64,000 nt of DNA, taken from IMG/VR virus record IMGVR_UViG_3300046780_000922; one strand, written 5' to 3'. The notes under the pieces were generated by a model. The model had not been told where the DNA came from, searched no databases, and worked only from the letters and a program-made list of their open reading frames with translations. How positions within the stretch are numbered: position 1 is the stretch's first letter; every line of letters begins with the position of its first letter. This DNA is from an uncultured virus (IMG/VR IMGVR_UViG_3300046780_000922). Lineage: Duplodnaviria; Heunggongvirae; Uroviricota; Caudoviricetes. A program made the position numbers and the translations under genes. This document shows positions 1 through 64,000 of this stretch, piece by piece.

Positions 1-29
1 CGGGTGCCTCGTGTCGCGTGCCTCGCGTT

Positions 30-205
<176 letters not shown>

Positions 206-564
206 TTTCGTCAGTCCAGAAAGAGATTCCGCTAAATGGCCAGGTATCGTTCGCGGTGCCAAGGTAGCCGCTGAGCGCACGAGCAGAGTCCGAGCTCTCT
301 CGAGCGTCCACCTCGGTGGCTACGAACACATGCCCGTGCTGAGCCCGCCTGTGGCCTCTGTAGGCCGCCTCGACCTTCGCCGACCGCCTCGGACGCGGAC
401 CTGTGCGAACGAAGCTCCTGGAGGCTCTGGCGAGCACCGGCGCGGGGTTCGTTCAAGGGCACTGCTCGTGCGCTCGCTTGCTTCTGGCCCGTTTCTGGGT
501 GTACAGAGCACCGTTCGGCGATCGGTTGACGGTTTCGCCGAACACCACATCGACTCGAACTGTG

Positions 565-1062
565 ATGGAGGATCGCGTGTCGCCTGCTGAAATCGTGCTT
601 GCTCTAGGCCTCATGGCCATGCTAGGTCTGGTGACGTATCTGACCCTTCGGTCGCATCGGTCCGCCCAGGGCGCGTCCGGTAGCGGAGAGGCCGAGGTAC
701 GCGTACAGCTACCGTTACTGCCGACCTGTGCGAACTGTCGCCACTTCGATCTCGAAGAAGGTCAGGCCGCGATGGCCCGCTACCCCGCCGCGCTCGTCGC
801 GTACCAGCACATCTCACCCGCCGAAGAGGCCGAGCAGAACCGGCAGCTCGTGCCCCTCAAGGCGCGCTGGACCGAGATGGGCGCGTGTGCCAAGCACAAC
901 ATCGGTGTCTGGTCTGGCCAAGCTCGTGATGCTCGACTGCTCAAGGTCGAGGATCTCGTAACCGAGGAGCTGCCGATCGATGTGCTCCAGGAGCGCGTTG
1001 CCAAAGGCCGGCTCACCGTGCTCTGCCCCGATGGCCAGGACTGCTGGGAGCCACGCGCGTGA
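565..1062 (+). CDS. membrane-anchored Cys-motif (putative Zn-binding) protein
   Basis: N-terminal hydrophobic helix; TCANCRHF...EMGAC motif; 4-nt overlap with next gene. Confidence 0.65.
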   Translation: MEDRVSPAEIVLALGLMAMLGLVTYLTLRSHRSAQGASGSGEAEVRVQLPLLPTCANCRHFDLEEGQAAMARYPAALVAYQHISPAEEAEQNRQLVPLKARWTEMGACAKHNIGVWSGQARDARLLKVEDLVTEELPIDVLQERVAKGRLTVLCPDGQDCWEPRA

Positions 1063-1574
1063 GTGATGATCACGATCGCGAACTGCGCCAACGTGCAGCC
1101 GCAGCGCAACGCATCCCGCACTCCTATGTCGATCCGCTCACAGGTGCCCGCGTCGGGGGCTCGTTGCCGGTCGTGACGGTGAGCGAGGACGATATCCGCC
1201 GCTACGGATCGGGCGGCCACACGTGCGGCGAGTGCAAGCACTTCGAGCTCGGTCACGGCCAGGCGCAGATGGCCGCGCAAGAGTTCATGCCCAAGCTCGT
1301 TCGCGACTACGAGTGGAAGCTCCAGCACGCGTTTCTCAGCCCGTCGAACGAGATGGGCCTCTGCGGGAACGACGACATCACGCTGACCGGCGTGCTGCAC
1401 GCGGCCTGCGAGCACTTCCGCCCGCACAACGGCAAGATCAAGCGCGAGGCGAAGGCCTCCGAGCTCGAGACGATCGAGAAGAGCCGCATCGGCGCTCAAC
1501 GCATGCAGCAACGTCGCATCCGTGACTGGCGCAAGTCCGCTGGTCTCGATCGGCCCCCGAAGTTCGAACGATGA
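1059..1574 (+). CDS. Cys-motif protein, paralog of 565-1062
   Basis: TCGECKHFELGHGQAQM...EMGLC aligns with TCANCRHFDLEEGQAAM...EMGAC. Confidence 0.7.
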   Translation: MSDDHDRELRQRAAAAQRIPHSYVDPLTGARVGGSLPVVTVSEDDIRRYGSGGHTCGECKHFELGHGQAQMAAQEFMPKLVRDYEWKLQHAFLSPSNEMGLCGNDDITLTGVLHAACEHFRPHNGKIKREAKASELETIEKSRIGAQRMQQRRIRDWRKSAGLDRPPKFER

Positions 1575-1969
1575 CCATGAACACGTTCTGGGGTCTGCTG
1601 CTCCACTGGTTCTTGATGGTCTCGGCCATCATCTACATCATCACGCGCTCATCGATCGCCAGCCCACTGCGGGTGATGACCGGTATGGCGCTCGAGCGCT
1701 GGCCGGTCGTGCGCGGCTTCGTTCGCATGCTGATCTACTGCGCAGCCTGTTCCGGTTTTTGGATCGGCGCTGCATTCGCCCGCGATTGGCCATTCGAGGG
1801 CCCTTGGTGGAGTCGGATCGCCGGGTCCGCACTGGCTGCGCTCACGATCGGGAGCGTGTGGTCGAACTACTGGCCTCCGATCTATGAGTACGAGGCAACG
1901 GCTTGGGGAGTTACCCCGCCGGAGGAAGACGATGCGGCACCGCAAGAGGAGACAGAGAATGACGACTGA
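1571..1969 (+). CDS. DUF1360-like membrane protein
   Basis: Three hydrophobic segments and LIYCAACSGFWIG (CxxC-x3-W). Confidence 0.55.
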   Translation: MTMNTFWGLLLHWFLMVSAIIYIITRSSIASPLRVMTGMALERWPVVRGFVRMLIYCAACSGFWIGAAFARDWPFEGPWWSRIAGSALAALTIGSVWSNYWPPIYEYEATAWGVTPPEEDDAAPQEETENDD

Positions 1970-3761
1970 ACAGATCCAGCCGTGGCAAGAAGGCGTCCCG
2001 GTCGACAAGCTCGAGGAGCTCGCCAAGACGTTCGCGGAGGTGAAAATCTACGTGAAGCGGCGCAACCAATGGAAGAAGGTCGCCGCGGTCGCGAACATCT
2101 CCGGCCAGACGGTCTCGACGCTCGAACTGATCGACTTCGCCGAGTGGATCGCACCGCGCGTCGGTGGCGGTGATTACGAGGTCGAATGTCACAACCCGCT
2201 CGGCACGGCCCCGCGCATCCTCCTGCGCTTCAAGTGCTCGGTGGAGGGGCCGGTCACTGCTCCCGATCCGCGCATGGCGGGTGTCCCCGCGACCATGCCG
2301 CTTCCGCCCATCTCCGGCCCCCCGCTTCCCTTCCAAACGCAGCCCGCGATGAACGCGTCCTCGCCGTGGGTTCAAGGCCTCAGCCCGCAGGATCAGATGT
2401 CCTACCAACGCTCTCTCATCGCCATGCAACCACCGCAGCCGGTCGTCGTCCAGCAGCCGTCGATGCAGGCCGAGTCGTCGACCAACGCCGCACTCTACCG
2501 GCAGCTCGGCGAGGTCCAGTCGATGCTCCGCGCCGAGCAGCAGCTCACGGCCTCGCTTCGTGAGCGCCTCGAGACCGAGAAGCAGAACAGCCGCGACAAG
2601 TTCGAGACCGAGAAGGCCGCACGCGTCGCGCTCGAGGCTGACCTGCGTCGTCAACACGATCGTGATCTGGCTCAGCTCCGTCTCGAGTTCGAGACCAAGC
2701 TCGAGACACGCAGGCGCGAGCACGATCAAGATCGCAAGGAGTGGGAAGCCAAGCAGCAGCGCATCGAGGACGATCGGCGCAAGACCGAGAACGACGGGCT
2801 TCGCCGCGAGATGGAGCTCATCAAGTCCTCGAAGACTGATTCGAGCGAGGACAAGATGATGATCATGCATCGCTCGGCCGCGGAGTCGCAACAAAACTTC
2901 CTGAACATGATGCTCGGGCTCCTCTCGAAGCCGCAGACCAACGGTGCCGAGGCCATCATGCCGGTCATCATGAAGATGATGGACGCGCGAGCACCCGAGG
3001 CGCAGGCTGCCCTGCTCGGTCAGATGATGGAAAATCAAGTGACCGCGATCGGTGCAATGTCAGCGATGCTCCGTGAGCAAGCTGGCCCCGAGCCTTCGCC
3101 GTGGATCCAGATGGGCATGCAAGCGCTCGAGGGCATGAAGGGGATCGCCGCTTCCGTGATGCGCGACGGTGCGCAGAACCGGTTGGCACAGCAAAACGTG
3201 GTCCAGGCCATGGCACCGCAACTCGCACCCGGGATGCCGCAACAACAGCCGCAGCAACAGGTCGTTCAGCAACCGCAACAGCAGCCCGGGCCGTCGATGT
3301 TCAGCGCGCAGCCTTTCGATATGCCGGCCACACCGACGAACGGTCACGGCCAGCACGTCGAGGAAGCGCCACCGCTTCCCCCGATGGAGCTCTCGCCGGA
3401 GATGGCCCGCCGCGTCACCGTCGAGAGCGAGGTGGACCACATGCTCACGCTCCTACCCAAGGAGTTCCAGTCGCCGGAGTGGCGGCACATCCTGGTCGAG
3501 CTGCACCTCGAGTCCGAGGACGCGGCCGAGCTCATCGCGCGCCACATCGAGTGGCACTTCCTCTTCAAGCGTCCGCTTCCGGCCGCACTGAAGGACTTCC
3601 TCGCGAACCCCCAAGGCGCGCTCGAGGGCCTTACGCAGTGGCTCCCGATCAACACCAGCAACCCCGAGTACGTCAAGAACGTGATCGCGACGATCGTCGA
3701 GGCCTTCACGCCGGATGCCGAAGAAGAGGCCGAGGCGACCGCGCAGGCTGCCGAGGCCTGA
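1959..3761 (+). CDS. large coiled-coil, Gln/Met/Pro-rich hypothetical protein
   Basis: About 600 aa, RBS-like GAGGAG upstream, central E/K/R coiled coil. Confidence 0.8.
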   Translation: MTTEQIQPWQEGVPVDKLEELAKTFAEVKIYVKRRNQWKKVAAVANISGQTVSTLELIDFAEWIAPRVGGGDYEVECHNPLGTAPRILLRFKCSVEGPVTAPDPRMAGVPATMPLPPISGPPLPFQTQPAMNASSPWVQGLSPQDQMSYQRSLIAMQPPQPVVVQQPSMQAESSTNAALYRQLGEVQSMLRAEQQLTASLRERLETEKQNSRDKFETEKAARVALEADLRRQHDRDLAQLRLEFETKLETRRREHDQDRKEWEAKQQRIEDDRRKTENDGLRREMELIKSSKTDSSEDKMMIMHRSAAESQQNFLNMMLGLLSKPQTNGAEAIMPVIMKMMDARAPEAQAALLGQMMENQVTAIGAMSAMLREQAGPEPSPWIQMGMQALEGMKGIAASVMRDGAQNRLAQQNVVQAMAPQLAPGMPQQQPQQQVVQQPQQQPGPSMFSAQPFDMPATPTNGHGQHVEEAPPLPPMELSPEMARRVTVESEVDHMLTLLPKEFQSPEWRHILVELHLESEDAAELIARHIEWHFLFKRPLPAALKDFLANPQGALEGLTQWLPINTSNPEYVKNVIATIVEAFTPDAEEEAEATAQAAEA

Positions 3762-3934
3762 GCGTTGACAGTCCACTCGATCCGTGCTTTGCTGCGCGGG
3801 TTGGGTGACAGCTAGAGGCAGCGAGACAGCGATCGATCTGTGAGGCCAGATCGACCGACTAGAGCGAGGACGAAAATGGCGCACAGCGATGCCGGTCAAC
3901 TGCAAGCGTTGATCGAGGAGAAGGATGGTGGCGG

Positions 3935-4213
3935 ATGAGCGTGGACCTTGAAGTCATCAAGCGTGCGCTCGATGACTCGCTGAGCACACCGTGGCGCGTC
4001 GAAGAGCAGCCGCAGCATGCGCCCGATCGATGGGTCGTTGTCGGCTATGATGCCCACGTCGCCCGCTGTGTCTCCCGTCAGGAAGCAGAGATGCTTGCCT
4101 CGGCACCCACATGGCTCGCGGATCTAGTGGCCGAGGTCGAACAGTTACGGGCGCAGGTGGCCGCGCGTGAGCGCGACGATCGGGGTGGGGTTGGGCAAGG
4201 CGGGGTTAGGTAA
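3935..4213 (+). CDS. hypothetical phage protein
   Basis: ORF with TPW...WLADLVAEVEQLR pattern common in phage small proteins. Confidence 0.55.
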   Translation: MSVDLEVIKRALDDSLSTPWRVEEQPQHAPDRWVVVGYDAHVARCVSRQEAEMLASAPTWLADLVAEVEQLRAQVAARERDDRGGVGQGGVR

Positions 4214-4233
4214 GGTCAGGTGGGGTTTGCTTC

Positions 4234-4262
4234 TTGACGTTCTTCCGGCTCAGCGCTAGCGT
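4234..4262 (+). promoter_or_regulatory. putative sigma70-type promoter of the replication operon
   Basis: TTGACG-N17-TAGCGT upstream of the SNF2 gene. Confidence 0.45.
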
Positions 4263-4328
4263 GAGCGTTCTTCAGTTCGACAAGACAAGTCTAAGTCCGA
4301 TCGCCGATAGTTAGGGAGAGGCAGCTCC

Positions 4329-6077
4329 GTGACAGCTCGAGTTCGAGTATCGCGACCAGCACGCGGTTGGTTGAAGTTCGTTTGGCAGTCGCCAAAGGAC
4401 ATCGATCCGACCACGCGTAAGGCGCTCGATGCCCTCGAGCAGGTCCCCGGCGTCAAGCTCGAGGGGATGACGCTCGAAGTTCCTCATACGTACTGGGGGC
4501 ACTCTTTCAATCTGCCTGCGTGGATCGAGATGCAGGATACGTTCTCGCAGATCCGCGAACGTGGTGGCATCCCGTGGAATCATGCGCGTGGTGATCTTTG
4601 GCCGCGGGGTCGTGATCCATTTCCTTGGCAGTGGGAAGCGATCGAGTTGGCGCAACGTACCGCTTCGATGTTGCTCGCCGACGAAATGGGACTCGGCAAA
4701 ACGCTTGCAGCATCGGTCGCGGCTGAGTTCTTCGCTCGCAAGGAAGCCCCCGATCGCCCTCGGTACATCTTCGCGCCGCTCTTCACGCTCTCGACCTGGC
4801 GTCGAGAGCTCTTGCTCTCCGGCGTCATCTCGGACGAGTCCGAGCTCTGCGTGCTGTCCACGCGCGATCATCACAACCACACGTTCGATCCGGCCGCGCC
4901 TTGGTACTTCTGCCATTACGACGTGCTTCCGTACTGGGCCTCTCGGCTCGCGATGCACAAGCGCGGCAAGCCCGCCGCAGTCATCTACGACGAGATCCAC
5001 CGGCTGAAGAACCCGACTGCTCAGCGCACGAAGGCCGCGATGCTGGTGGGCTCGGGCAGCCTCTTTCGCATGGGCCTCTCGGGCACCCCGATGGACCAAG
5101 GCCGCGATCTCTTCAGTGCGCTCTCGCTCGTCACAGGCCCCTTCACCTGGGGTTCGTTCTCCGCGTACCGCGAGCGCTACTGCGGGGCCTACAACGCCGG
5201 CCACGGGCTCGTGGACGGCGGGCCAACGAACATCGAGGAGCTTCGCGAGCGCATGTCGCCGTTTTACCTCCGGCGCACCATCGAGTCCTCGGGCGCGAAG
5301 CTCCCGCCGCTCATCCGCCGTCAGGTCTCGGCCTTCCTGACTCCTGCGCAGCGCAAGAAGCACGACGAGGCCTTGGGCAAGGTCTCCATGCACGAGCTCG
5401 TGCAGGCCGTCCTCGAAGGCCGCGCTGGCAAGAAGACGCTCGAGATCCTGATGAAGGTCCGCAAGGTCACGGGTCAGGCCAAGACCGCGACGACGGTCGA
5501 CTTCGTCTCGAGTTTGCTCGAGCAGGGCGAGAGCGTGGTTGTCTTCTGTTGGCAGCCCGAGAAGGCAGAGGATCTCGCCAGTTCTTTCTTGCTGACCGCG
5601 ATCGACTCGATGGCCTCATCAACTAGCGGATCAAGAATGGGTCTTGCCTACGTTGTCCACGGCGGTGTCTCACAAGCAAATCGTGACATCACGATCGAGC
5701 AGTGGCAGCAAACTGGCGGCGCACTGATCGCCACCTACGGTGTGCTCCGGGAAGGCGTGACTCTCACGCGTGCACGCCACGTCGTCTTGCACGATCTCGA
5801 CTGGACACCCTCTGTGGTCCTGCAAGCCGAAGCTCGTGTCTACCGGATCGGACAAACCAAGCCCACCTTCTCGCATTGGGTGACGGCCGAAGACTCGATC
5901 GATACGCTGCTCGCTCGCGTGCTCTACGCGAAGGCCGAGCAGGCAAGTAAGACGCTCGATCTCGGTGAGGCCTTGGCCGCAGTAGACGAGCTCCAGCTCA
6001 AGCGTCTCGTAGAGGACGACTTCGATCCGGTCGCATGGGCTCAAGATCAACTTTCACGTTGGCGGGGTGATCTGTGA
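4329..6077 (+). CDS. SNF2-family (SF2) helicase/translocase
   Basis: DEMGLGKT, DEIH, LSGTP, QAEARVYRIGQ motifs. Confidence 0.93.
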   Translation: MTARVRVSRPARGWLKFVWQSPKDIDPTTRKALDALEQVPGVKLEGMTLEVPHTYWGHSFNLPAWIEMQDTFSQIRERGGIPWNHARGDLWPRGRDPFPWQWEAIELAQRTASMLLADEMGLGKTLAASVAAEFFARKEAPDRPRYIFAPLFTLSTWRRELLLSGVISDESELCVLSTRDHHNHTFDPAAPWYFCHYDVLPYWASRLAMHKRGKPAAVIYDEIHRLKNPTAQRTKAAMLVGSGSLFRMGLSGTPMDQGRDLFSALSLVTGPFTWGSFSAYRERYCGAYNAGHGLVDGGPTNIEELRERMSPFYLRRTIESSGAKLPPLIRRQVSAFLTPAQRKKHDEALGKVSMHELVQAVLEGRAGKKTLEILMKVRKVTGQAKTATTVDFVSSLLEQGESVVVFCWQPEKAEDLASSFLLTAIDSMASSTSGSRMGLAYVVHGGVSQANRDITIEQWQQTGGALIATYGVLREGVTLTRARHVVLHDLDWTPSVVLQAEARVYRIGQTKPTFSHWVTAEDSIDTLLARVLYAKAEQASKTLDLGEALAAVDELQLKRLVEDDFDPVAWAQDQLSRWRGDL

Positions 6078-6427
6078 CAAAACACATGAGTCAAGACGGT
6101 TTCATCGATCTCGTACCCAGCGTATTACCGCAACAGGTCTATGATGGGCGAACGTGTGCGTGGGTCGAGCTATGGGCTGAGCGTAAGGTCGAGCCGGTCG
6201 TGTTCTTGATCTCGACGAACGAGGTCGGTTGGCGTGTACGGTGGTGTCTTTACGGTTACGAGTTTGCGCGAGGGCCGCTACGCGCGGCACTCGCAGATGC
6301 AGAACGTGATCTCGTACAGCGGCCGTTACCCCTCGATGTGCCTTGCGTGAGCTGTGGTCGTGCTTGGCAGTACGATACAAAGCTTCAAGTTCGCGTGTGT
6401 ATCGCCTGTCGGGCGATGCATCTTTGA
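6074..6427 (+). CDS. hypothetical protein with C-terminal zinc ribbon
   Basis: CVSC...CIAC; overlaps the SNF2 stop codon. Confidence 0.5.
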   Translation: MTKHMSQDGFIDLVPSVLPQQVYDGRTCAWVELWAERKVEPVVFLISTNEVGWRVRWCLYGYEFARGPLRAALADAERDLVQRPLPLDVPCVSCGRAWQYDTKLQVRVCIACRAMHL

Positions 6428-6440
6428 CGAGAGACCCACG

Positions 6441-7433
6441 ATGAAACCCGCCTACAACAAAACTAGGCCTCGTGAAGACGGGCCGCTGATCGTGGCCTTC
6501 GCACCCGTGGCCGGTGACCTGCTCGATGTCTCGGGCACGATCGAGTTCTGCCGGACCGTCAACACGGGCTCTGGCTGGGGTTTCGGCAAGCTCTGGGCGG
6601 CTACAGAGCGCTGCACCGTGCCCTTCACAGGCCTCGTCTCTCAGACGTACGAGACGGCGCAGGTCACCGTGCGTGGGCGCTGGAAGGAGCATCCCGAGTA
6701 CGGTTGGCAGCTCGAGGCCTCGGCTATCATCGTGGATCTTCCGCAGGACGCGCTCGGCACGCGCATGTGGCTCGAGGAACACTTCCCGGACATCGGCCCT
6801 GTCCGGGCAGCCGCCATCGTCCGCGCGTTCCCTGGCGAGCAGCTCTGGCAGGTCATCGAGCACGAGCCCGACCGCCTGCAAGAGGTCGAGGGCATCGGTC
6901 CTGTGTTGACCAAGCAGATCGCAGACATGTACGAGTACGTCAAAGCCGAGCGCGATGTCTTCATCGGCCTCGTGGACTACGGCCTCAAGGCGACCCAGGT
7001 CCGTGACGCCGTTCGCCGTTGGGGCCGCACGACCCTCGACGTGCTCCGGGCGGACCCCTATCGGCTCGTCGAGATCGAGGTCCCCTTCAAGCAGGTCGAC
7101 TCGCTCGGCATGCGCAACGGCATCAAGCGCGACGACCCCCGGCGCATCGCAGCTGGTTATCACTACGCCATGCAGAAGATCGAGCAGGACGGCCACACCT
7201 GCACCTCGCTGAAGGCACTCCAGTCGATGGTTGCGTCAGTCGATGTGCTCGGCATCCGTCTACAAAACGTCGTCGCTGGCTGGCCCCTCAGTGAACGCTC
7301 GGCCGTCGTGGCCGTGCCTGGTAGCGCGCTCTCGGTCTGTTTCGCGTACCGCCTCGGGCAGGAGCAGGCGATTGCGCGGTTCGTTCGGTGTGCACTCGAA
7401 GTCGATCCTGGTAACGACCCGATTCAGTATTGA
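6441..7433 (+). CDS. RecD2-like helicase N-terminal part (OB-like + HhH domains), stand-alone
   Basis: GRWKEHPEYGWQL, IGPVRAAAIV, EVEGIG, DPYRL, FKQVD...DDPRRI; no Walker A. Confidence 0.85.
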   Translation: MKPAYNKTRPREDGPLIVAFAPVAGDLLDVSGTIEFCRTVNTGSGWGFGKLWAATERCTVPFTGLVSQTYETAQVTVRGRWKEHPEYGWQLEASAIIVDLPQDALGTRMWLEEHFPDIGPVRAAAIVRAFPGEQLWQVIEHEPDRLQEVEGIGPVLTKQIADMYEYVKAERDVFIGLVDYGLKATQVRDAVRRWGRTTLDVLRADPYRLVEIEVPFKQVDSLGMRNGIKRDDPRRIAAGYHYAMQKIEQDGHTCTSLKALQSMVASVDVLGIRLQNVVAGWPLSERSAVVAVPGSALSVCFAYRLGQEQAIARFVRCALEVDPGNDPIQY

Positions 7434-7436
7434 GTC

Positions 7437-7775
7437 ATGTCAACTCGTTGGTCAGAGAAAGAGCTTCTTCAGCTCGAGCGCGTCTGGTCGGTCAATGCCG
7501 ATCTCAGCGCGCTGGCGCTGGAGCTCGGTCGTAGCGTATGGGCCTGCCAGAAGATGGCTCATCGTAACGGTTTCGGTCCTCGTCGCGGTTTCACGATCGC
7601 TGAACTGGCCCGGACGCTCGGCTACGAGCGTAAGACGATCAAGAGGGCCGCGATGCGGCTTGGGTTCTACGGCCGTCGCTCCGGTGCTAAGCGCGGGAGC
7701 TGGTGGGCGCTCAGTGAGGACCAGGTGAAGCGCTTGCTTCCTCTCCTCGAGCAGACAAGGACGGTTCGGCGATGA
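7437..7775 (+). CDS. HTH DNA-binding protein
   Basis: WSEKEL...LALELGRS and TIAELARTLG helical repeats. Confidence 0.6.
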   Translation: MSTRWSEKELLQLERVWSVNADLSALALELGRSVWACQKMAHRNGFGPRRGFTIAELARTLGYERKTIKRAAMRLGFYGRRSGAKRGSWWALSEDQVKRLLPLLEQTRTVRR

Positions 7776-8155
7776 GCGATGAGGTGATCAAGGTCATCGA
7801 GGCCTGGAAGCTCGGTTTTCACCTCGGCAACACCGTCAAGTACGTCGCTCGTGCCGGTAAGAAGCCTGGTGTCGATCTGCTCGAGGACTTGGAAAAGGCG
7901 CGTTGGTATCTCGATCGAGAGATCGCAAAATATCAACAATCGTCGTATCAGGCCTCATTGAGCAGCGATTCGCCTAATCGCTGTGACAAGTTTACGCTCA
8001 ACGGCGATCGTTGTCGGTTCTTCATGCTGCACCGTGGTCCCTGTGAGGCACCGCGGCCTCGCTGTGATTGGAAAGCGCCACAGTCGTTGTCGCAATGCAT
8101 GTTAGATGAGGGACATCCTGGGCTTCACGCTGTTCAACCGAAAGACCCTGCGTGA
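7772..8155 (+). CDS. DUF3310-like protein (T7 gp1.7 nucleotide kinase family)
   Basis: GFHLGNTVKYVARAGKK...EDLEKARWYLDREI. Confidence 0.8.
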   Translation: MSDEVIKVIEAWKLGFHLGNTVKYVARAGKKPGVDLLEDLEKARWYLDREIAKYQQSSYQASLSSDSPNRCDKFTLNGDRCRFFMLHRGPCEAPRPRCDWKAPQSLSQCMLDEGHPGLHAVQPKDPA

Positions 8156-9411
8156 CCGAAGAACAACAAATCACGCTCGACGCGGATCAGCAGCGTGCTG
8201 TCGAGCTCTTCTGCGATGCGACGTTCGGCATCATCACGGGCGGCCCCGGTTGTGGGAAGACAACCATCCTCAAGCAGGGCCTTCAAGCGGCTCGCGAGCG
8301 AGCACAGCAGAACAGCAAGCCGTGGCCCAACGTCGCGCTCGCTGCACCGACAGGCAAGGCCGCCTGCCGGCTCCGGGATGCCACGGACCACCAGGCCCAT
8401 ACTCTCCACCGGCTCCTCGGCTTCGGGGGCGGTGAGAGCTTCGCCACGAGGCCGCTCGATGGGATCGACCATATCGTGGTGGACGAGGCCTCGATGGTCG
8501 ACACGCCGCTCCTGGCGGCGCTCGTGAACGCTATGGACCCGCGCTATCAGCGGCTCACGCTCGTCGGCGATGCGAACCAGCTCCCCTCGGTGGGCCCTGG
8601 CAAGGTGCTGGCGGACCTCCTCGACTCCGGCCGCGTGCCCACGGTCGAGCTCAAGACGCTCCACCGGGCAGCCCAGCAATCGTGGGTCTGTCGCAACGCC
8701 CCGCGCATCCTGGCCGGCGAGCTCGATGCTATCGACCGGACGGCACCGGACTTCCGCTTCGTGCGCACGGAGGCCGGCAAGCTCATCTCGACGCTCCTCG
8801 ACGTGTTCGAGGACGAGCTCAATGGGCTCTCGGAGATCCTCGGCTACGACGCCTCGCAGAGCGAGCTCTTCGACAACTCGCAGATCATCGTCCCTCAGCG
8901 CGTGGGCACGATCGGTGCCGATGCTCTGAACATCGCCATCCAGAACGCGGTGCAGGGTGAGGCCGCGGTCAAGCGCGGCGGTTGGAGGGTCGGCGAGACC
9001 AACAACTTCCTCGACGGTGACAAGATCATCCAGACCAAGAACGACTACACGCTCGGTGTGATGAATGGCGAGAGCGGCATCGTGAAGGGCTCGACCGAGA
9101 ACGGCAAGAAGCTCCTCGTGCGCGTGGACGATCGCGACGTCATCATGGATCGTTCGCAGTCCACGACCTGGCAGCTCGGATACGCAATATCCATTCACAA
9201 GAGTCAGGGGTCACAATGGCCCCTCGTGATCGTGGTCTGCCACTCGGCGCAGTCGCGCATGCTTGCGCGCCGTCTCTTCTACACCGCCGTGACCCGTGCA
9301 TCCAAGCGCGTCGTCATCATCGGAGATGACACCGGCTTCGAACGGGCCGTGAAGAACACACAGGACATCGAGCGTAAGACGCAGCTTGGGCGTCTTCTGG
9401 AGACGGTGTGA
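8152..9411 (+). CDS. recD: RecD-like SF1B helicase core
   Basis: GGPGCGKTT, APTGKAA, TLHRLL, DEASM, GDANQLPSVGPG, YAISIHKSQGS, YTAVTRA. Confidence 0.93.
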   Translation: MTEEQQITLDADQQRAVELFCDATFGIITGGPGCGKTTILKQGLQAARERAQQNSKPWPNVALAAPTGKAACRLRDATDHQAHTLHRLLGFGGGESFATRPLDGIDHIVVDEASMVDTPLLAALVNAMDPRYQRLTLVGDANQLPSVGPGKVLADLLDSGRVPTVELKTLHRAAQQSWVCRNAPRILAGELDAIDRTAPDFRFVRTEAGKLISTLLDVFEDELNGLSEILGYDASQSELFDNSQIIVPQRVGTIGADALNIAIQNAVQGEAAVKRGGWRVGETNNFLDGDKIIQTKNDYTLGVMNGESGIVKGSTENGKKLLVRVDDRDVIMDRSQSTTWQLGYAISIHKSQGSQWPLVIVVCHSAQSRMLARRLFYTAVTRASKRVVIIGDDTGFERAVKNTQDIERKTQLGRLLETV

Positions 9412-9710
9412 TGGCCTACCGGATCAACGTCAAGCCGCCCGATCCTCCCGAGCCTGGTCGCGCCTGGCCTCGGCCCGGCTGGTTCGGCCGCTGGTGGGGA
9501 TCTGGTTTCTGGTTGGCGCAGATGCTCACGACTATTGCGCTTCTTGCGGTTTGCGGCTGCGTGTTGATAGTTCGCACTAGCGAATCGCAATCCGTAGTCT
9601 GGGCGCAGCGTCAACAAGCTGAACAGACAGCCTGTCGCGCAGACGGCGGTCTCGTGCTGCCGGTGCACGAGGCACCATCCGCATGGGTCTGTGTCCCGAG
9701 GCGGCCATGA
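9411..9710 (+). CDS. small membrane protein
   Basis: Single hydrophobic helix; translationally coupled. Confidence 0.5.
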   Translation: MAYRINVKPPDPPEPGRAWPRPGWFGRWWGSGFWLAQMLTTIALLAVCGCVLIVRTSESQSVVWAQRQQAEQTACRADGGLVLPVHEAPSAWVCVPRRP

Positions 9711-10006
9711 GCGCGGCCGTCAAGCGTGCGCATCGCCTCGCGGCGGTCGATCCCGACTCGCTCGCGATCGGTGTGTTCTCGCAGCACGCTCACGATTGTT
9801 GCTGGTCGATCAAGAAGCCGGTCAAGGGCAATCGCATCGAGCTCTTCATCCCCGGCCACGAGTCTCGCTACACCTGCGCATTCGTGGACGTCAAAGACGG
9901 TCAGCTCCATCTGTTCTGGGTCGAGTACCTCTACGCAATCGGCGTCAAGGTGCTCGTGCTCAACTCGAACACGCACCTGCGCCGGATGGAGCGGACCCGT
10001 GGCTAA
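9707..10006 (+). CDS. hypothetical protein
   Basis: ORF coupled to neighbours. Confidence 0.5.
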   Translation: MSAAVKRAHRLAAVDPDSLAIGVFSQHAHDCCWSIKKPVKGNRIELFIPGHESRYTCAFVDVKDGQLHLFWVEYLYAIGVKVLVLNSNTHLRRMERTRG

Positions 10007-11081
10007 GTTCGGCTTCCAGATCAAGAAGGCTGATCTCGAGGACCCGGAGGCCCCTCGCCGGCCCCCGCACATCGTGGTGGGCATGGAGGGCGGCGGTTCG
10101 CCTTTCGGCTCGACGCGCTACAAGCGCACGCGCCTCTGTCCCTTCGAGCAGGCGCTCGTCTCGGTCGCTCGGTTGCGCCCTCTGCGCAACAAGGAGGCGC
10201 TCGACGTGGGCTGGCTCGTCCACGCTGCGCTCCAGCGCTATTACGAGACCTTCATCCCCTGGCACAAGGCGCCCCCGCCCCCTCGCTCGGAGGTCGACGC
10301 CTACCATCACTACCTCTGGGGTGCACGGCCGGCCGCAGAGAAGGCCGCTCGTGACCTCGTCGAGCAGATCGCGCACGAGCCCGGCTACGCAGCCACGTAC
10401 GAGGAAGTTCTGCGCGTGGTCGCAGCCTATGTCGATCAGTATCGTGCTGACGAGTGGCGGATCATTGCGTGCGAGGAGACGATCGTTTATACCGAGACCC
10501 TCGAGACACCGTTCGTCTTCACGGACGCCGAGGGGACCGAGATTCGCCAGGAAGAGTTCGCCTACTCCTGCCGGCTCGACATCCTCGTCGAGCGCCTCGA
10601 GCCCGGCAAGGCCGGCCTCTGGGACGTCGAGATCAAGACGGCCCGGATGATCAACGATGACCTGCTCACGGGCTACCAGCTCGACATGCAGATCCTCGGG
10701 CAGGCGTGGCTCATCCACAAATGCCTCGATCTCTCGGTCCTGCCTCCCTTCAAGGGCGTGCTCGTCAACATCATGAGCAAGGCCAAAACACCTAAGTTCG
10801 AACGGATCGAGGTCATGCCCTCGGTCTATCACCTCCGGGAGTTCGAGCGCTCCACGCGCCAGTGGGCGTTCATGAATGCGTGCTTTGAGACCGCAGGCTA
10901 TCCTCGCGCGCTCGGTGCCTGCGCTGGTGCGCTCCGTGGCTACTCCAAGTGCGGCTTCTACGAGCTCTGCCACTCGCACCCTGAGCTCGGTGTCGAGGAC
11001 TGGAAGAACGCAGCGCCGCCTTTCGGCTTCTATCGTGAAGAGCGCGATCTCGAGGACTACGTGACCGAGGAGACCGCGTGA
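9999..11081 (+). CDS. PD-(D/E)xK exonuclease, Cas4/AddB-like with probable Fe-S cluster
   Basis: RLCP (N-terminal Cys), GWLVH, RLD...EIKT, Q...Q, C-terminal C..C..C cluster. Confidence 0.8.
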   Translation: MAKFGFQIKKADLEDPEAPRRPPHIVVGMEGGGSPFGSTRYKRTRLCPFEQALVSVARLRPLRNKEALDVGWLVHAALQRYYETFIPWHKAPPPPRSEVDAYHHYLWGARPAAEKAARDLVEQIAHEPGYAATYEEVLRVVAAYVDQYRADEWRIIACEETIVYTETLETPFVFTDAEGTEIRQEEFAYSCRLDILVERLEPGKAGLWDVEIKTARMINDDLLTGYQLDMQILGQAWLIHKCLDLSVLPPFKGVLVNIMSKAKTPKFERIEVMPSVYHLREFERSTRQWAFMNACFETAGYPRALGACAGALRGYSKCGFYELCHSHPELGVEDWKNAAPPFGFYREERDLEDYVTEETA

Positions 11082-11449
11082 ATCACGCCTGCCATGCTAT
11101 CGGCTGCACTCGGCAGATCGCGCCTCGACTGCTCTTCTGTGCGCCACACTGGAAGATGCTCGATACCCCGATTCAGAAAGGCATCTGGCTCTTCTACAAG
11201 GCTGGCCAGGAAGATCGCAAGGACCCCTCGGCCGGGTACATGATCGTCCAGGCGATCGCAGTCGGTTACGTGGCCGTCAATAGCCACGCCTGGACCAAGC
11301 AGCAGAATGAGGAGCACTGTCTCGAGCGCATCATGCTCTTCGCACCGAAGCTCTCGAAAGAGGAGCTCCAGCGATTCTGGGTCTGGGATCGGCGCGTGGC
11401 AGCCATGTTGGAGCTCGTCCGTGGCCAGGCTGAAGTTCGTAGCGAGTAA
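11078..11449 (+). CDS. hypothetical Cys/His-motif phage protein
   Basis: HACHAIGC...FCAPHW. Confidence 0.6.
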   Translation: MNHACHAIGCTRQIAPRLLFCAPHWKMLDTPIQKGIWLFYKAGQEDRKDPSAGYMIVQAIAVGYVAVNSHAWTKQQNEEHCLERIMLFAPKLSKEELQRFWVWDRRVAAMLELVRGQAEVRSE

Positions 11450-11659
11450 TCGAACGGCACCTCGCGTGCTACCGGCTGAAAACTGGCCGCCGGATCTCGG
11501 TTCTCCGTTCGATCCGGCATTCGACAAGTGGGTCAAGGCAACATTCGAATCATCGAGCACTGAAAGAGACCGCTCTACTAAGTCAGGGGATCGGGACCGG
11601 AAGCCTTGATCGCAGCGCTGATTCTTCCGGCGCGCTGCCGGCCTCTTTGAGTGTTTGAT
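11449..11659 (+). ncRNA. candidate structured intergenic RNA
   Basis: 9-bp stem 11449-11457/11505-11513 and 17-nt stem with G-U pairs 11552-11568/11643-11659. Confidence 0.35.
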
Positions 11660-11671
11660 CGATAGGAGAGA

Positions 11672-11905
11672 ATGATGGCATCGACGACTGGAACGACCGC
11701 GAAGAAGGGTGATGCTCGGCGCATCACGCTGAACTGCAAGCTCGAGGGCAAGGCGGCACAGGCCGTCTTCATGGGCCCCGATCCCGATGGAGACGTCGAG
11801 GTCATGTTCGACCACGATAACGAGCCCGAGCTCTCGATGGTCTTCGACCGCGAGAGTCAGCAAGAGCTGCTCGCGTTTCTGAAGCACGCGCTCGGCGAGA
11901 AGTAG
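11672..11905 (+). CDS. hypothetical protein
   Basis: AGGAG RBS upstream. Confidence 0.6.
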   Translation: MMASTTGTTAKKGDARRITLNCKLEGKAAQAVFMGPDPDGDVEVMFDHDNEPELSMVFDRESQQELLAFLKHALGEK

Positions 11906-11910
11906 AGGCC

Positions 11911-12684
11911 ATGCCGATCCAAGTCATGAACACGGAATCGCTGGTGAGCGAGTTCACCTCGTGGTTCTTCTACGGGCGCACGCGCACGGGTAAGACCACG
12001 GCGGCAGCGACGTTCCCGGCGCCCATCTTCTTGCAGCCGATGAACGAGGACTCGATCGACACGCTGCAAGGCATGTCGGTGGACTACATCCCGCTCCGGC
12101 CCACGCGCCTCGGTAAGGGTGGGGACACGCAGATCATCAGCGTGATGGACGAGGCGCTCTCTCATCTCGAGAATAAGCTCATCGACGCGCGCAAGCTCTG
12201 GGATCGCGGGGACATGGACGGGGGCAACGCCATCTTTCCGTGGATGACGGTTGTCTTCGAGTCGATCTCGCACTACACGGACATGCTCCAAGAGGAGCTG
12301 ACGCGGCATGCGATGATCGACATGGACCAGCAGAAGTGGGGCAAGCTTTCGGCTCACATGCGCTCGGTGCACGAGCGCATGAAGTCGCTCCCGGTCCATG
12401 TCGTTTACGTGTCGCTCGTGTCGGAGAAGCACGATCAGAAGGGCAAGCTCATCTCGGGTGAGCCGGTCTTCCCCGGTCAGATGTCGATGAAGCTGCCGAG
12501 TGCCTGCGGTGGCGTCGTCTACTTCGATCGGCGCGAAGGCAATCCGCAGGACATCTACTCGGCGCACTTCACGCGCACGGACGTCTTCAACGCAGGCGTT
12601 CGCTATCCCAAGCTGCGCAGCTTGAAGACTCAGCGCCCCTTCAACTTCGCCGAGATCGCTAAGCTGCTCGGCATTCACCAGTAA
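11911..12684 (+). CDS. AAA_24 P-loop ATPase (Sak4-like annealing protein)
   Basis: FYGRTRTGKTT Walker A, VVFESIS Walker B-like; lies between exonuclease and SSB. Confidence 0.78.
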   Translation: MPIQVMNTESLVSEFTSWFFYGRTRTGKTTAAATFPAPIFLQPMNEDSIDTLQGMSVDYIPLRPTRLGKGGDTQIISVMDEALSHLENKLIDARKLWDRGDMDGGNAIFPWMTVVFESISHYTDMLQEELTRHAMIDMDQQKWGKLSAHMRSVHERMKSLPVHVVYVSLVSEKHDQKGKLISGEPVFPGQMSMKLPSACGGVVYFDRREGNPQDIYSAHFTRTDVFNAGVRYPKLRSLKTQRPFNFAEIAKLLGIHQ

Positions 12685-12729
12685 CTTCACTTCATCAACT
12701 GAGACAAGAAAGAACCGGAGACAAGTCAC

Positions 12730-13269
12730 ATGGCAAAGCTGATTTTCAAGGGCAAAGAGGGCGGCGAGTTCGAACTGATCACGCCGGGCATCTACGAGTT
12801 CCAGATCATCAAGGCGGTGATGACGCAGGACAAGGACGGGAACCCGCAGATGCAGTGCGATTTCGAGATCGCCGAGGGCGATCTGGTCGGCAAGAAGGTC
12901 CCCCAGTGGTTCGGTGCCGAGGAGAAGCGGGGTTGGGTCATCCGCAACCTGCTCGACGCGACGAACACGCCCTACGACACCCTCGAAGAGGGCGACGACA
13001 ACAACGCGCCCACGCTTGAGTTCGACACCGACGATCTGCTCCAGAAGTTCGTTCGCGCCGAGCTCACCCACTACGACAACAAGGCGAAGGGGAAGGTCTA
13101 TCACAACCTCGGCAAGTGGGAGGCCTCGCCGCTCCAGGCCGCAGCCGAGGGCACGCAGGAGCAGGCTCCGACTCCCGAGGAGCCCAAGGCGGCAGCCAAG
13201 CCGGCCGAGGCAGCCAAGCCGGCTCCGGCGACGCGCGTTCGGCGCGGAACGGCGCCGAGGAGCGCCTGA
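12730..13269 (+). CDS. DUF669-like single-stranded DNA-binding protein
   Basis: FELITPGIYEFQI...KDGNPQMQCDFEI...G; flexible C-terminal tail. Confidence 0.72.
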   Translation: MAKLIFKGKEGGEFELITPGIYEFQIIKAVMTQDKDGNPQMQCDFEIAEGDLVGKKVPQWFGAEEKRGWVIRNLLDATNTPYDTLEEGDDNNAPTLEFDTDDLLQKFVRAELTHYDNKAKGKVYHNLGKWEASPLQAAAEGTQEQAPTPEEPKAAAKPAEAAKPAPATRVRRGTAPRSA

Positions 13270-13700
13270 TGTCGGCGGCGCCTCCGACCGGACCGCCGGA
13301 CCCGGCGGTTGCGCAGCTCTTGCAGGCTCAGATCGACATGCTTTGTAGGCTGGTCCCGGGTACCAAGCCCGAGATGGCGTACAAGGCGCTCGAGGCAGCG
13401 ATGCAGCAAGAGGAGGGGCTTGCTCAGGTCTGGGTGGAGCTCGTGGAAGGCCCCAAGCCGGCTTGGCAGCTCCGGCTCTCGCCGCAGGGCGGTAACGGCC
13501 GGCCGCTGGTCTTCCAGGCGCCCAAGCGCATGGTAGGGACCGTCACCGGGCAGGACATCCTCTTCTGGTCGCTCCAGCTCGGCGTGCTGACCTCGCCCTT
13601 CCTGCGCGCCGCGCTGCTCCTCTCCGGCTGGCTCATGGAGTTCGCCGGGTCGGACGGTAAGAGCAAGCTCCTCGGGCCTGACGGCAAGCTCGTCACCTAG
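13269..13700 (+). CDS. hypothetical protein
   Basis: TGATG-coupled start. Confidence 0.6.
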   Translation: MSAAPPTGPPDPAVAQLLQAQIDMLCRLVPGTKPEMAYKALEAAMQQEEGLAQVWVELVEGPKPAWQLRLSPQGGNGRPLVFQAPKRMVGTVTGQDILFWSLQLGVLTSPFLRAALLLSGWLMEFAGSDGKSKLLGPDGKLVT

Positions 13701-13711
13701 TCGATTCTCTG

Positions 13712-13762
13712 AACTCGGCCCGTAGGCCTCGAGCGATCGCTTGAGGCTCTCGGAGCGAGGTT
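13712..13762 (+). repeat. conserved intergenic hairpin motif, copy D
   Basis: CGGCCCGTAG-GCCTCGAGC gatc GCTTGAGGC-TCTCGGAGCG; homologous to copies at 33.2, 33.9 and 35.1 kb. Confidence 0.75.
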
Positions 13763-13766
13763 AGCG

Positions 13767-14168
13767 ATGGATCATTGTTCTGTGCATTGGGCCTATCGGC
13801 AGTGGTGTGAGGACTGCCGGCATCAGCTCTTGGCCTATCGGGCAGCACGGATTGCGGCCGATCCGCGTGAAGCTCGTTTGTGGCAGTGGTTGTTCGACTC
13901 GCGTGGACCGGGAGAGGATGGTGGCGTCGATTCGAAGATCGTGCTCAGTGGCCTGTGCGAAGCGCTCGGCCCGAAGCGACTCGAGCAGATCATGCCGGCT
14001 GTTCCTGGTCTTGCAGAGTTCCTCACTTGGTGTGCGAAGGCGCGTGAACAGGACGAGGTGTTCGAACAGAACAGACGAGCGAAAGAAGAATCGATAGATC
14101 GTGCTGAGCTCGCGCGTCTGCGGGCCAAGTACGAGGTGGACGACATCAACGAGTTGCTCGAGCCATGA
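13767..14168 (+). CDS. hypothetical protein
   Basis: ORF coupled to the polymerase start. Confidence 0.55.
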   Translation: MDHCSVHWAYRQWCEDCRHQLLAYRAARIAADPREARLWQWLFDSRGPGEDGGVDSKIVLSGLCEALGPKRLEQIMPAVPGLAEFLTWCAKAREQDEVFEQNRRAKEESIDRAELARLRAKYEVDDINELLEP

Positions 14169-17146
14169 CTTCCGCCCCGATCGCGCACGATGACGAGCCG
14201 ATGCACCTCCCGGTGTTCGGGCCGGAGTTCGCCAAGTGCAACGAGTGCGAGCTCCAGGGGCAGTGCAAGACCAATCGGTGGGCGCCGAGCGCAGCGCCGA
14301 CCAAGGCCTTCAACGGCTTGATGATCGTCGGTGAAGGCCCCGGCACGCACGAGCTCCTGCACAAGGCCCCTTTCGTCGGCCCGTCAGGCAAGCTCCTCGA
14401 CTGCCTGCTCGAGAACTCGGGGATCGATCGGTCGCGTACGTACGTGACGAACGCCACGCTGTGCAAGCCGACCGGCGGCGCGAACGAGGAGAAGAAGGGC
14501 TTTGCCCAGCGGTTCCCGAACGCCATCCCTTCATGTCGTCCTCGGCTCGAGGCTGAGATCGAAGCCTGCCGGCCCAAGGGCATCGTGGCGCTCGGTGCTG
14601 CCGCACTGGTCGCTCTGACCGGCCGCTACGTGGACAAGGTCAAGCAGGTCGATAACCCCTGCCTCGCGTGCCGGGAGGACCGCGGCGTGGTCGGCTCCGA
14701 GACTCGCAAGCTCGGTCCCGTGCTCAAGTGCGCAGTGGGCGAGTGCGATTGGCACACAGACATCATCGTCGAGGGCCAGGACTACAAGGCCGTCGTCGAG
14801 GGCCTCGGTGGCAAGTGCCCGAAGTGCAGCGCGAACATCAAGCGCTTGCGGCCGCGGGCGATCAAGTGCCCCGCGTGCAAGGGCCTCAAGAAGCAGATGG
14901 TGATCGTCCCGGAGTTCAAGATCGAATACGGGCTCAAGGAGGCGGCCGGCGGCCTCTTCATCGGTGAGCAGTTGCCGGAGTGGCTCCGCGCGCATGGTGT
15001 CGAGTGGGTCATCGCGAGCTGGCATCCGGCCTGGATTCTGCGATCGGGCAAAGAGGCTGACGATGCCTCGGGCAAGAAGTTCGGTGGTCAGTTCGCTGCG
15101 CGTGCGATGCGGGACCATCTCGAGAAGGCCAAGAAGCTCCTCAATGCGCCTTGGCGCTACGATCTCGAGGTCGAGATCACGGACCGCCCCGAAGACGTGC
15201 TCGCGTACATCGCCGATGAGACCGGCTACTCGTGCGACATCGAGACGAACAGCAAGATCGCGTGGGATGTCTCGGACATCCGCTGCATCGGCATCGGTCA
15301 CCCCGGCCGGCCCCGCAAGCTCGTCGTCGACACGCGGCACCTCTTCAAGGTGACAGTCACGGAGCACGAGGACCGGCCTTTCGAGTTCGACATCGAAGTG
15401 CTCGATCAGCCGCTCTTCGACGTGCTGAAGGCCTTTCTCGTGGACCCGAAGCGGCCCAAGGCCGGGACCAACTTCGGCCAGTACGACACGATCGTGCTCT
15501 GGCGTTTCTTCGGGGTGCAGACGTTGCCCATCTGGGCCGATGTGGTCTCGACGCACCACATCCTCTACCCGGACGAGCCGCACGACTTGGGGCACGTCTC
15601 GGCCGAGATGACGATGACGCCGCACTGGAAGGAGCCCAAGGCTCAAGGCGGTGTGCTCCGGTACCGCGGCTTCGGCGAGCTCGCCGAGTACAACGCCCGC
15701 GACTGTCGTAACACCGAGCTCTCGCTCGAGGTGATGGCCGGCCAGTACGCGCCCGCGGAGCTTCAAGCGCCGCTCGGCGTGAAGGTCACGCAGTGGACGC
15801 GTGGTGGTCGCCTCGAGCGCCCGGACTACAACCTCGCGCTCGGTCACGCCATCTCGACTGCGCTCGTGCCGATCGCGGCCAGGATGAGTTACATGGGCTT
15901 GCCGCTCGATCTCAAGGTCCTGAAAGAGGTCGAACAGGAGAAGCTCGCACCCGAAGACAACTCGATCTGTGAGAAGTGCACGCATTTCAACTGCATGAAG
16001 GCGCGCATCATCGAGATGACGGGTCGGCCCGATTTCAAGATTTCGAAGCCTACGGACATCGCTTGGGCGCTCTTCGATCCGATGGGCCCCTGCAAGCTCT
16101 CGCCTCCCGTCATCACGGCCAAGGGCACGCCGAGCACCAAGAAGGACGTCTTGGCCAAGCTCGCGGGCAAGCACCCGCTCGTGGATGAGATCCGTATCGC
16201 AAAGCAGACTGCTTGGGTCTTCTCGAACTACATCTACGGGAAGAAGCTGATCCTGCGCGAGGACGGGCGCTTTCATCCCAAGTGGAACATCTCGTTCCCG
16301 GTCACGTTCCGTTGGTCGAGCGAACCGAACGTTCAGAACATAAGCCGCTGGCTGCGCAAAATCTTTCGTGCGCCGCCTGGTTGGGTGATCGTCGGTGCTG
16401 ACGAGAGCCAGCTCGAGCTGCGCATCTTGGCCGCGCTCTGTGGTGACCCCGAGCTCATTCGGCGCTGCCGCGATGCGAACGAGAAGGCAAAGACCGACCC
16501 GGAGCAAGACCCCCATAGCTTCGTGGCCTCGCACTACTTCGGCCTCGCCTTCATGGAGGGCACTGGCGAAGAGCGCAAGGTGCTCCGCGAGATCGCCAAG
16601 CAGATCGTCTACGCCAATAACTACAAGGCCGGACCCACGAAGATCCGCGACACGATCTACAACAAGGGCTACTCCGGGCCTCCGCTCGAGCTCCAGGTCA
16701 TCAAGGGCGTGCAGGAGACGATCAACAAGCTCTTTCCCAAGGTCCAGACGTGGGGTTCGGCGCAGCTCCAGTTCGCGACGCGCAATCTCGAGGTCCGCAG
16801 CCCTATCTTGAATCGCTGGCGCCCGTTCCCGCTCCCGCCTTCGCTCGGCGGCGGTGTCGAAGCTACGGTGGCAGCCAACTACCCGATCCAGGCCTGCGCG
16901 GCGGACATCGTAGACCTCTGCACCATCAAGTACGCGCACGCACTCGAGCAGCTCTGCCCCGAGGCCTGGATCATGGCGCAGGTCCACGACGCCGTTTACA
17001 CGATGTGCCCCGAGGACCGCGCTGACGAGGTCAAGCAGCTCAAGGAGCAGTGCTACTCCTTCGAGCTCCAGCTGGTAGAGGGCGCACCTGCGATGCCGTT
17101 CGTTGCGAGCGGTAAGATCGGCCACGACTGGGCGGAGGTATCATGA
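14165..17146 (+). CDS. polA: family A DNA polymerase fused to an N-terminal family-4 uracil-DNA glycosylase-like domain with a Cys-rich insert
   Basis: UDG: CNEC, GEGPG, FVGPSG, YVTNATLC, HPAWILR. Exonuclease: DIET, YNARD. Polymerase: RWSSEPNVQNI, ADESQLELRILA, REIAKQIVYANNY, NYPIQ, QVHD. Confidence 0.93.
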   Translation: MTSAPIAHDDEPMHLPVFGPEFAKCNECELQGQCKTNRWAPSAAPTKAFNGLMIVGEGPGTHELLHKAPFVGPSGKLLDCLLENSGIDRSRTYVTNATLCKPTGGANEEKKGFAQRFPNAIPSCRPRLEAEIEACRPKGIVALGAAALVALTGRYVDKVKQVDNPCLACREDRGVVGSETRKLGPVLKCAVGECDWHTDIIVEGQDYKAVVEGLGGKCPKCSANIKRLRPRAIKCPACKGLKKQMVIVPEFKIEYGLKEAAGGLFIGEQLPEWLRAHGVEWVIASWHPAWILRSGKEADDASGKKFGGQFAARAMRDHLEKAKKLLNAPWRYDLEVEITDRPEDVLAYIADETGYSCDIETNSKIAWDVSDIRCIGIGHPGRPRKLVVDTRHLFKVTVTEHEDRPFEFDIEVLDQPLFDVLKAFLVDPKRPKAGTNFGQYDTIVLWRFFGVQTLPIWADVVSTHHILYPDEPHDLGHVSAEMTMTPHWKEPKAQGGVLRYRGFGELAEYNARDCRNTELSLEVMAGQYAPAELQAPLGVKVTQWTRGGRLERPDYNLALGHAISTALVPIAARMSYMGLPLDLKVLKEVEQEKLAPEDNSICEKCTHFNCMKARIIEMTGRPDFKISKPTDIAWALFDPMGPCKLSPPVITAKGTPSTKKDVLAKLAGKHPLVDEIRIAKQTAWVFSNYIYGKKLILREDGRFHPKWNISFPVTFRWSSEPNVQNISRWLRKIFRAPPGWVIVGADESQLELRILAALCGDPELIRRCRDANEKAKTDPEQDPHSFVASHYFGLAFMEGTGEERKVLREIAKQIVYANNYKAGPTKIRDTIYNKGYSGPPLELQVIKGVQETINKLFPKVQTWGSAQLQFATRNLEVRSPILNRWRPFPLPPSLGGGVEATVAANYPIQACAADIVDLCTIKYAHALEQLCPEAWIMAQVHDAVYTMCPEDRADEVKQLKEQCYSFELQLVEGAPAMPFVASGKIGHDWAEVS

Positions 17147-17607
17147 GCGACGATAACGGGACTCTCGTAGCGGGCGCGATCATCCTCAACGCGAAGAAGA
17201 ATCGGATTCTTCTGACGCAACGCCAGTTCAACGATCGTTTCGGTCCAGGGCTCTGGGAGTGCCCCGGCGGGAAGGTCGAGGGCAGCGAGATCGAGATGCA
17301 AGCGCTAGCGCGTGAGCTCTACGAGGAGATCGGTCTCATCTACGAGACGCTGCCGCTCCGGTTCAAGACGATCGCTTTCTCTGCGGTCGAGTCGGCCATC
17401 CTCTTTGGAGGCACGCGGCGAATCGAGATCGCCTTCTACTTCGTTCACGCGCCCGATGATTTCATCCCCACACTGACTGAAGTAGCCGGTGCGGGGTGGT
17501 TCACGCTCGCCGAGGCACTCCATCTACCGCTCACACCGGGCACGCAATGTGTCTTGCAGGATCTCGAAGCAGTACGTTACGCCACGCTGAGACGGCAGGG
17601 CTACTAG
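17143..17607 (+). CDS. Nudix (MutT-like) hydrolase
   Basis: Nudix box GGKVEGSEIEMQALARELYEEIG. Confidence 0.9.
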   Translation: MSDDNGTLVAGAIILNAKKNRILLTQRQFNDRFGPGLWECPGGKVEGSEIEMQALARELYEEIGLIYETLPLRFKTIAFSAVESAILFGGTRRIEIAFYFVHAPDDFIPTLTEVAGAGWFTLAEALHLPLTPGTQCVLQDLEAVRYATLRRQGY

Positions 17608-17617
17608 GAGGTTCACG

Positions 17618-17794
17618 ATGGCTACGACGATCACGATCAGACAAGGCGATGCAGTTCGGTATGGTGAGACCACTTTTCGAGTGCTCGCCGTCTGGCAAGG
17701 TCGGCTGACGCTACTGACCAGTGGCAGCTACCGCGATGGACAACCATACGGCACGATCGAGGTCGCTGCCGATCAATGTAAGTTGCGACGATGA
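17618..17794 (+). CDS. small hypothetical protein (58 aa, absent from the ORF track)
   Basis: GGAGG RBS, ATG at 17618, TGA overlapping the next ATG. Confidence 0.5.
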   Translation: MATTITIRQGDAVRYGETTFRVLAVWQGRLTLLTSGSYRDGQPYGTIEVAADQCKLRR

Positions 17795-18573
17795 AAGTCT
17801 CGATCCTCACCGTCACGCAGCCCTCTCGCGAGGCCTTCTGGCCCTGGCTCGTCAAGATGGTCTCTCGACTCGAGCTCCCGCCCGGTCCTACGGGTGGCAA
17901 TGGTGATCACGAGTGGTTGATCTCTACGCCGTCGGCGCCGTGTCCTTCAGAGGACGTGCTTTACGAACTGCTATGCGACTCGGGTGGTCTCGGTGGTCCT
18001 TTTACGTGGAGACTCTTCTCTTCTGACAAGAAGACCCTCGGCGAGCGCCGGCAAGAGCTCCTCGACCGCGCGACCGGCGATGTGATCGCGTGGGTGGATG
18101 ATGACGACTGGCATCATCCGAGGCGCATCATGTGGGACTTGGAGTGCTTGCAGCGGATGAACTTCGATCATCCGCTCGCGACTGGCGCGGCCAAGGGCAT
18201 CGTGCGGCAAGGCGTGCTCTGTGTAGAGCTAACGACCGGACGTGGTCTCGTTACGCCGTTGATTGGTGTACCGATCTCGTTTGTTGGCGATCGCACATTC
18301 GCACGTTCCGCACGCTTTCCCGCGATCGATCAAGGGGAAGATGCTCGGTGGCTAGCTGCGCTTGAAGAAGATCCTTATGGCCTATGGAGCTTGATGCCCG
18401 AGGGCCGTCGCAAGCTCGTATCGCTCGTCCACGGTCAGAGCAGCTCAGCAGCACAGCAGCGTTCATGGCGCTTTACGATGAGCCCGGAAGACGTCGCGAA
18501 CTACCTCGGCCCCCAGTGGCAAAAGGACCAGCCCGATCTCGAAGCTCTGCGAGCACGCCTGAAGCTCCCGTGA
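17791..18573 (+). CDS. glycosyltransferase family 2-like protein
   Basis: VSILTVT, LGERRQ...ATGDVIAWVDDDDW, GED motifs. Confidence 0.8.
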   Translation: MKVSILTVTQPSREAFWPWLVKMVSRLELPPGPTGGNGDHEWLISTPSAPCPSEDVLYELLCDSGGLGGPFTWRLFSSDKKTLGERRQELLDRATGDVIAWVDDDDWHHPRRIMWDLECLQRMNFDHPLATGAAKGIVRQGVLCVELTTGRGLVTPLIGVPISFVGDRTFARSARFPAIDQGEDARWLAALEEDPYGLWSLMPEGRRKLVSLVHGQSSSAAQQRSWRFTMSPEDVANYLGPQWQKDQPDLEALRARLKLP

Positions 18574-18586
18574 TATCGTCCCCCGC

Positions 18587-18880
18587 ATGGGACAGCGAGG
18601 CCGGATTTCATTCCCACCGGACGGGAAGCTCGTAGAGCGCCTCGACGAACGACGTGCGCGGATCATCGCGGAGACGGGTGAGAGCTTGTCACGCTCGGCG
18701 CTCATCCGCGTCATGCTTCGCACCTCGCTCGGGGACTCTGCCTTCGAAGCGCTGACCGCTGAGGCACATTTTCGGCTCGGGCCGGCGCTCCGAAGAGCCC
18801 TCGGTCGGCTCGCTCGCGAGACACAGGAACGCCTCGGGGAGCTCGTAGAAGAGGAGCTCCGGGGCGCTGGCGAGGAGTAG
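18587..18880 (+). CDS. ribbon-helix-helix-like regulator
   Basis: RISF...LVERLD...SRSALIRVML. Confidence 0.55.
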   Translation: MGQRGRISFPPDGKLVERLDERRARIIAETGESLSRSALIRVMLRTSLGDSAFEALTAEAHFRLGPALRRALGRLARETQERLGELVEEELRGAGEE

Positions 18881-18882
18881 CG

Positions 18883-19593
18883 GTGGCTGGTGATGGAAAG
18901 CCCCGCTCGGACCGCAAGCTTGCTCCTGAGCTGAGAGAGATTCGCGCAGCGGCGGCCCAGGTCGACAACGAGACCGCCGTGCGCCTGTGGTCCGAGTACG
19001 GCGTCGTCGTGCGGCGCATCGCTCGGCGACTCTATGCGATCGCCGAGCGGTCCTTCATCGTCGTCACGGTCGACGATCTCATCTCGATTGGTCAGGTCGC
19101 GCTCTGCGAGGCGTGGACTCGCTTTCACCGAGAGCACCCGGACAAGACCGATCGCGGCTTTGGTCAGTGGATGCAGCGCGTCGTGCGCTGGCGAATCGTC
19201 GAGTCGCTGGAGCAGCTCCGGCCCGAAGGCCTCACGAGCGCGATGCGCGCCGACAGCCACAACGGTGCGCTCCACGACCGCGCCGGCCCGTTCGAGGATC
19301 CTGCCGATGCACTCCACCGGCGCGAGCTCCGTGCGTGGCTCCGCAGCGCGCTCGGGCAGCTCGACAGCCGAGAATCCATCCTGGTCATCGCCGTCATGAA
19401 CGGCGAGAGCCTCACCGAGGCCGGGGCCTCGCTCGGCATCGGTAAGACCCGCGCACACCAGGAGCACGAGCGGGCCATGGTCAAGCTCCGCCGGCTCGCG
19501 ATGAAGGCCCAGCTCATGCGTTCTGGGCTCGTAGACCCCGACTGTGGCGGCCTCGGAACGGCCGACTGGCTCGAGGAGCCCCTTTCAAGCTAG
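18883..19593 (+). CDS. sigma70-family RNA polymerase sigma factor
   Basis: Region 2 DDLISIGQVALCEAWTRF; region 4 LDSRE...SLTEAGASLGIGKTRAHQ...AMVKLR. Confidence 0.85.
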   Translation: MAGDGKPRSDRKLAPELREIRAAAAQVDNETAVRLWSEYGVVVRRIARRLYAIAERSFIVVTVDDLISIGQVALCEAWTRFHREHPDKTDRGFGQWMQRVVRWRIVESLEQLRPEGLTSAMRADSHNGALHDRAGPFEDPADALHRRELRAWLRSALGQLDSRESILVIAVMNGESLTEAGASLGIGKTRAHQEHERAMVKLRRLAMKAQLMRSGLVDPDCGGLGTADWLEEPLSS

Positions 19594-19603
19594 GCTTGCG
19601 GCT

Positions 19604-19933
19604 ATGAGTTGGTGGAAGGGCACGCTGGTCGGTCTCGCCGCAGGTGGTCTCGTCGGCGGCATCCTCTGGTACTTCGCGCGCAAGAGCCTCGACGACGCCT
19701 TCCAGCAAGGCGCGCTCCAGCTCGCGAGCCAGCTCACCGGAGGCTCGGGCCAGCTGCAACAGCAGCTCCAGCAGGGCCAGCAACAGCTGCAAGCGCAGAT
19801 CGCGCGGGACGTACCCGGTCAGGTCCAGCAGACCATCCAGAGCACGCTCTCGAGCTACGGCATCACGCCGCAGATGGGCCAGCGCTTCGCCACGCTCGTG
19901 AACTACGCACAGAGCCACGGGATGATCTCGTGA
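19604..19933 (+). CDS. membrane protein
   Basis: N-terminal Gly-rich TM, Gln-rich helix, YGITP. Confidence 0.7.
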   Translation: MSWWKGTLVGLAAGGLVGGILWYFARKSLDDAFQQGALQLASQLTGGSGQLQQQLQQGQQQLQAQIARDVPGQVQQTIQSTLSSYGITPQMGQRFATLVNYAQSHGMIS

Positions 19934-20063
19934 TCCATTCATTTCTGCCATGCGAGAACTGTCCCTCACCGGTATCGCGAGGCAGCACGCTCTGCTCTGC
20001 GTGCATCGCTGCGGGCGTCAAGCCCAAGCAGAAGCAGCCAACCAAGCCGATCAAGGAGAGCAA

Positions 20064-20360
20064 GTGAACTACCTCCTCGGCGGCCTCACCGGTGGCGGGC
20101 TCGTCTTCGGCATCTTGCTCCTCATGAAGAAGCAAGAGCTGAACGACCGGGCTGCTCTGCTTCAACAGGGCTTCCAGAACCAAGGCTCGGGCACGCAGAT
20201 GCTCCTCGAGCTCCAGGGCTCGGAGATGCCCGCACAGCTCCAGGCCTACGCGAACCAGGTCGCGCAGTCGGCCGCGCAAGACACGCTCGCTCGCGTCTAC
20301 GGGATCACGCCGTCAGTCGTCCAGTCGCTCACGCGTCTGTCCTCTCGTCTCGGGCTCTAG
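20064..20360 (+). CDS. membrane protein, paralog of 19604-19933
   Basis: AAGGAG RBS, GTG start, Gly-rich TM, QQG, YGITP. Confidence 0.65.
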   Translation: MNYLLGGLTGGGLVFGILLLMKKQELNDRAALLQQGFQNQGSGTQMLLELQGSEMPAQLQAYANQVAQSAAQDTLARVYGITPSVVQSLTRLSSRLGL

Positions 20361-20368
20361 GAGGCTCC

Positions 20369-20740
20369 ATGCGCAAGATGTTGCTGGCCGTTGCATTGCT
20401 CTCTGGTTGCGGTGCAAACGCGATTACGGTAGCTGCCGAGGGCGACTCCTCGTTCGAGGTAGCGCATGCACGAGCGCTCGAACAGGTCGACATCGCTCGA
20501 CAGCGTGCGCTCACCGCGGCGGCCAGTCACGGCACGGCTGCGTTGCACGCGGAGACGGCGCGATGGCGACCACTCGCCGAGCTCAGTAACACCTTGCGTG
20601 ACGCCGAGGTGCTCTACACAGATGCCCTCGATGCGCAGCGGCGCCACGGTACACCGCTCGACCCGTCACTGCTCCCGCGCGCTGAGCAGCTGTTCGCTGA
20701 TCTCGTTGCCATGGCCCAATCGCTGGGAGTACGCCTGTGA
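20369..20740 (+). CDS. putative lipoprotein
   Basis: MRKMLLAVALLSGC lipobox; GGAGG RBS. Confidence 0.7.
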   Translation: MRKMLLAVALLSGCGANAITVAAEGDSSFEVAHARALEQVDIARQRALTAAASHGTAALHAETARWRPLAELSNTLRDAEVLYTDALDAQRRHGTPLDPSLLPRAEQLFADLVAMAQSLGVRL

Positions 20741-20961
20741 CCGCAGCCGAAGCTATTGCACTGATCGCCACGCTCGTGAAGGGCTTGATCGATGTGGTAA
20801 CCGAGCTCACCAAGGGCAACCTGACGCCCGAGCAGGCGATCGCGCGTGCTCGTGAACTGCATGCGTTGATCCCGGATGACGTCGCGCGGCTCGATGCCGA
20901 GGCAGCAGCGCTCGAAGCAGCAGCCGAGGCAGCCGACCTCGCCAAGCCCGCGGGCAGCTGA
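20737..20961 (+). CDS. small amphipathic helical protein
   Basis: Coupled to the lipoprotein gene. Confidence 0.55.
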   Translation: MTAAEAIALIATLVKGLIDVVTELTKGNLTPEQAIARARELHALIPDDVARLDAEAAALEAAAEAADLAKPAGS

Positions 20962-20970
20962 GCCGATGGC

Positions 20971-21261
20971 GTGCCCTCGCCGGATGACCACTTCGACGAG
21001 ACGACACGCGATCTTCGCCGCACGCTTTTTCTCGCCGAGACCCTCGAGCTGGTCGTCCTCGAGCTCGAGCGGGCTACCGCGTCCGAGCAACGAGACCAGC
21101 AAGTCCGCGCGGTCTTACACCGCTGGCTCGAGCAGGCCTGGAACGATGGCGCGCTTCGTGAGGCGGATCTCCGCAGTGCCGTGGGCCTTCTTCGGGCGCA
21201 GGTCGAGACCCTGAAGAAGAACTTGCACGCGGCGCTTCAGCGCATCTCAGATGGCCGGTAG
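20971..21261 (+). CDS. hypothetical protein
   Basis: ORF in operon orientation. Confidence 0.45.
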   Translation: MPSPDDHFDETTRDLRRTLFLAETLELVVLELERATASEQRDQQVRAVLHRWLEQAWNDGALREADLRSAVGLLRAQVETLKKNLHAALQRISDGR

Positions 21262-21295
21262 TTGTCCGCAATCGCTTCCTGCGCTATGAGGCCGG

Positions 21296-21898
21296 ATGCG
21301 AAACAACGATCGATACGTTGCTGGCTTCTTCGTCATCATCATCTCTTTCTGTCTCGGCTACTGCTCGGGCCTGATCGCGCATGCACATGCGCAAGATCGC
21401 GAGATGACGCCTGATCAGACCGCACTGGCCACGGCCTACTTGCGTGTCTTCATCGGCGAGGCCGGTTGGAACGCGAACGAGCATGCGGCGATCGCGCACA
21501 CCGTGCGCCGTCGTGCTGAGCGGCTCCAGATGCGACTCGGTTGGTCGGAGATCCAGACGCTCCGTGCCTACGCGCGTAACTCGCTCGGCCATCCGCACTC
21601 CGCGCGCTCGGTCTGGGTGACGTCACTCGAGCTTGGATGTGAGCAGCCGAACGGATGGCCTCGGCGCATCGCGTGGAGCATCTACAGAGGCTGGTGCCAG
21701 GCAGCGGCCGAGCGCGCCGTGGGTTGGGTGCGAGGCTACAACGTCATGATCGACCCGTGCCACGGACCGACCGAGCACTGGGGCGGCCCGGGCATCGCCA
21801 GAGATAGGGACCGCATGGGCCGCGCGCTCCTGAGCCGGCGCTGGCGGGTCGTGAACTGCGGCGAGACCTCGAACGTCTTTCTGGCGGTGGTCCCGTGA
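21296..21898 (+). CDS. putative SleB/Hydrolase_2-like cell wall hydrolase with N-terminal signal anchor
   Basis: N-terminal TM; LRVFIGEAG...AIAHTVRRR...DPCHGPTEHW pattern. Confidence 0.5.
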   Translation: MRNNDRYVAGFFVIIISFCLGYCSGLIAHAHAQDREMTPDQTALATAYLRVFIGEAGWNANEHAAIAHTVRRRAERLQMRLGWSEIQTLRAYARNSLGHPHSARSVWVTSLELGCEQPNGWPRRIAWSIYRGWCQAAAERAVGWVRGYNVMIDPCHGPTEHWGGPGIARDRDRMGRALLSRRWRVVNCGETSNVFLAVVP

Positions 21899-22821
21899 CC
21901 ACGAACGCAGCTGATGCGGTCGAAGAGGCGCTCGCACAGGCGCTCGTCCACGAGCTCAAGCTCGATCTCACCCGCGCGCGGTATATTGCTGGCTGCGCGC
22001 TCACTCAGGCGCGCTTCACGAGGAGTGATGACATGTACGGACTCGACGGCAAGGGACTCTTCGCGCGGGCGTGGGACGACAATCCGCCCGAGGTGCTCGC
22101 GGCCTACTTCAACTGGATCTGCGTGCCGGTCATCAACGAGGCCCGGCAGAAGGTGAACCGTCACCTCGACTTCTTCGCCAAGTGCAAGATCCTCGGGCTC
22201 GGTCTCTCGACGTTCGACTGGTTGCCCAAGCCCGAGAGCTGGCTCGATGGGCTCGAGGACGCGATCGCGTTCACAGCGGCAGCCGGCGCTTCTACCTATT
22301 TCATTGACGCTGAAGCGGCTTTCTTCCATCAGGGGACGGCTGCATCGGCGTTCGTGACGGCCGCGCGCGGCTTCTGCAACGCACACGGCATCCGGCTCGG
22401 TTTCACGAGCTACGGGGATCCCCACTGGGCGCCCGCGTTTCCTTGGGACCCGTTCTGCAAGCAGACCGACGTCTCGATCGCGCAGGCCTACGACATGGAC
22501 CACCAGCTCGTGGCCAACTACGCAGACCGTGCGATCCAGGGCTATCGCGACTTCGGCGCCCCGCGCGTCATCCTCGGCCGCGGGCTCTTCCGCAACGACC
22601 CCTCGGGGACACCGCACCCCCGCTGGCGGCACCCGGACGAGCTCCGCGCTCATCTGGCGCTCACCCCGCCGGGCGTGACGAGCGTGGCCTTCTGGCCGCC
22701 CGCGGGCAAGGTCCCGCAGCCGCTCCTTGACGAACTCTCGCACTGGAACGTGCCGGCAGCCGGCGGCGTGCGAGAAGCACTCTCGAACCTCACCCCCTTC
22801 GGCAAGCTCACGCGCGATTGA
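21895..22821 (+). CDS. putative TIM-barrel glycoside hydrolase (GH25-like lysin)
   Basis: YFIDAE (DxE), GFTSYG, FPW, QAY pattern; true start may be internal (MYGLDGKG). Confidence 0.5.
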   Translation: MTTNAADAVEEALAQALVHELKLDLTRARYIAGCALTQARFTRSDDMYGLDGKGLFARAWDDNPPEVLAAYFNWICVPVINEARQKVNRHLDFFAKCKILGLGLSTFDWLPKPESWLDGLEDAIAFTAAAGASTYFIDAEAAFFHQGTAASAFVTAARGFCNAHGIRLGFTSYGDPHWAPAFPWDPFCKQTDVSIAQAYDMDHQLVANYADRAIQGYRDFGAPRVILGRGLFRNDPSGTPHPRWRHPDELRAHLALTPPGVTSVAFWPPAGKVPQPLLDELSHWNVPAAGGVREALSNLTPFGKLTRD

Positions 22822-22903
22822 CAGCTTGGGGGGTGGGGTTGTAGGTTGGGGTTTCCTGTAGCAGGGTTTGTTCTGTCTGATCGAGTGCTCTGACCAGCAG
22901 GGG

Positions 22904-22940
22904 GAGGCCCGGGGCCGAAAGGCTTCGGGCTTCTTTCTTT
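22904..22940 (+). terminator. intrinsic terminator
   Basis: GAGGCCCGGGGCC-GAAA-GGCTTCGGGCTTC followed by TTTCTTT. Confidence 0.75.
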
Positions 22941-22985
22941 GGACAACCGCAAGGCCTGTTGCTACCATCTCCCACGGAGGTTCAA

Positions 22986-24347
22986 ATGCGAAGACTGATT
23001 GCGGTGTTGATCTGTCTCTTGATGGCGTGCGCCGGTCCTGATCCTGACGTGGTTGCAGGTGCGCCCGCAGGTCTGAGCGATGGCGATTTGGTGAGGTTTC
23101 TGCACGGCCGCGATCTCTTCTTCAACGAGACGTTCGGCGGTAACGGCCGCACGTGCAGCTCGTGCCACCTCCGGCGAAACATCGCCGAGAACTTCGATTT
23201 CAGTCCGGCCGATGCACAAGCGATCTTCGCAGAAGACCCCACCAATCCGCTCTTTCGTGCGATCGACTCGGACGACGGCGCTGGCGCCGACTACGGCCTG
23301 CTCCTGAATCACGCGCTCGCGCACATCCCGCTCACGCTGCCGGCAAACATCACGGTGGACGAGACCAGTTCACCGCTCGTGCGCCACAACGCGGACGGCA
23401 CGACGACCGTCGTCGTCTTCCGTTCGACCCCGACCGTCGAGAACATCGCGCTCGAAGAGAACATCATGTGGGACGGGCGGTTCCACCACTCGCTCCATGA
23501 TCAGGCGATCGGCGCGGTCAACACGCACTATCAGCCCACACGGCAGCCCACGGACGTCGAAGCGAACGACATCGGCTTCTTTCAAGACTTCGCGTTCACG
23601 CAGCTCTCGACGGCCATCTTTGCAGCGGGTGGCCCGGCGCCCACGTTACCGACTGTCCCAGCTGGCGTGAGCCACGACTCAGCACGCCGTGGCCGCAACT
23701 TCTTCGTGTCGATGGCTGTCGTGCCTGGTGCGCCGGTTCGCGGTGGGCACTGCGCGACGTGTCATAGCGGACCGATGCTCGACACGACCAACGCCTTCAA
23801 TCCCGTCCAGCAAGCCGGCCAGCAGCGCACGAACAACTTCGTGAGCGAGGTCAACGCGCCCTCGCCGGTCTTCCCGCCAGGAACGCGCTTCGGTATCGGC
23901 CTGCCCGAGCTCACCTACCGCATTACGCTGCTCCATCCGGTCTTCATGCCTGACGGCATCCCGTTCCCGATTCCGCCGGGCACGCCGCTCTTTCCGCCAG
24001 GCCTGACGTTCACCGTCCGTTCGAGCGACCTCGGAACGCTCTATACGACGGGCGATCCGTGCGAGGCCCCGCTTGCGTGTTTGATCAACAGCGACCCCAC
24101 AACAGGACGCCTCGGCACGGTGTCCTTCTTCAAGACGCCCACGCTTTGGGGCACGGCTGATAGCGCGCCCTATTTCCACAACAACAGCGCTGATCAGCTC
24201 GAAGATGTGCTCGAGCACTACCAGACGTCGCTCTTCACGCTGACCGCGCTCGGCACGAGCAATCCAGCTTGGCTGCTCACCGAACAAGAAGAAGCGGACA
24301 TCGTGGCTTACATGCGCTTCGCATTCCGCCGCGCAACGATCTTTTGA
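22986..24347 (+). CDS. di-haem cytochrome c lipoprotein (cytochrome c peroxidase/MauG-like)
   Basis: Lipobox LMAC; CSSCH and CATCH haem motifs; MWDGR; FKTPTLWG...APYFHN. Confidence 0.88.
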   Translation: MRRLIAVLICLLMACAGPDPDVVAGAPAGLSDGDLVRFLHGRDLFFNETFGGNGRTCSSCHLRRNIAENFDFSPADAQAIFAEDPTNPLFRAIDSDDGAGADYGLLLNHALAHIPLTLPANITVDETSSPLVRHNADGTTTVVVFRSTPTVENIALEENIMWDGRFHHSLHDQAIGAVNTHYQPTRQPTDVEANDIGFFQDFAFTQLSTAIFAAGGPAPTLPTVPAGVSHDSARRGRNFFVSMAVVPGAPVRGGHCATCHSGPMLDTTNAFNPVQQAGQQRTNNFVSEVNAPSPVFPPGTRFGIGLPELTYRITLLHPVFMPDGIPFPIPPGTPLFPPGLTFTVRSSDLGTLYTTGDPCEAPLACLINSDPTTGRLGTVSFFKTPTLWGTADSAPYFHNNSADQLEDVLEHYQTSLFTLTALGTSNPAWLLTEQEEADIVAYMRFAFRRATIF

Positions 24348-24357
24348 TCAGCGGCTG

Positions 24358-24398
24358 AAAGAAGAGGGCCGGCTCACTGAGCTGGCCCTCTTCTTTTT
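24358..24398 (+). terminator. bidirectional intrinsic terminator
   Basis: AAAGAAGAGGGCCGGCTCA / TGAGCTGGCCCTCTTCTTT inverted repeat with T tract. Confidence 0.8.
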
Positions 24399-24444
24399 GT
24401 GGTGCTACTCTCGATCGCGAGGCAGATCGAAACGAGGCTGATCA

Positions 24445-25494
24445 ATGGCGAGAGTTCCGACGGTCGACAAGCGCAAGAACAAGGATGACGAGCTCGGGCC
24501 GGCCGCAAAGGTCGCCACCTCGACGCTCAAGCCACGCGAGGGCGGATCTCACGTCGTGCCCCCGGCCTCGAAAGCCAGTAAGCCCGCCGGCCCGCCGCTC
24601 GCTTTCGAGGTGAAGGCCGACCCCGAGGCCACGACCAAGGTCGTCGTCCAAACTACGAACCTCGCGCCCGCTTCGTCAGAGGCCGCTGCCCGCGGTGAGT
24701 TCGTGATGCTCGACCGCTGGTGCGCGGCCTGCTGTGCCGGCCTCTGGGAGACCACGATGCCTGGTGGCCGTGCCGTGACCGTCTGCCGAAACCTCTCGTG
24801 CGCCTTCGTGAAGGCGGCCAAGCCTGGCGAGGAGCCCCTGTCGCTCAACTTCGAGCAGGCTGTAGAGGAGCTTTGCGCGCACGATGCTCGCGGGGGCGAC
24901 ATCGAGAAGGACATCCTTGCTCCACACTGGCTCAGAGATGCAGCGGCCTGGCTCGACTGCACCGAGGATGCAATCAACGGATCTGCGGCCTACACAGCAG
25001 CTCTGAACGAAGCGAGCGCTCTCGGTCTCGAGTTGCACGACCCGAAGACCGGTGGGCCGATCGAGATCGGTCTCAAGACAGGGGCCCCGTTCGATCGCCT
25101 GCGCGAGGTCATCCAGCAGTTCACCGCCGGCCCCGTCGTCGAGCGCACAGATGGGGCCAAGACCTGGCCTGGCAATCTAGAGGCGGTGCTTGCCGCAGTC
25201 GGTCTCTATCCACCGACAGCACAGCCGACGCTTGCCGAGGCACAACACAGGATCCTCGGCCCCACGCAAGAGGCGCAGAAGCTCGATCTCTACGCGCCGG
25301 ACCCGATCCCCATGCTCCTCTGGTGCCCGAGCTGCTGCGAGCGCCACATCGACACGGGCTCGTTCGCCACCGAGAGTCATCACACGCATGCTTGTCAGGC
25401 CTGCGGCATGGTCTGGCGCCCGGCGGTCGTGGCCACGGTCGGAGTGCAGTTCCTCCCCGGCTTCAAGAACGAGGGGTGGAGGGGTGAGCCGTGA
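24445..25494 (+). CDS. hypothetical protein with Cys/His zinc-binding motifs
   Basis: CAAC, CPSC...H...HHTHACQAC. Confidence 0.7.
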   Translation: MARVPTVDKRKNKDDELGPAAKVATSTLKPREGGSHVVPPASKASKPAGPPLAFEVKADPEATTKVVVQTTNLAPASSEAAARGEFVMLDRWCAACCAGLWETTMPGGRAVTVCRNLSCAFVKAAKPGEEPLSLNFEQAVEELCAHDARGGDIEKDILAPHWLRDAAAWLDCTEDAINGSAAYTAALNEASALGLELHDPKTGGPIEIGLKTGAPFDRLREVIQQFTAGPVVERTDGAKTWPGNLEAVLAAVGLYPPTAQPTLAEAQHRILGPTQEAQKLDLYAPDPIPMLLWCPSCCERHIDTGSFATESHHTHACQACGMVWRPAVVATVGVQFLPGFKNEGWRGEP

Positions 25495-25877
25495 GCATGC
25501 TCGAGTACATGCCGTGCGTGCTAGAAGCCTGGGCCACCTGGGAGTGCCTGCGCCGGCTCGGGTTCGCCGCTGACGACCTGTTCTGGATCGTCGGCAACAC
25601 CGTCAACGCGATCGGTGGTTCGGGGCTTACCCTGAGCATCGTCCTGCGCACGCAGGGCAAGCAGTTCTCCATCACGTGCTCGCCGCGCCTCTCGGATGCG
25701 GAGGTTATGCAGCTGCGTAGCGAGCTCGCACCGTTCCAAGAGAAGATCGCGCAAGGCTCTTTCGACGAGGCGCAGATGCAAGAGGTCTTCGAGGCATCTT
25801 TCGTCTGGCGCAACAAGGTCGATCTGCTCTTCGCTCTGGAAGCCAAGGGCTTTCGCATTCCACTCGGATCGAACTAA
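25491..25877 (+). CDS. hypothetical protein
   Basis: Coupled ORF. Confidence 0.6.
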   Translation: MSMLEYMPCVLEAWATWECLRRLGFAADDLFWIVGNTVNAIGGSGLTLSIVLRTQGKQFSITCSPRLSDAEVMQLRSELAPFQEKIAQGSFDEAQMQEVFEASFVWRNKVDLLFALEAKGFRIPLGSN

Positions 25878-26128
25878 TGGCGATCAAGTTCAACGAGCTG
25901 GCGTGGCTCACCGATGAAGAGCGCCTCGAGCTCGGCATGATGCGATGGAGCGAAGAAACGCAGCTCTGGCTCTTCCCCGCCACTTGGTACGACCAGATCC
26001 CCGAGGGGTTCGAGGTCATCACCATCAACAAACAAATCCGCAAGTTCAAGCACGGCAAGGCCGATCGCGATCAGCGCTTCGGCATGCTGGCTTACGGCAT
26101 CGTCGCCAGACGGATTGATCTGCAATGA
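25877..26128 (+). CDS. hypothetical protein
   Basis: TAATG coupling. Confidence 0.6.
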   Translation: MAIKFNELAWLTDEERLELGMMRWSEETQLWLFPATWYDQIPEGFEVITINKQIRKFKHGKADRDQRFGMLAYGIVARRIDLQ

Positions 26129-26502
26129 GACTCTCGACTCGCAAGGCGATGCTGCTGCGTGGCGAGGACCGCGAACTGCGCCATCACGGCAGCTACCGCT
26201 ACAAGAACCTCTCGCACGAGAGCGGCGTGCGCCGGGCAGTTCGACGGCGTCTCCACCGACTCGAGCGCCGGCTCGCGCGTCTGACACCCGTCGATGCGAT
26301 GCTCATCTACGCCGAGGCTTTCGTGTACGAGGAGCGGGAGATCGATCGCGATCACGAAGAGTTCGCGATGATGAAGCTTCTCGCTGCCGAAACTGCGCGC
26401 GACGTCGAGCTCGATAACTGGCTCGAGTACCAGGGCATCGGCACGGGCTACGACGACTACGAGCCCTACGACTGGCGCGATGACGCACCCTGGCTCGACT
26501 GA
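26125..26502 (+). CDS. hypothetical protein
   Basis: ATGA coupling; acidic C-terminus. Confidence 0.55.
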   Translation: MRLSTRKAMLLRGEDRELRHHGSYRYKNLSHESGVRRAVRRRLHRLERRLARLTPVDAMLIYAEAFVYEEREIDRDHEEFAMMKLLAAETARDVELDNWLEYQGIGTGYDDYEPYDWRDDAPWLD

Positions 26503-26530
26503 CCCCCTGCTCTCGCGCTAGTCTCTGGGC

Positions 26531-26752
26531 ATGCGCGGCAGTCACGGACAGAAGCGGCTCCAGGCGATAGGCCTCGTCGGGGGCGGCCTGCTCTCCGCAG
26601 CCACCATCGCGCTCTACGCGACCGGACGCACCCGCGAAGCGGCAGCGCTGGCCATCACCGGGTCACTGCTCGCCGCGGTCTTCGGCGTCGCCCGCATCTT
26701 CTCCGCGGGCTACGAGATCACCATCTCGGACGACCCTCGGCCGGGCGTCTAG
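26531..26752 (+). CDS. small two-TM membrane protein
   Basis: Two hydrophobic helices; last + strand gene before the convergence point. Confidence 0.55.
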   Translation: MRGSHGQKRLQAIGLVGGGLLSAATIALYATGRTREAAALAITGSLLAAVFGVARIFSAGYEITISDDPRPGV

Positions 26753-27309
26753 TCTCGAGCGTAGGCGCTTGTAAGGAAGCCCTCGACGCGGGCGATCGCC
26801 TCTGAGACTTCTTGCTCTTGCACGGTCGATGTCTGGCGAAGCGCGTCGAGCAGGTCAGCCAAGCGCCGAGAGGCGTCGATGCGCTGCTGGCGCGAGCAGC
26901 CGCCTGTGAGTGCGCGCTTCTCGCCGTTGTTCATCTCGATGTAGAGACGCCAGATGTTGCCGACCTTGCCGAAGTTCAAGCATTGCGAGTCGGGCTTGGT
27001 AGGATCGAGCGCAACGCGTGCAGTGACGCCAGGTACCAGGTCGTGGAGCCGGTCCTCGGCGTGCTCCAGCATCTCAGTGAGACGATCTGTGAGCTGGTCG
27101 AGCTGCGTCGGCGGTTCCTCGAGAGCCTTGCGGTGAGCTGCGATTGCCGAGGCCTCGAGATCAGGATCCCGTGACCGGTCCCTCCACCGCGTAAATGCAT
27201 GCTGCTCTACCAGGCGCGTGCGGCACACTCTGCAAGTCACTTGATCAGGCGACGGCGCCTGCTCACCTTGGTTGATGCAATCGGCGTAAGCACAAAGGAC
27301 GCTGCTCAC
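26749..27309 (-). CDS. hypothetical protein
   Basis: N-terminal Cys pairs; coupled ORF. Confidence 0.55.
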   Translation of the reverse strand: MSSVLCAYADCINQGEQAPSPDQVTCRVCRTRLVEQHAFTRWRDRSRDPDLEASAIAAHRKALEEPPTQLDQLTDRLTEMLEHAEDRLHDLVPGVTARVALDPTKPDSQCLNFGKVGNIWRLYIEMNNGEKRALTGGCSRQQRIDASRRLADLLDALRQTSTVQEQEVSEAIARVEGFLTSAYARD

Positions 27310-27587
27310 TTCTTCCTCTCGATCAGTGTGTAGATGAAGGTGGTGCCTTGCACGCCCCCGTGCACGCGATCGGTCATCTCGAGATAGCCGCGCTTCCGCA
27401 GATTACCGAGCCGACCAGAGAGCTGGCTGAAAATCAGATGCGGCTGCTCTTTCAGGATCGCACGGGCTGTCAGCGTGACGCCCTTGCTCCGCAGTCGACG
27501 GCAAGCATCTAGCGTCTCTTGGAGTGCGGGAGTGAGCGGCGGGTGTCCAGTGCCGTGGCAGTAGGGACAGACGTAGGTATCAGTCAT
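27306..27587 (-). CDS. zinc-ribbon/winged-helix DNA-binding protein
   Basis: CPYCHG; LSGRLGNLRKRGYL. Confidence 0.55.
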   Translation of the reverse strand: MTDTYVCPYCHGTGHPPLTPALQETLDACRRLRSKGVTLTARAILKEQPHLIFSQLSGRLGNLRKRGYLEMTDRVHGGVQGTTFIYTLIERKK

Positions 27588-28468
27588 CTCGCTTTGCCTC
27601 CGAGCTGGTTGTGGAACTTGTCCATCGCGATCGCGACGTCTTCGTGACGCTCCTCGTCGAGATACTTCTGCGTGACGACGATGGACGAGTGGCCGAGCAT
27701 CTGCTGGACGGTCGCCAGGTCGACCCCGCCGCGTAGGGCGGCCACGGCTGCCGTTCGGCGGAGGCGATGGGTGTGCAAGCGCCCATCGGCCTCGAGCTCC
27801 TCGCCGAGCTCCTTGAGCCGGCGTAGCAAGCGCTGGTAGGCCGCCCGGTAGGGGTGGTGCTGGAGCTGCCGATTCAGCCGGTGCTGGCTCTTCGGGATGA
27901 GCGCCTCGGCGAGCGTGCCCTCGCGAATCTCCATGCCCGTGAGCTGGTCGTGGAGCTTCTGCGCGGCCTCGAGCAGCGGGCCTTGGCCGAGGAGTAGCCA
28001 GCGCATCTTTCCGCCCTTGGCCGTGACCAGGAGCGGTCGGCCGACCAACGCGGCCTCGGCGAGGTTCTTGCGCTCGATTCGGAGCACGTCCCCGGCCCGC
28101 AGGCCGGTCAACTGCGCCAGCTCTAGCAGACGGTCCTCGAGCTTCTCCGAGCCCTGTAGACGGGCGAGCAAGGCCTGCCAATCAGCAGGCTCGAAGCTCC
28201 GCGCGTCGTACTTGCGCACGCTCGGCCGATGCGCGGCCGGCGAGCGGCTCTCGAGCAGAGCATCCCAGCCCGGCGGGAGCGCCTCGCCAGCCTCAGCGGC
28301 CCACTTGGCGATGCGCCTCGCCGCGTAGCGCTGGTTGTGACCTAGCGCGTCTGGCGTCTCGAGATGGCGCTCGATCGTCCCCAGGTCCACGATCGTCTGA
28401 TACGCCGTCGTCTCGGCGTAGTGCTTGTGGAGCCACTTCTCGAGGCTCTTCTGTGCTCCGGGGGTCAT
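27584..28468 (-). CDS. tyrosine recombinase/integrase
   Basis: Catalytic set R (GLRAGD), K (KGGK), H-x-x-R (HRLRR), H (LGHS), Y (TQKY). Confidence 0.92.
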   Translation of the reverse strand: MTPGAQKSLEKWLHKHYAETTAYQTIVDLGTIERHLETPDALGHNQRYAARRIAKWAAEAGEALPPGWDALLESRSPAAHRPSVRKYDARSFEPADWQALLARLQGSEKLEDRLLELAQLTGLRAGDVLRIERKNLAEAALVGRPLLVTAKGGKMRWLLLGQGPLLEAAQKLHDQLTGMEIREGTLAEALIPKSQHRLNRQLQHHPYRAAYQRLLRRLKELGEELEADGRLHTHRLRRTAAVAALRGGVDLATVQQMLGHSSIVVTQKYLDEERHEDVAIAMDKFHNQLGGKAR

Positions 28469-28815
28469 CCGCAACCGATCGTGGCGTTGGGGTGCTTGAG
28501 GCAAGCAGCACGTAGCTGGCTGAGCCAGACCAGCACGCCCGTCACGCTGCCCCAGCCATTCTTTGGTTCGCGATCCTCGAGCGCATCGTGGTCGCGCTTG
28601 ATGGTCTCCATCGCGGTCCGAAGGAACGGGAGCGCGATGGAAGCGCGGGCGCCTTGGAGCACGAAGCGCGGACAGCCGGGCTCGTTCGGCATGTACACCT
28701 CGAGCCCGCCATGTGCGAGCGCGTAGTGCATGTTGTAGGTGAGATTCCAGCTCTCGGTGATGCGCGCCGGGTACTCCCCGCCCGTGTCGATCTCTAGCCA
28801 GGCATCGTAGCTCAT
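28465..28815 (-). CDS. hypothetical phage protein
   Basis: MSYD...NLTYN...PKNGWGS pattern. Confidence 0.65.
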   Translation of the reverse strand: MSYDAWLEIDTGGEYPARITESWNLTYNMHYALAHGGLEVYMPNEPGCPRFVLQGARASIALPFLRTAMETIKRDHDALEDREPKNGWGSVTGVLVWLSQLRAACLKHPNATIGCG

Positions 28816-30736
28816 GTGTTTAGCTCCTCTGGTTTGATCAGGGTCATGCTGCCGGAACCGCCGCGTGTGGTTGTCCAGCGCCAGACTTCTCGATCTGGTA
28901 GTTGCTCGTAATCGTAGGCCACGATGTTGCGCTTACGCATGAGCTTCATGAGTGCAGCCCGCTTGCGCGCGAACAGGAAGCCGGGCTGATGCCGCGGGCA
29001 GCGAGAGAAGTCCACTTGCGTCAGCTCCGCCCGCGGCGCGCCCACGAGGATCGCTCGCGCACGGCAGCAGCCCCAGCTACAAGCCCAGTGCGGCTTACGG
29101 CTCACGCGGACCGGCCTTGAGCTTCTCGATCGCGGCTTTCATCGAGGCGCACTTGCGCATGAGCGAGGCTGCCGCCTCGCTACGCACGAGCTGCCGTGCA
29201 TCGCCGCCTCGCAGGATGAGCTTGATCAGACTGTCGAGGAGTAGGACTTCCGCCTCGGAGAAGCTCTGCGAGGCGGCGATGCGCTTGTTCGGCGCCATCA
29301 GAGATGCGTCCGCTTGAACTCTTCGAAGTAGCCGCGCATCGCGTCGCGCGCTTCGTCGGTCTCGAGCCACTCCTCGAACTGGGCGAGCCAGCTCGAGCGG
29401 CTGTCCTTCATATCCGCGTTCCACTCCTTGGCGAACGCGTCGGCCAAGAGCTTCATGAACTGGGCGAACTCGGCCGCGGTGCAATCGAATGCGGGATCCT
29501 CGAACATCAGTGCCTCTCTTTCGTTGGTTTCGGTTCCGTGGAGATGCGCTCTACGCAGACGTTGTCGTAGACCGGAATGCTTGCCGTCCGCCCGATGTGG
29601 ACGTTCCAGACGATCTGCCGTTCGTGGCGCAGGCAGTAGTCGCGGCGCGTGCCAGCCTGCGAGCACGCCAGCACGAACAAGACCACGAGCGCGCAGAAGA
29701 GCGCTCGCATGAGTTGCCGGCGGCGCTGGTAGTGCCGCACGCCGGCTTGGAGCTCGAACGCGCTACGAAAGGTCGCGATCACGTCAGTCGACACGGCCGG
29801 CTACTTTCTGGGCGAGGTACCCCTCGATGATCGCGATGATGTTCTCGGGCACGGAGAGCGCTTCATCCTCCGGCTTGCGATCGTAGACGTTGAGCTTCTG
29901 CCAGCGCCCCGGGCCCCCGCTGTCCGTGTAGACGCCCTGTTTGCGGAACGAGATGGTGGTGCCGCTCGCGGGCTTCGTGCCCGTCAGGCGGTCCATCTTC
30001 GGCGTGAACGAGGCCAACGCCTTGAACGCTTGCAGGCGGTACTCCCACGTGCCAGCGACCCGCTTTTCAGTCTTCGTGCTCATCTTCATCACCTCCCGTG
30101 GATCGGACAATCGATGTTCGCGTCTGCGATGTCGGTGCACAGACAGCCCCTGGGTTGGCGCTGTCGGTAGAGGCCAGTCTCAGCGTGCTTGCGCAAGCGG
30201 GCGATGACGGCGCGGTTGTTACGACAACCGTGGCAGAGGAGCGGTGCATCCGGCCGCACCCGGCACTGATCGCAGGGCTCGAACTCCAGATTGACCCAGA
30301 CACGTTTGTTTGTCATAGCCACTCCGCGAAATGCAAGGGGTCGTTGAGGGTTCTGTCGATCTTATCGATTCGGGCAGTCCCGGAGATGCGGATCTCGATT
30401 CGCTCGAAAAGCCGCAACGGCTTGGTACTCGCCGCGTACAATATCTGTTGCGGCATCGTCCCGAGCTTGAATCGGAAAGGGTGTGGTCGACGTGAGGACC
30501 GATTCCAGAAGAACATACGCATGTCAGCGCTTCACTGTCAGTCGGTCTGTGCTACGATCGGTCGCGCGAACTCGCTCGATCGTGATTCGATACTGGCCCT
30601 GCGTTATGCGGTAGCCAGCCACGCCTAGCGCGATCTCGATTTCGTCAGTCAGTTCGACACGTCGCGACGGGCCTTTGCCCTCCACGTAGACCTCGATTTC
30701 GGCCCAGCGTGTCACGGGGCGCACGCTGTGTTGCAC
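28812..30736 (-). other. chain of about 8 short, translationally coupled hypothetical ORFs (28812-29105, 29095-29298, 29298-29507, 29507-29794, 29784-30089, 30089-30322, 30313-30522, 30524-30736)
   Basis: Overlapping start/stop codons typical of a phage accessory region. Confidence 0.5.
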
Positions 30737-31125
30737 TCGCCGTTGACGACGATGGCGAGGTTAGCGCACGAGTCGACCTGCGTCTGTAGGTCGTTCAGGC
30801 ACCAATCGGGGTTCGGGCCGGTGCAGACGGGCGCCCAGCTCGAGGGGCACGCGATGCCGCAGCTGAATCGCGCGTTGAGCTGGTCGACGAGCGCGCAGAC
30901 GGTATCCCGCTCGACGGCCGGGGGCTCGTAGGCGTCCGGTGCGTCCGGCTCGCTGGCGTCCGTTCCAGCGTCCGCGTCCGTGCTGCCGGCGTCATCGCCG
31001 CACGCGGGGTCCGGGCAGGTCGTGACGCTGCCGTCCGTGGTGACGTCGCACGGCGGGCAGTGCCACTCGTGCGTGCTCTGCGCACAGGCGGTGAGGAGCA
31101 CGAGAGCGAGATAAAGCTTGCGCAT
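30712..31125 (-). CDS. Cys-rich lipoprotein with Asp-Ala-Gly linker
   Basis: MRKLYLALVLLTAC lipobox; DDAGSTDADAGTDA; multiple Cys. Confidence 0.7.
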   Translation of the reverse strand: MRKLYLALVLLTACAQSTHEWHCPPCDVTTDGSVTTCPDPACGDDAGSTDADAGTDASEPDAPDAYEPPAVERDTVCALVDQLNARFSCGIACPSSWAPVCTGPNPDWCLNDLQTQVDSCANLAIVVNGECNTACAP

Positions 31126-31130
31126 GATGA

Positions 31131-32096
31131 TCAGTCCTCCAGAGTCTTGGCCGCTTTGAGCAGCGACACCTTGTGCTCTTCTTCGCGCACCTTGATCGTC
31201 TCGATCTTCTCCATATCGAGCACGCTCTCGAGCGCTTCGGTGATGATGTCACGGAGCGTGGTCGGGTCGAGCGCATCCACCTCCCACGAGGAATCGCCGT
31301 GCTTGTCCACGTAGGCCTTGGCGCGACTGTCCGAGAGCTTCGCCGGGTTGGGCGGCGGCGAGTATTCCTCGATCTGTTCCATCGTCAGCGCGAGCTTGCG
31401 GACGTCCAGCCAAATCTTCGGATGCCGGGTCCTCGAGTCCGCGATGGTCTCGACCGTCACCTCATCGCCGCTCCAGTCGACGAGTAGGCCATTGTTCAAG
31501 AACTGGTGGAGCCGCTCCGAGATGTCGCGGACCATGTCCTCGCCAGACGGGTCGTGGTCGCCGAGGTAGAAGACGATGGCCTCCGAAACGCCGTAGCGCT
31601 TGCACTTGCGACGAATCCGATCGGCCGACTCCTTCATCGCGCTTGAGCTCGAGTAGCCGCGGTTGACCATGAGCGTGACGTGGTACTCCGCGGCGATCGG
31701 TTCGAGCACGCCCGCGAGCGCGTCTTTCTCGACCCATAGCTCGACGTAGACGCTCTGACCATCGAGACGCGGTAGCCGGTAGCTCCGCAGTGCCGACTCG
31801 AGCATCGCCTTGGGCGAGGCGTGCTCGGCCCAGATGACGGGTCGACGAACACGGTCCTCGAGTGCATCCCAGTCCACCAAGCCCCCGCAGCGAGCGCTCG
31901 AGATGATGCTCCCCAAGCGCTTGTAGCTCTTCTCGGTGTTGGGAATCAGATCGCGCGAGACGAACTGGTAGTACAGCTGGCGCAACGTCAGCGTGAGGCC
32001 TTGCGCCAGATAGCTCTCGATGATCGAGTTGGCCTTGAGGATCGTCTTGCGCGTCTCGGCGGAGGGGTTGTAGTTCTCGAAAAACTCGCGTGCCAT
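31131..32096 (-). CDS. Topoisomerase VI-A/Spo11-like Toprim protein
   Basis: LTLRQLYY (catalytic Tyr helix), VELWVEKDAL, YLGDHDPSG (DxD), WEVDAL. Confidence 0.8.
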   Translation of the reverse strand: MAREFFENYNPSAETRKTILKANSIIESYLAQGLTLTLRQLYYQFVSRDLIPNTEKSYKRLGSIISSARCGGLVDWDALEDRVRRPVIWAEHASPKAMLESALRSYRLPRLDGQSVYVELWVEKDALAGVLEPIAAEYHVTLMVNRGYSSSSAMKESADRIRRKCKRYGVSEAIVFYLGDHDPSGEDMVRDISERLHQFLNNGLLVDWSGDEVTVETIADSRTRHPKIWLDVRKLALTMEQIEEYSPPPNPAKLSDSRAKAYVDKHGDSSWEVDALDPTTLRDIITEALESVLDMEKIETIKVREEEHKVSLLKAAKTLED

Positions 32097-32100
32097 CGGC

Positions 32101-32517
32101 CTATCTCCCCAGATCAGCAAGCCACTTGCGAAGGGAGTCTATCTCCCCCAAGTGCAGCCAGTCCACCGTGCCCCATTGCGCGGTGAAGTTGTGCGGACGA
32201 TCGCCCCCGCTCACCACGATGTGGGGCACGCCCGTCCCGTCGAGCGTGCTGAGCACGCGGTCCCCGATGGGCTGAGCCTCACGCCCGTCTCGCCGGGGGA
32301 AGCTCCAGTCCGTGATGACGCCGGCCCATCGACTGGGCACGGTGGCCCAGCTACCGATGGTGGACTGCAAGCTGAAAATGACGTCCATCCACTCCGCCAA
32401 GGTGTGCAAGCGCACGAGCTCGAGATCAGGCCGCGCTTGCTGAACGATCCGGCGCAGCGTAGACGCCTTCAGGTCGTCGTCTTCGATGAGCCAGAGGACT
32501 TTGGCGCCGGTGGTCAT
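32101..32517 (-). CDS. response-regulator receiver-like protein
   Basis: WLIEDD, VITDWSFP (phospho-Asp position), IVVSG. Confidence 0.6.
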   Translation of the reverse strand: MTTGAKVLWLIEDDDLKASTLRRIVQQARPDLELVRLHTLAEWMDVIFSLQSTIGSWATVPSRWAGVITDWSFPRRDGREAQPIGDRVLSTLDGTGVPHIVVSGGDRPHNFTAQWGTVDWLHLGEIDSLRKWLADLGR

Positions 32518-32737
32518 TCGTCCTCTGACCAGCCCGCACAGAACTCGCCGCCTTGATTCGCAGCGGCCGGTTTCAAATCAATGCGTGGTGCCCACGGTTT
32601 GATGACCGTCACCTCGCCACAGTCAGTGCACGTGAGCGTCAGCTCGGAGAAACCGACCAACCCATCGGGAATGGCGACCGCATGAATCGTTGCGGTCTTA
32701 CAGCCGCAGTTGCCGCACTTCACGATGCTGCGCTTGC

Positions 32738-33211
32738 TCATGACTGGCCGGCTTTCTTGAGCAGCGCCGGATGCCAGCACGTTACGCGCCGGCCGGTCAC
32801 TTGCTCGACGTGGCGGTAAAGGCCCGCTGCGACGAGCAGCGACTCACGTGCGGTCGCTGCCATGTTCGGATCACCGGCCCACTGCGCCGCCTCATCCATG
32901 AGGTAGTCAGCGACACCTCGCAGCGCCTTTACAGACGGCGGCGGAACGGCAGCCAGATCGGCGTATCCCCGACGCGGACGCTTGGCCATGACTTTGGCGC
33001 CGGTGGTCACTTGATCACTTCCCGCGAGGACCACGGTGCGCGGATCACGCGCGTAGAACCCCTCGGGCACGGCATCACAATCCCAGCGCACGATGATCCG
33101 GCCGTCCGGCCGAACTTCGGTCACGGTGCCGCGCATGTTCGCGTACGCACGGATCGAGTCCGGCCGGATATCGGCCGGTTTCACCCGGGCACCCACCATA
33201 AACGTGCTCAT
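32738..33211 (-). CDS. hypothetical protein (SH3/KOW-like N-terminus)
   Basis: FMVGARVK...GTVTEV...IIVRWD; GAGG RBS. Confidence 0.55.
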   Translation of the reverse strand: MSTFMVGARVKPADIRPDSIRAYANMRGTVTEVRPDGRIIVRWDCDAVPEGFYARDPRTVVLAGSDQVTTGAKVMAKRPRRGYADLAAVPPPSVKALRGVADYLMDEAAQWAGDPNMAATARESLLVAAGLYRHVEQVTGRRVTCWHPALLKKAGQS

Positions 33212-33239
33212 CTTCTTGTTGCCTCTCTAGCCGGTCACT

Positions 33240-33288
33240 TGACCGCGCTCGGAGAGCGCTCGCGAGGAGCGCCTACCGGCCGCGTTCA
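33240..33288 (-). repeat. conserved intergenic hairpin motif, copy A
   Basis: CGGCCGGTAG-GCGCTC ctcgc GAGCGC-TCTCCGAGCG starting at the upstream stop codon. Confidence 0.8.
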
Positions 33289-33894
33289 ACGCTTCTTCGA
33301 ACCCGGGTAGCGGACCTCGCCGAACATGTCCGTGGTCGAACCCTCGCCGGGCTTCACCAGCGGCGCCGCCTCGCCTTCGGCGAACATCGCCTCGCCTTCG
33401 GCGAACCACATCTTTTGAGCGGCTTTGCCGAAATCGCACGCGTCATCCTCACCGAATCCGCGGCCAGCGGCGAAGCCGTGGGCGTAGTCGTACGCATCGA
33501 GCGCGCGTTCCGGGTCCAAGTCCGCTATCCAGGTGTGGAAGTCCTCGTGCAGCTTCGTTGCGTCGAGCGCCGCCGTCTCTTGCTTCGGTTCGAGCACGCT
33601 CACGACCGCATCGAGCACGCGCTCGAAATCGCTCTCGTCGTCGAGCGCGCAGGACTCCACCGTGAGGAGCGCCGTTCGCACGCGATCGCGCAACGCGGCC
33701 CTGGCGCGCACTGCACAAGGAATGGCACCTGGCGAGGCGAACAGCACTCGTCCGGTCGTGTAGCTACCGGGCTCCTCGCCAGTCCACACCGGCGCGCGTG
33801 GGATGTTCGCAGCTGCCAACGCTGCCGCTGCGCGCTCGCACTCGGCGAGCGTGTTGACGGGGTACGGAGCCCCGTTCACGAAAACCGTCTCCAT
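33286..33894 (-). CDS. hypothetical protein
   Basis: GAGG RBS; flanked by motif copies A and B. Confidence 0.6.
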   Translation of the reverse strand: METVFVNGAPYPVNTLAECERAAAALAAANIPRAPVWTGEEPGSYTTGRVLFASPGAIPCAVRARAALRDRVRTALLTVESCALDDESDFERVLDAVVSVLEPKQETAALDATKLHEDFHTWIADLDPERALDAYDYAHGFAAGRGFGEDDACDFGKAAQKMWFAEGEAMFAEGEAAPLVKPGEGSTTDMFGEVRYPGSKKR

Positions 33895-33913
33895 TCTGCC
33901 TCGCTTCTAGCGG

Positions 33914-33963
33914 TGAGCCCGCTCGGAGAGCCTCGATTGCTCGAGGCCTACCGGCCGGGTTCA
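33914..33963 (-). repeat. conserved intergenic hairpin motif, copy B
   Basis: CGGCCGGTAG-GCCTCGA gcaa TCGAGGC-TCTCCGAGCG. Confidence 0.8.
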
Positions 33964-35019
33964 GCCGAGCATGTCGGTCAGCATCGCGCGCCCGATGGAC
34001 GTGTCATCGATGCCGTGTGCGTGCGCCTCGATGGATGCCTTCGAGGCAAGGGAGCCGTCAGCGAGAACCACTTCGATGACCTTGCGGATTTCCTCGACGC
34101 GCTTGCCGCGCGTGCCGAAGAGCAGCGAATCGAGCTTGTCGGCTCCGCCGCGGGCCGCGCGGGCTTGACCGTCCACGGTGCGGTCTACGAGCCACGTGGC
34201 AGCGTTCCAGAGCGTGGCGAGCGTCGAACCGGCTTGGTTCTCAGCGCGCTCGGCTGCGCGCAACGCGTCCGCACGCAAGTTCAATGCGCGAGTCTGTTCG
34301 CGGCCGGGTTCCGCCGGTGCGGGAAAGAGACGCGCCAGGATTTCCTCCGCATCGGTACGGCTCACCGTGCGCGCTTCTGCCGTGTGATAGAGTTCTTTGA
34401 TCTTACAGCCCTCTTTGACCGCGGCATCGATCGCCTTGGCGAGCGCGGCGATCTTTTCGGGGAGCGTCGAGGTGTGGCGAATGCGTGCGGAAGCCTCATC
34501 GCCCTGGAGCATCGATGCCAGCTGGTTGGCACAGAAAAAGCGCATCGCGGTCATGCCGCAGGTGAGTCGTAACGAGCCGTCGAAAGCGTCTGCGATGGCC
34601 AAGTTCGTGAGAATGCCGTTGCTCTGTCCAACCTCGAACGTCGCGAGCAGTCGAGCACCACCGCGGAGCGCGAAGGCTCCGGTTGGCCGCGCTCCGGCCT
34701 CGACTGCGGCCTGACAAAGCTCGCGCCAACCCGCCGGAGTGGTGTGCGTATAGCGATCGCCCACCATGCCGAGCGCGCGCCGCGAACCATCCGCATACTC
34801 GCCCACGACAGCCTTGGCCATCTCGCGCGGGATATCGAGCTTACCGTCGACCGTCTTGACTGAGAACTGGCCCACACGGACTGGCCACGCGCCCGACTGC
34901 TCGCCAGCTACGATGAGATCGCTCGCCGTCTTGATTTCGCCCGCTTGCTTCAGGCCGTACCAGCTCGACTTGAGAAGCGCATTGGTGTGAACGCCCTGGA
35001 TCTGTTCGTGCTTGTCCAT
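33961..35019 (-). CDS. DUF932-family phage protein
   Basis: LGMVGDRY, GAFALRGG, DGS...TAMRFFCANQL, RIRHT, TLWNAAT. Confidence 0.8.
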   Translation of the reverse strand: MDKHEQIQGVHTNALLKSSWYGLKQAGEIKTASDLIVAGEQSGAWPVRVGQFSVKTVDGKLDIPREMAKAVVGEYADGSRRALGMVGDRYTHTTPAGWRELCQAAVEAGARPTGAFALRGGARLLATFEVGQSNGILTNLAIADAFDGSLRLTCGMTAMRFFCANQLASMLQGDEASARIRHTSTLPEKIAALAKAIDAAVKEGCKIKELYHTAEARTVSRTDAEEILARLFPAPAEPGREQTRALNLRADALRAAERAENQAGSTLATLWNAATWLVDRTVDGQARAARGGADKLDSLLFGTRGKRVEEIRKVIEVVLADGSLASKASIEAHAHGIDDTSIGRAMLTDMLG

Positions 35020-35057
35020 TTCGATGTCTCTTGTAGCGTGGGGAAGTGCGAAGTTCG

Positions 35058-35115
35058 TTCGCGCACGCTCGGAGAGACTCGGATCGTTGTCCGAGCCCTA
35101 CCGGCCGGGTGCGAA
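35058..35115 (-). repeat. conserved intergenic hairpin motif, copy C
   Basis: CGGCCGGTAG-GGCTCGGA caacga TCCGAGTC-TCTCCGAGCG. Confidence 0.8.
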
Positions 35116-35147
35116 TGCTTGTGAGACGATCAGGCTCGCGTTTGTAT

Positions 35148-35369
35148 TCAGCCGCAGTCCGTGGATTCTCCGGTTCGCTCGCCACGGATCGTCATGTCGA
35201 GCGCGACCGAGCCGGAACACCCGCAACGAGTGCACTCGAACGAGCGGCCGCAGAACACGAGCAAGTGGCCACGCTTGGCGTAGCCGATGCGAAGCTCGTT
35301 GAACTTCGCGCGGAGCGCTTCCTTCGCGGCGAGTGCCTCGCGCTCAGTCTTGAAAACGTCGTTTTTCAT
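35148..35369 (-). CDS. small hypothetical protein
   Basis: GAAGG RBS; CTRC motif; downstream of hammerhead 1. Confidence 0.55.
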   Translation of the reverse strand: MKNDVFKTEREALAAKEALRAKFNELRIGYAKRGHLLVFCGRSFECTRCGCSGSVALDMTIRGERTGESTDCG

Positions 35370-35401
35370 GACCTTCGTTCTGCGCGTAGCGAACGCGCGT
35401 T

Positions 35402-35455
35402 GCCTCTTCAGGGCCGGAGCTACCGGCCGACCAGCGCTTACGCGCCGGTTTCGGC
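35402..35455 (-). ncRNA. type II hammerhead ribozyme 1
   Basis: GCC GAAA CCGGCGC guaa GCGCUGG UC^ GGCCGG uagcu CCGGCC CUGAAGA GGC: full core and three stems. Confidence 0.9.
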
Positions 35456-35881
35456 TTACCTTACGTCGCGCTCGAATCGCGCGAGCTCGTCAAGCAGGGC
35501 GCGATCGGCGCTGTGCGCCTTTGCCCATTTGCGGAGCGCTCGCCAAGCATCCCTGGCACGCCGTGGTGCGTCACTCGTACCGCGCTGGCCGTTGACGACA
35601 ACGCCGCTAGCGAGTAGGTCGAGCGAGAGCGCATCTTCAAAGCGTTCATCGTACTCGATTTCATTCCAGGGCAAGCGCTTAGTGCGCTCGCGTGACCAAA
35701 ACGGATTGGTCCAGTGATCTGCTTGCCGATCAGTGATGCGCCCGTCGCGATGCAGATTGTCGGTGTAGACCGTCCAAGCTTCACGCTTGGCCGGCATGTC
35801 GTTGGGCATCGAGTCCTCTTGGACGCGCCACAACGATCGGAACTCTGAAAGAGCCTCGGTTTTACGCATACATCTCAACAC
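35456..35881 (-). CDS. hypothetical phage protein
   Basis: GGAGG RBS; AKREAW...TDNLHRDGRIT..Q...W.NPF; lies between the two hammerheads. Confidence 0.65.
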   Translation of the reverse strand: MLRCMRKTEALSEFRSLWRVQEDSMPNDMPAKREAWTVYTDNLHRDGRITDRQADHWTNPFWSRERTKRLPWNEIEYDERFEDALSLDLLASGVVVNGQRGTSDAPRRARDAWRALRKWAKAHSADRALLDELARFERDVR

Positions 35882-35951
35882 TGTTTCAGAACCTCCGCTA
35901 ACCTAGACGCCAGCTACGTCCGTTTCTGACAGCGCGTAGCGAACGCGCGTT

Positions 35952-35999
35952 GCCTCTTCAGCGCGCCAGCGAGGCGCGGACCGCTTGCGCGGTTTCGGC
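35952..35999 (-). ncRNA. type II hammerhead ribozyme 2
   Basis: GCC GAAA CCGC gcaa GCGG UC^ CGCGCC ucgcu GGCGCG CUGAAGA GGC. Confidence 0.9.
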
Positions 36000-36003
36000 G
36001 GAA

Positions 36004-36408
36004 TCAAGCAGCGTCGAGCGCATCCGAGATGGCATCGAGCGTGCGCGCGTTGTAGTTGCGGCCGAAGTCTCGGCCCGTCCGTTCGCGGAGCACGTTGCGA
36101 AGCTCGCGTGCGGCGTGCTCGACGATGGCATCGGCGTTTTCGTACGTCGTGAGCCGTTGCTCGCGCACGTATTGATCGATTGTGGTCTCGTGCTCCGTGC
36201 CAACCCAGAGCGGCTCGAAGCCACCGTGCGCTCGCCATTCCTGGTAAGCGCCGATGCGCTCGGCAAGCTCGACGTCAGCGTCGCTGTAGTTGCGAACGAT
36301 GTAGAGCAGTGCTGCCAACGGATCCATGTTGCGCCTCGCTTGTGGTTGCCTCATCAGCGCGCGAGAACCGCTCGCGCGGACCGTGCGCAGCACGGTTTCG
36401 GCTTTCAC
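36004..36408 (-). CDS. hypothetical protein
   Basis: GTGA coupling with the upstream gene. Confidence 0.55.
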   Translation of the reverse strand: MKAETVLRTVRASGSRALMRQPQARRNMDPLAALLYIVRNYSDADVELAERIGAYQEWRAHGGFEPLWVGTEHETTIDQYVREQRLTTYENADAIVEHAARELRNVLRERTGRDFGRNYNARTLDAISDALDAA

Positions 36409-36812
36409 TGGTAGATGCGTCCGTCGTCACCGATGTACAGATTGCGCTCGCCAGCTGCCTTTGACGCCGCGTCGAGCGCGCTTGCGTGGGGTTCCGACCA
36501 GTCACCATCCCAGAACCCGCATCCGTGGCCGTTGCGGTTGAGCCAGAAGTCGTGGCCCGCTTGTTCGTAACGTCCGCCATGACGCGCCGCGTTCGGTACA
36601 TCCGCCGAATCGATCGTGTCGCTCATGAGCGCCAGGAACGCGTCACACTCGCGTTCCATCGCCTCGCGCGTCGCGTCCGCAAGGTCCCCGGGCCCGTAGT
36701 TTTGATCGATTGGGTCACCTCCGCTTTCGTCGCTTTCGTCGTTACTAGACCAAAGCGCGCAGGCGATGTACGCCGTGATGAAATCGTCGCGCTCACGCTC
36801 CGTTGCTGCCAT
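36405..36812 (-). CDS. conserved hypothetical phage protein, first gene of the early operon
   Basis: AGHDFWLNRNGHGCGFWD motif; GGAGG RBS at 36821-36825. Confidence 0.7.
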   Translation of the reverse strand: MAATERERDDFITAYIACALWSSNDESDESGGDPIDQNYGPGDLADATREAMERECDAFLALMSDTIDSADVPNAARHGGRYEQAGHDFWLNRNGHGCGFWDGDWSEPHASALDAASKAAGERNLYIGDDGRIYQ

Positions 36813-36820
36813 TTTCGTTG

Positions 36821-37135
36821 CCTCCGGTAGAGGGTTCCGACCGTCCGCTCGGGCGCGCCGAGTAGCAGTGGCCAGAGGATTGGAACCCTCTACCGGAGGG
36901 CGGAGCTCAAAGCCGCAAGCGCCAAGCTCCGCACCATCCTGCAATCACCCTTGTCAAAGAACGTGCGCACCATTCGCGCGTGCTCTGGCCTCAGTCCCGT
37001 TACTGACGTCCACCCAATGCGCCTTGCGGCGCCCACCTTGCGGCGGTTCCCCGGTGCCCCGCAGCGCTTCCGCTTGCGTTGCTCGGCCGGAGCCGAGCTT
37101 GGGCGCGTAATCCAGGTCAGTGAACGCGTTCTGCG
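36821..37135 (-). ncRNA. candidate structured leader RNA
   Basis: Perfect 18-bp inverted repeat 36821-36838/36882-36899; two GCAA-capped hairpins; enclosing stem 37002-37007/37116-37121. Confidence 0.45.
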
Positions 37136-37253
37136 GCGCCTGCCGTGTCACGCGGGCTCGGAAATCTCAGGGAAGCCAGGGAAGGGGGTTCCTCAAACCC
37201 AGGGAATCAGGGCAACCGCGCCCGCATTCCCTTGTTTCCTCAGCCTCAAACCC

Positions 37254-37322
37254 AGTATAGCCTCCCTGAATACAAAGTCAAACTTTGTACTCAGAAAAAG
37301 GTATGCACTAATAGTGCATACC
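37254..37322 (-). promoter_or_regulatory. sigma70 promoter with two palindromic operator-like sites
   Basis: TTGACT(37281-37276)-N16-TATACT(37259-37254); palindromes 37271-37289 and 37300-37322. Confidence 0.7.
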
Positions 37323-37484
37323 GGCCTGGTCCTGGGGAGGGCCCTGGCAAGCTCTAGGCGCCTTTCTGCGCCGGTTTCCCGGCGGAAGGCCTGGGGCCAG
37401 TCCAGGGAACCGAGCGTGTCACCCTGGCCAGCCTGGCTCGGCCACCCTGGCTTCCCTGAGGGGCCCGGGAGCCAGTCCAGGGAC

Positions 37485-38642
37485 CTAGCCCGGTTCCAGG
37501 GAAGCGAACCGTTCGGCCAAGGCGGCGCCGATGCGCTCGGCCGCGTGACCATCGCCGAAGGGGTTCGGCTTTCCAGGCTTGCTCATCGCTCGGTAGGCTG
37601 CGGGATGGTTCAAAAGCGTGAGCGCCGTCGAGGCGATGACGGCTGCATTGGGCTCGACCAGCACGGCCGTGCCAGCCTGAATCGCCTCTTCGCGCTCGGT
37701 CGATCGCCGGAAGACGAGCACAGGCTTGCCGAACGTAGGTGCCTCTTCCTGTACACCGCCCGAGTCGGTGATCACGATGCGGCAGCCCGCGAGCGCTTGA
37801 ACGAAATCCGGGTACGAGAGCGCGACTTCGAGGCGCACAGTGCGCGGGATGGCACACTCGCGTCCACCAGACTGCGCGCGCATGGTGAGCTCACCGTGCA
37901 TCGACGGGTGCACGGGCCAGAGCACGTTGTGTCCGGCGCGAGCGATCTCGACGACGGCCGAGACGAGCGCCTCGAGAACGGGGCGGTTCTCGCGCCGATG
38001 GCACGTCACGAGCACTGGCGCGGTGTGCGGGTACGGCTTCGTGATGTGGGCCACCGTCCAGTTGAGCGCATCGACGACGGTGTTTCCGGTCTCGATGACC
38101 TTCAGGTGATCGTCAACGATGTTCTCGTTATCGATATTCTTGGTGGCCGTCCACGTAGGCGTGAAGTGGATCTGAGCGATCCGAGAGATGAGCTGGCGAT
38201 TGAGCTCCTCGGGGAACGGGCTCGCGATGTCGTAGGTGCGTAGGCCGGCCTCGACGTGGAAGACGGGCAGCTGTGCGTAGAAAGCAGCGAGCGCACCCAT
38301 CGCGGCGCTCGTCGTGTCTCCCTGCACCATCACACCACACGGGATGATGTTGGCGAGAACACTGCGCAGCCCGAGCAAGAGATCGGCCGAGAGCGCCGAG
38401 AGGCCGGGGTTGGTCAGCAGCACGATTTGGCGATGAAAGCCGATCGGACCTGAACAACCCTTCGTGGGAAGCCCGAAGTGTTCGAGAACCGGAAGCACCA
38501 TCTCGGGATCGTGCTGACCCGTAAAGTAGATGAACGGTGCGAACGGATATTGCGGCTTGGCAAGCTCGAGGATGACGGGTGCAAGCTTGATCGCCTCTGG
38601 TCGCGTACCGATGACGATGAGGAGCTTGGGCTTATCGATCAT
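37485..38642 (-). CDS. wecB: UDP-N-acetylglucosamine 2-epimerase (non-hydrolysing)
   Basis: GTRPEAIKLAPV, QGDT, HVEAGLRT, PFPEE, HRREN, TDSGGVQEEA, NPFGDG. Confidence 0.95.
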   Translation of the reverse strand: MIDKPKLLIVIGTRPEAIKLAPVILELAKPQYPFAPFIYFTGQHDPEMVLPVLEHFGLPTKGCSGPIGFHRQIVLLTNPGLSALSADLLLGLRSVLANIIPCGVMVQGDTTSAAMGALAAFYAQLPVFHVEAGLRTYDIASPFPEELNRQLISRIAQIHFTPTWTATKNIDNENIVDDHLKVIETGNTVVDALNWTVAHITKPYPHTAPVLVTCHRRENRPVLEALVSAVVEIARAGHNVLWPVHPSMHGELTMRAQSGGRECAIPRTVRLEVALSYPDFVQALAGCRIVITDSGGVQEEAPTFGKPVLVFRRSTEREEAIQAGTAVLVEPNAAVIASTALTLLNHPAAYRAMSKPGKPNPFGDGHAAERIGAALAERFASLEPG

Positions 38643-38645
38643 GCG

Positions 38646-39434
38646 CTACTTTAGCGCTTGATGAAGCCCGATCAAGCCGACACCGACGATACCGATCCCG
38701 AAGAGCACGCCCCAAGGGAGCGAGATGAGATCGCCGTCCTCGGTGAGCGGGGGCTCGTACGTGTCCGAATCGGTCGCGTCGCTGGCATCGCCGAGACCGA
38801 CGAGGCGCAAGGGACGCCTGCCCGTGCTCGGGGGAAGCGGCGAACCGATGCGGAGGCTACCGAGGCCGTTGACGGCCACCATCTGGGGCTGCGGGCTCGG
38901 GCAGGCATCGAGCTCGGGGCTGACGATGAAGCCATCGCGGCCGATGTTCACGCCGTGACTGATGAGCCAGGCGAGCGGATCGATGTTGTTCGTCCGGTAG
39001 GGCCCGGGGTACGGGCTCGCGCCCGTCGAGCGGGCGTGACGGACCTCCATGTGAAGGTGCGCCGGCATGCCCGGGAACTTGCCGTTGTTCATCCGGCCGG
39101 AGCGCCCGAGGAGCTGTCCGGGCTGCACCTCTTGGCCGATCGCCACGGCGACATCGCTCAGGTGCGCGTAGAAGCTCCAGAGGTTCTCGTCGGCGTGGAA
39201 GAGCGCGACCGCGTTCCCATAGCCCGAGAAGGGATTGCCACGCAGGCCGTCCTCTTCGTGCGCGATGTTCTGGACCACGCCAGCTCGAGGGGCGTAGACC
39301 GGCGTCCCTTCGGGTGCGCCGAAGTCCGTTCCGGCGTGGAACTGCGGCCGGCGAGAGGTGAAGCCCATGCGGGGGCCGAAGCGGGACCACAAGCGGGCAT
39401 CGCTCGGCGCCATCGGAGTTGCTGTTACGCACAT
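38646..39434 (-). CDS. M23 family peptidase with C-terminal membrane anchor
   Basis: HAGTD, YAHL, HLHMEVR; C-terminal TM. Confidence 0.9.
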   Translation of the reverse strand: MCVTATPMAPSDARLWSRFGPRMGFTSRRPQFHAGTDFGAPEGTPVYAPRAGVVQNIAHEEDGLRGNPFSGYGNAVALFHADENLWSFYAHLSDVAVAIGQEVQPGQLLGRSGRMNNGKFPGMPAHLHMEVRHARSTGASPYPGPYRTNNIDPLAWLISHGVNIGRDGFIVSPELDACPSPQPQMVAVNGLGSLRIGSPLPPSTGRRPLRLVGLGDASDATDSDTYEPPLTEDGDLISLPWGVLFGIGIVGVGLIGLHQALK

Positions 39435-39512
39435 GGGTCTATCGTAGCAGGCTACGCCGAGACTTTCCCACCTCTTGCGTGGGTGGGGGTTTGGTTGTAG
39501 GTTCGAGCAGCG

Positions 39513-39707
39513 TCACGACTCGCTCGTCTCGCTGCCTCGCAGGGGGCCGGTTCCTTCGGGAGTCGGCCTTCTGTTTTTGTACCGTGCGATCGCGTCGATA
39601 GCAGCTCTGTAGCTGGCTTCGGCTTGCTTCAGCCGACGCTCGGCCAGAGCAAGCTCGTTCTCGCGCTTCCGGGCGGCCTTCATCAAGGCCTCGAGCTGCT
39701 GATCCAT
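39513..39707 (-). CDS. small coiled-coil protein
   Basis: Helical ORF in operon orientation. Confidence 0.45.
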   Translation of the reverse strand: MDQQLEALMKAARKRENELALAERRLKQAEASYRAAIDAIARYKNRRPTPEGTGPLRGSETSES

Positions 39708-39714
39708 CTAACGA

Positions 39715-39987
39715 TCAGTCCTTGAGTCGCCAGATCGACGGGCTCATGACTTGCTGCAAGTCTTCCTGCTCGAGGAAGTCTTCGGGCGAGAACGCCCGCC
39801 GTCCAGCTTGCTCGTACCGAAGCACGTGGCCCACGGTCTCTATCTCCATGATCCACTGCTCGTCCCCAGTGCTCACGGATTCAATCGGCGTCCCGTCGTT
39901 GAACGTGAAGGTACCGCAGATCACGAGCACGTTCTCGCCAGTAGCCGTGCGTGCACGGCGCACCAGCGCGCGTCCGAGGAGCTTCAT
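39715..39987 (-). CDS. hypothetical protein
   Basis: Coupled ORF (MKLLGRAL...). Confidence 0.45.
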   Translation of the reverse strand: MKLLGRALVRRARTATGENVLVICGTFTFNDGTPIESVSTGDEQWIMEIETVGHVLRYEQAGRRAFSPEDFLEQEDLQQVMSPSIWRLKD

Positions 39988-40550
39988 TCCGCGTGCTCGA
40001 AGAAGTCGGCCGGCGGTTCCGAGTAGCGATGCATGCGACCGCCGTTCACGACGCCGCAGGTTGTGCACCAGTTGCTCTGATCGCCGGAGAGCTGCCACCC
40101 GCATATCGGACAGCGGTAGAAGAGGCCCCAACGATGCTGAAAGTCGCGACGAATCTCATGTTGCGCCGCGTGCTTGGTCCGCATCATGTCGCGCCGCAGC
40201 CGCTCGACCTCAGCGAGATCGCATGGACGAGGAGCGTTCGGTAGCGCGAGAAAACCCGCGACCACATCCAACGCGGCCTCGAGATAGGTCGTATCGACGA
40301 TCAGTGTCTTGATGGTGTCGCCCACACCGATGACCACATCCCCGTCGTCGCACACATCGATCGATGCGTAGCTGTCGGGGCGCGCGCCCGCCACGTGCAG
40401 AGTGATACCGCCCTCGGGGCACATCAAGGCGCGTCCGACCTGAAGTTGGCGAGAGCGCAATCGCGCCACGAGATCCCAAGCGCGCGCCCGGGTCGACACC
40501 GGCCCATCGATCAACTCGAGCTGCGAGCCGAGGGCCTCTTCTGTGCTCAC
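39984..40550 (-). CDS. hypothetical protein with C-terminal zinc ribbon
   Basis: CPICG...CTTCG. Confidence 0.5.
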   Translation of the reverse strand: MSTEEALGSQLELIDGPVSTRARAWDLVARLRSRQLQVGRALMCPEGGITLHVAGARPDSYASIDVCDDGDVVIGVGDTIKTLIVDTTYLEAALDVVAGFLALPNAPRPCDLAEVERLRRDMMRTKHAAQHEIRRDFQHRWGLFYRCPICGWQLSGDQSNWCTTCGVVNGGRMHRYSEPPADFFEHAE

Positions 40551-41269
40551 GACTGGGCCCGCTTCATCGCGAAGCGGATTCGCCCGCGTAGGACGTCGGC
40601 GAGCATCTCCGCGCGCGCGGAGATGGGCTCGAACTCGTGGTGCTCTTCCTGGACGGCAGCCAAGACGGTCTTGGCGGCCTCCGGCGCATCGGCCGCGAGG
40701 TAGGCCGCTGCGCAGTGCACGTACTCGTTCTCGAGCTCGGCGACGGGCGCGTAGAGCTGCACCAGCTCGAGCAGGGCGTTGAAGCTCGCGGCGTTCTGCA
40801 TCTCGGTCCAGAGCTGCCGGCAGATGGCTTGCCGAAGCGCCTCGATCTCGGGCACCGGCGCGAAGAGGACCCACGTGGGGGTGCCTTGGATGCGCACGAG
40901 GCCGTTACGCGTGAAATCCGTACCGTGGCTGTCTCCGCCGAGCACCGCGAGCGCCGTCTTGGCGTAGTAGCCGGCCTGCTCGAACTCGCACATCCCGAGC
41001 ATGAGCTCCTGGCGGAGCTGCACGGTGTGATCGAGAGTCCACCGGCCCAGGATGGCGACCGCATCACCGGGGCACTTGAGCATGTCGGTCTCGAACGGGT
41101 GCTGTGCTGAGACCGAAGCCGGAGTGGTAGCACCGATAGAGATGCTCATCGAGATGGGCTCGATCGGTGCGCTGCTGAGAGACCAGTCATCGAGACCGAG
41201 CACGCGGTAGACCGTCCGAGGGTTCTCGTACGTGCCTACCGCGTAGCTCAGCGCGAAGAGAGCGGTCAT
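40547..41269 (-). CDS. hypothetical protein
   Basis: 240-aa ORF coupled to neighbours. Confidence 0.6.
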   Translation of the reverse strand: MTALFALSYAVGTYENPRTVYRVLGLDDWSLSSAPIEPISMSISIGATTPASVSAQHPFETDMLKCPGDAVAILGRWTLDHTVQLRQELMLGMCEFEQAGYYAKTALAVLGGDSHGTDFTRNGLVRIQGTPTWVLFAPVPEIEALRQAICRQLWTEMQNAASFNALLELVQLYAPVAELENEYVHCAAAYLAADAPEAAKTVLAAVQEEHHEFEPISARAEMLADVLRGRIRFAMKRAQS

Positions 41270-41272
41270 CGA

Positions 41273-41713
41273 TCAGCTCACACCCGGGGGCGGTACAAAG
41301 CTGGTCGCTGCACCGTTCACCGGCGGCGCGGACTTCTTGGCCGCCCGGCGCGTGCGATCCTTGGCGAGCTTGGCTGCCTTCTGATCGGCGCTCAGCGCTT
41401 TGCGCGCCGGCTTCGCCTTGGCCTTGACCGGCTTGGCCTTCGCCGAGCGCGCGGAGCGCTTCACCGGCTTGGCCTTCGCCTTCGCCTTCGCCTTCGCCTT
41501 CGCCGGCTTGGCCTTCGCGGCCTTCTTGCCCTTCTTGCGGGCGGCCTTCTCCTTCTCGGCCTGACGGCCGAGCGCGCCCTTGCGGCCGGTGGCGATGTCG
41601 AGCATCTTGGCCTGCCCCACCTTGAACGAGACGCCCCAGGCCTTGGAGAGGTCCGCGATCGCCTTCTTGACCTCGGCCTTGGTGTACTTGAACTTCAGTT
41701 TCGACTTCGCCAT
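41273..41713 (-). CDS. histone H1-like Lys/Ala-rich DNA-binding protein
   Basis: KAAKAKPAKAKAKAKAKAKP repeats; AAGGA RBS. Confidence 0.75.
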   Translation of the reverse strand: MAKSKLKFKYTKAEVKKAIADLSKAWGVSFKVGQAKMLDIATGRKGALGRQAEKEKAARKKGKKAAKAKPAKAKAKAKAKAKPVKRSARSAKAKPVKAKAKPARKALSADQKAAKLAKDRTRRAAKKSAPPVNGAATSFVPPPGVS

Positions 41714-41727
41714 GATTCTTTCCTTCT

Positions 41728-41985
41728 TCAGAACATCCCGGGGACGGCCGCGAGCAGCCGCTTGAACGCGGCTTGCTGCTCGGCATTTTGCGAGGCGCGA
41801 TAGGCCGCGCACCAGCTCTTGATCGCCTCTTCACGAAGAGGATGACGCACGCTGATCCCCTCGCCCTCGGCGAGCCAGACGCGCTCGACCGGTCCCACGA
41901 TCTCGCCTCGCGAGAAGGTCATGTAGGATCGGTAATCGACCTGGGTAACCGTCGGCTCGGGGATCTGTACGTGCTCGATCGACAT
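41728..41985 (-). CDS. hypothetical protein
   Basis: Preceded by TTGACA-N17-CATGCT (42023-41995). Confidence 0.5.
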   Translation of the reverse strand: MSIEHVQIPEPTVTQVDYRSYMTFSRGEIVGPVERVWLAEGEGISVRHPLREEAIKSWCAAYRASQNAEQQAAFKRLLAAVPGMF

Positions 41986-42066
41986 GATCGGCGCAGCATG
42001 CGTTCACTGCGCGGATCTGTCAAGAGTACGGGTTGCAACCGGCTGGAAGTGCCCGCAAACTGAGCC

Positions 42067-42300
42067 ATGGACCGCATCACCTGGACCACGGCCGCCGTGA
42101 ACATCGTTGGCCTGCTCGTGCTCGGCGCCGTGCTCATCTGGGCGCCCGAGAAGTCGCTCGAGGCCGTCATCTCGTTCGGCGCGCTCCTCGGCGGGAGCAC
42201 GCTCAAGGGCCTCTTTCACGGCCGGCAAGAAGACCCGGCCACGACCGTGGCGCGGCTGAGCACTGGGGCTGGAACCGGACCTACGCCGCCGGCCAGCTAG
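42067..42300 (+). CDS. small two-TM membrane protein (holin-like)
   Basis: Two hydrophobic helices; lone + strand gene with its own candidate promoter. Confidence 0.55.
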   Translation: MDRITWTTAAVNIVGLLVLGAVLIWAPEKSLEAVISFGALLGGSTLKGLFHGRQEDPATTVARLSTGAGTGPTPPAS

Positions 42301-42740
42301 CGATCGCGCACGCGGCCGGTATCGAGGATGTGGCGCAAGAGCGCGTCCTGTGTGTTCGAGAAGACCTTGATGGCGCCCTTGATCTCCTGAAGGACGCCGG
42401 TCGCCTCTTGGAGCATGTGGCCTTGGATCTCCATCTGCGCGACCACTGTGCGCAGGAGCTCGAACTGGCGTTTGTCGTTCTCGAAGTGCGCCTCGAGCGC
42501 GAGCTCGAACCGATCCATGTGCTGCGCCACCTCGCGCGCCAACATCTGCGCTGGCACTGACGGCTCGTGCGGATCGAGCGAGTGGTGACTCTTCGGGGCC
42601 GGAGGCGGCGCGAGCGAGCCCGTGGCGCCGTGGTGACGCACCGCGCGGTTGATGCGCGGTGCGAGCTCCTTCACCACGATGTAGACGAGGATGATCACGA
42701 CTGCGCCCCAGGGCCCCACCTTTTGAAAGAGATCGTCCAT
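42297..42740 (-). CDS. membrane protein with coiled coil
   Basis: N-terminal TM (GPWGAVVIILVYIVV). Confidence 0.6.
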   Translation of the reverse strand: MDDLFQKVGPWGAVVIILVYIVVKELAPRINRAVRHHGATGSLAPPPAPKSHHSLDPHEPSVPAQMLAREVAQHMDRFELALEAHFENDKRQFELLRTVVAQMEIQGHMLQEATGVLQEIKGAIKVFSNTQDALLRHILDTGRVRDR

Positions 42741-44104
42741 TACGCCACCCTCGTGATTCGAGAACCATCATCGTTCGCGGCCGGCGCCAGCGTATCGCCG
42801 ACGTTCGGGAGCGAGTTACTCGTGGTCGGTGCTTCACCGACTGCGTACTTGGCGATCCCCGCCGTGATGGCGGGCGCAGCTTCGTTCAAAAGCGCGTTTC
42901 CACCTCCGCGCCGGGCGACGATGCCGTAGCCCTGCACGGAGATAGAGATCGCAGTGGCCAGACCGGTGAGCTCGAACAAGCCGCCCGACTCCACCGTTAC
43001 GCCGATCCCATTGACGCCGGTTCCGACGAGCGTGCCTTTGCTGAAGGTGCACGCAGCGCCCCGCCAGACACGCAAGATCCCAGTCTGCTGGCCATTCTCC
43101 ATCTGGTAGCTACCGAATGGGTCGCCACCCACCACGAGCCGTGCGCCAGCGCCCTCGACGGTCACGTGGTCATCGCGCGAACGTCCGCCGAGCAGCTGCG
43201 TGTACGGATGGTTGCGCAAGTAGAGACCGTCCGTGGCGTTGACGTAACCGAAGAAGCCACCAGCGTCGGGCTCCTCTCGCGAGTAATAGGCGAGACCCGC
43301 GCCTAGGTACGCCTTCGATCCGCCGTTATATACGCGCTGCGGGCCGTAACCACCAAACGCAAAGACACCGGCCGGAGAGATCGACCCATCGACGCCAAGT
43401 AGGATCTGTGTTGCAGCGCCGTTCGTAGCGAGAATCAGTCCAGTGGTTGTCGACTTGCAGCGCCACCACGCCACGCGCCCATCGCAAACCACGGCCTTGT
43501 CGACAACGAAGTTTTCGAAGTTGAGCGTGGGCGCGAACGTGAACGCGGAGCCGAGTGATGTGGGCGTGCCGTACAAGACCGGAAAGATGCTGCCATCGAG
43601 GACGGTGACCGCATCTACGATCTCGTAGAGGTCGCCCTGCGCGACGGCCGCGGAGAAGTTACGCACCGGCGTGATGTCTGTCGCGCTGTTGTCCTTGATC
43701 AGCCGATAGTCACCAGCTGCCGCGCCAGTGAGCACGTGAATCCAGAAGTCGATGAACTGATCTACTACAAGGCCCGAGGACTTGATGGTGGTGACGGTCG
43801 AACCGACGAGTGCAGCCGTACTTGCGAGGATCGTGGTCTGGGGAACCGCGCGCACGTAGAGCTGGCCTGCACGGAAAAGCCGGGGCCGAAACGAGGGGCA
43901 CGCATAGGTGCCGGTCGTCAGCACTACGATCTGGATGTCAGTGTCGAAGCAGAGCGCTGCGGTACGCAGCTCCGCCTCGGTCAGCGTCTTGAGCGCAGTG
44001 GCTGGCGTGGCCCCGTCGTTCGTATCGAGGCCAGTCTGCCCATCGACGTAGACCGTTGCTGGCACGGCAGAACTGAAGACGGCGCTATTGATCGCGACCG
44101 TCAT
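42740..44104 (-). CDS. putative spike/receptor-binding protein (beta-helix-like)
   Basis: YVDGQTGLDTNDG...ALKTL N-terminal motif; Gly/Thr/Val-rich; shares a domain with 44522-46012. Confidence 0.6.
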   Translation of the reverse strand: MTVAINSAVFSSAVPATVYVDGQTGLDTNDGATPATALKTLTEAELRTAALCFDTDIQIVVLTTGTYACPSFRPRLFRAGQLYVRAVPQTTILASTAALVGSTVTTIKSSGLVVDQFIDFWIHVLTGAAAGDYRLIKDNSATDITPVRNFSAAVAQGDLYEIVDAVTVLDGSIFPVLYGTPTSLGSAFTFAPTLNFENFVVDKAVVCDGRVAWWRCKSTTTGLILATNGAATQILLGVDGSISPAGVFAFGGYGPQRVYNGGSKAYLGAGLAYYSREEPDAGGFFGYVNATDGLYLRNHPYTQLLGGRSRDDHVTVEGAGARLVVGGDPFGSYQMENGQQTGILRVWRGAACTFSKGTLVGTGVNGIGVTVESGGLFELTGLATAISISVQGYGIVARRGGGNALLNEAAPAITAGIAKYAVGEAPTTSNSLPNVGDTLAPAANDDGSRITRVA

Positions 44105-44111
44105 GATCGAA

Positions 44112-44522
44112 CTACTGGAACAAGATCGAGACCGAGATGTCGGCGGCCACCGTCGTCTGCTTGGCGTTCACCTGCACGGCCAGGTAGTCGCCGGCCAAGA
44201 GGTTCTGGAGCGCGGCCGACGCGGGTACAGTCGATGCTGTACCGAAGTTGCCGGCGCCACTTGCTACCGAGATGGTGCCAAGACTGGTCGGCGTGCCGCC
44301 GCGAACGCGGAAGACCTCGACGGTCGTCGTACCCGCGGCGCCGGCCACGCCCTCGCGCAAGGTCATCGTCTTGATGAAGCTGTCTACGTTGATCTCGCAG
44401 AAGCCACCGAAGGTAGAACCAGCAGTGAGCGTGCCGGCAACGCCGTTGACGATGGTCGAGATCACGCCGTTGAAGGCGAAGAGATACGTCGGGTGGTAGC
44501 CGCGGATTGCCGAGCCGGCCAT
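44112..44522 (-). CDS. beta-rich putative virion protein
   Basis: LLAGDYLAVQV...ADISVSI beta-sandwich pattern. Confidence 0.55.
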   Translation of the reverse strand: MAGSAIRGYHPTYLFAFNGVISTIVNGVAGTLTAGSTFGGFCEINVDSFIKTMTLREGVAGAAGTTTVEVFRVRGGTPTSLGTISVASGAGNFGTASTVPASAALQNLLAGDYLAVQVNAKQTTVAADISVSILFQ

Positions 44523-46012
44523 TAGGTGATCCTCACGATCAAAGATCCGTTGAGACCGTTGATGAGCGCCTGCTGCGCAGCACCGAGCGTAGCAGCTGCG
44601 ATCGTCGTCGTACCGCCATCGACCGAGAGGTCAGCGCCCGCAGGACCGAGTAGGCCCGTCACGCCTTCGAGGTAAGCCGCAGCACCCGAGCGAATGTCCA
44701 TACCCAGCGTCGTGCCCGCGCCTGAGGCGTTCGCGCTCGAACCGACCGTGAGCTTCACAGCACCCGTTGCACGCACGAGCACAGGTGCCGTCAAGAGCAC
44801 GCGGCGCAAGTACATCTCGAGGCTGGTCATGGTGTTGCCGCCGCTATTGACGTCGAGTGCAGCGTTGGTCCCCGCCGTGTTCGTCAACGCAACAGGCGGT
44901 GCGATCGCAGCGAGACTGCCGAGAATGGCCTGCGCGGTCTTAGCACCGAGACCGAACTGAAGCGGCGTCACGCCGTTCGTGATAGCTGACGAACCGCCGA
45001 CCCAGAGTAAGACCGAGCCGATGAACACCAACACCTGTACGTTGGTGGTGATGCCCGTGACGATGAACCCGCCCAGCGTCACCGTGGCGACCTGTAGGCC
45101 GGTCTTGCCGTAGAGGCCCCAACCGGACCAAGAGGTGTTGGACAGCGCGCCGTTGTAGGTCGTCGCGAGCGGCGCGACACAAGTACCCGCCGGCCACTGA
45201 CAGCCACAGATGATGGTGGCCCCGGCGCCGCCGATCGGAAGCTGCGATGTCGCGGTAGGACCGAACGCCTCACAACCGAAAAAGCCGACAACGCAACCAG
45301 AGAACATCCAGTTGACGAGCGCGGTTTGCCCGGCGAACTGGATGTTCGCGAAGATGAGCATCGGCGGAACAGCCGGTGACGGATTACCGAAGTACGAGAT
45401 GCCAGAATCGCCAATGCCGATGTCGAGCGCGGCGTTCTCGTTCGTAGTGATCAGGATCTTGACGACCGTCGCTGGCTCCAAGATGCGGATCGTGTCGTTG
45501 GCTGCGATGGCGGCCGTGAAGTTGCGCGAGGGGATGATGACGGTGTCGGTGTGATCGCGAATCGTGCGCAAGTCACCAGCGGCGGCACCCGTGAGCACCT
45601 GGATCGTCTTGCCACGGAACGTGTTGACACCGAGACCCGCAGGCGTGACAACCTGCACGTTACTCGAACCGGCCTGCGCGACCGTCGAACCCTGAAGAAC
45701 TGTGAAGCCGTCGCCACCCTGGCCTGCACCGTCTGCATAGAACACGACGTTGTCACGCAGGAGATGTGACTTGATCGTCTTGGTAAGCGAGTAGGTCGCT
45801 ACAGGTGCGGGCGCGATGTGCACCGTGAAGAGACCGGTGATCTCATCGAAGATGTTGAGGACATCGATCGCGTGGTCGATGGTCTTCCACGGAAGCGCGA
45901 TCGTGCCGGGATTGGAGTCGGACGCAGCCGCGGCATCGCCCGCGACGTAATAGTCGAGGTTACCACCGGTCTTGACGATCTGCCCCGCCGGTACTGCGCC
46001 CTCGTAACCCAT
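44522..46012 (-). CDS. putative spike/receptor-binding protein (beta-helix-like)
   Basis: YYVAGD...DSNPGT..LPWKTI; VLTGAAAGDLRTIRD...PSRNFTAA shared with 42740-44104. Confidence 0.6.
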   Translation of the reverse strand: MGYEGAVPAGQIVKTGGNLDYYVAGDAAAASDSNPGTIALPWKTIDHAIDVLNIFDEITGLFTVHIAPAPVATYSLTKTIKSHLLRDNVVFYADGAGQGGDGFTVLQGSTVAQAGSSNVQVVTPAGLGVNTFRGKTIQVLTGAAAGDLRTIRDHTDTVIIPSRNFTAAIAANDTIRILEPATVVKILITTNENAALDIGIGDSGISYFGNPSPAVPPMLIFANIQFAGQTALVNWMFSGCVVGFFGCEAFGPTATSQLPIGGAGATIICGCQWPAGTCVAPLATTYNGALSNTSWSGWGLYGKTGLQVATVTLGGFIVTGITTNVQVLVFIGSVLLWVGGSSAITNGVTPLQFGLGAKTAQAILGSLAAIAPPVALTNTAGTNAALDVNSGGNTMTSLEMYLRRVLLTAPVLVRATGAVKLTVGSSANASGAGTTLGMDIRSGAAAYLEGVTGLLGPAGADLSVDGGTTTIAAATLGAAQQALINGLNGSLIVRIT

Positions 46013-46014
46013 GG

Positions 46015-46689
46015 CTACGGGACCGCCTTGTAGAGCACTCCGAAGAGCGCATTCGCGGTGTCGAGCGTGAGCGTGTCGGGCGTGGTCGAGATCGCGACCG
46101 TGATGCCCTTACCGCAGATGAAGACGAACTCGTCGAAGACGTCCCAACACTCGCCGACTGAGGCGCCTGCGTTCGGGAGCTCCGTGCGCCAGGTGGGCAC
46201 GGCGCCATTGACCACGGCCACATCCGAATCGAAGACCATGAGCGTGCGGTCCGCCGCGACACCGGCCTTGACGAGCATGGTGATCCGGCCGACGCGCAAC
46301 GCCTTGGCGCCGGCCACGATGGAGTGCTGAATCTCGAACGCCGAAGAGACGTACCTGTCCGCGACGATCGGCTCCGAATCGGCCGTGATGGTGCCAGTGA
46401 TGACAACAGGATCGATGATCCTACGAATCCAGATGCGCCCGAGCTGGTCGACCAAGACGCGCTGGTCTTGACCGCTATCGACCGAGACAGAGCCGGTCGT
46501 GCCGTCGGAGCTGGCGCGGCCGAGCGCGTTCTCGTAAGGGGCGACGAGCGTGCCGCGCTCGGGACGGGCCTGGCCTTGCTGATCGACGAAGGCCGAGACC
46601 ACGCGCGGCGTGTCCTCTAGCGACGCAGTACGCCCGCGAAGCTGAGAGTCCGCGTCGGACTCGAACGGGATGTCGCCGTTGCTACTCAT
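46015..46689 (-). CDS. putative virion protein
   Basis: Beta-rich C-terminal half (GITVAISTT). Confidence 0.55.
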   Translation of the reverse strand: MSSNGDIPFESDADSQLRGRTASLEDTPRVVSAFVDQQGQARPERGTLVAPYENALGRASSDGTTGSVSVDSGQDQRVLVDQLGRIWIRRIIDPVVITGTITADSEPIVADRYVSSAFEIQHSIVAGAKALRVGRITMLVKAGVAADRTLMVFDSDVAVVNGAVPTWRTELPNAGASVGECWDVFDEFVFICGKGITVAISTTPDTLTLDTANALFGVLYKAVP

Positions 46690-46924
46690 GATTGGGCCCC
46701 GCGGTAGCGAGCTTCCAGAGCTGCTGCATGGTGGCGAAGAGACGAGGTGAGGCCGTCGAGAGGCGCTTACGCGCCGCCGAGACGATGAGCGAGCGGCCGG
46801 CGAGCGCGAGCTCGTTCACACGAGGCAGGCAGTCCGCGCACACGTGAACCGTGTCTGCGGCCAAGCAGTCGAGCGCTTGGCCGCAGATCGCGCAGTGCAC
46901 AGTGCCTCGTGCATCGCTCGTCAT
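46682..46924 (-). CDS. small zinc-finger protein
   Basis: CAICG...CADC. Confidence 0.5.
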   Translation of the reverse strand: MTSDARGTVHCAICGQALDCLAADTVHVCADCLPRVNELALAGRSLIVSAARKRLSTASPRLFATMQQLWKLATAGPNHE

Positions 46925-47109
46925 ACGCCCGAGCGGCGCACGAGGCGCGCGGCTTCCTTCTTGGCTGCGCAGGGAGTGCAGCCCTTGCGCTTCTTGGGCG
47001 GGGGCTTCCCGCCACCTGGCGGCGTGGCCGGCGCCTGCGCGAGGCCTTGCAGACCGGCCTCACCGACTGCGGCACCGTGAAAGAGAATCTGGGCCAGGAG
47101 CTTGTTCAT
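46921..47109 (-). CDS. small basic protein
   Basis: KKRKGCTPCAAKK; coupled ORF. Confidence 0.5.
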   Translation of the reverse strand: MNKLLAQILFHGAAVGEAGLQGLAQAPATPPGGGKPPPKKRKGCTPCAAKKEAARLVRRSGV

Positions 47110-47483
47110 CGTCGCTTCCTCCTACGGAGGAAAAGATAGCCCGTCGAGGCCGTGGAGAGGAGCGCGGTGGCGATGAACGCCGCACGCTCGGAGCTCGTGA
47201 GCTGGTAGCCGGCCACGGCCTGCCCGAACCCCCAGAGAGCGGTCGAGACGTTCGAGCCGATGAGCGCGCCCATGCCGTCGCCCGCCGCCAGGTAGCCCGT
47301 GAGCGCCCCGCCCACGTTGACCGCGAGCAGCGCCACCCCGTGGAGCGCCCACCGCCTGGCGGCCTCGCTGTAGACCGCAGGGGGCAGGGTGACGTCGCCG
47401 AGGCCTCGGCCGGCGAGCTGGCCCTGGAGCCGGCGGCCAGTCATCGCGTGGTACGGGAGGTAGATTTCCTCAATCCGTGCCAC
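47106..47483 (-). CDS. multi-TM membrane protein with RGLGD motif
   Basis: AAGGAG RBS, GTG start; TMs; RRRKRR tail. Confidence 0.6.
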   Translation of the reverse strand: MARIEEIYLPYHAMTGRRLQGQLAGRGLGDVTLPPAVYSEAARRWALHGVALLAVNVGGALTGYLAAGDGMGALIGSNVSTALWGFGQAVAGYQLTSSERAAFIATALLSTASTGYLFLRRRKRR

Positions 47484-47946
47484 GGCCGCTCTCCTTGCTG
47501 GAGCCCTGCGTGGCGAGCCAGAAGCAGCCGAAAAGGCCGACCAGCGAGACGACGAGGACGCTGCCGCCGAGCGTGCGGTGCTCTTGCCGGCGCATGAGGA
47601 GCGAGGCGTCGAGGAGGCCCGCCAGACCGCCCGTGAGGAGCGCTGCGGTGAAGGCACCGCGACCGGTACCGGCGGCCACATAGCCGACGATGGCGCCGCC
47701 GGCCGTGGCCCCGAAGATGTTCCCGAGCGTGCTCGGGAGCGGCGTCGGAGAGGCCTCGACAGGGAGCACGGGCAAGACGCCCATCGTGGCCATGGCGCTC
47801 GCGGCGGAGATCCTCCACCAGGGCGGGTCGAGCTGCTGCGGAGCCGACTGCGCCGCCATCGTGGTCTTGAGGACCGCGGCGTCAGCGTCCGAGACGACCT
47901 CCGATGCCTGCACGGAGCCATCAGCGGGCATCACGACGTTAGGCAT
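47470..47946 (-). CDS. multi-TM membrane protein
   Basis: Three Gly-rich hydrophobic helices. Confidence 0.6.
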   Translation of the reverse strand: MPNVVMPADGSVQASEVVSDADAAVLKTTMAAQSAPQQLDPPWWRISAASAMATMGVLPVLPVEASPTPLPSTLGNIFGATAGGAIVGYVAAGTGRGAFTAALLTGGLAGLLDASLLMRRQEHRTLGGSVLVVSLVGLFGCFWLATQGSSKESGRGTD

Positions 47947-48796
47947 CGTCGAGCTCCAGGTTGTAGTCGTCGCGCGCGTCGAGGAGCTGCGAACCGCTCA
48001 CCTCGCGGTAGCCTTCGAGACGCTTCTTCTCCGAGGCCTTGGCGAGGTAGATACCGACGCCGAGGACGACACCGAACGTGGCGAGGCCGCCGAGGAACCA
48101 CCAGATGGCGTTGCTGCTGCTCGGGTCGGGCCGCTGCGCGAGCGCGGACTGGGGTGTGGGGACGAGCTGCTCGACGTAGCCGTAACAGCTGGTGGTCTCG
48201 AGTTGCTGGCGCTGGCGATCCTGGATGCACGCCTGAAGAGCGGCCGTACGAGCGTCGTAGAGCGCGCGGAGCTGGCGGGTCTGCTCCTGGAGCACGTAGA
48301 GATCGACGAGGCCATCGAAGCTCTCGTACATCTTGGTCCCGAGGTAGACCATCAAACCGAGCGCGATCAAGATCGCGACGACGATGCCGGCGATACCCCA
48401 TGGCCCGATTGCGTTGGTGCTCGGATTGGTCGGAGGCGGCGTCTGATAGATCGGGTCCGAGAGCGCGGGCGCGAGCTGCGTCGTCGTCGGGAGCTGCGCC
48501 AAGACCTGCGGCTGATCGGCGAAGATGTTGCGGACGAACGCCAAGAGACGTGCCTGTGCCGCCTTCGTGTTCGCGCGTAGCTGGTCGAAAGCGGCCTGGT
48601 CCGCCGACGTGAGCAGCCCGGCCTGATTCAGGTCGAGCAGATCAGTACCGATGCCGCGAATGTCGATCTCGACCTGCGCCAGGGTGTGGAGCGCCTCCGA
48701 CGTGGAGCGAACCGCCGGCAGATCGCTGATCTGGGCCTGCACCAGCTGAGTGGCGTAAGCCTGAGCGCGGGCGATGAGATCGTCGATCGTGGCCAT
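47939..48796 (-). CDS. two-TM putative virion membrane protein
   Basis: Start MATIDDLI; internal and C-terminal TMs. Confidence 0.65.
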   Translation of the reverse strand: MATIDDLIARAQAYATQLVQAQISDLPAVRSTSEALHTLAQVEIDIRGIGTDLLDLNQAGLLTSADQAAFDQLRANTKAAQARLLAFVRNIFADQPQVLAQLPTTTQLAPALSDPIYQTPPPTNPSTNAIGPWGIAGIVVAILIALGLMVYLGTKMYESFDGLVDLYVLQEQTRQLRALYDARTAALQACIQDRQRQQLETTSCYGYVEQLVPTPQSALAQRPDPSSSNAIWWFLGGLATFGVVLGVGIYLAKASEKKRLEGYREVSGSQLLDARDDYNLELDDA

Positions 48797-48797
48797 G

Positions 48798-49166
48798 TTA
48801 CTGACTCGGCGTAGGTGCCCACTCCACGATGAGCACGAGGATTTCGTAGCCCTCCGCGGCACAGGCCACGATGCACTGGCCCGGCGCGATGTGGAACTTG
48901 TTCGAGATCGGGTAGAAGGGCGGGAGCTTGTAGTTCCGGTTGTGCCCGTAGTAGCGAGGAACGAGCGAGGACTGGTTGATGACGACCCGGGAAGCGCCGC
49001 GACCGATGGTGATGCCCGCGGTGAGATCGAACGTGTCGAGCGACGCCTGTACGCCCACGGGCGCCTGCACCTGGACCGAACGCCAGTGATCGGGAACTGC
49101 GTCGAGGACGACCCGGATATTCTGGTCGACCGTGGCACGAACCATCTTGGCGCCGTAGGGCTGCAT
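48798..49166 (-). CDS. small beta-rich protein (penton/jelly-roll-like candidate)
   Basis: FHIAPGQCIVA...ILVLIVEW strand pattern. Confidence 0.5.
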   Translation of the reverse strand: MQPYGAKMVRATVDQNIRVVLDAVPDHWRSVQVQAPVGVQASLDTFDLTAGITIGRGASRVVINQSSLVPRYYGHNRNYKLPPFYPISNKFHIAPGQCIVACAAEGYEILVLIVEWAPTPSQ

Positions 49167-49221
49167 CGGATTTCTCAGTCGAGCTCCCAGGTAACCGCCA
49201 TCACTATGTCCTGCGGCTGCA

Positions 49222-50214
49222 TCACCGCACCATGATCGTCCCGGCGAGCGCGAGAGCGAGGACCGGCGCGCCTTGGTTGGCCACGATGAGCTGCGTCTGA
49301 GCCGAGATGCCCTCGCCCGGCTCCATGTAGATGGGGCTGTCGAGCTCGTGGACGACGACGCGCCCGCTCATCGAGCCGAGCTGCTGCGCGAGCATCAGGT
49401 TACTCGGTACGCCCGAGGTCGCGTGCTTGAACCACTCGGAGGTGGTTCCGTTGCCGACCTGGTTGACCTGCACGCGGAGCAGGCTGATGTCGCCCTGCGG
49501 ATTGTTCGTGAGACTGTCCGCGCCGAGCGTGGCGGACATGTCGGTCATCACGATCGGCTCGTCACCGTCGTTACGGTAGAGGCTCGGGTCGAGCGTGTGG
49601 ATGATGGTGTCGTTCAGGTCGAGCGAGGCGCTCTTCCAGTAGGGCCGCAAGCTGTCGAGGCCGAAGCCGGCGAACGCGACCTCGGCCGTGCGCACGCCAT
49701 CACCCGAGACGGCCAAGAGCTGGACCTGGACGCGCATCGTGTCCCGCGCGGTGAGGAGCCAGGGATCGAAGAAGCGATGCGCGGCCTGGCCGAACGAGAT
49801 GGAGTTCGGAGCGGCCACGACCTTGTTGAGCCAGAGCGGAGCTGCGGCGAAGACACGGCCGGCCATGTACTCCTGACCGTGGAAGACGAGCTTGACGCCG
49901 ATCCGTTGGATCATGCGCTCGTCGGTGGCAACCGCGGCTGCGTTGAGCACGCGCGTGCTCAAGAGTACGTGTGTGACCTTGACCGGAAAGGCCTCGCCGT
50001 TCTTGAAGGCGTCCGGGTTCGAGAAGCCCACCGTCTGGTCGTCCGGGACGGTGATCTCGTCGAAGTACCAGCGAGGCTCGGTGAAGACGCCGTTACAGAG
50101 GTTCTCCTTGGCCGTGATGACGAGCCGGCTCAGATCGCTCTGCGCCTTCGCATCATCGATCGCGTCCTGAATGACCGGAGAGATCCTATCGGCCGGGTTT
50201 TGCTCATTGGCCAT
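49222..50214 (-). CDS. putative double jelly-roll-like capsid protein
   Basis: Internal two-fold repeat: FKNGEAFPVKVTHV / YRNDGDEPIVMTDM and LTARDTMRVQV...VAFAGF / MEPGEGISAQT...LALAGT. Confidence 0.5.
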   Translation of the reverse strand: MANEQNPADRISPVIQDAIDDAKAQSDLSRLVITAKENLCNGVFTEPRWYFDEITVPDDQTVGFSNPDAFKNGEAFPVKVTHVLLSTRVLNAAAVATDERMIQRIGVKLVFHGQEYMAGRVFAAAPLWLNKVVAAPNSISFGQAAHRFFDPWLLTARDTMRVQVQLLAVSGDGVRTAEVAFAGFGLDSLRPYWKSASLDLNDTIIHTLDPSLYRNDGDEPIVMTDMSATLGADSLTNNPQGDISLLRVQVNQVGNGTTSEWFKHATSGVPSNLMLAQQLGSMSGRVVVHELDSPIYMEPGEGISAQTQLIVANQGAPVLALALAGTIMVR

Positions 50215-50218
50215 GGTG

Positions 50219-51322
50219 TCAGCCCTCGATGATCGCGTAGCCCGTGAAGGAAACCCCGAGCTGGTAGGTGGGGAAGATGGAAGCCGTGCCGGAGAGAATG
50301 CCACCGGGCACGACGGCCAGCACGTCGAGCGTATCACCGGGGTGGAGAACGATGGGCTCGCGGAGCTTGTAGACCTGAGCGGGCGTCAGCGTCGGACAGA
50401 CGAGCGCGAGCGGCGCGCCCGGGCGCCACCAGTCGGTATCGGTCACGCCCGCGGCCGTCTTGCAGGCGACCGGCGTACGCAGGCTCTCGGCTGCGATGGG
50501 CGCGCCGGGCACGTTGACGATACCGCTCGCCTGAACCGTGTCCTCATAGCCGATCGCGTCGATGTGCACGGCGAACCCGGTGAGCTGCTCGCGACCGGAC
50601 TGGCTCGACTGCTGCTTGCGAAACGACGAGCCATCGACCGTGAAGGGCGAACGAGTCGCGCCCTGCGCGTTCGGGTCCGACCCGAGGCCGTCAGCCGGAA
50701 AGGGGAAGTTATTGGGAACACCGCCCTGGCGATCGACGAACGCCGAGGGTTGAAAAACGCGGGCGTTGCCACCGAACCGACCACCGCGCTCGAAGAAGGC
50801 CATGCGCACGTGCGGGCGATGGGGATTGTCGAGGATCGTCCCGTTCGGCTGGACGAGGAAGCCGCCGAACGAGAACTCGAGCCCGTAACCGCGAGGCTGA
50901 TCGAGGGGCTTCGAGAAGTCCCAGCGGCAGACGTTGAAGAGGCCCGATGCGTAGGCCTTGCTCGCGCTGTCACGCATCGAGACGTCGGCCGTCCCTTGCG
51001 GGGGAAACGCGCCGGTCAGGAGCGGCTGGAGCGTGTAGTGCTGACGGCCGGGCGCGGTGATGAAGAGCTTGTCGACCTGAATGGACGCCGCGCAGTCGTG
51101 ACGGTCCGAGGCCACGATGGGCGGCGTGTGCGCGCCACGGTACTCCTCGAGCAGGTAGCCCACCGGAGCGATGAGCATCTGCTCGAGCACGATCGGCCAG
51201 CGCCCACCGTTACGCCAGTTCTGACGGGGAAAGTCGATCTCCACGGGACGGCCGATCGCGGTAGGCGTAGCTTGGCCCACCGACCAGATCGCGCGCGGTT
51301 CGTAGATGAGATCGCCTGCCAT
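50219..51322 (-). CDS. putative double jelly-roll-like protein, distant paralog of 49222-50214
   Basis: WRNGGRWPIVLEQM; PIVLHPGDTLDV...VSFTGY. Confidence 0.45.
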   Translation of the reverse strand: MAGDLIYEPRAIWSVGQATPTAIGRPVEIDFPRQNWRNGGRWPIVLEQMLIAPVGYLLEEYRGAHTPPIVASDRHDCAASIQVDKLFITAPGRQHYTLQPLLTGAFPPQGTADVSMRDSASKAYASGLFNVCRWDFSKPLDQPRGYGLEFSFGGFLVQPNGTILDNPHRPHVRMAFFERGGRFGGNARVFQPSAFVDRQGGVPNNFPFPADGLGSDPNAQGATRSPFTVDGSSFRKQQSSQSGREQLTGFAVHIDAIGYEDTVQASGIVNVPGAPIAAESLRTPVACKTAAGVTDTDWWRPGAPLALVCPTLTPAQVYKLREPIVLHPGDTLDVLAVVPGGILSGTASIFPTYQLGVSFTGYAIIEG

Positions 51323-51337
51323 GGATCCTCAGAAACG

Positions 51338-51375
51338 CTACGCCCCTCAAGACACGGTGGCCTTGAGGGGCGTAG
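51338..51375 (-). terminator. stem-loop after the three paralogous capsid-like genes
   Basis: CTACGCCCCTCAAG / CTTGAGGGGCGTAG 14-bp inverted repeat; short T run on the - strand. Confidence 0.65.
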
Positions 51376-51405
51376 GCAAGGCCTTGGGACCGAGACCGAA
51401 GACGA

Positions 51406-52083
51406 TCAGCCGAGCGGCCGACGCTTGGTGCCGTCCAGGTACCAGCGGATGCGGGTGTCCTGGGTGAGGCCGGCGACCGTGCCGAACGCACTCTCGCACA
51501 CGACATACATGGGCATGTCGGGCGAGATCGTGATCGGCAACTTGTACCGGCGCTGCGCGCTCCAGCGCACGTCACCGCCGGTGCCCTGCGAGTAGGCGAC
51601 GTTCACCGACGGCTGATCACCGCAGGTGTACACCACCGGGCCGATACCCTGGTGGTAGTACGAGAACGGCGCACGGGCCTGGGGCTTGTCGATGTCGGCG
51701 CCGACCACGAGCGAGACCACGAGATCGCGCTGGAGCCGGCGCAAGTTGAGGCCCGAATAGTCGGGCGCCTGGGCCACGACCGTCGTGAGCGAGGTGGCGA
51801 TGGTCGCGTTCGAGAGGCCGAAAATCTCGTACGTCTGCGAGAAGACGCGGAAACCTTCGTCCCAGTTCATGCGGCCCTTGGCCACCATGTTGGTGTCCGC
51901 GGGAGTCGCGGTCCGCTTGGCCAGACCCGTCGAGGGGACTTGCTGCCCCAAGATGTACGTGAACATGCGGAGGCGCACGCCCGACGCTGCGGCCCACTCG
52001 GCCGTGGAGAACACGGGGTAGTGAAGCCACTCGTCGATGACGACGGTAGTGCCGTCGGGAAGCTGGATCTGCTCGATGGCCAT
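51406..52083 (-). CDS. putative major capsid protein, paralog 3 (single jelly-roll-like)
   Basis: IQLPDG...EW...PVFS; ADTN; LDGTKRRPLG. Confidence 0.6.
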   Translation of the reverse strand: MAIEQIQLPDGTTVVIDEWLHYPVFSTAEWAAASGVRLRMFTYILGQQVPSTGLAKRTATPADTNMVAKGRMNWDEGFRVFSQTYEIFGLSNATIATSLTTVVAQAPDYSGLNLRRLQRDLVVSLVVGADIDKPQARAPFSYYHQGIGPVVYTCGDQPSVNVAYSQGTGGDVRWSAQRRYKLPITISPDMPMYVVCESAFGTVAGLTQDTRIRWYLDGTKRRPLG

Positions 52084-52095
52084 CTGCCGTTCTCC

Positions 52096-52812
52096 TCAGG
52101 CCACCGGGCGACGCCGGTACCCGTCCAGGAAGGACCGAAGGCGCAGCGTGCCCACCGTGCCGTTCGAGTTGTTCACGTTCAGGCCGGTGATCGCGCCCGG
52201 ACCGGGCTCGAAGTCGAGCGTGAACGTTTCGCCGCCCTTCACGCGATTGGCGCTCGCCAAGAGGCGAATGTCGTCCGCGTTGTGGGAGCCGTTGTTGGCC
52301 GAAACGAAGCCCTGACTGGCGGTCGAGAGCTCCGTGCGCGCGCCCGAGGTGTAGTTCTTGACGCCGGTCGACGCGGGGAAGTACCCGAGGGGCGCCTCGA
52401 TGTACACCTTGTTGACCGAGGAGATGCGCAAGTACGCGACCAGGTCACGCTGCGCACGGAGCAAGTTGAGCTTGCTCACCTCGGGGGGATCGGACTGAGG
52501 GATGAGATCGAGCGCCGAGTTGCCCGGGCCGCCGATCGCAAAGACCTCGGTCGCGATGTTGAAGATGAGCAGCTCCTCGTCCTCGGGGAGCCGGCCGCCT
52601 TCACCACGAAGGTTCGTGTCGGCGATGGTCGGCTTGCGGTTGTTGATCGAGCCGGGGACCAGCGAACCGCTGAGGCCGTAGGAGAAGGACGAGGCAACCA
52701 CGAAGTTGCCTTGTCCGACCTCCACCGTCGACCAGAGCGGCTCTGCGTCGGTCCAGTCGCCGGGCGTGACGACGTCGCCGTTCGGCAAGCGGATCTTTTC
52801 GAGACGTGCCAT
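52096..52812 (-). CDS. putative major capsid protein, paralog 2
   Basis: IRLPNG...DW...PLWS; ADTN; LDGYRRRPVA; GAGGA RBS. Confidence 0.6.
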   Translation of the reverse strand: MARLEKIRLPNGDVVTPGDWTDAEPLWSTVEVGQGNFVVASSFSYGLSGSLVPGSINNRKPTIADTNLRGEGGRLPEDEELLIFNIATEVFAIGGPGNSALDLIPQSDPPEVSKLNLLRAQRDLVAYLRISSVNKVYIEAPLGYFPASTGVKNYTSGARTELSTASQGFVSANNGSHNADDIRLLASANRVKGGETFTLDFEPGPGAITGLNVNNSNGTVGTLRLRSFLDGYRRRPVA

Positions 52813-52832
52813 CGGATTGGATTCCTCTCCGC

Positions 52833-53552
52833 TCAGGCCGTCGGCCGCTTGCGCATGCCGTCGAGGTAGGTGCGGGCGTAGACGGTCAAGCCGGTGATGA
52901 TGGCCTGCCCCTCGTCGGTGAAGTTGATCGTGTTGCCCGGCCAGTTGAGCCACTGGACCGTGTACTTCTCCGTGCCGCCGATGTGCTGGGGCACGGCGAA
53001 GCTGCGCACGGCATCCTGCGCCGGCCAACCAGCATTGGCGTAGGTGCGCGCCGTGCCGGCCGCTGCCTGCGAGAGAAGCTGGCCCATGCCGAAGACGCCG
53101 AAGCCCGTGTTGAAGTAGGCCGAGCCGGCATCGGCGTAGACCTTCTCCGAGACGCGCAAGCGCAGCATCAGCGCGAGGTTGATCTTGCCGAGCGTGGTCG
53201 GGCGCATGACCGGCTGACCGGGCAGGCGCGGGGCCGCCGTGGTCAGATCGGTCACAGTGCCCGTCGTCTGGAGCTCGAAGTACTCGGGCTTGATCGCGTA
53301 GATCAAGAGCTCTTCGGTCGAGACGTTGCCGCCGGCAGCCGCGATGTTCGTGTCCGCCTCGGTCGAGGTGATCTTGACGGTCGCGTTGGACGTGGCGGGA
53401 ACGGGCTCGCCCACGTTGTAACCGAACGCCTCGAGCACCGGATCGGTGAATCCCGTCAGGAACATGACCGCGCTGAAGACGGGCTTATCGACCCAGTCTC
53501 CGAGCGTGAGCTCCGTTCCATCGGGGAGCCGAATGTTGACGATCGTGTCCAT
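52833..53552 (-). CDS. putative major capsid protein, paralog 1
   Basis: IRLPDG...DW...PVFS; ADTN; LDGMRKRPTA. Confidence 0.6.
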   Translation of the reverse strand: MDTIVNIRLPDGTELTLGDWVDKPVFSAVMFLTGFTDPVLEAFGYNVGEPVPATSNATVKITSTEADTNIAAAGGNVSTEELLIYAIKPEYFELQTTGTVTDLTTAAPRLPGQPVMRPTTLGKINLALMLRLRVSEKVYADAGSAYFNTGFGVFGMGQLLSQAAAGTARTYANAGWPAQDAVRSFAVPQHIGGTEKYTVQWLNWPGNTINFTDEGQAIITGLTVYARTYLDGMRKRPTA

Positions 53553-53611
53553 GCTCTTGATCTCCGAACGGAGGGCTTGTGCCCGCCATCGTTATAGGAG
53601 GGCCGTCCGGC

Positions 53612-54202
53612 TCAGTTCCCCGGCGTCCCGAAGGCCGACGGGTTGATCGAGCCCACGTTCACGCTCTCGCCGTAGGCGCCGGAGATCCCGTAGCGACGGT
53701 AGGGGTTGCGATTGGCCGCGGGCTCCATGACGATGCCGCGCGCGCCGGGACCCATGAGGTTCTGCGGAATCACGACACCCATGCGACCCGAGACGCCGTT
53801 CGGCACCGGCGCAGGCACGGGCACACTCGACGTGGCGATCATCGCAGCGGCGCGTGAGCTCATCACTGCATCGTGGGCAAGAAGAATGCCCGCGGTGAGC
53901 GATCCGGCCGAGGCTTGCATGAATGCAGCGGGGGCACCGGCCAAGAAGTAGATCAGCGCCGATCCGACGCCGTTCACGGCGAGCCCGACCAGCGGCGCCC
54001 ACTTGAACATCGCGGCCTGCGTGGCGCCCTGGCTGGGATCGACCCAGTAGCGCAACCCGAGCGCGGTCAAGCCAGCGAGGATGACGCCGAGAGCGGGAGG
54101 AGCAATGGAGCCCAGCGCCGAAGCCGGCTGGTTGAGCGCCCCGATGCCCTTCATGCGGCGAATGGTGATCAACGAACCGGTTCCGTGGTGCTTGCGTGCC
54201 AT
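53612..54202 (-). CDS. multi-TM virion membrane protein with MKGIG motif
   Basis: Basic N-terminus, three TMs, GGGAG RBS. Confidence 0.65.
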   Translation of the reverse strand: MARKHHGTGSLITIRRMKGIGALNQPASALGSIAPPALGVILAGLTALGLRYWVDPSQGATQAAMFKWAPLVGLAVNGVGSALIYFLAGAPAAFMQASAGSLTAGILLAHDAVMSSRAAAMIATSSVPVPAPVPNGVSGRMGVVIPQNLMGPGARGIVMEPAANRNPYRRYGISGAYGESVNVGSINPSAFGTPGN

Positions 54203-54237
54203 GTCACTGTCTCCCTACCAGGGTCCAACCCTGGCGT

Positions 54238-54522
54238 TCAGCCTTTTCTGTCCTGGACGTGGAACTTGGTGCTGGCTCGGCCCTTCTTGGTGAACGCCTG
54301 CGCAACACGGTCTGCGGTTCCCTTGTCCTCGTAGCAGTGCACCACCTTGCCCTTGTGGGAGACAACGCAGTGCGAACCTTTGCCCTTACTTCTCGGCTTG
54401 CGCGGCTTCTTCGCCGGAGCCGCGTGCGTCTCGATGACGAGCGGCGCTGATCGGGAGAGTGGGACCTTGATGTCTGTCTCTCCCGACTCGCAATGGCAGT
54501 CGCCGAGACCGCCGAGCTTCAC
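54238..54522 (-). CDS. small basic Cys-containing protein with LGGLGD motif
   Basis: GTG start coupled to the upstream stop; KKPRKPRSKGK; C...CY. Confidence 0.55.
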   Translation of the reverse strand: MKLGGLGDCHCESGETDIKVPLSRSAPLVIETHAAPAKKPRKPRSKGKGSHCVVSHKGKVVHCYEDKGTADRVAQAFTKKGRASTKFHVQDRKG

Positions 54523-55058
54523 CTGTGGCGCCCCTTCCGGCGCTTCGTCCACCAACGCACACCGAGGAGCAAACCGATTGCTCCGAACACACTGACGCCG
54601 GTCCAGATCGCGACCGTCATCACCTTCGAGCCCGTGGCCGCAGCCGTCGCCGACGCGACCTCGTTGCGGAGATTGCCCGCCAGATCCGAGAGACGCGTGA
54701 GCTCGTCTTGCCACGCCTGAAGCGTCGAGTCATCGAGCGTCGAAACCCGGTCCGAGAGGCGCTGCGAACCGGACGAGACCTCGTCCATACGGCTGATCCA
54801 GTCAGCCTGCTGCTGAGGATCGACGATGTTGCTTTGCGCAGCCTGATTCAGGAGCGCGGTGATCTCATCGAGCACGGCGAAGAGATCGTTGACGCGGCCG
54901 AGCAGCTGCTCTTGGTAGGTGTTCGTGATCGTCGTACCAAGACCGCGAATCCTACGCGCGCCCATCGGCACCATCGCCGCCGACTTCATCGCGGGCGCAG
55001 AGTAGTTCACGTGCGAACGGACCGCGCCGAATGCCGGCTTCTTCGTGTAGAGGCTCAT
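54519..55058 (-). CDS. C-terminally anchored coiled-coil protein with IRGLG motif
   Basis: Start MSLYTKK; C-terminal TM + KRRKGRHR. Confidence 0.65.
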   Translation of the reverse strand: MSLYTKKPAFGAVRSHVNYSAPAMKSAAMVPMGARRIRGLGTTITNTYQEQLLGRVNDLFAVLDEITALLNQAAQSNIVDPQQQADWISRMDEVSSGSQRLSDRVSTLDDSTLQAWQDELTRLSDLAGNLRNEVASATAAATGSKVMTVAIWTGVSVFGAIGLLLGVRWWTKRRKGRHR

Positions 55059-55774
55059 GCCGTTCGCCTCCGCGATCGCTTGACCTTGTGCCAGGGAAAG
55101 AAGAGCAAGCCCACGCCGAGTGTCACCACAGCCACCGTGCCGATGGCCCAAGGCCAGAGCGCGTTGGTAGCCGACTGCACGTTCTGACCAGGGATGAAGA
55201 AGGCGTCTGCGGGCGCAGACGGGACCGCTGGAGCTTCCGTGGCGATCTGTTGCTCTGGCGTAGCAACAGCCTGGTGCGCGCTCGTCGTGTCCACGCCATC
55301 GACGAAGTTCTGTGCCCAGCTCTGGAGATGCGGTGCTGCATCCTGCGCCGCGACCGAGTTAGCGATGTTCCACGCCGCCCAGATCGGATCGTCCATCGTC
55401 TTGAGCGGGATGAACGACACTGCGGCCCAGCTCGCAGCAGCCGAAGCGCCCGCATTCGTAGGACAGTGCGCCTCGTCCACGCACCCGAGCGGCATGCTCC
55501 TGAGCTGATCGGCCGTGAAGACGTTGCCGTAAAAGAGCGCGCGCTGGAGTGCTGCACGCGCCAGCTCGTCGTACATGCCCGTGGCCTGCATGTTGGCGAA
55601 GAGCGCTCGAGTCTGCGCCGAGAGACCCTGGCCGAAGACATCGAGATGCGCCTGAAGGAACTGCTGAAGCGTGATGAGGATCTGCGGCGCACGAATCCAG
55701 TCACCTCGCCAGAGCGCAACGAAGTACGCCCAAGCGAGCATGGTGCCAGCAGCAGCAACGCGCGTCGGATTCAT
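55055..55774 (-). CDS. C-terminally anchored protein
   Basis: C-terminal TM + KVKRSRRR. Confidence 0.65.
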   Translation of the reverse strand: MNPTRVAAAGTMLAWAYFVALWRGDWIRAPQILITLQQFLQAHLDVFGQGLSAQTRALFANMQATGMYDELARAALQRALFYGNVFTADQLRSMPLGCVDEAHCPTNAGASAAASWAAVSFIPLKTMDDPIWAAWNIANSVAAQDAAPHLQSWAQNFVDGVDTTSAHQAVATPEQQIATEAPAVPSAPADAFFIPGQNVQSATNALWPWAIGTVAVVTLGVGLLFFPWHKVKRSRRRTA

Positions 55775-55792
55775 CAGTCACACTTCAGCAGC

Positions 55793-55990
55793 TCAGGTGC
55801 CTTCCCAGTGGTGCCCGCGCGAGTCGTAGTACGCCCGCGTCGCGTAGTGCCGATGCGTGCGCTTCTTCGTGGCCTTCTTGGCCCCGCGCTTCTTCGGACA
55901 GCAGAGCAATCTGCCACCCTTGACGCGCTTGCAGACCTGGCCCTTCTTCTTCGCGCGCGAGAACTTGCAGACCGGCTTTCGCTTGGCCAT
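55793..55990 (-). CDS. small basic Cys-rich protein
   Basis: CKFSRAKKKGQVCKRVKGGRLLCCPK; GAGGAG RBS. Confidence 0.65.
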   Translation of the reverse strand: MAKRKPVCKFSRAKKKGQVCKRVKGGRLLCCPKKRGAKKATKKRTHRHYATRAYYDSRGHHWEGT

Positions 55991-56001
55991 CGACGTACTC
56001 C

Positions 56002-56127
56002 TCAGCGGCGGTGCTTGCGCCGACGATGACGCGCACGGCCCTTCGGACAGCACAGAAGCGCGCCACCCTTGACCCGCTTGCAGTGCTGGCCCTTCTTGGT
56101 GCTCCGAGAAAACTTGCAGCGTGCCAT
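56002..56127 (-). CDS. small basic Cys-rich protein, paralog of 55793-55990
   Basis: CKFSRSTKKGQHCKRVKGGALLCCPK. Confidence 0.65.
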   Translation of the reverse strand: MARCKFSRSTKKGQHCKRVKGGALLCCPKGRARHRRRKHRR

Positions 56128-56129
56128 GT

Positions 56130-56672
56130 TCAGGTTCCCTTGCGCTTGCGGGTCAAAAAGAAGATCGCTGCCAGCAAGCCGGTGACAGCAACCACTGGTG
56201 GCCCCCAGGACCACGCGAACTGCGCGAACGACGACGACTTAGCCGCCGCGTACGGATTGGGCGGGATCACGAGCTTACCCGAACCATCGGAGGCGAAAGT
56301 CTGTGCGATCGTGCTGGGCCCGGGCGCCAGCATGATCGGCGGGTCGGACGGGGCGTCCATCGTGCCCGGGTTGACGTCCGGGGTGTTGAGCGCCGAAGCC
56401 GCGTTGATGAGCGAGCTCATGCTCGGATGTGCAATCGAACTGCCCGAGTAGTCCGCCGTGGTCGTGGCGGGCTGCTGCGCCTGAAGTTGCGTCTGGTAGC
56501 GCTGGAGCGCCGAGAGCAACTGCACCGGGCTGTAGGTCGCCGTGGCCCGCTGCACCATCGTCAACGATTGCGTCATCGGCAAGCGCAGCATGGTCCCGGC
56601 CGCGACCGGGCTGGGGATGTCGGCCGAGCCCGCGCCGAGTCCGCGAATGTTGTAGCGTCGCGCGACGATCAT
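56130..56672 (-). CDS. C-terminally anchored protein with IRGLG motif
   Basis: Start MIVARRYNIRGLG; C-terminal TM + RKRK. Confidence 0.65.
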   Translation of the reverse strand: MIVARRYNIRGLGAGSADIPSPVAAGTMLRLPMTQSLTMVQRATATYSPVQLLSALQRYQTQLQAQQPATTTADYSGSSIAHPSMSSLINAASALNTPDVNPGTMDAPSDPPIMLAPGPSTIAQTFASDGSGKLVIPPNPYAAAKSSSFAQFAWSWGPPVVAVTGLLAAIFFLTRKRKGT

Positions 56673-57103
56673 CAGAGTGCCGCCTTGAGAGCGAGCGCGC
56701 CCACGAGCACGATCGCACCGCCAATCACCCACGTCGCAGGCTTCTGGTACCAGGGCGTCAGCGCGCTGGCGTCGGGGCAAGAGAAGTTCGTCACGCCCGC
56801 CGCGAGCACGCGCTGTTGAAAGCCGGCCGGATCGGCCGCACAGACCTGCGCCATCAAGTTCTGCGTCGGCAGATCCGCATTGGTCGCCATCGCCATCTGC
56901 TGGACCATGCACTGACATTGGCCAGTCCCCATCGAGGTACCGGTCGGGACGATGGTGCCGCCGGGCGGGGGTACCATCGGCGGCATCGGAGGCGCCGCAA
57001 CGTTCGCCGCCGCGTCCCCGTACTGCGCGCTCATCGCCGACACGAGCGCACGGGCGGCTGTCATGTCCAGCCCGAGTCCCTGCACGCGACGCATGATGAG
57101 CAT
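56672..57103 (-). CDS. C-terminally anchored protein with VQGLG motif
   Basis: AGGAG RBS; MLIMRRVQGLG; C-terminal TM. Confidence 0.65.
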   Translation of the reverse strand: MLIMRRVQGLGLDMTAARALVSAMSAQYGDAAANVAAPPMPPMVPPPGGTIVPTGTSMGTGQCQCMVQQMAMATNADLPTQNLMAQVCAADPAGFQQRVLAAGVTNFSCPDASALTPWYQKPATWVIGGAIVLVGALALKAAL

Positions 57104-57141
57104 ATCGTTCTCCTACCAGGCACTTTCTGGAGCGTTCAGCT

Positions 57142-59091
57142 TTATCTGGTCGCCTTGTACAGGAGCAGACCGCCGAGACCGAGTCCGAGCGCACCCAGAA
57201 CCACCCAACCCGTGTAGTTGGCGGGCGGCTGAATCGGTGGTCCGGGCGTGAGCCCCGGACCGAACGAGGGGAGTGAACCAGGCGCGGCCGGCGTCGCCGT
57301 CGCTGCAACGTCGTGCCAGACCGAGACGGGGAGACCGGCCGAAGCGGCGGCCTGAATCGCCGTGGCGCGAGCCACGACCGCCTGCGTGTTCCCGTCGCTC
57401 GGATCGAAGTCACACGCAGCGTCAGTCGAGCTCTTGATCATGCGCATGACGGGCGGAGGGATGCAGGCGGCCTCCCAACCGAACGTGCCCGCAGCGAGCG
57501 CACCCGAGATCAACTTGGCCAGCGCTTCGACCAGCGCACCCACCGCAGCGATGATGGCGCCGACGACCGTACCGACGACGGGAATGGCTGCCGCGATCCC
57601 TGCGGCGAGCCCGAAGATCGGCGCGATGACTTCCGAGGCGTCCTGAAAGGCCTTCTCACTGAGCGCGTTGCGGAGCGCGGCGAGCGAAGCAGACGCGAGG
57701 TTGTGATACTGCTCGGGGATGATCGCGATCGCGTCGAGGTACGCCTGAAAGCCGTTCGCAACCATCGTCTCGAACGACGTGTTCACAACATCTTGCGCCC
57801 AAGCGATGCAGAGCTTGATCTGGAGCGCAGCCGAGGCCCACCAGAACTTCGTGGACACCGTGGCCATGGACGAGCGCACAGCCACACCGGAACCGCTGCG
57901 CGTCATCCGGGCCCGCGCGTAGAAGTTGCCTCGCTGAGGCACGAAGTCCGACGCGCCGAGCGTGGTCTGGTACCAGAGCTGCATCCGGCGCGAGATCGAA
58001 CTGTCGGCCGCCGAGACAACGACCCAGCTCGCCGGCCACGGAGCTCCGGTCGTAACGGCCTGTCCCATCGTGGCCATCTGCGCCGCGACATCCCGCGAAT
58101 CACCCATGCCGCGAGCCGGCGGGAGCGGATCGAAATCACCCCAGACCGTGTCCGTGTTGCAGGTGGTCGTGCCCGGGTAGGCGACGGCGGTCGCGGCCTT
58201 CTCCGGCGAACAGGCGAGCGTGCTCTTACGCGAGACCGGGACTGCGATCGCGCGATTGCTGCCGGGCCCGAGCGCGGGGAGACCACGAGCCGTGTCATCC
58301 AGAACGAACGGACCGACGGCCGGCTCGAGCAAGGACATGTTGACCGCCGTGCACGGCTCGAAGTCGGCCGCCACGCGCGGGAAGACAAAGGCGGCCTTGT
58401 AGTCGACGGCCATCACGCTCGGCTTGAAGAGATTGACGAGCAGCTGGTCTTTGAGCGGATAGAAGTCGTCGGCATTGACCCGCGAGGGGGCGGCCACACC
58501 GCGGAGATCGATCGAGGCGTGGTCCGCGAGCACCTGCTGGAGCACGGCCTGCGCGGCCGGCATGTCGTTGACGTCCGGCAAGTAGCCGGGATGGATGTTC
58601 GTGGCCCAGCGCGACATCGTCACGAGCTGCATGACCTGCCGGCACCAGTCGACCCACGCCGAGGCGTAACGGGGCTGGTTGTTGTCGACCGTCAAGCCCT
58701 GCTGGCCACCGGGCGTGGCCGCGAGCAGGTGCGCGAGCTGCGTCTGGCACCACAGATAGCGATCGGCCTGAAACATGACCTGGAGATAGGCCTGCGCGTC
58801 ACACGCGCGATCCACCTGGATGAATCGCCAGTTGCACATCGTGCCGCCTTCACCGGCCTGATTGCACGTCGTGAGATCGGGGTTACCAGTCGCAGCGCAG
58901 CGGGTGCCGTCGACCGGCCGGGCCTGCGCTGCGTACGCGCCATCACGCGCCCACATCGTGCTCGGCGCAACGCCGCTGATGTGCTCGAGGACGTCACTAC
59001 CGAGGTGAGTCGCGACGAACGACGACAGGCGCCCGGCCAGCTCTTGGGCCGTGGGCATGTAGAACGTCGTCTGCGGGCTCGTACCAGTCAC
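57142..59091 (-). CDS. large membrane-anchored putative virion protein (possible DNA delivery)
   Basis: 649 aa; internal hydrophobic hairpin AAIPVVGTVVGAII; C-terminal TM. Confidence 0.7.
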   Translation of the reverse strand: MTGTSPQTTFYMPTAQELAGRLSSFVATHLGSDVLEHISGVAPSTMWARDGAYAAQARPVDGTRCAATGNPDLTTCNQAGEGGTMCNWRFIQVDRACDAQAYLQVMFQADRYLWCQTQLAHLLAATPGGQQGLTVDNNQPRYASAWVDWCRQVMQLVTMSRWATNIHPGYLPDVNDMPAAQAVLQQVLADHASIDLRGVAAPSRVNADDFYPLKDQLLVNLFKPSVMAVDYKAAFVFPRVAADFEPCTAVNMSLLEPAVGPFVLDDTARGLPALGPGSNRAIAVPVSRKSTLACSPEKAATAVAYPGTTTCNTDTVWGDFDPLPPARGMGDSRDVAAQMATMGQAVTTGAPWPASWVVVSAADSSISRRMQLWYQTTLGASDFVPQRGNFYARARMTRSGSGVAVRSSMATVSTKFWWASAALQIKLCIAWAQDVVNTSFETMVANGFQAYLDAIAIIPEQYHNLASASLAALRNALSEKAFQDASEVIAPIFGLAAGIAAAIPVVGTVVGAIIAAVGALVEALAKLISGALAAGTFGWEAACIPPPVMRMIKSSTDAACDFDPSDGNTQAVVARATAIQAAASAGLPVSVWHDVAATATPAAPGSLPSFGPGLTPGPPIQPPANYTGWVVLGALGLGLGGLLLYKATR

Positions 59092-59095
59092 GGGA

Positions 59096-59317
59096 CTACC
59101 TACGCGCGGGCCGGTAGAAGTAGATCGAGGTCAGAAGACCGCCGATCAGCAGGCCCCCAACTGCACCCACGGCCATGCCGACCCAGAGATCAGTGAGCGG
59201 ACCGATGGCCGAACCCGGCTGCGTCTGACCGAGACGACGACCGAGACCAGACGCACGAAGCGCCTGATGCTCGAGCGCGTGCGCGATCAAAATCTGCTGA
59301 GGGACCTGCTGCGGCAT
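59096..59317 (-). CDS. small membrane protein with SGLG motif
   Basis: GGAGG RBS; C-terminal TM. Confidence 0.6.
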   Translation of the reverse strand: MPQQVPQQILIAHALEHQALRASGLGRRLGQTQPGSAIGPLTDLWVGMAVGAVGGLLIGGLLTSIYFYRPARR

Positions 59318-59325
59318 ACGCCCTC

Positions 59326-59880
59326 CTACTTCCGCAGTGCGAAGAAGACGCCGACCGCACCGAGCACGCCGATCGCCGCCAGCCCGCCGTAGAACACGCC
59401 GGGGCTAAGGCCGAGGATCATGTGCTGCGCCTGCATCTGCGCCTGCGCGGCCATCATCTGGGCCTGCGACTGTTGCTGCATCGTGAGCTGCTGGATCTGC
59501 GCCAGCGCTGCGGCCGTGGACTGCGCGGCCGGGTCGGACGAGATGACCTGCCCGGCAGCCTGCGCACGCGCGGCCGTGCATGCCGCGTTGAACGCGGTCG
59601 TGGCGGCCTGCACGCCCGTGCCGGCCTGCTGCCAGCCCTGGTCGTGCTGAGCCGCGAGCCCAGCACCGATACCGGCCGTCAGCGTCGAGATGAGCGCCGA
59701 TGCCGGATCGTTACACATCTCGGCCGCAGTGAGACCGAGATGTCCGCGCATCGAGTTGATCGACGTACCGCGCTGGCTGCGCCCCATGCCGGCAAGCACG
59801 AGCTCACCCAAGACGCGACCGGGCGGAGGCCGATACGCGCCAGCCACCGGCAGCCCCGAGAGAGTCATCACACGTGCCAT
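59326..59880 (-). CDS. C-terminally anchored protein with LAGMG motif
   Basis: AAGGAG RBS; Gln/Ala-rich; C-terminal TM + RK. Confidence 0.65.
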   Translation of the reverse strand: MARVMTLSGLPVAGAYRPPPGRVLGELVLAGMGRSQRGTSINSMRGHLGLTAAEMCNDPASALISTLTAGIGAGLAAQHDQGWQQAGTGVQAATTAFNAACTAARAQAAGQVISSDPAAQSTAAALAQIQQLTMQQQSQAQMMAAQAQMQAQHMILGLSPGVFYGGLAAIGVLGAVGVFFALRK

Positions 59881-59892
59881 CTTGATTGCTCC

Positions 59893-60483
59893 TTACCGAC
59901 GACGATGCTTGCGCCCGTGCTGGTAGTACCAGTAGAGCCCGCCTGCGGTGGCCACCGAGCCCACACCGAGCAGACCCCAGATCCACCAGTCGATGCCGAG
60001 CCAGCCCGTGGTTTGCGCGGACGGCATGAGCACCATGGACGGCGTGGGATGGAACGGCGCGAGCGCGCTCGCGCCCGGACCGGTCGAGATTGCGGCCGAC
60101 GCTGCCGCACGCTGAGCCGGCGTCGTGGCCCGCCCGGGCGAAGTCGCGGCGGCCTGCGCACCCGCGTACACGGCAGCTGCACGCTGTGCCGGTGCGGGAG
60201 TCTGCGGGGAGTAGGTCCCGTCGTACATCCGCGCGAAGCTGTAGAGCACCTGCTGGATCGGCGCCGGCATGTCGACCTGCGTGGCTCGCCGAACCGGGCT
60301 CATGAGGAGCCCGGCCGCGCCGATCAGATCGGGCGACTGCATCGCCACCCACCCGTCGAACGCGTTCTGCGTGTTCGGCCCCCAGAGCCCATCCAGCGTC
60401 CCAGGCGCGCTGATGTGGTTGGGGTCCTGCAAATGGGCGACCGTCAGCGCCTTCTGCACGTCCAAGGTGGAGATCATGGTCAT
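59893..60483 (-). CDS. peptidoglycan-binding-domain protein with C-terminal TM
   Basis: VQKAL...PGTLDGLWGPNTQNA (PG_binding_1-like); C-terminal TM + RKHRRR. Confidence 0.7.
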   Translation of the reverse strand: MTMISTLDVQKALTVAHLQDPNHISAPGTLDGLWGPNTQNAFDGWVAMQSPDLIGAAGLLMSPVRRATQVDMPAPIQQVLYSFARMYDGTYSPQTPAPAQRAAAVYAGAQAAATSPGRATTPAQRAAASAAISTGPGASALAPFHPTPSMVLMPSAQTTGWLGIDWWIWGLLGVGSVATAGGLYWYYQHGRKHRRR

Positions 60484-60495
60484 CGAACTATCTCC

Positions 60496-60804
60496 TCACT
60501 TGCAGGCGACGGTGATGCGCTTGCCCGTCTTGCTCTTGCGATGCGCTTCCTTCGGCAAGCGCGCGGCCACGCCCACCTCACAGAACGCATGATGACCGCG
60601 GATGCGACAGCCCTTGCGGATCTTGCCCTTCTTGCCGCCCGACTGGACGATCGCGCAGGCCTTGGGCACCTGCTTCTTGAGCGAGGCGCCGCTCGAGACG
60701 TGCGTCCACGTCTTGCCCTTGGCGCAAGACGGGCTCTTGCACGAGCCACTGATTCCTGCCCGGCGCATGACCGAACGAGCCTTCCGAGAATGACGCTTCG
60801 CCAT
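60496..60804 (-). CDS. small basic Cys-rich protein
   Basis: Start MAKRHSRK; very Lys/Arg-rich; GAGGA RBS. Confidence 0.6.
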   Translation of the reverse strand: MAKRHSRKARSVMRRAGISGSCKSPSCAKGKTWTHVSSGASLKKQVPKACAIVQSGGKKGKIRKGCRIRGHHAFCEVGVAARLPKEAHRKSKTGKRITVACK

Positions 60805-60812
60805 GACTTTCC

Positions 60813-61097
60813 TCAAACGATCTTCTGGTAGAGATCGATCAACACGCTTGCGAGGTGACCGCCTGCGAGAGGCGGGATGATTGGATCGCCGTCTTCTTCG
60901 TGGAGCGCGTCCATGTACTCCCACGCGCCCGGCTCGCTGAGCTTCCACTCGACGCGATGGCCCGCCTGGAACGCAGCCTCGTCAGCATCTCGAGCGATCT
61001 CGAGGTGTCCATAAAGCACGCGGCCGGACTCGTAGCGACCGGCGATATACGCCAGCGCGGAGAGATCCTGACGGTCCAGGTGAAGCGAGTAGGCCAC
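60813..61097 (-). CDS. hypothetical protein
   Basis: Coupled ORF. Confidence 0.5.
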   Translation of the reverse strand: MAYSLHLDRQDLSALAYIAGRYESGRVLYGHLEIARDADEAAFQAGHRVEWKLSEPGAWEYMDALHEEDGDPIIPPLAGGHLASVLIDLYQKIV

Positions 61098-61098
61098 A

Positions 61099-61656
61099 TC
61101 AACGACCCTTGCGCTTTCCGAACCCTTGCGCGATCGCCACGGGCACGGTGATGACCGGAAAGAGCCCGCCCATGAGCGCCCACCAGAGCGCCCAGCCGAC
61201 GGAGTTGTTGCGCTTGAAGCCGTGATAGGCGCCGAGGCCAGTACCGATCACGGAGGCCGAACCCCAAGCCGCTGCCGCGACCTTCTCTTGCCACGAGAGC
61301 GCCTTGGTGACGTCCGAGACCGGACCGAGCGAGGAGGGCGTCTGCAAAAGCTGCGAGACAGATGTAGGCCCACTTGCCGCATCATCGCCGAGCCCGATGA
61401 GGCCCGCGAGGCGCCCGAGCTGCGTGACGGGATTGAACTGCGCGAGCGGATAGGTCGGTGCACCCCCGCAGTCCTCGTAAGTGCCCTGCTCGCCGCAACC
61501 CTTCGCAGTCGCCCGCAAGAGGTTCTGCTGCACCTGTGGCGTCACCCCGAACTGTGGGAAGCGGTACTGAAAGACGTACTGCGGATGCGGGGCAAAGGGG
61601 CCCTTGCCGCCGGACTGGATCATCGGACGACCCGAGTATGTAGGATAGAGCGGCAT
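61099..61656 (-). CDS. membrane protein with LIGLGD motif
   Basis: AYHGFKRNNSVGWALWWALMGGLFPV; basic tail. Confidence 0.65.
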   Translation of the reverse strand: MPLYPTYSGRPMIQSGGKGPFAPHPQYVFQYRFPQFGVTPQVQQNLLRATAKGCGEQGTYEDCGGAPTYPLAQFNPVTQLGRLAGLIGLGDDAASGPTSVSQLLQTPSSLGPVSDVTKALSWQEKVAAAAWGSASVIGTGLGAYHGFKRNNSVGWALWWALMGGLFPVITVPVAIAQGFGKRKGR

Positions 61657-61868
61657 CACTTGATCCAAACGCGGCCGTTCTTGTACCAAGCCACCGTTTC
61701 GTACGGCTCACCAGGAACAACGTGCAGCACACGAGCACCATGTGGGCGACGTGATGCCTTCTTGGCAGCTGCTTTCGCAGCTGCTTCACTCACGAAGCAG
61801 CGCGGCGCCTGCGTGATCCCTCCGGCGTCCTTGGTGTATACGCAGAAACGCTTTCGCTTCTTTGCCAC
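61656..61868 (-). CDS. small basic protein
   Basis: KKRKRFCV...RCFVSEAAAKAAAKK; GAGGA RBS. Confidence 0.6.
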   Translation of the reverse strand: MAKKRKRFCVYTKDAGGITQAPRCFVSEAAAKAAAKKASRRPHGARVLHVVPGEPYETVAWYKNGRVWIK

Positions 61869-61874
61869 TGATCC

Positions 61875-62486
61875 TCACTTCTTCGGGAGCATGTACGCCG
61901 CATAGACGGCGTCCTGTGCACGGATCTCATCGATCGCAGAGAAGACCTGCGGGTACTCCCACGCCTGCCGCCAGCCGAGGGGATAAGACGGCTCGGGCGC
62001 GAAGTGATCGCCGAACGAGGGCAAGAGGCCCGGGGTGTACGGCGTGCTCGGATAGGGGAGGTTGCGGTAGAGCGGCGTGTACTTGCTCGGGTCGTCGAAG
62101 ACGCGCTGACGCATGATTTCGTCTGACAGCTCGCGACCGAGCTCGCTCATCTCCTGCCACTTGGGCATCTCCACCGTGCCGTGGATCTGACGCAGCGTGG
62201 CGCCCGAGGCGTCGAACGCCTGCGCGTAGGAGTCCGCCGCGCCGCTCCACTCCTGCCACGTCCAGCGGTCCATCTTCTTCCACTGCTGCTGCGCCATGTT
62301 GATCGGCAGCATGTACGCCAGCGGCAGATTCGCGGGGTCCTTCATCGCCTGGAGCGCGTTGACGACCGGCGCCTGCTCCACCGGATAGAGATGGCTACGC
62401 AACGCGTCGATCGGAGCGCGAGACATCACGGTCGGCAGGATGTACCTGCCGCCCGGTCCCCGCCCAAAGCTGCGACCGAAAGTCAC
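61875..62486 (-). CDS. hypothetical Pro/Tyr-rich protein
   Basis: Start uncertain (GTG 62486). Confidence 0.55.
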   Translation of the reverse strand: MTFGRSFGRGPGGRYILPTVMSRAPIDALRSHLYPVEQAPVVNALQAMKDPANLPLAYMLPINMAQQQWKKMDRWTWQEWSGAADSYAQAFDASGATLRQIHGTVEMPKWQEMSELGRELSDEIMRQRVFDDPSKYTPLYRNLPYPSTPYTPGLLPSFGDHFAPEPSYPLGWRQAWEYPQVFSAIDEIRAQDAVYAAYMLPKK

Positions 62487-62491
62487 GCTGA

Positions 62492-62845
62492 TCAGCCCTT
62501 CTTCTTGGCGAGCTTCTTCGCAGCCGTGAGCGCACGAGCACGAGTCCGGTACGCCTGAAAGCCACCGACCGTGCTGATCTTCCCACCGCAGGCCATCCGC
62601 ACCGTATACGCCCGCGCATCGTTCGAGCGCGGGCGCTTCTCCGAGGTCACGAAGAACGAACAGCGACAGGTCTTGCCCGGGATGACCTTGTCGATCACGC
62701 GGCTCCCGAAGAACCGCATCGAGCCCTTGTCGAAAAAGTGCGTGCTCACCGCGCTCTTCGAGGCATTCGCCTTGATCTGCGAGATCGACGTCACGCACTT
62801 GCGTGCACGACGCCGACGACGCGACCCACCGCCAGAGAGCGCCAT
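62492..62845 (-). CDS. basic phage protein
   Basis: LSGGGSRRRRR; HFFDKGSMRFFGSR...FFVTSE...YTVR pattern. Confidence 0.65.
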   Translation of the reverse strand: MALSGGGSRRRRRARKCVTSISQIKANASKSAVSTHFFDKGSMRFFGSRVIDKVIPGKTCRCSFFVTSEKRPRSNDARAYTVRMACGGKISTVGGFQAYRTRARALTAAKKLAKKKG

Positions 62846-62847
62846 GG

Positions 62848-63093
62848 CTACCGAGCCGCGCGAGCTGCCCGGCCGCGCTTGTAGATGAGCGCCGACTTGA
62901 CGCGATGGCCGGCCTTGCCGCTCACCGCCCGCATCAAGAAGAGATGTGCCGCCTTGGACGTCGCGAAGCACTTCGTGTGCGCCGAGCTCTTCTTGGTGCC
63001 CTTGCGGACGGTCACGCAAATCGGGCCACGCCCGTGCGCCTTCTTCCGACCGAGACCGCTGGTGTGACGACGCCTGCGCTTCTTGTGAGCCAT
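62848..63093 (-). CDS. small basic protein with SGLG motif
   Basis: AAGGAG RBS; MAHKKRRRRHTSGLGRKK. Confidence 0.65.
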   Translation of the reverse strand: MAHKKRRRRHTSGLGRKKAHGRGPICVTVRKGTKKSSAHTKCFATSKAAHLFLMRAVSGKAGHRVKSALIYKRGRAARAAR

Positions 63094-63161
63094 CGCGGAG
63101 TCTCCTTGGGCACTGGGCCCTCGAAGACTTCCTACCAGGCACGTTTCGAAGCGTTCAGGGA

Positions 63162-63782
63162 TTATTGGTCGAACATCGGGAAGTCGCGGAACGCGGCCGG
63201 GTTCGGAACGTGCCAGCCAGGAGGCTTCCCGGGAACCGTCATGTCGAGCGGGATGAACGTCTGCGGGTTGTCCTTGGGGCAACCTACGATCGGGAAGACA
63301 TGCTCCCACTGCTCGCCCTGCGTCGAGATCACGCGAGCGAAGCACTGCGTGAAGCCGAGCGCGCGAGCGATCGCACAAACGGCCACGGTCTGATCGTCGC
63401 AGTCGCCCGAACCGGAGAGAAGCGACACCTTGAGCGTGGCGAACGTGTCCGCCGAATCGGGATCGTAGACATAGCGCATGTTCTCTACGAGGAACGTCCA
63501 GATCGCGCCGAGCTCGCAAGCGTCATCCTGCTGCACGCAGACTTCCATCGGCGGCGCATGGAAGCGCTTGCCCCACGCTTCGACGACCGGAAGACGGCGG
63601 CCTGTGCGGGGATCCTCCACGTAATCGAACGTCCCCGAGACGATCTTGCGTGCGAGCATGATCGTCTCGGGGTCCTGGAGACTCTCGTCGACCTGGCGCT
63701 TCACCAGCGCCATGTGGCCGTCGAGGTCATCGGAGAGGAAGAAGCGCGCCTGAGTGACCTGGCCGCGGGCGGGTCTGGGCAT
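63162..63782 (-). CDS. transglutaminase-like (papain-fold) cysteine protease
   Basis: MRYVYDP, GDCDD (Cys), WEHVF (His), IPLDMT (Asp). Confidence 0.82.
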   Translation of the reverse strand: MPRPARGQVTQARFFLSDDLDGHMALVKRQVDESLQDPETIMLARKIVSGTFDYVEDPRTGRRLPVVEAWGKRFHAPPMEVCVQQDDACELGAIWTFLVENMRYVYDPDSADTFATLKVSLLSGSGDCDDQTVAVCAIARALGFTQCFARVISTQGEQWEHVFPIVGCPKDNPQTFIPLDMTVPGKPPGWHVPNPAAFRDFPMFDQ

Positions 63783-63789
63783 GGCCTAG

Positions 63790-63818
63790 AGGCTACGAGA
63801 CGTGGCTCGCAGCGTCAA
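63790..63818 (-). promoter_or_regulatory. putative promoter of the virion operon (leaderless start)
   Basis: TTGACG-N17-TAGCCT ending 7 nt before the ATG at 63782. Confidence 0.5.
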
Positions 63819-64000
63819 ACGGCTCGGGCATGGCCTCGGCTACCTGCACACGAACCTCACAACCGACACCCATCTCCATCGTCTCACGCATGCTCACCGC
63901 CCTTCAGAGCTTCTGAGCTAGCATGCCGGCGCGGAGCTGTAAATCATTGTCGTGCGATCGGCGGATGACCTTGAAGCCGTTCTCTTCGAGCATCGTGACC

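What the first reader, a model, noticed from the sequence alone, without database searches (positions are those of the whole stretch)
13712..35115. Unrecognised four-copy intergenic hairpin motif with covariation, in the same genetic slot as the hammerheads
Seen: copies at 33240-33288, 33914-33963 and 35058-35115 (- strand) and 13712-13762 (+ strand) are always in coding orientation between a stop codon and the next start. Consensus: outer stem-CG-GC-C(G/C)G-UA-[variable 6-9 bp hairpin]-UCU-C(C/G)G-AG-CG-outer stem. The apical and outer stems differ in sequence but remain paired (G-U allowed). The 3-bp middle stem shows a compensatory swap (CGG/CCG to CCG/CGG in the 13.7 kb copy), and the internal loops GC/AG and UA/UCU are invariant. 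Five consecutive spacers (33.2-36.0 kb) contain either this motif or a hammerhead. Inference: a new mRNA-processing element (candidate self-cleaving ribozyme, RNase site or protein-binding hairpin). A single-stranded DNA recombination site for the nearby tyrosine recombinase is an alternative.
Basis: partly seen in the sequence, partly recalled or inferred. Interest (0 to 1): 0.82.

Follow-up and report, generated by a model that had tools for sequence, protein, structure and literature searches.

The report
Conserved intergenic RNA hairpin in phages
A 55-65-base hairpin with an unchanging core sits between genes of several uncultured soil phages, in the same slots as self-cutting hammerhead RNAs, and is probably a so-far uncatalogued signal for cutting or insulating long phage messages.

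Summary
The window is part of an uncultured soil phage (GC 64%). It carries exactly four copies of a rod-like hairpin: 13706-13767 (+) and 33236-33292, 33910-33967, 35056-35117 (-). Each copy lies in the sense orientation between a stop codon and the next ribosome site.

The three minus-strand copies and three type II hammerheads fill six consecutive spacers.

No Rfam 15 family matches the motif. With covariance models I found 21 more copies, giving 25 distinct copies in 8 contigs. These include a distant relative of this phage and two phages with no BLAST-detectable protein similarity to it. Of 19 modelled pairs, 18 show compensatory changes, and 94.5% of cells are paired.

Seven loop or adjacent bases are invariant (G, C, C-G pair, U, A ... 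A, G). G-U pairs occur on the sense strand 36 times against 5 A-C mismatches, so the sense strand is the one that folds, most simply as RNA.

Function is untested. My best reading is an intercistronic mRNA processing or insulation hairpin cut by a double-strand-specific nuclease, built like the T7 RNase III sites. A minimal new self-cleaving ribozyme is the boldest rival that remains open (about 0.2). An attC-like site for the nearby integrase is not supported.

The parts
13706..13767 (+). Motif copy D (core 13717-13757). It lies between ORF 13116-13700 (stop TAG) and ORF 13767-14168, just upstream of the PolA-UDG gene. P2 is CCG/CGG.
   Evidence: 74.2 bits; 66.3 bits
33236..33292 (-). Motif copy A (core 33246-33281). 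The stop codon TGA of ORF 33286-33894 (33288-33286) lies in the 5' strand of the outer stem.
   Evidence: (70.4 bits)
33910..33967 (-). Motif copy B (core 33920-33956). The stop codon TGA of the DUF932 gene (33963-33961) lies in the 5' strand of the outer stem.
   Evidence: (75.9 bits)
35056..35117 (-). Motif copy C (core 35066-35106). It lies 40 nt after the stop of ORF 35148-35369 and 46 nt before the DUF932 start.
   Evidence: (79.4 bits)
33226..33231 (-). 3' tail hexamer GCUAGA after copy A, followed by the ribosome site and ATG at 33211
33906..33911 (-). 3' tail hexamer GCUAGA after copy B, followed by the ribosome site and ATG at 33894
35032..35037 (-). 3' tail hexamer GCUACA after copy C (variant of GCUAGA)
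   Evidence: read from the sequence
36340..36403 (-). Type II hammerhead 1, between ORF 36405-36944 and ORF 36004-36327
   Evidence: Rfam RF02276, 49.7 bits (gathering 37); sequence
35953..35997 (-). Type II hammerhead 2 (core CGAAAC...GUC...CUGAAGAGG), between ORF 36004-36327 and ORF 35456-35881. Rfam did not list it.
   Evidence: Regex for the hammerhead core, fold, sequence
35394..35456 (-). Type II hammerhead 3, between ORF 35456-35881 and ORF 35148-35369
   Evidence: Rfam RF02276, 35.0 bits, just under the gathering score of 37, E 1.4e-4
33961..35019 (-). DUF932 / TIGR03299 gene, flanked on both sides by motif copies (C upstream, B downstream)
   Evidence: Pfam PF06067 1.6e-18; phrog_1221; TIGR03299
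32738..33894 (-). Two small genes of unknown function (33286-33894 and 32738-33211), separated by copy A

Best explanation
The element is a cis-acting RNA hairpin, transcribed as part of long polycistronic phage messages. I think it works as an intercistronic processing and insulation signal. It folds into a rod of about 22 base pairs (about 27 stacked steps). The order is: outer stem (often holding the upstream stop codon), 4-bp stem, invariant 2x2 loop GC/AG, a stem of exactly 3 bp, 2x2 loop UA/NU, and a variable hairpin. The irregular one-turn core (two loops plus the 3-bp stem) would be the recognition and cleavage site for a double-strand-specific endoribonuclease, most likely a host RNase III-type enzyme. 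Cutting would leave the upstream cistron ending in a protective stem. It would also free the downstream cistron, whose ribosome site follows within 10-30 nt. Shown here: the copies, the fold, covariation, strand specificity, fixed position between stop and start, spread across unrelated phages, and slot-sharing with hammerheads. Inferred only: that the element is RNA rather than ssDNA, that it is cut, and by what.
For: (1) Structure. In 25 curated distinct copies, 18 of 19 modelled pairs have changes on both sides, and 445 of 471 cells are standard pairs. On the 21-copy alignment, 94.9% of cells pair against 70.4% in shuffles (0 of 500), and slid partners give 35-45%. Single-sequence folding reproduces the two 2x2 loops in most copies. 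(2) Sense strand. There are 36 G-U cells against 5 A-C cells (34 against 3). Every copy checked for flanking ORFs lies on the coding strand of those genes, in both plus and minus gene blocks. (3) Fixed slot. The upstream stop ends 3-17 nt before the core in 18 of 22 copies. The next start lies 3-55 nt after the core in the 21 with a call (mostly 18-40). Ribosome sites are visible in between. (4) Same slot as self-cleaving RNAs. Six consecutive spacers at 33.2-36.4 kb hold three hammerheads and then three motif copies. No sigma-70-like promoter and no terminator-like site lies at any of them. Clustered hammerheads that flank single phage genes are taken to process long transcripts (PMC3088659, passages read). 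(5) RNase III-like anatomy. Helix length is 18-26 bp (median 22; 24-34 steps). I folded five T7 early-region spacers, one of which holds R1.1. They show the same design: a lower stem that in the 0.4/0.5 spacer contains the upstream stop codon, an internal loop, an upper stem of about 10 bp, flanks shared between copies, a variable tip, then the ribosome site. R1.1 is a 60-nt T7 hairpin with an internal loop that RNase III cuts in vivo (PMC6121014, passages read). (6) No phage-encoded partner is evident. The motif occurs in phages that share no BLAST-detectable proteins. None of the 66 window ORFs scanned carries an RNase III or HUH transposase domain. This favours a universal host factor or self-sufficiency.
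Against: No cleavage data of any kind exist, and no RNA run holds the sequence. The invariance of seven core bases across phages that share no detectable proteins is more than a generic RNase III substrate is known to need (from my own knowledge of RNase III, not from a call). It fits a sequence-specific partner or catalysis better. The two loops are symmetric 2x2, unlike the asymmetric 4/5 loop of T7 R1.1. The host is unknown. Part of the invariance is ascertainment: 14 of the 25 copies were first reached by patterns that fixed most core bases. The 11 copies found only by the models still keep the seven bases while varying at other pattern positions.
Confidence: 0.38

Rival explanations
1. 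The element is a new, minimal class of self-cleaving ribozyme. The invariant bases of the two 2x2 loops and the 3-bp stem between them would form the active site, and the RNA would cut itself between cistrons as the neighbouring hammerheads do.
For: It has the same slot, orientation and spacing as three type II hammerheads in consecutive spacers. It lies next to DUF932-type accessory genes in two unrelated phages. My recollection that this is the kind of neighbourhood used to find twister-sister, pistol and hatchet comes from memory. The review section I read describes the approach without naming gene families (PMC6765202, section 5). It combines an invariant core with freely covarying stems in phages that share no detectable proteins, which is the pattern small ribozymes show. 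Two motif-rich phages carry no detected hammerhead, as if the motif replaced them. The loops are kept unpaired: a Watson-Crick partner opposite the invariant A occurs in 1 of 25 copies.
Against: The fold is a plain rod with no multi-helix junction, no pseudoknot and no conserved terminal loop. As far as I know, every natural self-cleaving class has at least one of these. Only about seven invariant bases are available. Copy L133:8551 has its second loop closed into Watson-Crick pairs yet keeps everything else. Other structured RNAs found in hammerhead or twister neighbourhoods did not cleave when tested (PMC6765202, section 5).
Confidence: 0.2
2. The element is a protein-, ribosome- or polymerase-binding RNA that is not cut. 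It could be an mRNA stabiliser or insulator, a regulator of translation re-initiation after the embedded stop codon, or an antitermination or pause signal.
For: The asymmetric, sequence-specific internal loops in a helical frame look like a protein recognition surface. The stop codon lies inside the outer stem in many copies, and a ribosome site follows closely. A second conserved piece follows the hairpin: GCUAGA or GCUGAA(C), in 11 of 25 copies, from the window, L133/L134, G001 and G005. GCTAGA is otherwise rare, at 9-12 per genome on both strands.
Against: No shared phage protein can be seen among the carriers. The distance from stop codon to core falls in at least two reading frames, so no fixed read-through peptide or SECIS-like reading is possible. 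The hammerheads in the same slots point to cutting.
Confidence: 0.22
3. The element acts at the DNA level as a small mobile or recombinogenic single-strand hairpin. It would be REP-like, MITE-like or attC-like and would spread among phage genomes and shuffle gene cassettes, with its transcription incidental.
For: It occurs in phages that share no detectable proteins. A (G/C)TAG tetranucleotide sits at the foot of the variable palindrome in 24 of 25 copies, as in REP elements (a recalled feature of REPs; counts). Copies B and D share an apical stem although they lie 20 kb apart on opposite strands. One copy in L133 and one in G001 share 19 of 23 apical bases although the adjacent genes are unrelated. 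The anatomy of outer stem, unpaired spacer, inner stem and variable tip resembles attC. G-T pairs would also be tolerated in sense-strand ssDNA.
Against: None of the 66 window ORFs scanned has an HUH/Y1 transposase domain. The integrase is not an integron integrase and is absent from G001 and G005. No attC core sites are present in the required order. The strict pattern found 15 places in 185,579 species genomes, and none forms the hairpin, so there is no chromosomal REP-like family. The strict tie to transcription direction and to the stop-to-ribosome-site interval is what selection on the transcript predicts.
Confidence: 0.12

Closest known systems
RNase III processing signals of the bacteriophage T7 early polycistronic mRNA (R0.3-R1.3; R1.1 is the model substrate)
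   Same: Both are multi-copy hairpins of about 50-60 nt in intercistronic spacers, in the sense orientation. Both have a lower stem, an internal loop and an upper stem, with flanks shared between copies and a variable tip. The upstream stop codon can lie in the lower stem, and the ribosome site follows directly. I folded five T7 spacers here. The identity of R1.1 comes from PMC6121014.
   Different: There is no sequence similarity. This motif has two symmetric 2x2 loops separated by exactly 3 bp, not one asymmetric 4/5 loop. Its core is invariant across phages that share no detectable proteins. Cleavage is not shown. That the other four T7 spacers hold RNase III sites is my recollection, because the records do not annotate them.
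Clustered type II hammerhead ribozymes flanking single genes in phage and prophage operons (Rfam RF02276; Perreault et al. 2011, PMC3088659)
   Same: Same slot, orientation and spacing, and the two alternate within one operon of this window. Both have an invariant core with covarying stems.
   Different: There is no hammerhead core (CUGANGA, GAAA, UH) and no three-way junction. Rfam gives no hammerhead score on the motif. Self-cleavage is unknown.
RAGATH candidate motifs (structured RNAs near genes associated with twister and hammerhead)
   Same: The motif was found by the same guilt-by-association logic. It lies next to DUF932-type genes and beside hammerheads.
   Different: It matches none of the RAGATH or other families in Rfam 15, even at E up to 10. 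Rfam does hold RAGATH entries such as RF02686 and RF03064 (PMC13085918, passages).
REP elements / REPINs with RAYT transposases
   Same: Both are short GC-rich imperfect palindromes preceded by GTAG, found in intergenic regions often just after stop codons. REPs can stabilise upstream mRNA (recalled).
   Different: No RAYT gene is present. There is no high-copy chromosomal family. Extra conserved paired flanks exist here. The elements sit in phage genomes and strictly co-orient with genes.
Integron attC sites
   Same: Both show the stem, unpaired spacer, stem and variable tip anatomy, lie downstream of ORFs, and fold on one strand only.
   Different: No RYYYAAC/GTTRRRY core sites, no extrahelical bases and no integron integrase. 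Copies lie in several operons on both strands.

Membership tests
Any Rfam 15 family (including hammerhead, twister, twister-sister, pistol, hatchet, hairpin, HDV and the RAGATH motifs) | Covariance-model score at or above the family's gathering score | tested here: not met
   The whole window at gathering thresholds gives only hammerhead II at 36340-36403. Permissive scans (E up to 10) of 32800-36800 and 13500-14000 give nothing on the motif except noise (mir-879, 19.2 bits against 90).
Hammerhead ribozyme | Three-way junction with the core CUGANGA / GAAA / UH | tested here: not met
   The motif is a single unbranched hairpin. The core regex hits only the three true hammerheads of the window.
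T7-type RNase III processing signal | Intercistronic hairpin of about two helical turns, interrupted by an internal loop, on a polycistronic transcript | tested here: met
   18-26 bp (median 22) and 24-34 stacked steps. Position between stop and start. No promoter-like or terminator-like sites at the spacers. T7 spacers folded for comparison.
T7-type RNase III processing signal | Site-specific cleavage by RNase III | not testable with these tools
   No RNA run holds the sequence. An enzyme assay is needed.
Self-cleaving ribozyme (any class) | Site-specific self-scission giving 2',3'-cyclic phosphate and 5'-OH ends | not testable with these tools
   In vitro transcription and cleavage assays are required.
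Self-cleaving ribozyme (any class) | Conserved core held by a junction, pseudoknot or docking loops | tested here: inconclusive
   An invariant core is present. No junction and no conserved terminal loop are present. A 3-4-nt complementarity between the tail CUA(G/C) and the core (S)UAG is seen in some copies only (read by eye).
Integron attC | R''/R' core sites (RYYYAAC ... GTTRRRY) and an adjacent integron integrase | tested here: not met
   The core sites are absent in the required order (sequences). The integrase scores 28.6 bits against a cut-off of 265 for TIGR02249.
REP / RAYT | GTAG-headed palindrome present in many copies in a genome that encodes a RAYT (Y1 transposase) | tested here: not met
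   (G/C)TAG precedes the palindrome in 24 of 25 copies. No Y1 transposase is found among 66 window ORFs. There are no true copies in 185,579 species genomes for the strict pattern.
Intrinsic terminator | GC-rich hairpin followed by a U tract | tested here: not met
   No terminator-like site lies at any copy. The tails are purine-rich ribosome sites.
Bacterial SECIS / programmed read-through signal | UGA followed by a hairpin at a fixed reading-frame distance, with coding continuing | tested here: not met
   The distance from stop to core is 3, 4, 7, 8, 10 ... nt, which mixes frames. The stop is TAG or TAA in 7 of 21 copies with a call.

The most novel reading that the evidence does not exclude
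The hairpin is a new and unusually small class of self-cleaving ribozyme. It would be an unbranched rod whose two invariant 2x2 loops and 3-bp spacer form the active site, used by soil phages interchangeably with type II hammerheads to cut polycistronic early messages.
Probability: 0.18. Interest if true: 0.9.

Novelty: new variant of a known kind. Interest (0 to 1): 0.62.

Why it matters
Why phages punctuate operons of small accessory genes with self-cleaving RNAs is an open question (PMC6765202, section 5). This motif is a compact, strongly supported structured element in the same slots. It comes with 25 natural variants that already act as a mutational series: the 3-bp stem occurs in four compensated versions, one loop is closed in one copy, and the tip stem varies in length. 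If it self-cleaves, it would be a new ribozyme class and the simplest natural one. If a nuclease cuts it, it would be a sequence-specific processing signal shared by phages that share no detectable proteins, and a natural cistron insulator. Either outcome can be tested in a few days with short transcripts.

Tried and rejected
- **RNA runs:** none holds the stretch. Three soil or rhizosphere DNA runs do, and one may be the source. So there is no end-mapping.
- **No whole genome is held** for the window.
- **Loose viral pattern:** None has the upstream GGCC plus a hairpin, so all are chance.
- **Strict viral pattern:** 0 hits.
- **Strict genome contigs pattern:** 15 places. The best model scores are 20.8-25 bits and none has the tip hairpin. 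I treat them as chance or coding matches.
- **Weak or decayed candidates left out of the 25:** L148, L142, L144 (a mismatch in the 3-bp stem), L181/G004, L226:10615-10660 and the antisense hit of L133:8551.
- **DUF932 relative L117 (48% identity):** no motif and no ribozyme.
- **G002, a structural-gene relative:** no copy.
- **Relatives of ORF 35456-35881:** none in viral contigs, so exchange of motif and hammerhead at orthologous slots could not be tested.
- **GenBank phages:** no DNA match to the motif, no relative of the DUF932 gene or of structural protein 50219-51322, and PolA at 27% identity or less.
- **Literature:** searches for RAGATH, DUF932 with ribozyme, new ribozyme classes, core strings, intergenic RNase III stem-loops and CMfinder phage motifs found no description of this motif.
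- **GGCCGGTAG also in the stem I hairpin of hammerhead 3** and at two unrelated sites: judged coincidental.
- **An alternative register** for either loop is contradicted by variants (reasoned).
- **Our-findings look-ups** by sequence and by place returned nothing.
Full report
**What the window is.** It is 64 kb at 64% GC and looks like part of a large uncultured phage.
- It encodes an SNF2 helicase, a RecD2-like helicase, a PD-(D/E)XK nuclease, a PolA fused to a UDG domain, a sigma factor, a tyrosine integrase, a DUF932 protein, an M23 peptidase, and many ORFs with no family.
- A soil metagenome run holds the full stretch.
- No cultured phage is close. PolA is at most 27% identical, and a structural protein and the DUF932 protein have no match.

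**The observation.** The four copies are real.
- The strict pattern gives 4 hits against 0 in 100 shuffles.
- Model R1 scores the four at 70-79 bits, and nothing else exceeds 17.8 bits when the whole window is scanned without filters. The broader model R2 agrees.
- Each copy folds alone into the same rod.
- Among the four, 11 of 19 pairs change on both sides and 96.1% of cells pair (0 of 500 shuffles reach this; slid partners give 23-45%).

**Anatomy**, from the 5' end:
- an outer stem, frequently UUGA/UCAA;
- a 1x1 mismatch;
- a 4-bp stem ending in CG/CG;
- a 2x2 loop, GC opposite AG;
- a stem of exactly 3 bp;
- a 2x2 loop, UA opposite CU;
- a variable hairpin of 7-12 bp that usually opens with G-U.

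The minus-strand copies and three type II hammerheads occupy six consecutive spacers between 36.4 and 33.2 kb. Hammerhead evidence is 49.7 bits, 35.0 bits, and a third recognised by its core and fold. No promoter-like site was found anywhere in 32.5-37.0 kb, and none of the four terminator-like sites lies at a spacer. The operon therefore reads as one transcript.

**Not a known family.** Rfam 15 gives nothing on the motif at gathering thresholds or at E up to 10. Rfam does hold RAGATH entries. Seven literature searches found no description.

**Relatives.** I searched the collections with fixed patterns and confirmed each hit with the models. The 21 further copies are:

| Source | Copies | Notes |
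|---|---|---|
| Soil metagenome contig L133/L134 | 9 | all on one strand, each in a spacer |
| L131 | 2 | |
| L145, L135, L123 | 1 each | |
| Viral record G001 (86.8 kb, terminal repeats) | 5 | |
| Viral record G005 (108.7 kb, 70% GC) | 2 | |

- G001 is a distant relative of the window's phage. About 20 proteins match at 25-50% identity.
- L133/L134 and G005 share no BLAST-detectable protein with the window. L133 does carry a DUF932 gene bracketed by two motif copies, as the window does.
- No hammerhead was detected in L133, G001 or G005.

**Family-wide evidence** (25 curated distinct copies).
- 18 of 19 modelled pairs have compensatory changes, and 445 of 471 cells are standard pairs.
- The 3-bp stem occurs as CGG/CCG, CCG/CGG, CGC/GCG and CUC/GAG. 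Its first pair is C-G in all 25.
- The CG/CG pairs below the first loop become UA/UA in one copy.
- The closing pair of the tip hairpin is G-U 14 times, G-C 9, C-G once and G-A once.
- Invariant in 25 of 25: the loop bases G and C, the following C-G pair, U and A of the second loop, and A and G opposite the first loop.
- Opposite the UA, the bases are C/G/U (17/7/1) and U/A (24/1). The loop is therefore kept unpaired in 24 of 25 copies.
- G-U pairs number 36 against 5 A-C, so it is the sense strand that folds.

Caveat: 14 of the 25 copies were reached through patterns that fixed most of the core. The 11 found only by the models keep the seven bases while differing at other pattern positions. 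The models also favour conserved sequence, and the alignments were fitted to the model.

**Position** (22 copies).
- The upstream ORF's stop ends 3-17 nt before the core in 18 copies, often as the UGA inside the outer stem.
- One of the four exceptions has a GC3-supported ORF that ends about 5 nt before the core.
- The next start lies 3-55 nt after the core in the 21 with a call (mostly 18-40), with a visible ribosome site.
- The stop-to-core distance falls in different frames, which excludes a fixed read-through or SECIS-type reading.
- A second conserved piece follows the hairpin: GCUAGA (6 copies), GCUACA (1) or GCUGAA(C) (4 in L133, all four occurrences in that locus). GCTAGA is otherwise rare, at 9-12 per genome on both strands.

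**Mechanism.** The data show a selected fold of the sense strand at a fixed place in polycistronic units, sharing slots with self-cleaving RNAs. I read it as an RNA processing and insulation signal.

I place a protein nuclease of the RNase III type first (0.38):
- The element is an unbranched helix of 18-26 bp.
- Five T7 early spacers that I folded have the same layout, including the R1.1 substrate (PMC6121014).
- No phage-encoded partner is shared by the carriers.

A new self-cleaving ribozyme (about 0.2) stays open because of the slot, the gene neighbourhood and the invariant core in phages that share no detectable proteins. It lacks any junction or pseudoknot, one natural copy closes a loop, and similar neighbours of hammerheads have failed to cleave (PMC6765202, section 5).

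A binding element that is not cut (0.22) and a mobile or recombinogenic ssDNA hairpin (0.12) remain possible. The attC-like idea tied to the nearby integrase fails its tests.

**Earlier notes of this scan.** They describe other, differently shaped hairpin elements in hammerhead slots of other phages. Those notes are unchecked, and for two of them part of the reading later fell. They suggest a general phenomenon but are not evidence for this case.

Noticed in passing
window 33226-33231, 33906-33911, 35032-35037 (-); L133 3181, 5051, 5621, 7180, 8611, 9930; G005 12242, 14212: A conserved hexamer, GCUAGA, GCUACA or GCUGAA(C), follows the hairpin in phages that share no detectable proteins. Its CUA(G/C) is complementary to the core (S)UAG in some copies. 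Its role is unknown; it could be a cleavage site, a standby site or a tertiary contact.
   Followed up: partly
window 35385-35420 and 35935-35965 (-): Hammerheads 2 and 3 share an identical 3' tail (GGCAACGCGCGUUCGCUACGCGC) that contains a small hairpin. In hammerhead 3 the stem I loop UAGC can pair with GCUA of this tail, as expected for the type II pseudoknot.
   Followed up: partly
window 6354-7433 and 8152-9411 (+): A RecD2-like helicase appears split into an N-terminal ORF (OB and HHH domains) and a C-terminal ORF (AAA_30/UvrD_C), with about 700 bp between them. This could be an intron, an intein or an inserted gene.
   Followed up: no
window 14165-17146 (+): A family A DNA polymerase is fused to an N-terminal uracil-DNA glycosylase-superfamily domain. 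G001 conserves it at about 30% identity.
   Followed up: no
L133 3181-3194, 5051-5064, 5621-5634, 8611-8624: The soil contig has an identical leader, GCUGAACAGGAGGA, in front of four genes. In every case it comes directly after a motif copy, so hairpin plus leader behave as one repeated unit.
   Followed up: partly
window 51406-53552 (-); G001 6655-8821: There are three tandem paralogous genes of unknown function in the structural region, also triplicated in the distant relative G001.
   Followed up: no
window 22959-24347 (+): A di-haem cytochrome c peroxidase-like protein (PF03150) is encoded in the phage replication region and conserved in G001 (32% identity).
   Followed up: no
L133 3117-3179 and G001 41159-41219 (-): Two copies from phages whose adjacent genes are unrelated share 19 of 23 bases of the otherwise free tip hairpin. 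This hints at horizontal movement of the element itself.
   Followed up: partly

Follow-up and report, generated by a model that had tools for sequence, protein, structure and literature searches.

A short Gly-Leu-Gly motif shared by particle proteins of an uncultured bacterial virus, and a LapG-like candidate peptidase that might process them

A real, conserved, short motif, phi-x-G-(L/I/M)-G (phi, hydrophobic), recurs among the particle proteins of an uncultured bacterial virus, and a LapG-like candidate peptidase encoded with them may trim the tagged proteins during assembly in an adenovirus-like manner. The DNA analysed (the window) is the whole 64,000-nucleotide stretch of IMG/VR record IMGVR_UViG_3300046780_000922, which is most of a genome of ~73 kb. 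Our tentative interpretation, held at somewhat under an even chance, is that the motif is what a virus-encoded processing protease recognises, with the product of 63162-63782 as the leading candidate; both the cutting and the identity of the cutter are inferred.

The virus probably builds an icosahedral particle whose jelly-roll capsid encloses an internal membrane. The particle block (38.6-63.8 kb) encodes many small proteins, mostly tail-anchored membrane proteins, together with several very basic small ones, and many of its ORFs have no recognised family. Three jelly-roll paralogues of ~225-240 aa (28-30% mutual identity), all free of the motif, are the probable major capsid proteins and give the block its context:

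51406-52083, minus strand: jelly-roll paralogue
52096-52812, minus strand: jelly-roll paralogue
52833-53552, minus strand: jelly-roll paralogue

The 225-aa paralogue (model pLDDT 79) had as its top structural matches the single jelly-roll capsid proteins of SPV1 (Z 7.2), HCIV-1 (6.5) and HHIV-2 (6.3), and the scores to Sphaerolipoviridae (HCIV-1, HHIV-2), P23-77 and SPV1 (Z 7.2-5.3) are below the level that would prove kinship. As in single jelly-roll viruses with an internal membrane, serial capsid paralogues are flanked on both sides by many small membrane proteins; unlike in those viruses, the genomes of the window and its relative are ~73-77 kb and encode a family-A polymerase, and there are three paralogues plus two larger ones. 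Neither the window nor the complete relative yielded a recognisable packaging ATPase. In the literature consulted, these viruses have no described maturation protease, and PMC8328091 states that none is identified in Tectiliviricetes.

All 12 motif instances that an earlier note on this DNA had listed are present in the genes it assigned them to, as is the LSGGG start it gave for 62492-62845. The carriers, with that neighbour, are:

62848-63093, minus strand: small, very basic protein; TSGLG at aa 13 (nt 63049-63063)
62492-62845, minus strand: basic DUF7447 protein (Pfam E 7.6e-19; PHROG 4655, function unassigned); begins MALSGGG, which is not a G[LIM]G site
61099-61656, minus strand: membrane protein; LIGLGD at aa 88 (nt 61387-61401), preceding a conserved C-terminal membrane domain
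59326-59880, minus strand: tail-anchored membrane protein; LAGMG at aa 31
59096-59317, minus strand: small membrane protein; ASGLG at aa 24
57142-59091, minus strand: 649-aa membrane protein, the largest in the block; ARGMGD at aa 328
56672-57103, minus strand: tail-anchored membrane protein; MLIMRRVQGLG at aa 1-11 (VQGLG, aa 9)
56130-56672, minus strand: tail-anchored membrane protein; MIVARRYNIRGLG at aa 1-13 (IRGLG, aa 11)
54519-55058, minus strand: tail-anchored membrane protein; ARRIRGLG, motif at aa 39
54238-54522, minus strand: small basic Cys-containing protein; N-terminal MKLGGLGD (LGGLGD, aa 5)
53612-54202, minus strand: membrane protein whose N-terminus is poly-basic; HGTGSLITIRRMKGIG, motif at aa 19 (MKGIG)
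47106-47483, minus strand: membrane protein; GRGLGD at aa 27, in an N-terminal variable region
38646-39434, minus strand: M23 metallopeptidase (Pfam Peptidase_M23, E 2.6e-21), anchored to the membrane at its C-terminus; its linker holds VNGLG (aa 190) and LVGLGD (aa 213)

A G[LIM]G excess, for which the earlier note proposed a test, is there and is specific to the particle block: the 43 minus-strand ORFs at 38.6-63.8 kb (~8,240 aa) contain 27 occurrences, compared with 11.7 +/- 3.6 expected from whole-protein shuffles and 14.0 +/- 3.6 from 15-residue local shuffles (p about 0.001), and 18 of the 43 proteins carry the motif (9.3 expected), while the other 37 ORFs of the window show no excess (9 versus 8.6). 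Chance alone accounts for ~11-14 of the 27, about half. A placement bias towards the N-terminus is only suggestive (10 of 24 sites within residues 1-50 versus 26% expected, p 0.07). One interpretation is that the motif is a functionless by-product of Gly/Leu-rich membrane-protein composition, as in glycine-zipper-like segments, and some sites do lie within transmembrane helices (aa 246 of 38646-39434; aa 636 and 638 of 57142-59091); phage P23-77, in which the enzyme is not annotated, also has a mild raw excess (15 versus 7.2; 11 versus 6.3 under the strict control, p 0.04), mostly within Gly-rich or hydrophobic stretches. We consider this very unlikely because the excess survives both local shuffling and the exclusion of hydrophobic stretches (24 versus 10.7 expected), PRD1 late proteins have none (2 versus 5.7 expected), and among 20 G-x-G words tested enrichment is clear only for x = L (16 versus 6.6 in whole-protein and 8.4 in local shuffles), with G-I-G and G-M-G weakly enriched; flanking positions also bear signal, and orthologous sites hold their position amid variable sequence.

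Flank statistics covered 109 sites in 201 proteins from the window and 19 related loci, with flanks playing no part in site selection. Position -2 was L/I/M/V/F in 52% of sites (background 25%) and acidic in 1% (background 8%), while Arg and Asn at position -1 reached 3.0x and 3.1x background; in the window's block, counting outside hydrophobic stretches, G[LIM]G with L/I/M/V two residues upstream occurred 12 times (2.5 expected). Given the hydrophobic enrichment at position -2, the word reads phi-x-G-L-G and is thus the adenovirus type-1 site, (M/I/L)XGX-G, a hydrophobic-x-Gly-x-Gly word that a passage of PMC3386624 presents as a classical protease site. Of the two adenovirus words invoked earlier, only this one is enriched, whereas type 2, (M/I/L)XGG-X, is depleted (6 versus 11.6-13.8 expected). 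Sites such as IRGLG, LVGLG, LIGLG and MKGIG resemble the pVI site of the adenovirus protease AVP (adenain), given as IVGL↓G in a passage of PMC4246237, and, as in adenovirus, the site is carried by many otherwise unrelated particle proteins, very basic ones included, with a cysteine enzyme encoded alongside the particle genes.

Alignments of orthologues indicate that N-terminal sites hold their position while their surroundings diverge. G11-L12-G13 is invariant in all four members of the 56130 family, with variable residues directly after it, and the aligned position in 11 orthologues of 53612-54202 is G[LIMF]G in nine, SLG in one and GAE in one, most of them having a second G-x-G-S upstream. 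The 61099 family, in a 17-row alignment, has G[LIMV]G at the site in 12 rows and x-L-G in the remaining five; TSGLGR of the 62848 family is retained in L002 and L004 and missing in L006 (3/4 counting the window); and orthologues of 56672-57103 read GIG (L082), GLG (L083) and GVG (L004). Retention is sparser elsewhere: the N-terminal region of the 47106 family has G-L-G in 5 of 13 and x-L-G in three more, with two beginning downstream, and 54519-55058 and the aa 31 site of 59326-59880 each have the motif in one of four orthologues (both L004; VAGLG and LVGLGR, respectively). No orthologue was found for 59096-59317 or 54238-54522. The positional conservation looked for applies to N-terminal sites (53612, 56130, 61099 and 62848 families) but not to internal and M23-linker sites, which were retained in 0/4 (47939, aa 48), 0/4 (59326, aa 70), 0/9 (ARGMGD of 57142-59091, probably a chance site) and 0/3 orthologues (M23 linker).

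The excess recurs in relatives. In the complete 77-kb relative, the particle block has 14 occurrences versus 6.85 expected (p 0.008) and the remainder 8 versus 8.7; among related metagenome loci, p was <= 0.05 in 7 of the 8 that contain 2,000 aa or more downstream of this gene for the enzyme and in 11 of all 24 tested, while two, L016 (0 versus 2.1) and L017 (1 versus 2.7), had no excess. All family loci found either carry the enzyme or are truncated, and so provide no natural enzyme-minus control.

A possible, if less probable, alternative is that the motif stays uncut and serves as a docking, sorting or hinge element, a short basic beta-strand and Gly-Leu-Gly turn that tie core and membrane proteins to DNA, an assembly factor or the shell of the capsid, while the transglutaminase-like enzyme does another job. 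Residues preceding the motif are conserved too (M-I-V-x-R-R in the 56130 family, G-S-I-I-T-V-R-R in the 53612 family), which suits an N-terminal element with a function of its own no less well than a leader that is discarded; the distance from motif to conserved membrane domain is fixed, many carriers share one architecture (tail anchor and basic C-terminal end), and the raw P23-77 excess occurs with no such enzyme annotated. However, the motif is also found in non-membrane basic proteins and in linkers, its word is that of a classical protease site, and a conserved peptidase-like enzyme is encoded within the same block.

That enzyme, which carries the Cys-His-Asp signature reported earlier (GDCDD, HVF, PLD), is:

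63162-63782, minus strand: LapG-like transglutaminase-fold Cys-His-Asp peptidase candidate; 206 aa, without a hydrophobic segment

C128 and H161 do not vary in any of the 24 homologues compared; at residue 180, 20 have Asp and four have Glu. Pfam assigns Transglut_core (E 4.6e-6; 27.3 bits, cut-off 23), and the AlphaFold2 model (pLDDT 92.4) makes us confident of a transglutaminase-like fold. The nearest solved relative is LapG, both by sequence profile against PDB sequences (E 3.7e-6, GDC[DE]D aligned) and by Foldseek (top match 4u65_E, E 4.8e-4). Comparison of the model with structures (VIA) gave Z 12.5 for 3kd4, 9.9 for LapG, 9.1-9.4 for factor XIII and TG2/3, 9.1 for PeiP, 8.8 for PNGase and 8.7 for PeiW; as modelled, the fold alone does not separate a protease from a transglutaminase or amidase. 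LapG is described in a passage of PMC10990149 as a site-specific endoprotease that takes off an N-terminal module at a small-residue motif, and it shares the fold, the triad and the G-D-C-(D/E)-D signature (4u65, 4fgo). LapG cleaves one adhesin at Ala-Ala in the periplasm, whereas here many viral proteins carry G-L-G, and the viral enzyme has neither a signal peptide nor a hydrophobic N-terminus and scores far below the NCBIfam LapG cut-off (15.4 versus 320 bits). The adenovirus-style system proposed earlier holds for the site word and for a transglutaminase-like Cys-His-Asp enzyme, but not for the adenain fold or clan; other differences from adenovirus are the lack of type-2 enrichment, carriers that are mostly membrane proteins, a bacterial host and the putative nature of the processing.

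The same structural neighbours could suggest a true transglutaminase that cross-links particle proteins, the motif marking its substrates, and the Transglut_core match and the factor XIII and TG2/3 scores agree with this. It is the least probable reading we weighed: the closest relatives by sequence and Foldseek are hydrolases, and the cross-linking tag offered as an alternative in the earlier note is unsupported because the motif contains neither Gln nor Lys.

If the motif is cut, another protease might do so, namely the M23 protein (38646-39434), a protease of the host or another viral protein that went unrecognised, in which case the transglutaminase-like protein would be an enzyme of the cell wall or of entry/lysis, comparable to the pseudomurein endoisopeptidases PeiW and PeiP, both among its structural neighbours. 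M23 enzymes such as lysostaphin and LasA cleave beside glycine, the M23 gene occurs in the window and in the complete relative and adjoins the enzyme gene in L037, and the many block ORFs without a recognised family leave room for a further protease. We nevertheless consider this unlikely, because the NCBIfam matches of the M23 protein are all peptidoglycan endopeptidases (all below cut-off), its gene was found in only some relatives, and no coding frame of the particle block matched a search pattern with adenain-like His/Asp/Gln/Cys spacing. By Pfam, M23 was the only protease-like protein besides the candidate found in the window and the complete relative.

Under the favoured reading, the candidate peptidase would cleave basic leaders off the N-termini, or cut domains apart, either while particles assemble or afterwards, in a manner likened to adenovirus AVP or phage T4 gp21. 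The motif itself is usually found within the first 10-40 residues, behind a basic stretch, or else in a linker that precedes a conserved membrane domain. The scissile bond could be G-L↓G, as in adenovirus, or could follow the second Gly, in which case Leu would occupy the S2 pocket, the usual arrangement in papain-like enzymes.

A homologue of the enzyme occurs in SSIP-1, a cultured membrane-containing icosahedral phage with a 44-kb genome, whose capsid proteins have no detectable similarity to those of the window and whose motif excess is not significant under the strict control despite the homologous enzyme (11 versus 7.9; hydrophobic -2 subset, 1 versus 1.9). Its gp34, annotated in the record as 'structural protein', matches the enzyme by tblastn (28.7% over residues 80-187, E 7e-5) and by hhalign (probability 97%, E 1.6e-11, with Cys, His and Asp aligned), and, unlike the enzyme, has a C-terminal membrane anchor. 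In relatives, the gene for the enzyme keeps its place leading the syntenic particle block. It may likewise head the operon in the window, as the earlier note has it, although a same-strand ORF that runs off the end of the stretch ends at 63904, 121 bases upstream of the enzyme gene.

The window has a G+C content of 64%, its parent contig is 73.3 kb long, and its named features are as follows.

Named features of the window
1-27 kb, plus strand: phage-type replication set (SNF2 helicase, RecD-like helicase, PD-(D/E)XK nuclease, AAA_24, DUF669 and family-A DNA polymerase)
14165-17146, plus strand: a single 993-aa ORF in which the family-A DNA polymerase follows a uracil-DNA glycosylase superfamily domain at the N-terminus
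27584-28504: integrase
38646-39434, minus strand: M23 peptidase (Pfam)
62492-62845, minus strand: DUF7447 protein (Pfam)
63162-63782, minus strand: LapG-like transglutaminase-fold Cys-His-Asp peptidase candidate, 206 aa (the enzyme)

The particle block consists of 43 tightly packed minus-strand ORFs running from 63782 down to 38646, of which Pfam names only four above its cut-offs, with nothing notable besides the M23 peptidase, DUF7447 and Transglut_core; PHROGs gave only M23 and a family of unknown function. The block is enriched in the short word G[LIM]G, and all instances listed in the earlier note were found in the genes to which it had assigned them. The enrichment suspected there held up against shuffling: 27 G[LIM]G were observed, compared with 11.7 +/- 3.6 expected from whole-protein shuffles and 14.0 +/- 3.6 from shuffles within 15-residue blocks (p about 0.001), whereas the window's remaining 37 ORFs showed no excess (9 versus 8.6 expected); thus, roughly half of the occurrences are attributable to chance and the other half are excess. 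Motif-bearing proteins make up 18 of the 43, where 9.3 were expected. An alternative interpretation is that the excess is an artefact of composition, which we consider very improbable; of all 20 words of the form G-x-G, G-L-G alone is clearly over-represented (16 versus 6.6 with whole-protein or 8.4 with local shuffles), G-I-G and G-M-G being slightly raised and the remaining 17 not. When sites in hydrophobic stretches were left out, 24 sites were observed versus 10.7 expected, and adding L/I/M/V two residues ahead of the first Gly gave 12 versus 2.5. Longer forms were likewise over-represented, with G[LIM]G-D at 6 versus about 0.5, [LIM]xG[LIM]G at 9 versus 1.8 (whole) or 2.7 (local), and [LIM]xGxG at 21 versus 11.5 (whole) or 13.4 (local).

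The same extension emerged from 109 non-hydrophobic sites, selected by G[LIM]G only and pooled across the window and 19 related loci (201 distinct proteins). Position -2 was L/I/M/V/F in 52% of sites (25% background) and acidic in 1% (8% background), while Arg and Asn were raised 3.0-fold and 3.1-fold at position -1; the hydrophobic bias at -2 defines the word as hydrophobic-x-Gly-Leu-Gly. Its carriers are mostly small proteins with a single C-terminal membrane helix followed by a basic tail, and the motif often stands near a basic N-terminus, for example in MIVARRYNIRGLG, MLIMRRVQGLG, ARRIRGLG and ITIRRMKGIG. Two very basic small carriers (62848-63093 and 54238-54522) lack a membrane segment, and in 61099-61656 the motif lies in a linker ahead of a conserved membrane domain. 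An N-terminal bias is only suggestive (10 of 24 non-hydrophobic sites within the first 50 residues versus 26% expected, p 0.07). On inspection of the sequences, Tat, prepilin-type, lipobox and sortase-like C-terminal signals were set aside because the motif is not followed by a hydrophobic core or Cys and no common word precedes the C-terminal helices.

Comparison with homologues, in which ORF families are named by start coordinate, showed that N-terminal and linker sites are kept amid drifting sequence but that several others are not. G-L-G is invariant in all four members of the 56130 family, although the stretch behind it has insertions and deletions; the 53612 family (53612-54202) has G[LIMF]G in 9 of 11 members, with SLG and GAE in one each and a second G-x-G-S upstream in most; and TSGLGR of the 62848 family recurs in two of three relatives. 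In the 61099 family, 12 of 17 members have G[LIMV]G and the other five x-L-G, and the spacing from the site to the conserved C-terminal domain is fixed although the N-terminal part ranges from about 12 to about 90 residues. Three relatives in the 56672 family have GIG, GLG and GVG, and the 47106 family has G-L-G in 5/13 and x-L-G in 3/13 more, another 2/13 beginning just downstream of the site. Conversely, the site was absent from the orthologues of 57142 (residue 328, 0/9), 47939 (residue 48, 0/4) and 59326 (residue 70, 0/4), and residue 39 of 54519 and residue 31 of 59326 were each retained in only one of four. Both sites in the M23 linker, which had been counted as part of the system, were absent in orthologues (0/3) and are not supported as part of it. 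From this comparison, about eight to ten sites look functional.

We read the motif as a putative processing site and the LapG-like enzyme as its candidate protease, a plausible interpretation that we hold tentatively and with less than even confidence. The putative scissile bond could be G-L↓G, in the manner of adenoviruses; alternatively, cleavage might follow the second Gly, placing Leu in the S2 pocket, where papain-like enzymes prefer it. Conservation of the residues ahead of the motif favours the main rival, namely that the motif is a docking or hinge tag and is not cut, which we consider unlikely.

The catalytic residues of the enzyme noticed in the earlier reading proved robust: D127-C128-D129 and H161 are invariant in 24 homologues, and residue 180 is always acidic (20 Asp, four Glu). 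Pfam assigns the enzyme to Transglut_core (PF01841; 27.3 bits versus a gathering cut-off of 23, E 4.6e-6), a match precomputed for 18 of the 24 other homologues listed, and its AlphaFold2 model is of high confidence (pLDDT 92.4, pTM 0.88). The sole Foldseek match at E <= 0.001 was Pseudomonas fluorescens LapG (4u65_E, E 4.8e-4, TM 0.41/0.46), and a profile of the enzyme family compared with all solved chains likewise returned LapG alone at E <= 0.001 (E 3.7e-6, over 91 positions), with G-D-C-(D/E)-D aligned. Structural alignment against all representatives gave putative protease 3kd4 (Z 12.5) and LapG (Z 9.9, rmsd 3.4 over 130 residues), followed by putative cysteine protease 3isr (9.6), factor XIII and transglutaminases 2/3 (9.1-9.4), PeiP/PeiW (9.1/8.7) and PNGase (8.8); because proteases, transglutaminases and PNGase are neighbours together, the fold leaves the chemistry unsettled. 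A cross-linking role for the enzyme is highly improbable in our judgement. That cutting is done by the M23 peptidase, by a viral protein that escaped recognition or by a protease of the host, the enzyme then acting on cell walls like PeiW/PeiP, we regard as improbable.

Likeness to LapG lies in the Cys-His-Asp triad on a transglutaminase-like core, the acidic residues beside the Cys and the aligned GDC[DE]D; in LapG-type proteases the acidic residues flanking the Cys have a role in calcium. The enzyme differs from LapG in family-level sequence match, the only NCBIfam hit being the LapG equivalog model at 15.4 bits, far short of its cut-off of 320, and in the periplasmic signal peptide of the LapG group, a hydropathy scan finding no hydrophobic segment at the N-terminus or elsewhere. 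LapG itself is described as a transglutaminase-like cysteine protease that depends on calcium and removes the N-terminal module of the adhesin LapA by cleavage at a di-alanine (PMC10990149).

The enzyme gene had been placed at the head of an operon. Among the conserved genes of the particle block it does come first, but a same-strand ORF running off the window edge ends at 63904, 121 bases upstream, with no sigma-70-like site between that end and the enzyme start, and the role of operon leader is putative. The upstream gene varies: of the six loci whose sequence extends upstream, five have a divergently oriented DUF3987 protein there and the sixth (L037) a same-strand M23 peptidase.

A cultured relative exists. 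A tblastn search of 50,697 phage records with the enzyme matched only gp34 of phage SSIP-1 (28.7% over residues 80-187, E 7e-5), and profile comparison of the two aligned Cys, His and Asp at 97% probability. gp34 (21296-22210) is annotated as a structural protein in its record, and SSIP-1 is described as a membrane-containing phage of PRD1-adenovirus-type architecture with two capsid protein types (PMC6356626). The protein also has a C-terminal membrane helix or anchor, and the linker that joins this to the catalytic domain holds the word R-G-M-G-E. Words of the form R/P/Q-G-(L/M)-G are present in SSIP-1 gp37, gp53, gp36 and gp52. The late block of SSIP-1 holds 13 G[LIM]G versus 7.6 expected (p 0.03), falling to 11 versus 7.9 under the strict control, with the hydrophobic -2 feature absent.

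Enzyme relatives are encoded on 159 metagenome stretches; the best 80 of these served as loci, and motif excess was tested in 24; 24 close homologues from metagenomes are listed. A common gene order runs from the enzyme through 61099-like, 57142-like and 53612-like genes to three paralogues of 225-240 aa and then 50219-like and 49222-like genes. Downstream of the enzyme gene, motif excess reached p <= 0.05 in 11 of 24 loci and in seven of the eight with at least 2,000 aa, counts that are not independent since some loci are near-duplicates; examples are L004 (12 versus 4.2 expected), L010 (13 versus 4.9) and L036 (9 versus 4.2), and L016 and L017 showed no excess (0-1 versus 2.1-2.7). G002, a complete relative with terminal repeats (76,963 bp; CheckV 100%), had 14 versus 6.85 in its particle block (p 0.008) and 8 versus 8.7 in its remaining 90 ORFs. 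Among 12 loci with distant enzyme relatives (25-38% identity), one reached p < 0.05 (L077, 11 versus 5.2), and all 12 summed to 46 observed versus about 30 expected. A different, repeat-borne use of G-L-G occurs in a 955-aa protein of L013 (1284-4151) with several repeats of G-Y-D-I-(D/N)-L-(D/N)-G-L-G.

In the late block of Thermus phage P23-77, a membrane phage whose annotation includes no such enzyme, G[LIM]G occurs 15 times versus 7.2 expected, many of the sites being in Gly-rich or hydrophobic stretches (strict control 11 versus 6.3, p 0.04; -2 feature absent, 2 versus 1.5), and PRD1 shows no excess (2 versus 5.7). The raw G-hydrophobic-G excess is thus not unique to the window's virus family; particular to the family are the extended word, its position behind basic N-termini and the conservation of its place in homologues. 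A preference for Gly-hydrophobic-Gly may be general among the small membrane proteins of such viruses. We looked for a natural enzyme-minus control by way of the capsid-protein family, in collections of viruses and of genomes; the long loci all carry the enzyme or end before its place. The only genome match, on a Gemmatimonadota MAG chromosome (L089 with L092/L093), is a particle-block fragment of about 13 kb, flanked by host-like genes and masked stretches of 100 bases, that lacks the enzyme and still has RGLG sites, and so provides no clean control. This fragment may be what is left of a prophage, or an artefact of assembly or binning, and because the match is confined to it, a Gemmatimonadota host is a weak hint.

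The proposed adenovirus-style system stands in part, as the type-1 site is matched but neither the type-2 site nor the protease fold and residue order is. The adenovirus type-1 site is given as (M/I/L)XGX-G (PMC3386624) and the site in pVI as IVGL↓G (PMC4246237). The window's hydrophobic-x-Gly-Leu-Gly is of this type, whereas the type-2 site (M/I/L)XGG-X is depleted in its particle block ([LIM]xGGx, 6 versus 11.6 with whole or 13.8 with local shuffles). Adenain (MEROPS C5, clan CE) has the order His-(Glu/Asp)-Gln-Cys on an adenain/Ulp1 fold, in contrast to Cys128-His161-Asp180 on a transglutaminase-like fold here; Pfam scans of the window found no adenain-type family, and a pattern with adenain spacing had no coding-frame match in the particle block.

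By analogy, we think it possible, if somewhat doubtful, that bacterial membrane-containing jelly-roll viruses of 73-77 kb mature as adenoviruses do, using a particle-associated cysteine protease of LapG/transglutaminase fold rather than adenain, with site and strategy convergent. Cutting at hydrophobic-x-Gly-Leu↓Gly, a protease recruited from the LapG/transglutaminase fold and not from the adenain fold would trim basic N-terminal leaders off a dozen membrane and DNA-condensing proteins. Shared-site proteolytic maturation is known in tailed phages, adenoviruses, poxviruses and asfarviruses, and our literature search on the topic returned no report of it in prokaryotic tailless membrane-containing viruses. 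For the Tectiliviricetes, a review gives maturation proteases as not identified (PMC8328091). If true, this would be the first maturation protease in a prokaryotic virus of jelly-roll, membrane-containing architecture, a new specificity class among transglutaminase-fold proteases and a striking convergence on the adenovirus site, and would give an undescribed, widespread virus family a testable maturation pathway; SSIP-1 gp34, as a cultured relative of the enzyme, makes bench tests feasible.

Pfam scans of the window and the complete relative gave no terminase, portal, HK97-type capsid protein or FtsK/HerA packaging ATPase, and a search of the coding frames of the particle block gave no Walker A motif, although divergent ATPases could escape such searches; together with about 20 membrane proteins, the absence of such matches points to a tailless particle with an internal membrane. 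Three tandem paralogues at 51406-53552 (minus strand; about 225-240 aa, mutual identity 28-30%) have 73 metagenome homologues, all unnamed. One was modelled as a beta-sandwich (pLDDT 79), for which Foldseek gave no match at E <= 0.001, its weak rows being nearly all jelly-roll capsid proteins, and wide structural alignment gave capsid proteins of SPV1 (Z 7.2), HCIV-1 (6.5) and HHIV-2 (6.3) and P23-77 VP17 (5.3). A jelly-roll fold is therefore likely on the modelled structure, kinship with SPV1, HCIV-1 and HHIV-2 not being established as no Z reaches 8. After them come two larger paralogues at 49222-51322 (minus strand; 330 and 367 aa) that match the same L008 ORF, an ESM Atlas look-up of 50219-51322 giving only low-confidence, uninformative rows; candidate capsid proteins that are related or adjacent thus number five, where known single jelly-roll membrane viruses have two.

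The ORFs at 55793-55990, 56002-56127, 60496-60804, 61656-61868, 62848-63093, 54238-54522, 62492-62845 and 41273-41812 encode small, very basic proteins containing Cys, one of them the DUF7447 protein, together with a Lys/Ala-rich protein resembling histone H1. They may be core proteins that condense DNA, which would be unusual in a bacterial virus. Large Gly/Thr/Ala-rich paralogues with a common internal segment at 42740-44104 and 44522-46012 (minus strand) are probably spikes or fibres, and the particle block of the complete relative has a 448-aa ORF with a pectate-lyase-like match. Host-like metabolic genes encode a di-haem cytochrome c peroxidase-like protein (22959-24347, plus strand) and, immediately past the particle block, a UDP-N-acetylglucosamine 2-epimerase (37485-38642, minus strand).

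Follow-up and report, generated by a model that had tools for sequence, protein, structure and literature searches.

The 21-kb block at 42297..63782 of the DNA analysed here most likely builds the shell of a tailless, probably membrane-lined bacterial virus of a kind not previously described. We put a probability of roughly 0.6 on the reading that it belongs to a new lineage of temperate, non-tailed viruses, probably with an internal membrane, with a capsid built from multiple kinds of single-jelly-roll protein. What is directly observed is the gene content of the block, its conservation, two jelly-roll models and the failure of searches of complete relatives to find tailed-phage or FtsK/A32 hallmarks; we infer a capsid role for the jelly-roll proteins, the membrane, packaging without a motor and a processing step. 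The sequence read (the window) comprises 64,000 nucleotides of a source contig totalling 73.3 kb, the other 9.3 kb of which lay outside every window search.

Genome setting

Three circularly closed relatives, with closing overlaps of 123-127 bp, measure 77-87 kb and share a PolA replication module, an integrase and the 21-kb block, and a further relative, C28, is near-complete at 68.4 kb. Genomes of the lineage are circular and about 70-87 kb in size, several-fold above known viruses of the same build. The initial annotation had proposed a genome of more than 64 kb with a tailed-phage-like replication module and an integrase; the closed relatives bear out the size, and both the module and the integrase are confirmed and conserved in relatives. 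Pfam and PHROGs scans of the window and C28 recovered viral-type genes for phage-type replication, an integrase and an M23 peptidase or amidase. The family extends to 223 representative clusters and 9 IMG/VR loci, with 80 of 82 confirmed metagenome matches kept. One copy of the core block (G001) lies on a Gemmatimonadota chromosome that carries a terminase block about 15 kb away, in a region where no prophage borders could be defined; both there and in locus L005 the genes around the core block are of cellular type and the replication module is missing.

Organisation of the block

Per-frame GC3 analysis resolves 42297-63782 into 32 densely packed genes on the minus strand, and extra small genes at 46921-47109, 56002-56127 and 59096-59317 bring the total to about 35, in agreement with the co-orientation noted earlier for this stretch. 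In order of transcription the features are:

63162..63782, minus: transglutaminase-like (papain-fold) enzyme, first gene (Pfam Transglut_core, E 4.6e-6)
62848..63093, minus: small basic core-like protein, 81 aa (31% Lys+Arg; N-terminal basic run, then SGLG)
61875..62429, minus: acidic protein, 184 aa (GC3-supported ORF, start refined)
61099..61623, minus: tail-anchored membrane protein (C-terminal transmembrane helix and basic tail)
60496..60804, minus: short basic protein with a Cys motif, 102 aa (27% Lys+Arg)
59893-60483, minus: small membrane protein (basic tail; hydrophobic stretch below the hydropathy threshold)
59326-59811 and 59096-59317, minus: two small membrane proteins (hydropathy and basic tails)
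57142..59091, minus: largest block protein, 649 aa, three predicted transmembrane helices (hydropathy)
56672-57103 and 56130-56672, minus: two tail-anchored membrane proteins (N-terminal RR-x-x-G-L-G)
55793..56127, minus: two tiny, highly basic Cys-motif proteins in tandem (KKGxxCKRVKGGxLLCC) that may condense DNA
55055-55741 and 54519-55058, minus: two tail-anchored membrane proteins (hydropathy, GC3)
54238-54555, minus: small protein, basic in its C-terminal part (sequence)
53612..54172, minus: core membrane protein, two transmembrane helices, directly upstream of the capsid-like genes
52833..53552, minus: paralog A, 239 aa, candidate capsid protein (single jelly-roll model)
52096..52812, minus: paralog B, 238 aa (32% identity to A, E 3e-22)
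51406..52083, minus: paralog C, 225 aa (29% identity to A, E 4e-18)
50219..51322, minus: 367-aa pair member, distant paralog of the 330-aa protein
49222..50214, minus: 330-aa pair member (modelled as N-terminal helices, a jelly-roll and a second beta-sandwich)
48798..49166, minus: small conserved protein after the pair, 122 aa (candidate minor capsid/vertex protein by position)
47939-48796, minus: membrane protein, coiled coil and two transmembrane helices (hydropathy, GC3)
47470-47946 and 47106-47483, minus: two membrane proteins, the latter with RGLG (hydropathy, GC3)
46921-47109, minus: putative basic 62-aa protein (sequence inspection)
46682-46900, minus: Cys-rich, putative zinc-ribbon-like small protein (sequence inspection)
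42740..46689, minus: spike cassette of four genes
46015-46689 and 44522-46012, minus: cassette genes of 224 and 496 aa, the latter beta-helix-like
44112-44522 and 42740-44104, minus: cassette genes of 136 and 454 aa, the latter with an attachment-like domain
42297..42740, minus: last block gene, 147 aa (N-terminal transmembrane helix, helical C-terminal part)

Membrane, basic and spike-like proteins

A Kyte-Doolittle window flagged 13 block proteins as membrane proteins, close to the dozen first counted, and in most of them a C-terminal helix is followed by a basic tail. Homologs of 55055-55741 occur in G001 and C28 and one of 47470-47946 in G001, while the core membrane protein was found in all six elements compared and in G001. 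The C-terminal part of 61099..61623 is conserved, with tblastn matches in C28, G004, G005 and G007, as is the C-terminal third of the 649-aa protein in C28; the protein atlas yielded no usable match for the 649-aa protein. At least four small proteins have 26-31% Lys+Arg, in keeping with the basic core-like proteins reported at the outset, and proteins resembling the tiny Cys-motif pair turn up in C28, G004, G006 and G007, within their virion blocks.

These proteins bring into view a virion that is non-tailed but enveloped or pleomorphic, with the anchored proteins in its envelope and the jelly-roll proteins acting as nucleocapsid, matrix or spike. A C-terminal anchor with a basic tail, repeated across many proteins, is the classical topology of envelope proteins, small basic proteins are abundant, and the absence of a motor (see below) suits viruses that wrap condensed nucleoprotein; the structural matches are also too unspecific to fix the architecture. 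However, signal peptides are not evident on the anchored proteins by sequence inspection, the five conserved jelly-roll proteins have shell proteins of icosahedral viruses as their best matches, and we know of no pleomorphic or enveloped prokaryotic virus that uses jelly-roll sets. We regard such a virion as unlikely and favour a jelly-roll capsid with an internal membrane.

Spike-like proteins had also been proposed, and this assignment gains from the protein atlas, where the structural look-alikes of 44522-46012 are right-handed beta-helix proteins (TM 0.55-0.59), and from an 82-residue domain that this protein shares with 42740-44104 (45% identity, E 3e-14). All four cassette proteins have homologs adjoining the core block in G006, and in locus L043 a protein downstream of the core matches Pfam Beta_helix. 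At the other end of the block, the transglutaminase-like protein occurs in 6/6 aligned elements (5/6 by gene-call clustering), and Cys128, His161 and Asp180 are invariant in the six aligned sequences; it is a candidate maturation protease or cross-linker.

The predicted jelly-roll proteins

The beta-rich, capsid-like paralogs first placed at 48.8-53.6 kb span 49222-53552, where paralogy is found by sequence and profile comparison. Paralogs A, B and C (52833-53552, 52096-52812 and 51406-52083) form a trio at 29-32% identity, and the two larger proteins at 50219-51322 and 49222-50214 form a pair (hhalign probability 98.6%, E 1e-15, 285 columns). The trio recurs in all 33 related loci that have enough downstream sequence and is accompanied by the pair as two separate genes in 30 of them; given this recurrence, the pattern of the block is not due to chance. 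Orthologs of paralog B from related loci comprise 51 distinct sequences (45 in the alignment) and those of paralog C 44, all aligned. Trio and pair are the best-conserved proteins of the block, at 33-53% identity to relatives vs 26-35% for most others, and their GC3 of 0.91 is the maximum in the window. The 367-aa protein was found in 6/6 elements. As for the small protein at 48798..49166, a 135-aa gene of G001 matches window positions 48819-49274 and C28 by tblastn, and its syntenic counterpart clusters in C28, G004, G005 and G007.

Two proteins from 49.2-53.6 kb were modelled, paralog A and the 330-aa protein, and a jelly-roll fold is predicted for both; the initial annotation had named the lack of any such fold at 48.8-53.6 kb as grounds for abandoning its reading, and on these two models the outcome favours it. 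In the 330-aa model a single jelly-roll aligns, and the second beta-sandwich looks inserted rather than tandem. In PDB as well as in BFVD, Foldseek ranked birnavirus VP2 first for this model, at E about 2e-7, with probabilities of up to 1.0 and a TM of only ~0.2. VP2 has a helical base and a shell jelly-roll that bears a projecting one, and the predicted likeness is one of fold architecture only. The model of paralog A had no Foldseek match at E<=0.001, and profile searches against PDB sequences gave no match. The structural match lists also hold phage cement (KHP40, Pam1), baseplate, tail-fibre and tip-attachment protein J entries, as well as non-viral Ena spore appendages, FlhE and carbohydrate-binding modules (CBMs). 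Since phage cement, tail-fibre and tip-attachment proteins are among these matches, the fold by itself does not indicate a capsid.

Given that jelly-roll subunits also form non-viral fibres and lectins, with Ena, FlhE and CBMs among the matches, one may ask whether the block is a virion module at all, or whether it belongs to a large integrative or plasmid-like element and has an envelope-structure, fibre or accessory role, with no particle of its own or one that depends on a helper. The cellular-type surroundings of the core block in G001 and L005 would fit this, as would the failure to find a packaging enzyme of any kind. Against it, replication genes of phage type always accompany the block on the closed 77-87 kb genomes, together with an integrase and peptidoglycan hydrolases of lysis type, and Pfam scans of the window, C28 and G004 found no conjugation or plasmid partition families. 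Beta-helix spike-like and protamine-like proteins are typical virion items, and the 20 kb of strongly conserved genes, which overlap and share one orientation, have the form usual for a morphogenesis operon. We therefore consider a non-virion role quite unlikely, and retain the assignment to a virion-building module.

Tailed-phage and packaging hallmarks

The claim that the 21 kb holds no terminase, portal, HK97 capsid, tail tube or tape-measure gene stands, in that no such Pfam or PHROGs family was detected. Thirty block ORFs, including alternative frames, matched no Pfam or PHROGs family at E<0.001, among them the 184-aa and 147-aa proteins (61875..62429 and 42297..42740), and gave four sub-threshold matches (<0.01), none of them structural; the thirty-first is the Transglut_core ORF. 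Pfam/PHROGs scans of the remaining 42 kb of the window likewise showed no terminase, portal, capsid or tail family. The initial annotation had said that its reading would be overturned by a terminase, portal and HK97 capsid elsewhere on the contig: none was seen in the rest of the window (64 of 73.3 kb), in C28 (83 proteins by Pfam, 77 by PHROGs) or in the closed genomes G004 (116 proteins by Pfam) and G005 (114 by PHROGs). Three large G005 ORFs fell outside the gene calls and the PHROGs scan and within the six-frame family searches. In these, Terminase_6C, Terminase_6N and TerL_ATPase (PF17289, PF03237, PF03354) matched 0/5 IMG/VR records and did match control genomes; Phage_portal and Phage_capsid (PF04860, PF05065) also matched 0/5, such folds being able to evade sequence profiles, and two proteins were folded. 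Another 30 loci supplied 72 large ORFs next to the block, and no tailed-phage hallmark family was matched by any of these.

The block could in principle come from a very divergent tailed phage, with terminase, portal and HK97 capsid beyond the reach of profiles, the jelly-rolls serving as decoration, cement or fibre and the 649-aa membrane protein as a tape-measure-like protein. Jelly-roll cement and fibre proteins do occur in tailed phages (the match lists hold KHP40 and Pam1 cement, baseplate and tip-attachment J entries), the replication module is of tailed-phage type, and the G001 terminase block lies 15 kb from its core copy. Yet the proteins of that terminase block have no homologs in the window or C28, terminase large subunits are usually caught by Pfam/PHROGs and were seen in none of the window, C28, G004, G005 or the five six-frame records, and the P-loop proteins of the closed genomes are helicase and recombination proteins only. 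By gene calls, G004 has five proteins of at least 400 aa (a 910-aa membrane protein, DUF3987, the w1884 family, SNF2 and PolA), leaving no unassigned soluble protein of that size fit for terminase or portal. A tailed virion is thus highly improbable.

The non-tailed reading also has to account for packaging. Canonical Walker A motifs in real window genes are limited to the RecD-like and Sak4-like proteins, in line with the initial annotation, which saw no FtsK/A32-like packaging ATPase there, and across the window, C28 and the closed genomes to DUF3987, Sak4-like and RecD proteins. Its suggestion that an FtsK/A32-like ATPase may lie outside the window was not borne out: PF04665 and PF01580 matched 0/5 whole IMG/VR records, three of them closed (E<=0.1), Pfam scans of the window, C28 and G004 found no FtsK-HerA/A32 family, and none appeared in full proteome scans, including PHROGs scans of C28 and G005. 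We could find no precedent for a genome of 80 kb that lacks a packaging NTPase altogether; jelly-roll viruses known to do without the ATPase have small genomes, according to PMC5894146.

Proposed assembly of the virion

We propose that the block serves as virion-building module to a temperate, non-tailed bacterial dsDNA virus, whose shell would consist of several different single-jelly-roll proteins, namely the A/B/C trio and a tower-bearing 330/367-aa pair, comparable to the two-protein shells of P23-77, SH1-type viruses and SPV1. A lipid membrane would lie beneath the shell and carry roughly 13 small tail-anchored proteins, the basic C-terminal tails of which would face the DNA. The beta-helix proteins, with their common attachment domain, would be receptor-binding or depolymerase spikes. 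As the searches revealed neither a terminase nor an FtsK/A32-type motor, condensation and enclosure of the genome during assembly, in the manner of the SPV1 nucleoprotein core, are more probable than pumping into a preformed shell, with the small protamine-like Cys-motif basic proteins as the probable condensing agents. Virion proteins may be processed or cross-linked by the Cys-His-Asp transglutaminase-fold enzyme, possibly at their shared N-terminal RR-x-x-G-L-G.

A fuller version, which we entertain but rather doubt, takes the five-protein single-jelly-roll shell, the PolA-bearing 70-87 kb genome, motor-less packaging and the protease jointly to mark a deep undescribed lineage of bacterial dsDNA viruses, at family level or well above. 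The shell would then be large, icosahedral and membrane-lined, with the trio possibly forming pseudo-hexameric capsomers and the pair bearing towers; protamine-like Cys-knuckle proteins would condense the DNA with no packaging motor, and the transglutaminase-fold protease would cut membrane and core proteins at RR-x-x-G-L-G, a parallel to the maturation of adenovirus, whose protease has the consensus (M/I/L)-X-G-X-G.

Phages that contain a membrane and have no tail are generally considered small, and a lineage of 70-87 kb with five jelly-roll proteins and no recognisable packaging enzyme would widen the known sizes for such virions several-fold. If the reading is correct, it would also give the nucleoprotein-core design without a motor, hitherto represented by the archaeal SPV1, a counterpart in bacteria, and supply a new data point on the relationship between single- and double-jelly-roll capsids. 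Members of the family are not uncommon among sequence data, yet its structural proteins have no Pfam or PHROGs family, and genomes of this sort go unseen in virus discovery based on markers (terminase, HK97 or double-jelly-roll capsid, A32 ATPase).

Comparison with known viruses

Viruses of the P23-77/SH1 type have genomes of about 17-44 kb and are reported to encode an A32/FtsK-type packaging ATPase. These Helvetiavirae would resemble the lineage proposed here in combining small capsid proteins with larger ones that have an upper domain, and the P23-77-type phages have bacterial hosts, but they have one and one capsid paralogs against three and two here, and their A32-type ATPase was found in 0/5 records here. 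For P23-77/IN93/SSIP-1, SH1, HHIV-2 and HCIV-1, PMC6356626 describes capsids that combine a small single-beta-barrel protein with a larger one bearing an upper domain and that enclose an internal membrane; here the evidence for such a membrane is indirect, namely the 13 predicted membrane proteins of the block. An A32/FtsK-type ATPase is reported for the wider virus group in a passage of PMC5894146.

The SPV1 shell, as described in PMC8459092, is formed by two different single-jelly-roll proteins, VP4 and VP10, over an inner membrane, and a nucleocapsid protein condenses the circular dsDNA into a nucleoprotein core; the profile text for this virus (Portogloboviridae) nowhere mentions an ATPase. 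The single-jelly-roll shell, inner membrane and DNA core proposed here would be similar, both the virion and its membrane being predicted from gene content. SPV1 differs in its archaeal hyperthermophile host, its genome of ~20 kb vs 70-87 kb and its two rather than five jelly-roll proteins, and there is no sequence similarity and a different set of replication genes; the likeness is taken as an analogy.

PRD1, PM2 and Bam35 (Tectiliviricetes) differ in having a major capsid protein of double-jelly-roll type where only one jelly-roll aligns here, and an FtsK-HerA ATPase without a counterpart. In the sections of PMC5894146 devoted to prokaryotic double-jelly-roll viruses, genomes are roughly 7-18 kb and an FtsK-type packaging ATPase is almost always present. 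Replication also sets the present lineage apart from PRD1, PM2 and Bam35, relying on PolA rather than on protein-primed PolB or a rolling circle.

The jelly-roll genes of the candidate virion module

The features that the initial annotation listed for the candidate virion module (the block, 42297-63782) are all present, and its central inference, that of a non-tailed jelly-roll virus, survived the tests that it had itself proposed. We put the probability at roughly 0.6 that this element, known from its genes alone, is a virus without a tail whose capsid is built of several jelly-roll proteins and which probably contains an internal membrane. Two sets of paralogs, here called the trio and the pair, form the conserved centre of the block:

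52833-53552, minus strand: trio, paralog A
52096-52812, minus strand: trio, paralog B
51406-52083, minus strand: trio, paralog C
50219-51322, minus strand: pair, 367-aa protein
49222-50214, minus strand: pair, 330-aa protein

The trio comprises three adjacent genes, paralogous at 29-32% identity, and the members of the pair are distant paralogs of one another (hhalign probability 98.6%, E 1e-15), with no detectable sequence relation between pair and trio. Paralog A has 71 homologs in a 5.8-billion-protein collection, all of them unnamed and devoid of Pfam domains, and 223 cluster representatives at E<=0.001 in a 1.84-billion library (138 at E<=1e-10). Trio members in related loci fall by best match into three groups of 73, 51 and 44 distinct sequences, which suggests that the triplication probably predates the radiation of the family. 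In all 33 loci that extend at least 4.8 kb past the first paralog, exactly three trio paralogs were found; the pair was also resolved as two genes in 30 of these, and the remaining three gave one or three intervals, which we read as artefacts of merging or divergence. No match to paralog A or the 367-aa protein was returned by tblastn against 50,697 named phage records, and, when profiles of the trio and of the 330-aa family were run against PDB sequences, nothing scored under E 0.07. A weak search among longer proteins revealed no fused (double jelly-roll) forms of the trio, the longest of its best 150 library matches being at most 269 aa, and complex prediction for the trio scored 0.23 against a mark of 0.32, a result that is neutral on binding.

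Predicted folds

The AlphaFold2 model of paralog A, built from a 68-sequence alignment, is nearly all beta (pLDDT 83.5, pTM 0.79). Foldseek returned nothing for it at E<=0.001, and the weak list below that level consists almost entirely of jelly-rolls. The model of the 330-aa protein (37 sequences; pLDDT 85.5, pTM 0.80) starts with helices at the N-terminus and continues with about 13 strands, and its matches are as follows.

Structural matches of the 330-aa model, with scores
PBCV-1 capsid: 8.4
EhV-201 capsid: 8.2
HHIV-2: 8.0
Faustovirus: 7.9
STIV turret: 7.7
SPV1: 7.1
PRD1 P3: 6.9
ASFV p72: 6.8
Interleaved rows: PHM 7.9, GOLD domain 7.5

Nearly all rows align just 90-125 residues, yet they spread over model residues 43-330, and one CBM-type sandwich covers residues 136-255 alone. 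We read this model as an outer jelly-roll formed from both chain ends with a second beta-sandwich inserted mid-chain, a layout of base plus tower rather than a tandem double jelly-roll.

On these predictions the jelly-roll is the fold of both modelled families, and their highest-ranking matches are mostly viral shell proteins. The matches are of middling strength only; the scores lie within the tool's unspecific range and so do not establish homology with a named capsid family. Such scores leave some room for a non-tailed virion of a different build, which we consider unlikely.

Layout of the window and its relatives

The window makes up 64 kb of a 73.3-kb contig, has a G+C content of 64% throughout, and reads as a single phage-like element with two arms:

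1-26.7 kb, plus strand: replication and recombination module, the plus-strand arm
1884-3761: w1884, core gene of 625 aa, in 6/6 elements
4329-6077, plus strand: SNF2 helicase (Pfam/PHROGs scans)
6354-7433 and 8152-9411, plus strand: RecD2-like helicase split between two genes (OB plus HHH domains; ATPase core)
9726-11081, plus strand: PD-(D/E)XK nuclease
11911-12684, plus strand: Sak4-like AAA_24 protein
12730-13269, plus strand: DUF669 SSB
14165-17146, plus strand: UDG-PolA fusion (N-terminal uracil-DNA-glycosylase-superfamily domain and DNA polymerase A)
17143-17607, plus strand: NUDIX
Plus-strand arm: a glycosyltransferase-like gene and a sigma-like gene
22959-24347: di-haem cytochrome c peroxidase/MauG-like protein, cellular-type gene with a homolog in the related element G006
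27584-28504, minus strand: tyrosine integrase, first of the minus-strand arm
31131-32120, minus strand: 329-aa topoisomerase family, phrog_6247 (PHROG 6247, DNA topoisomerase, E 2.8e-85), with no Pfam family
Minus-strand arm, after the integrase: DUF932
37485-38642, minus strand: UDP-GlcNAc 2-epimerase, cellular-type gene with a homolog in G006
Minus-strand arm, ahead of the block: M23 peptidase
42297-63782, minus strand: the block, end of the minus-strand arm

Among sequencing runs, one from a soil metagenome contains the window sequence and is probably where it came from, two more contain 5% of its words, and no RNA run is listed; these matches say nothing about habitat or expression. Since the window alone is insufficient to judge whether tailed-phage genes lie elsewhere, relatives were examined. 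Pattern scans yielded four related loci in species genomes, nine in IMG/VR and 82 confirmed matches among metagenome contigs, from which we took the best 80. The 68.4-kb contig C28 is a circularly permuted relative sharing the replication module, the integrase, the core block, several membrane proteins and the transglutaminase-like gene; it runs straight over the junction absent from the window, a DUF3987-type helicase gene being all that separates the arms. Three IMG/VR records flagged for direct terminal repeats are self-closing, namely G004 (76,963 bp; 127 bp), G005 (80,634 bp; 127 bp) and G006 (86,806 bp; 123 bp). Nine families (eleven window genes) are common to all six elements compared: w1059, w1884, SNF2, Sak4-like, PolA, the pair, the trio and the membrane protein at 53612-54172. 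By gene-call clustering, DUF3987, the transglutaminase-like gene, the integrase, the nuclease and the SSB occur in five of the six.

Within the replication arm, the RecD2-like pieces are split by two small genes (7437-7775, a D5-like regulator family, and 7772-8155, DUF3310) and adjoin each other in C28. The UDG-PolA fusion is kept in 6/6 elements, its ORF in G005 being 1424 aa by a longest-ORF gene caller. The w1884 protein begins with a basic N-terminus and continues through a small conserved GGG-containing domain into Pro/Gln-rich and coiled-coil stretches; it lacks an NTPase motif, was rejected on sequence as a hidden terminase, portal or ATPase, and could be a scaffold-like or internal protein.

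A cryptic tailed phage was weighed as another reading of the element. The rest of the window (Pfam, PHROGs) holds no terminase, portal, capsid or tail family, and no terminase, portal, capsid, connector or tail family was found in C28 (83 proteins by Pfam, 77 by PHROGs), G004 (116 proteins, Pfam) or G005 (114 proteins, PHROGs). Six-frame searches of five whole records for Terminase_6C, Terminase_6N, TerL_ATPase, Phage_portal and Phage_capsid were likewise negative (0/5), and control genomes gave matches in the same searches. Nor did a tailed-phage family match any of the 72 large ORFs (>=330 aa) that border the block in 30 further loci, the recurrent families there being Transglut_core (3), DUF3987 (2) and Beta_helix (1). 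A tailed phage is, on this evidence, highly improbable.

Other gene content of the block

Raw ORF lists were noisy because of the high G+C, so position-specific GC3 was used for gene calls and start refinement, and these calls make the block one operon with about 32-35 closely spaced genes on the minus strand. At E<0.001 neither Pfam nor PHROGs assigned a family to 30 of its ORFs; a 31st, which opens the operon, is transglutaminase-like, with Cys128, His161 and Asp180 kept in 6/6 sequences. Transmembrane helices are predicted in 13 block proteins, mostly as a single C-terminal helix followed by Arg/Lys; an Atlas comparison of the 649-aa membrane protein gave nothing usable.

Very basic small proteins number at least four in the window, three in C28, four in G004, and three each in G006 and the further related element G007, with none flagged at the thresholds used in the G005 block or in G001, a chromosomal copy. 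Those of the window have 26-31% Lys+Arg (55793-56127, 60496-60804, 62848-63093 and 46921-47109, the last chosen by eye only), and those of relatives reach 51%. A KKGC-x3-KGG-x3-C-like motif is carried by the tandem pair at 55793-56127 and, across the window, C28, G004 and G007, is common to many of these proteins. The small basic proteins are candidate DNA condensers.

Many membrane and basic proteins (window 47106-62848; C28, G005, G006 and G007) start with a stretch of basic residues, often RR, and then G-[LI]-G. As the motif was first seen in the window, the exact pattern RG[LI]G was tested on the other five elements only, where it occurs in 6/48 tail-anchored, basic-tailed proteins against 10/479 others (Fisher p 0.0017); none of 2000 shuffles reached six. 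In G004 not one protein carries the N-terminal motif, even by a looser pattern. The form RR-x-x-G-L-G was rejected on inspection as a twin-arginine or Sec signal, there being no hydrophobic core after it, and the motif may be a signal for processing or assembly. Taken with the conserved triad, it suggests the idea that the transglutaminase-fold protein might process or cross-link virion proteins.

A spike cassette at 42740-46689, in which an 82-residue domain is shared and a low-confidence Atlas model has beta-helix look-alikes, recurs beside the core block in G006.

In G005, the 72-79 kb region (about 11990-19075 of locus L116) contains three long Ala/Gly/Thr-rich ORFs (1232, 423 and 721 codons stop-to-stop), whose composition is fibre-like and which have no homologs in the other elements. 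They were missed by the GC3-minus-GC2 caller and therefore fell outside the PHROGs scan; the six-frame searches did cover them.

A block copy in a Gemmatimonadota chromosome

The 4.74-Mb chromosome of a Gemmatimonadota MAG, G001, carries part of the block, a run of eight genes (two membrane proteins, the trio, the pair and a small protein of 122-135 aa), flanked by cellular-type genes, with the replication module and the transglutaminase-like gene absent. Ordinary cellular genes adjoin the block in locus L005 too. Such settings would suit a non-virion function of the block; the company of beta-helix spike-like and small basic proteins suits it poorly, and we hold it to be slightly less likely than a virion of another build.

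About 15 kb from the G001 copy, past 11 kb of metabolic genes, lies a tailed-phage-like block (L016 3333-3406 and 3458-18304) with a Terminase_6C match, 611-aa and 338-aa neighbours, and an integrase adjoining tRNA-Pro. As its proteins have no homologs in the window or C28, we take it for a distinct prophage next to the copy; searches for its borders gave no second att repeat, and one could lie in a stretch of Ns. The trio family occurs in 2/401 genomes sampled from the phylum, G001 included, and other relatives are in bins labelled Myxococcales, Phycisphaerae and Chitinophagia, labels that may reflect binning. Far from its main block, G001 also has a fourth, distant trio-family match (C1:3715366-3715893, E 1.4e-12).

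Packaging ATPase

The initial annotation suggested that an FtsK/A32-like packaging ATPase might lie outside the window, and the relatives contradict this: Pox_A32 and FtsK_SpoIIIE were found in none of five records at E<=0.1 and are absent from the proteome scans. Canonical Walker A motifs in real window genes are confined to the RecD-like and Sak4-like proteins, and in the closed genomes the P-loop proteins are limited to DUF3987 and Sak4-like proteins, plus RecD in one of them. The DUF3987 protein beside the block was set aside as a packaging ATPase, since it matches primase-helicase families. An 80-kb genome without a packaging ATPase is the strangest feature of the lineage; in the known jelly-roll viruses that lack one, such as the Odin group and FLiP, the genome is small (PMC5894146).

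Comparison with known systems

The literature, with incomplete coverage of subscription journals, yielded no description of such a lineage. Its nearest working analogues are the two-MCP single-jelly-roll viruses (P23-77, IN93, SSIP-1 and the SH1 group; PMC6356626) and SPV1 (PMC8459092). It differs from both in genome size, in its three-plus-two paralog set and in its PolA-type replication module, and shares no sequence similarity whatever with either; the A32-type ATPase that defines the two-MCP group was, moreover, sought here and not found. Given these five differences we place the lineage in no named family. Common to all three are the fold class, predicted for this lineage, several different shell-protein candidates and many membrane proteins, and with SPV1 it also shares candidate DNA-condensing proteins in place of a motor.
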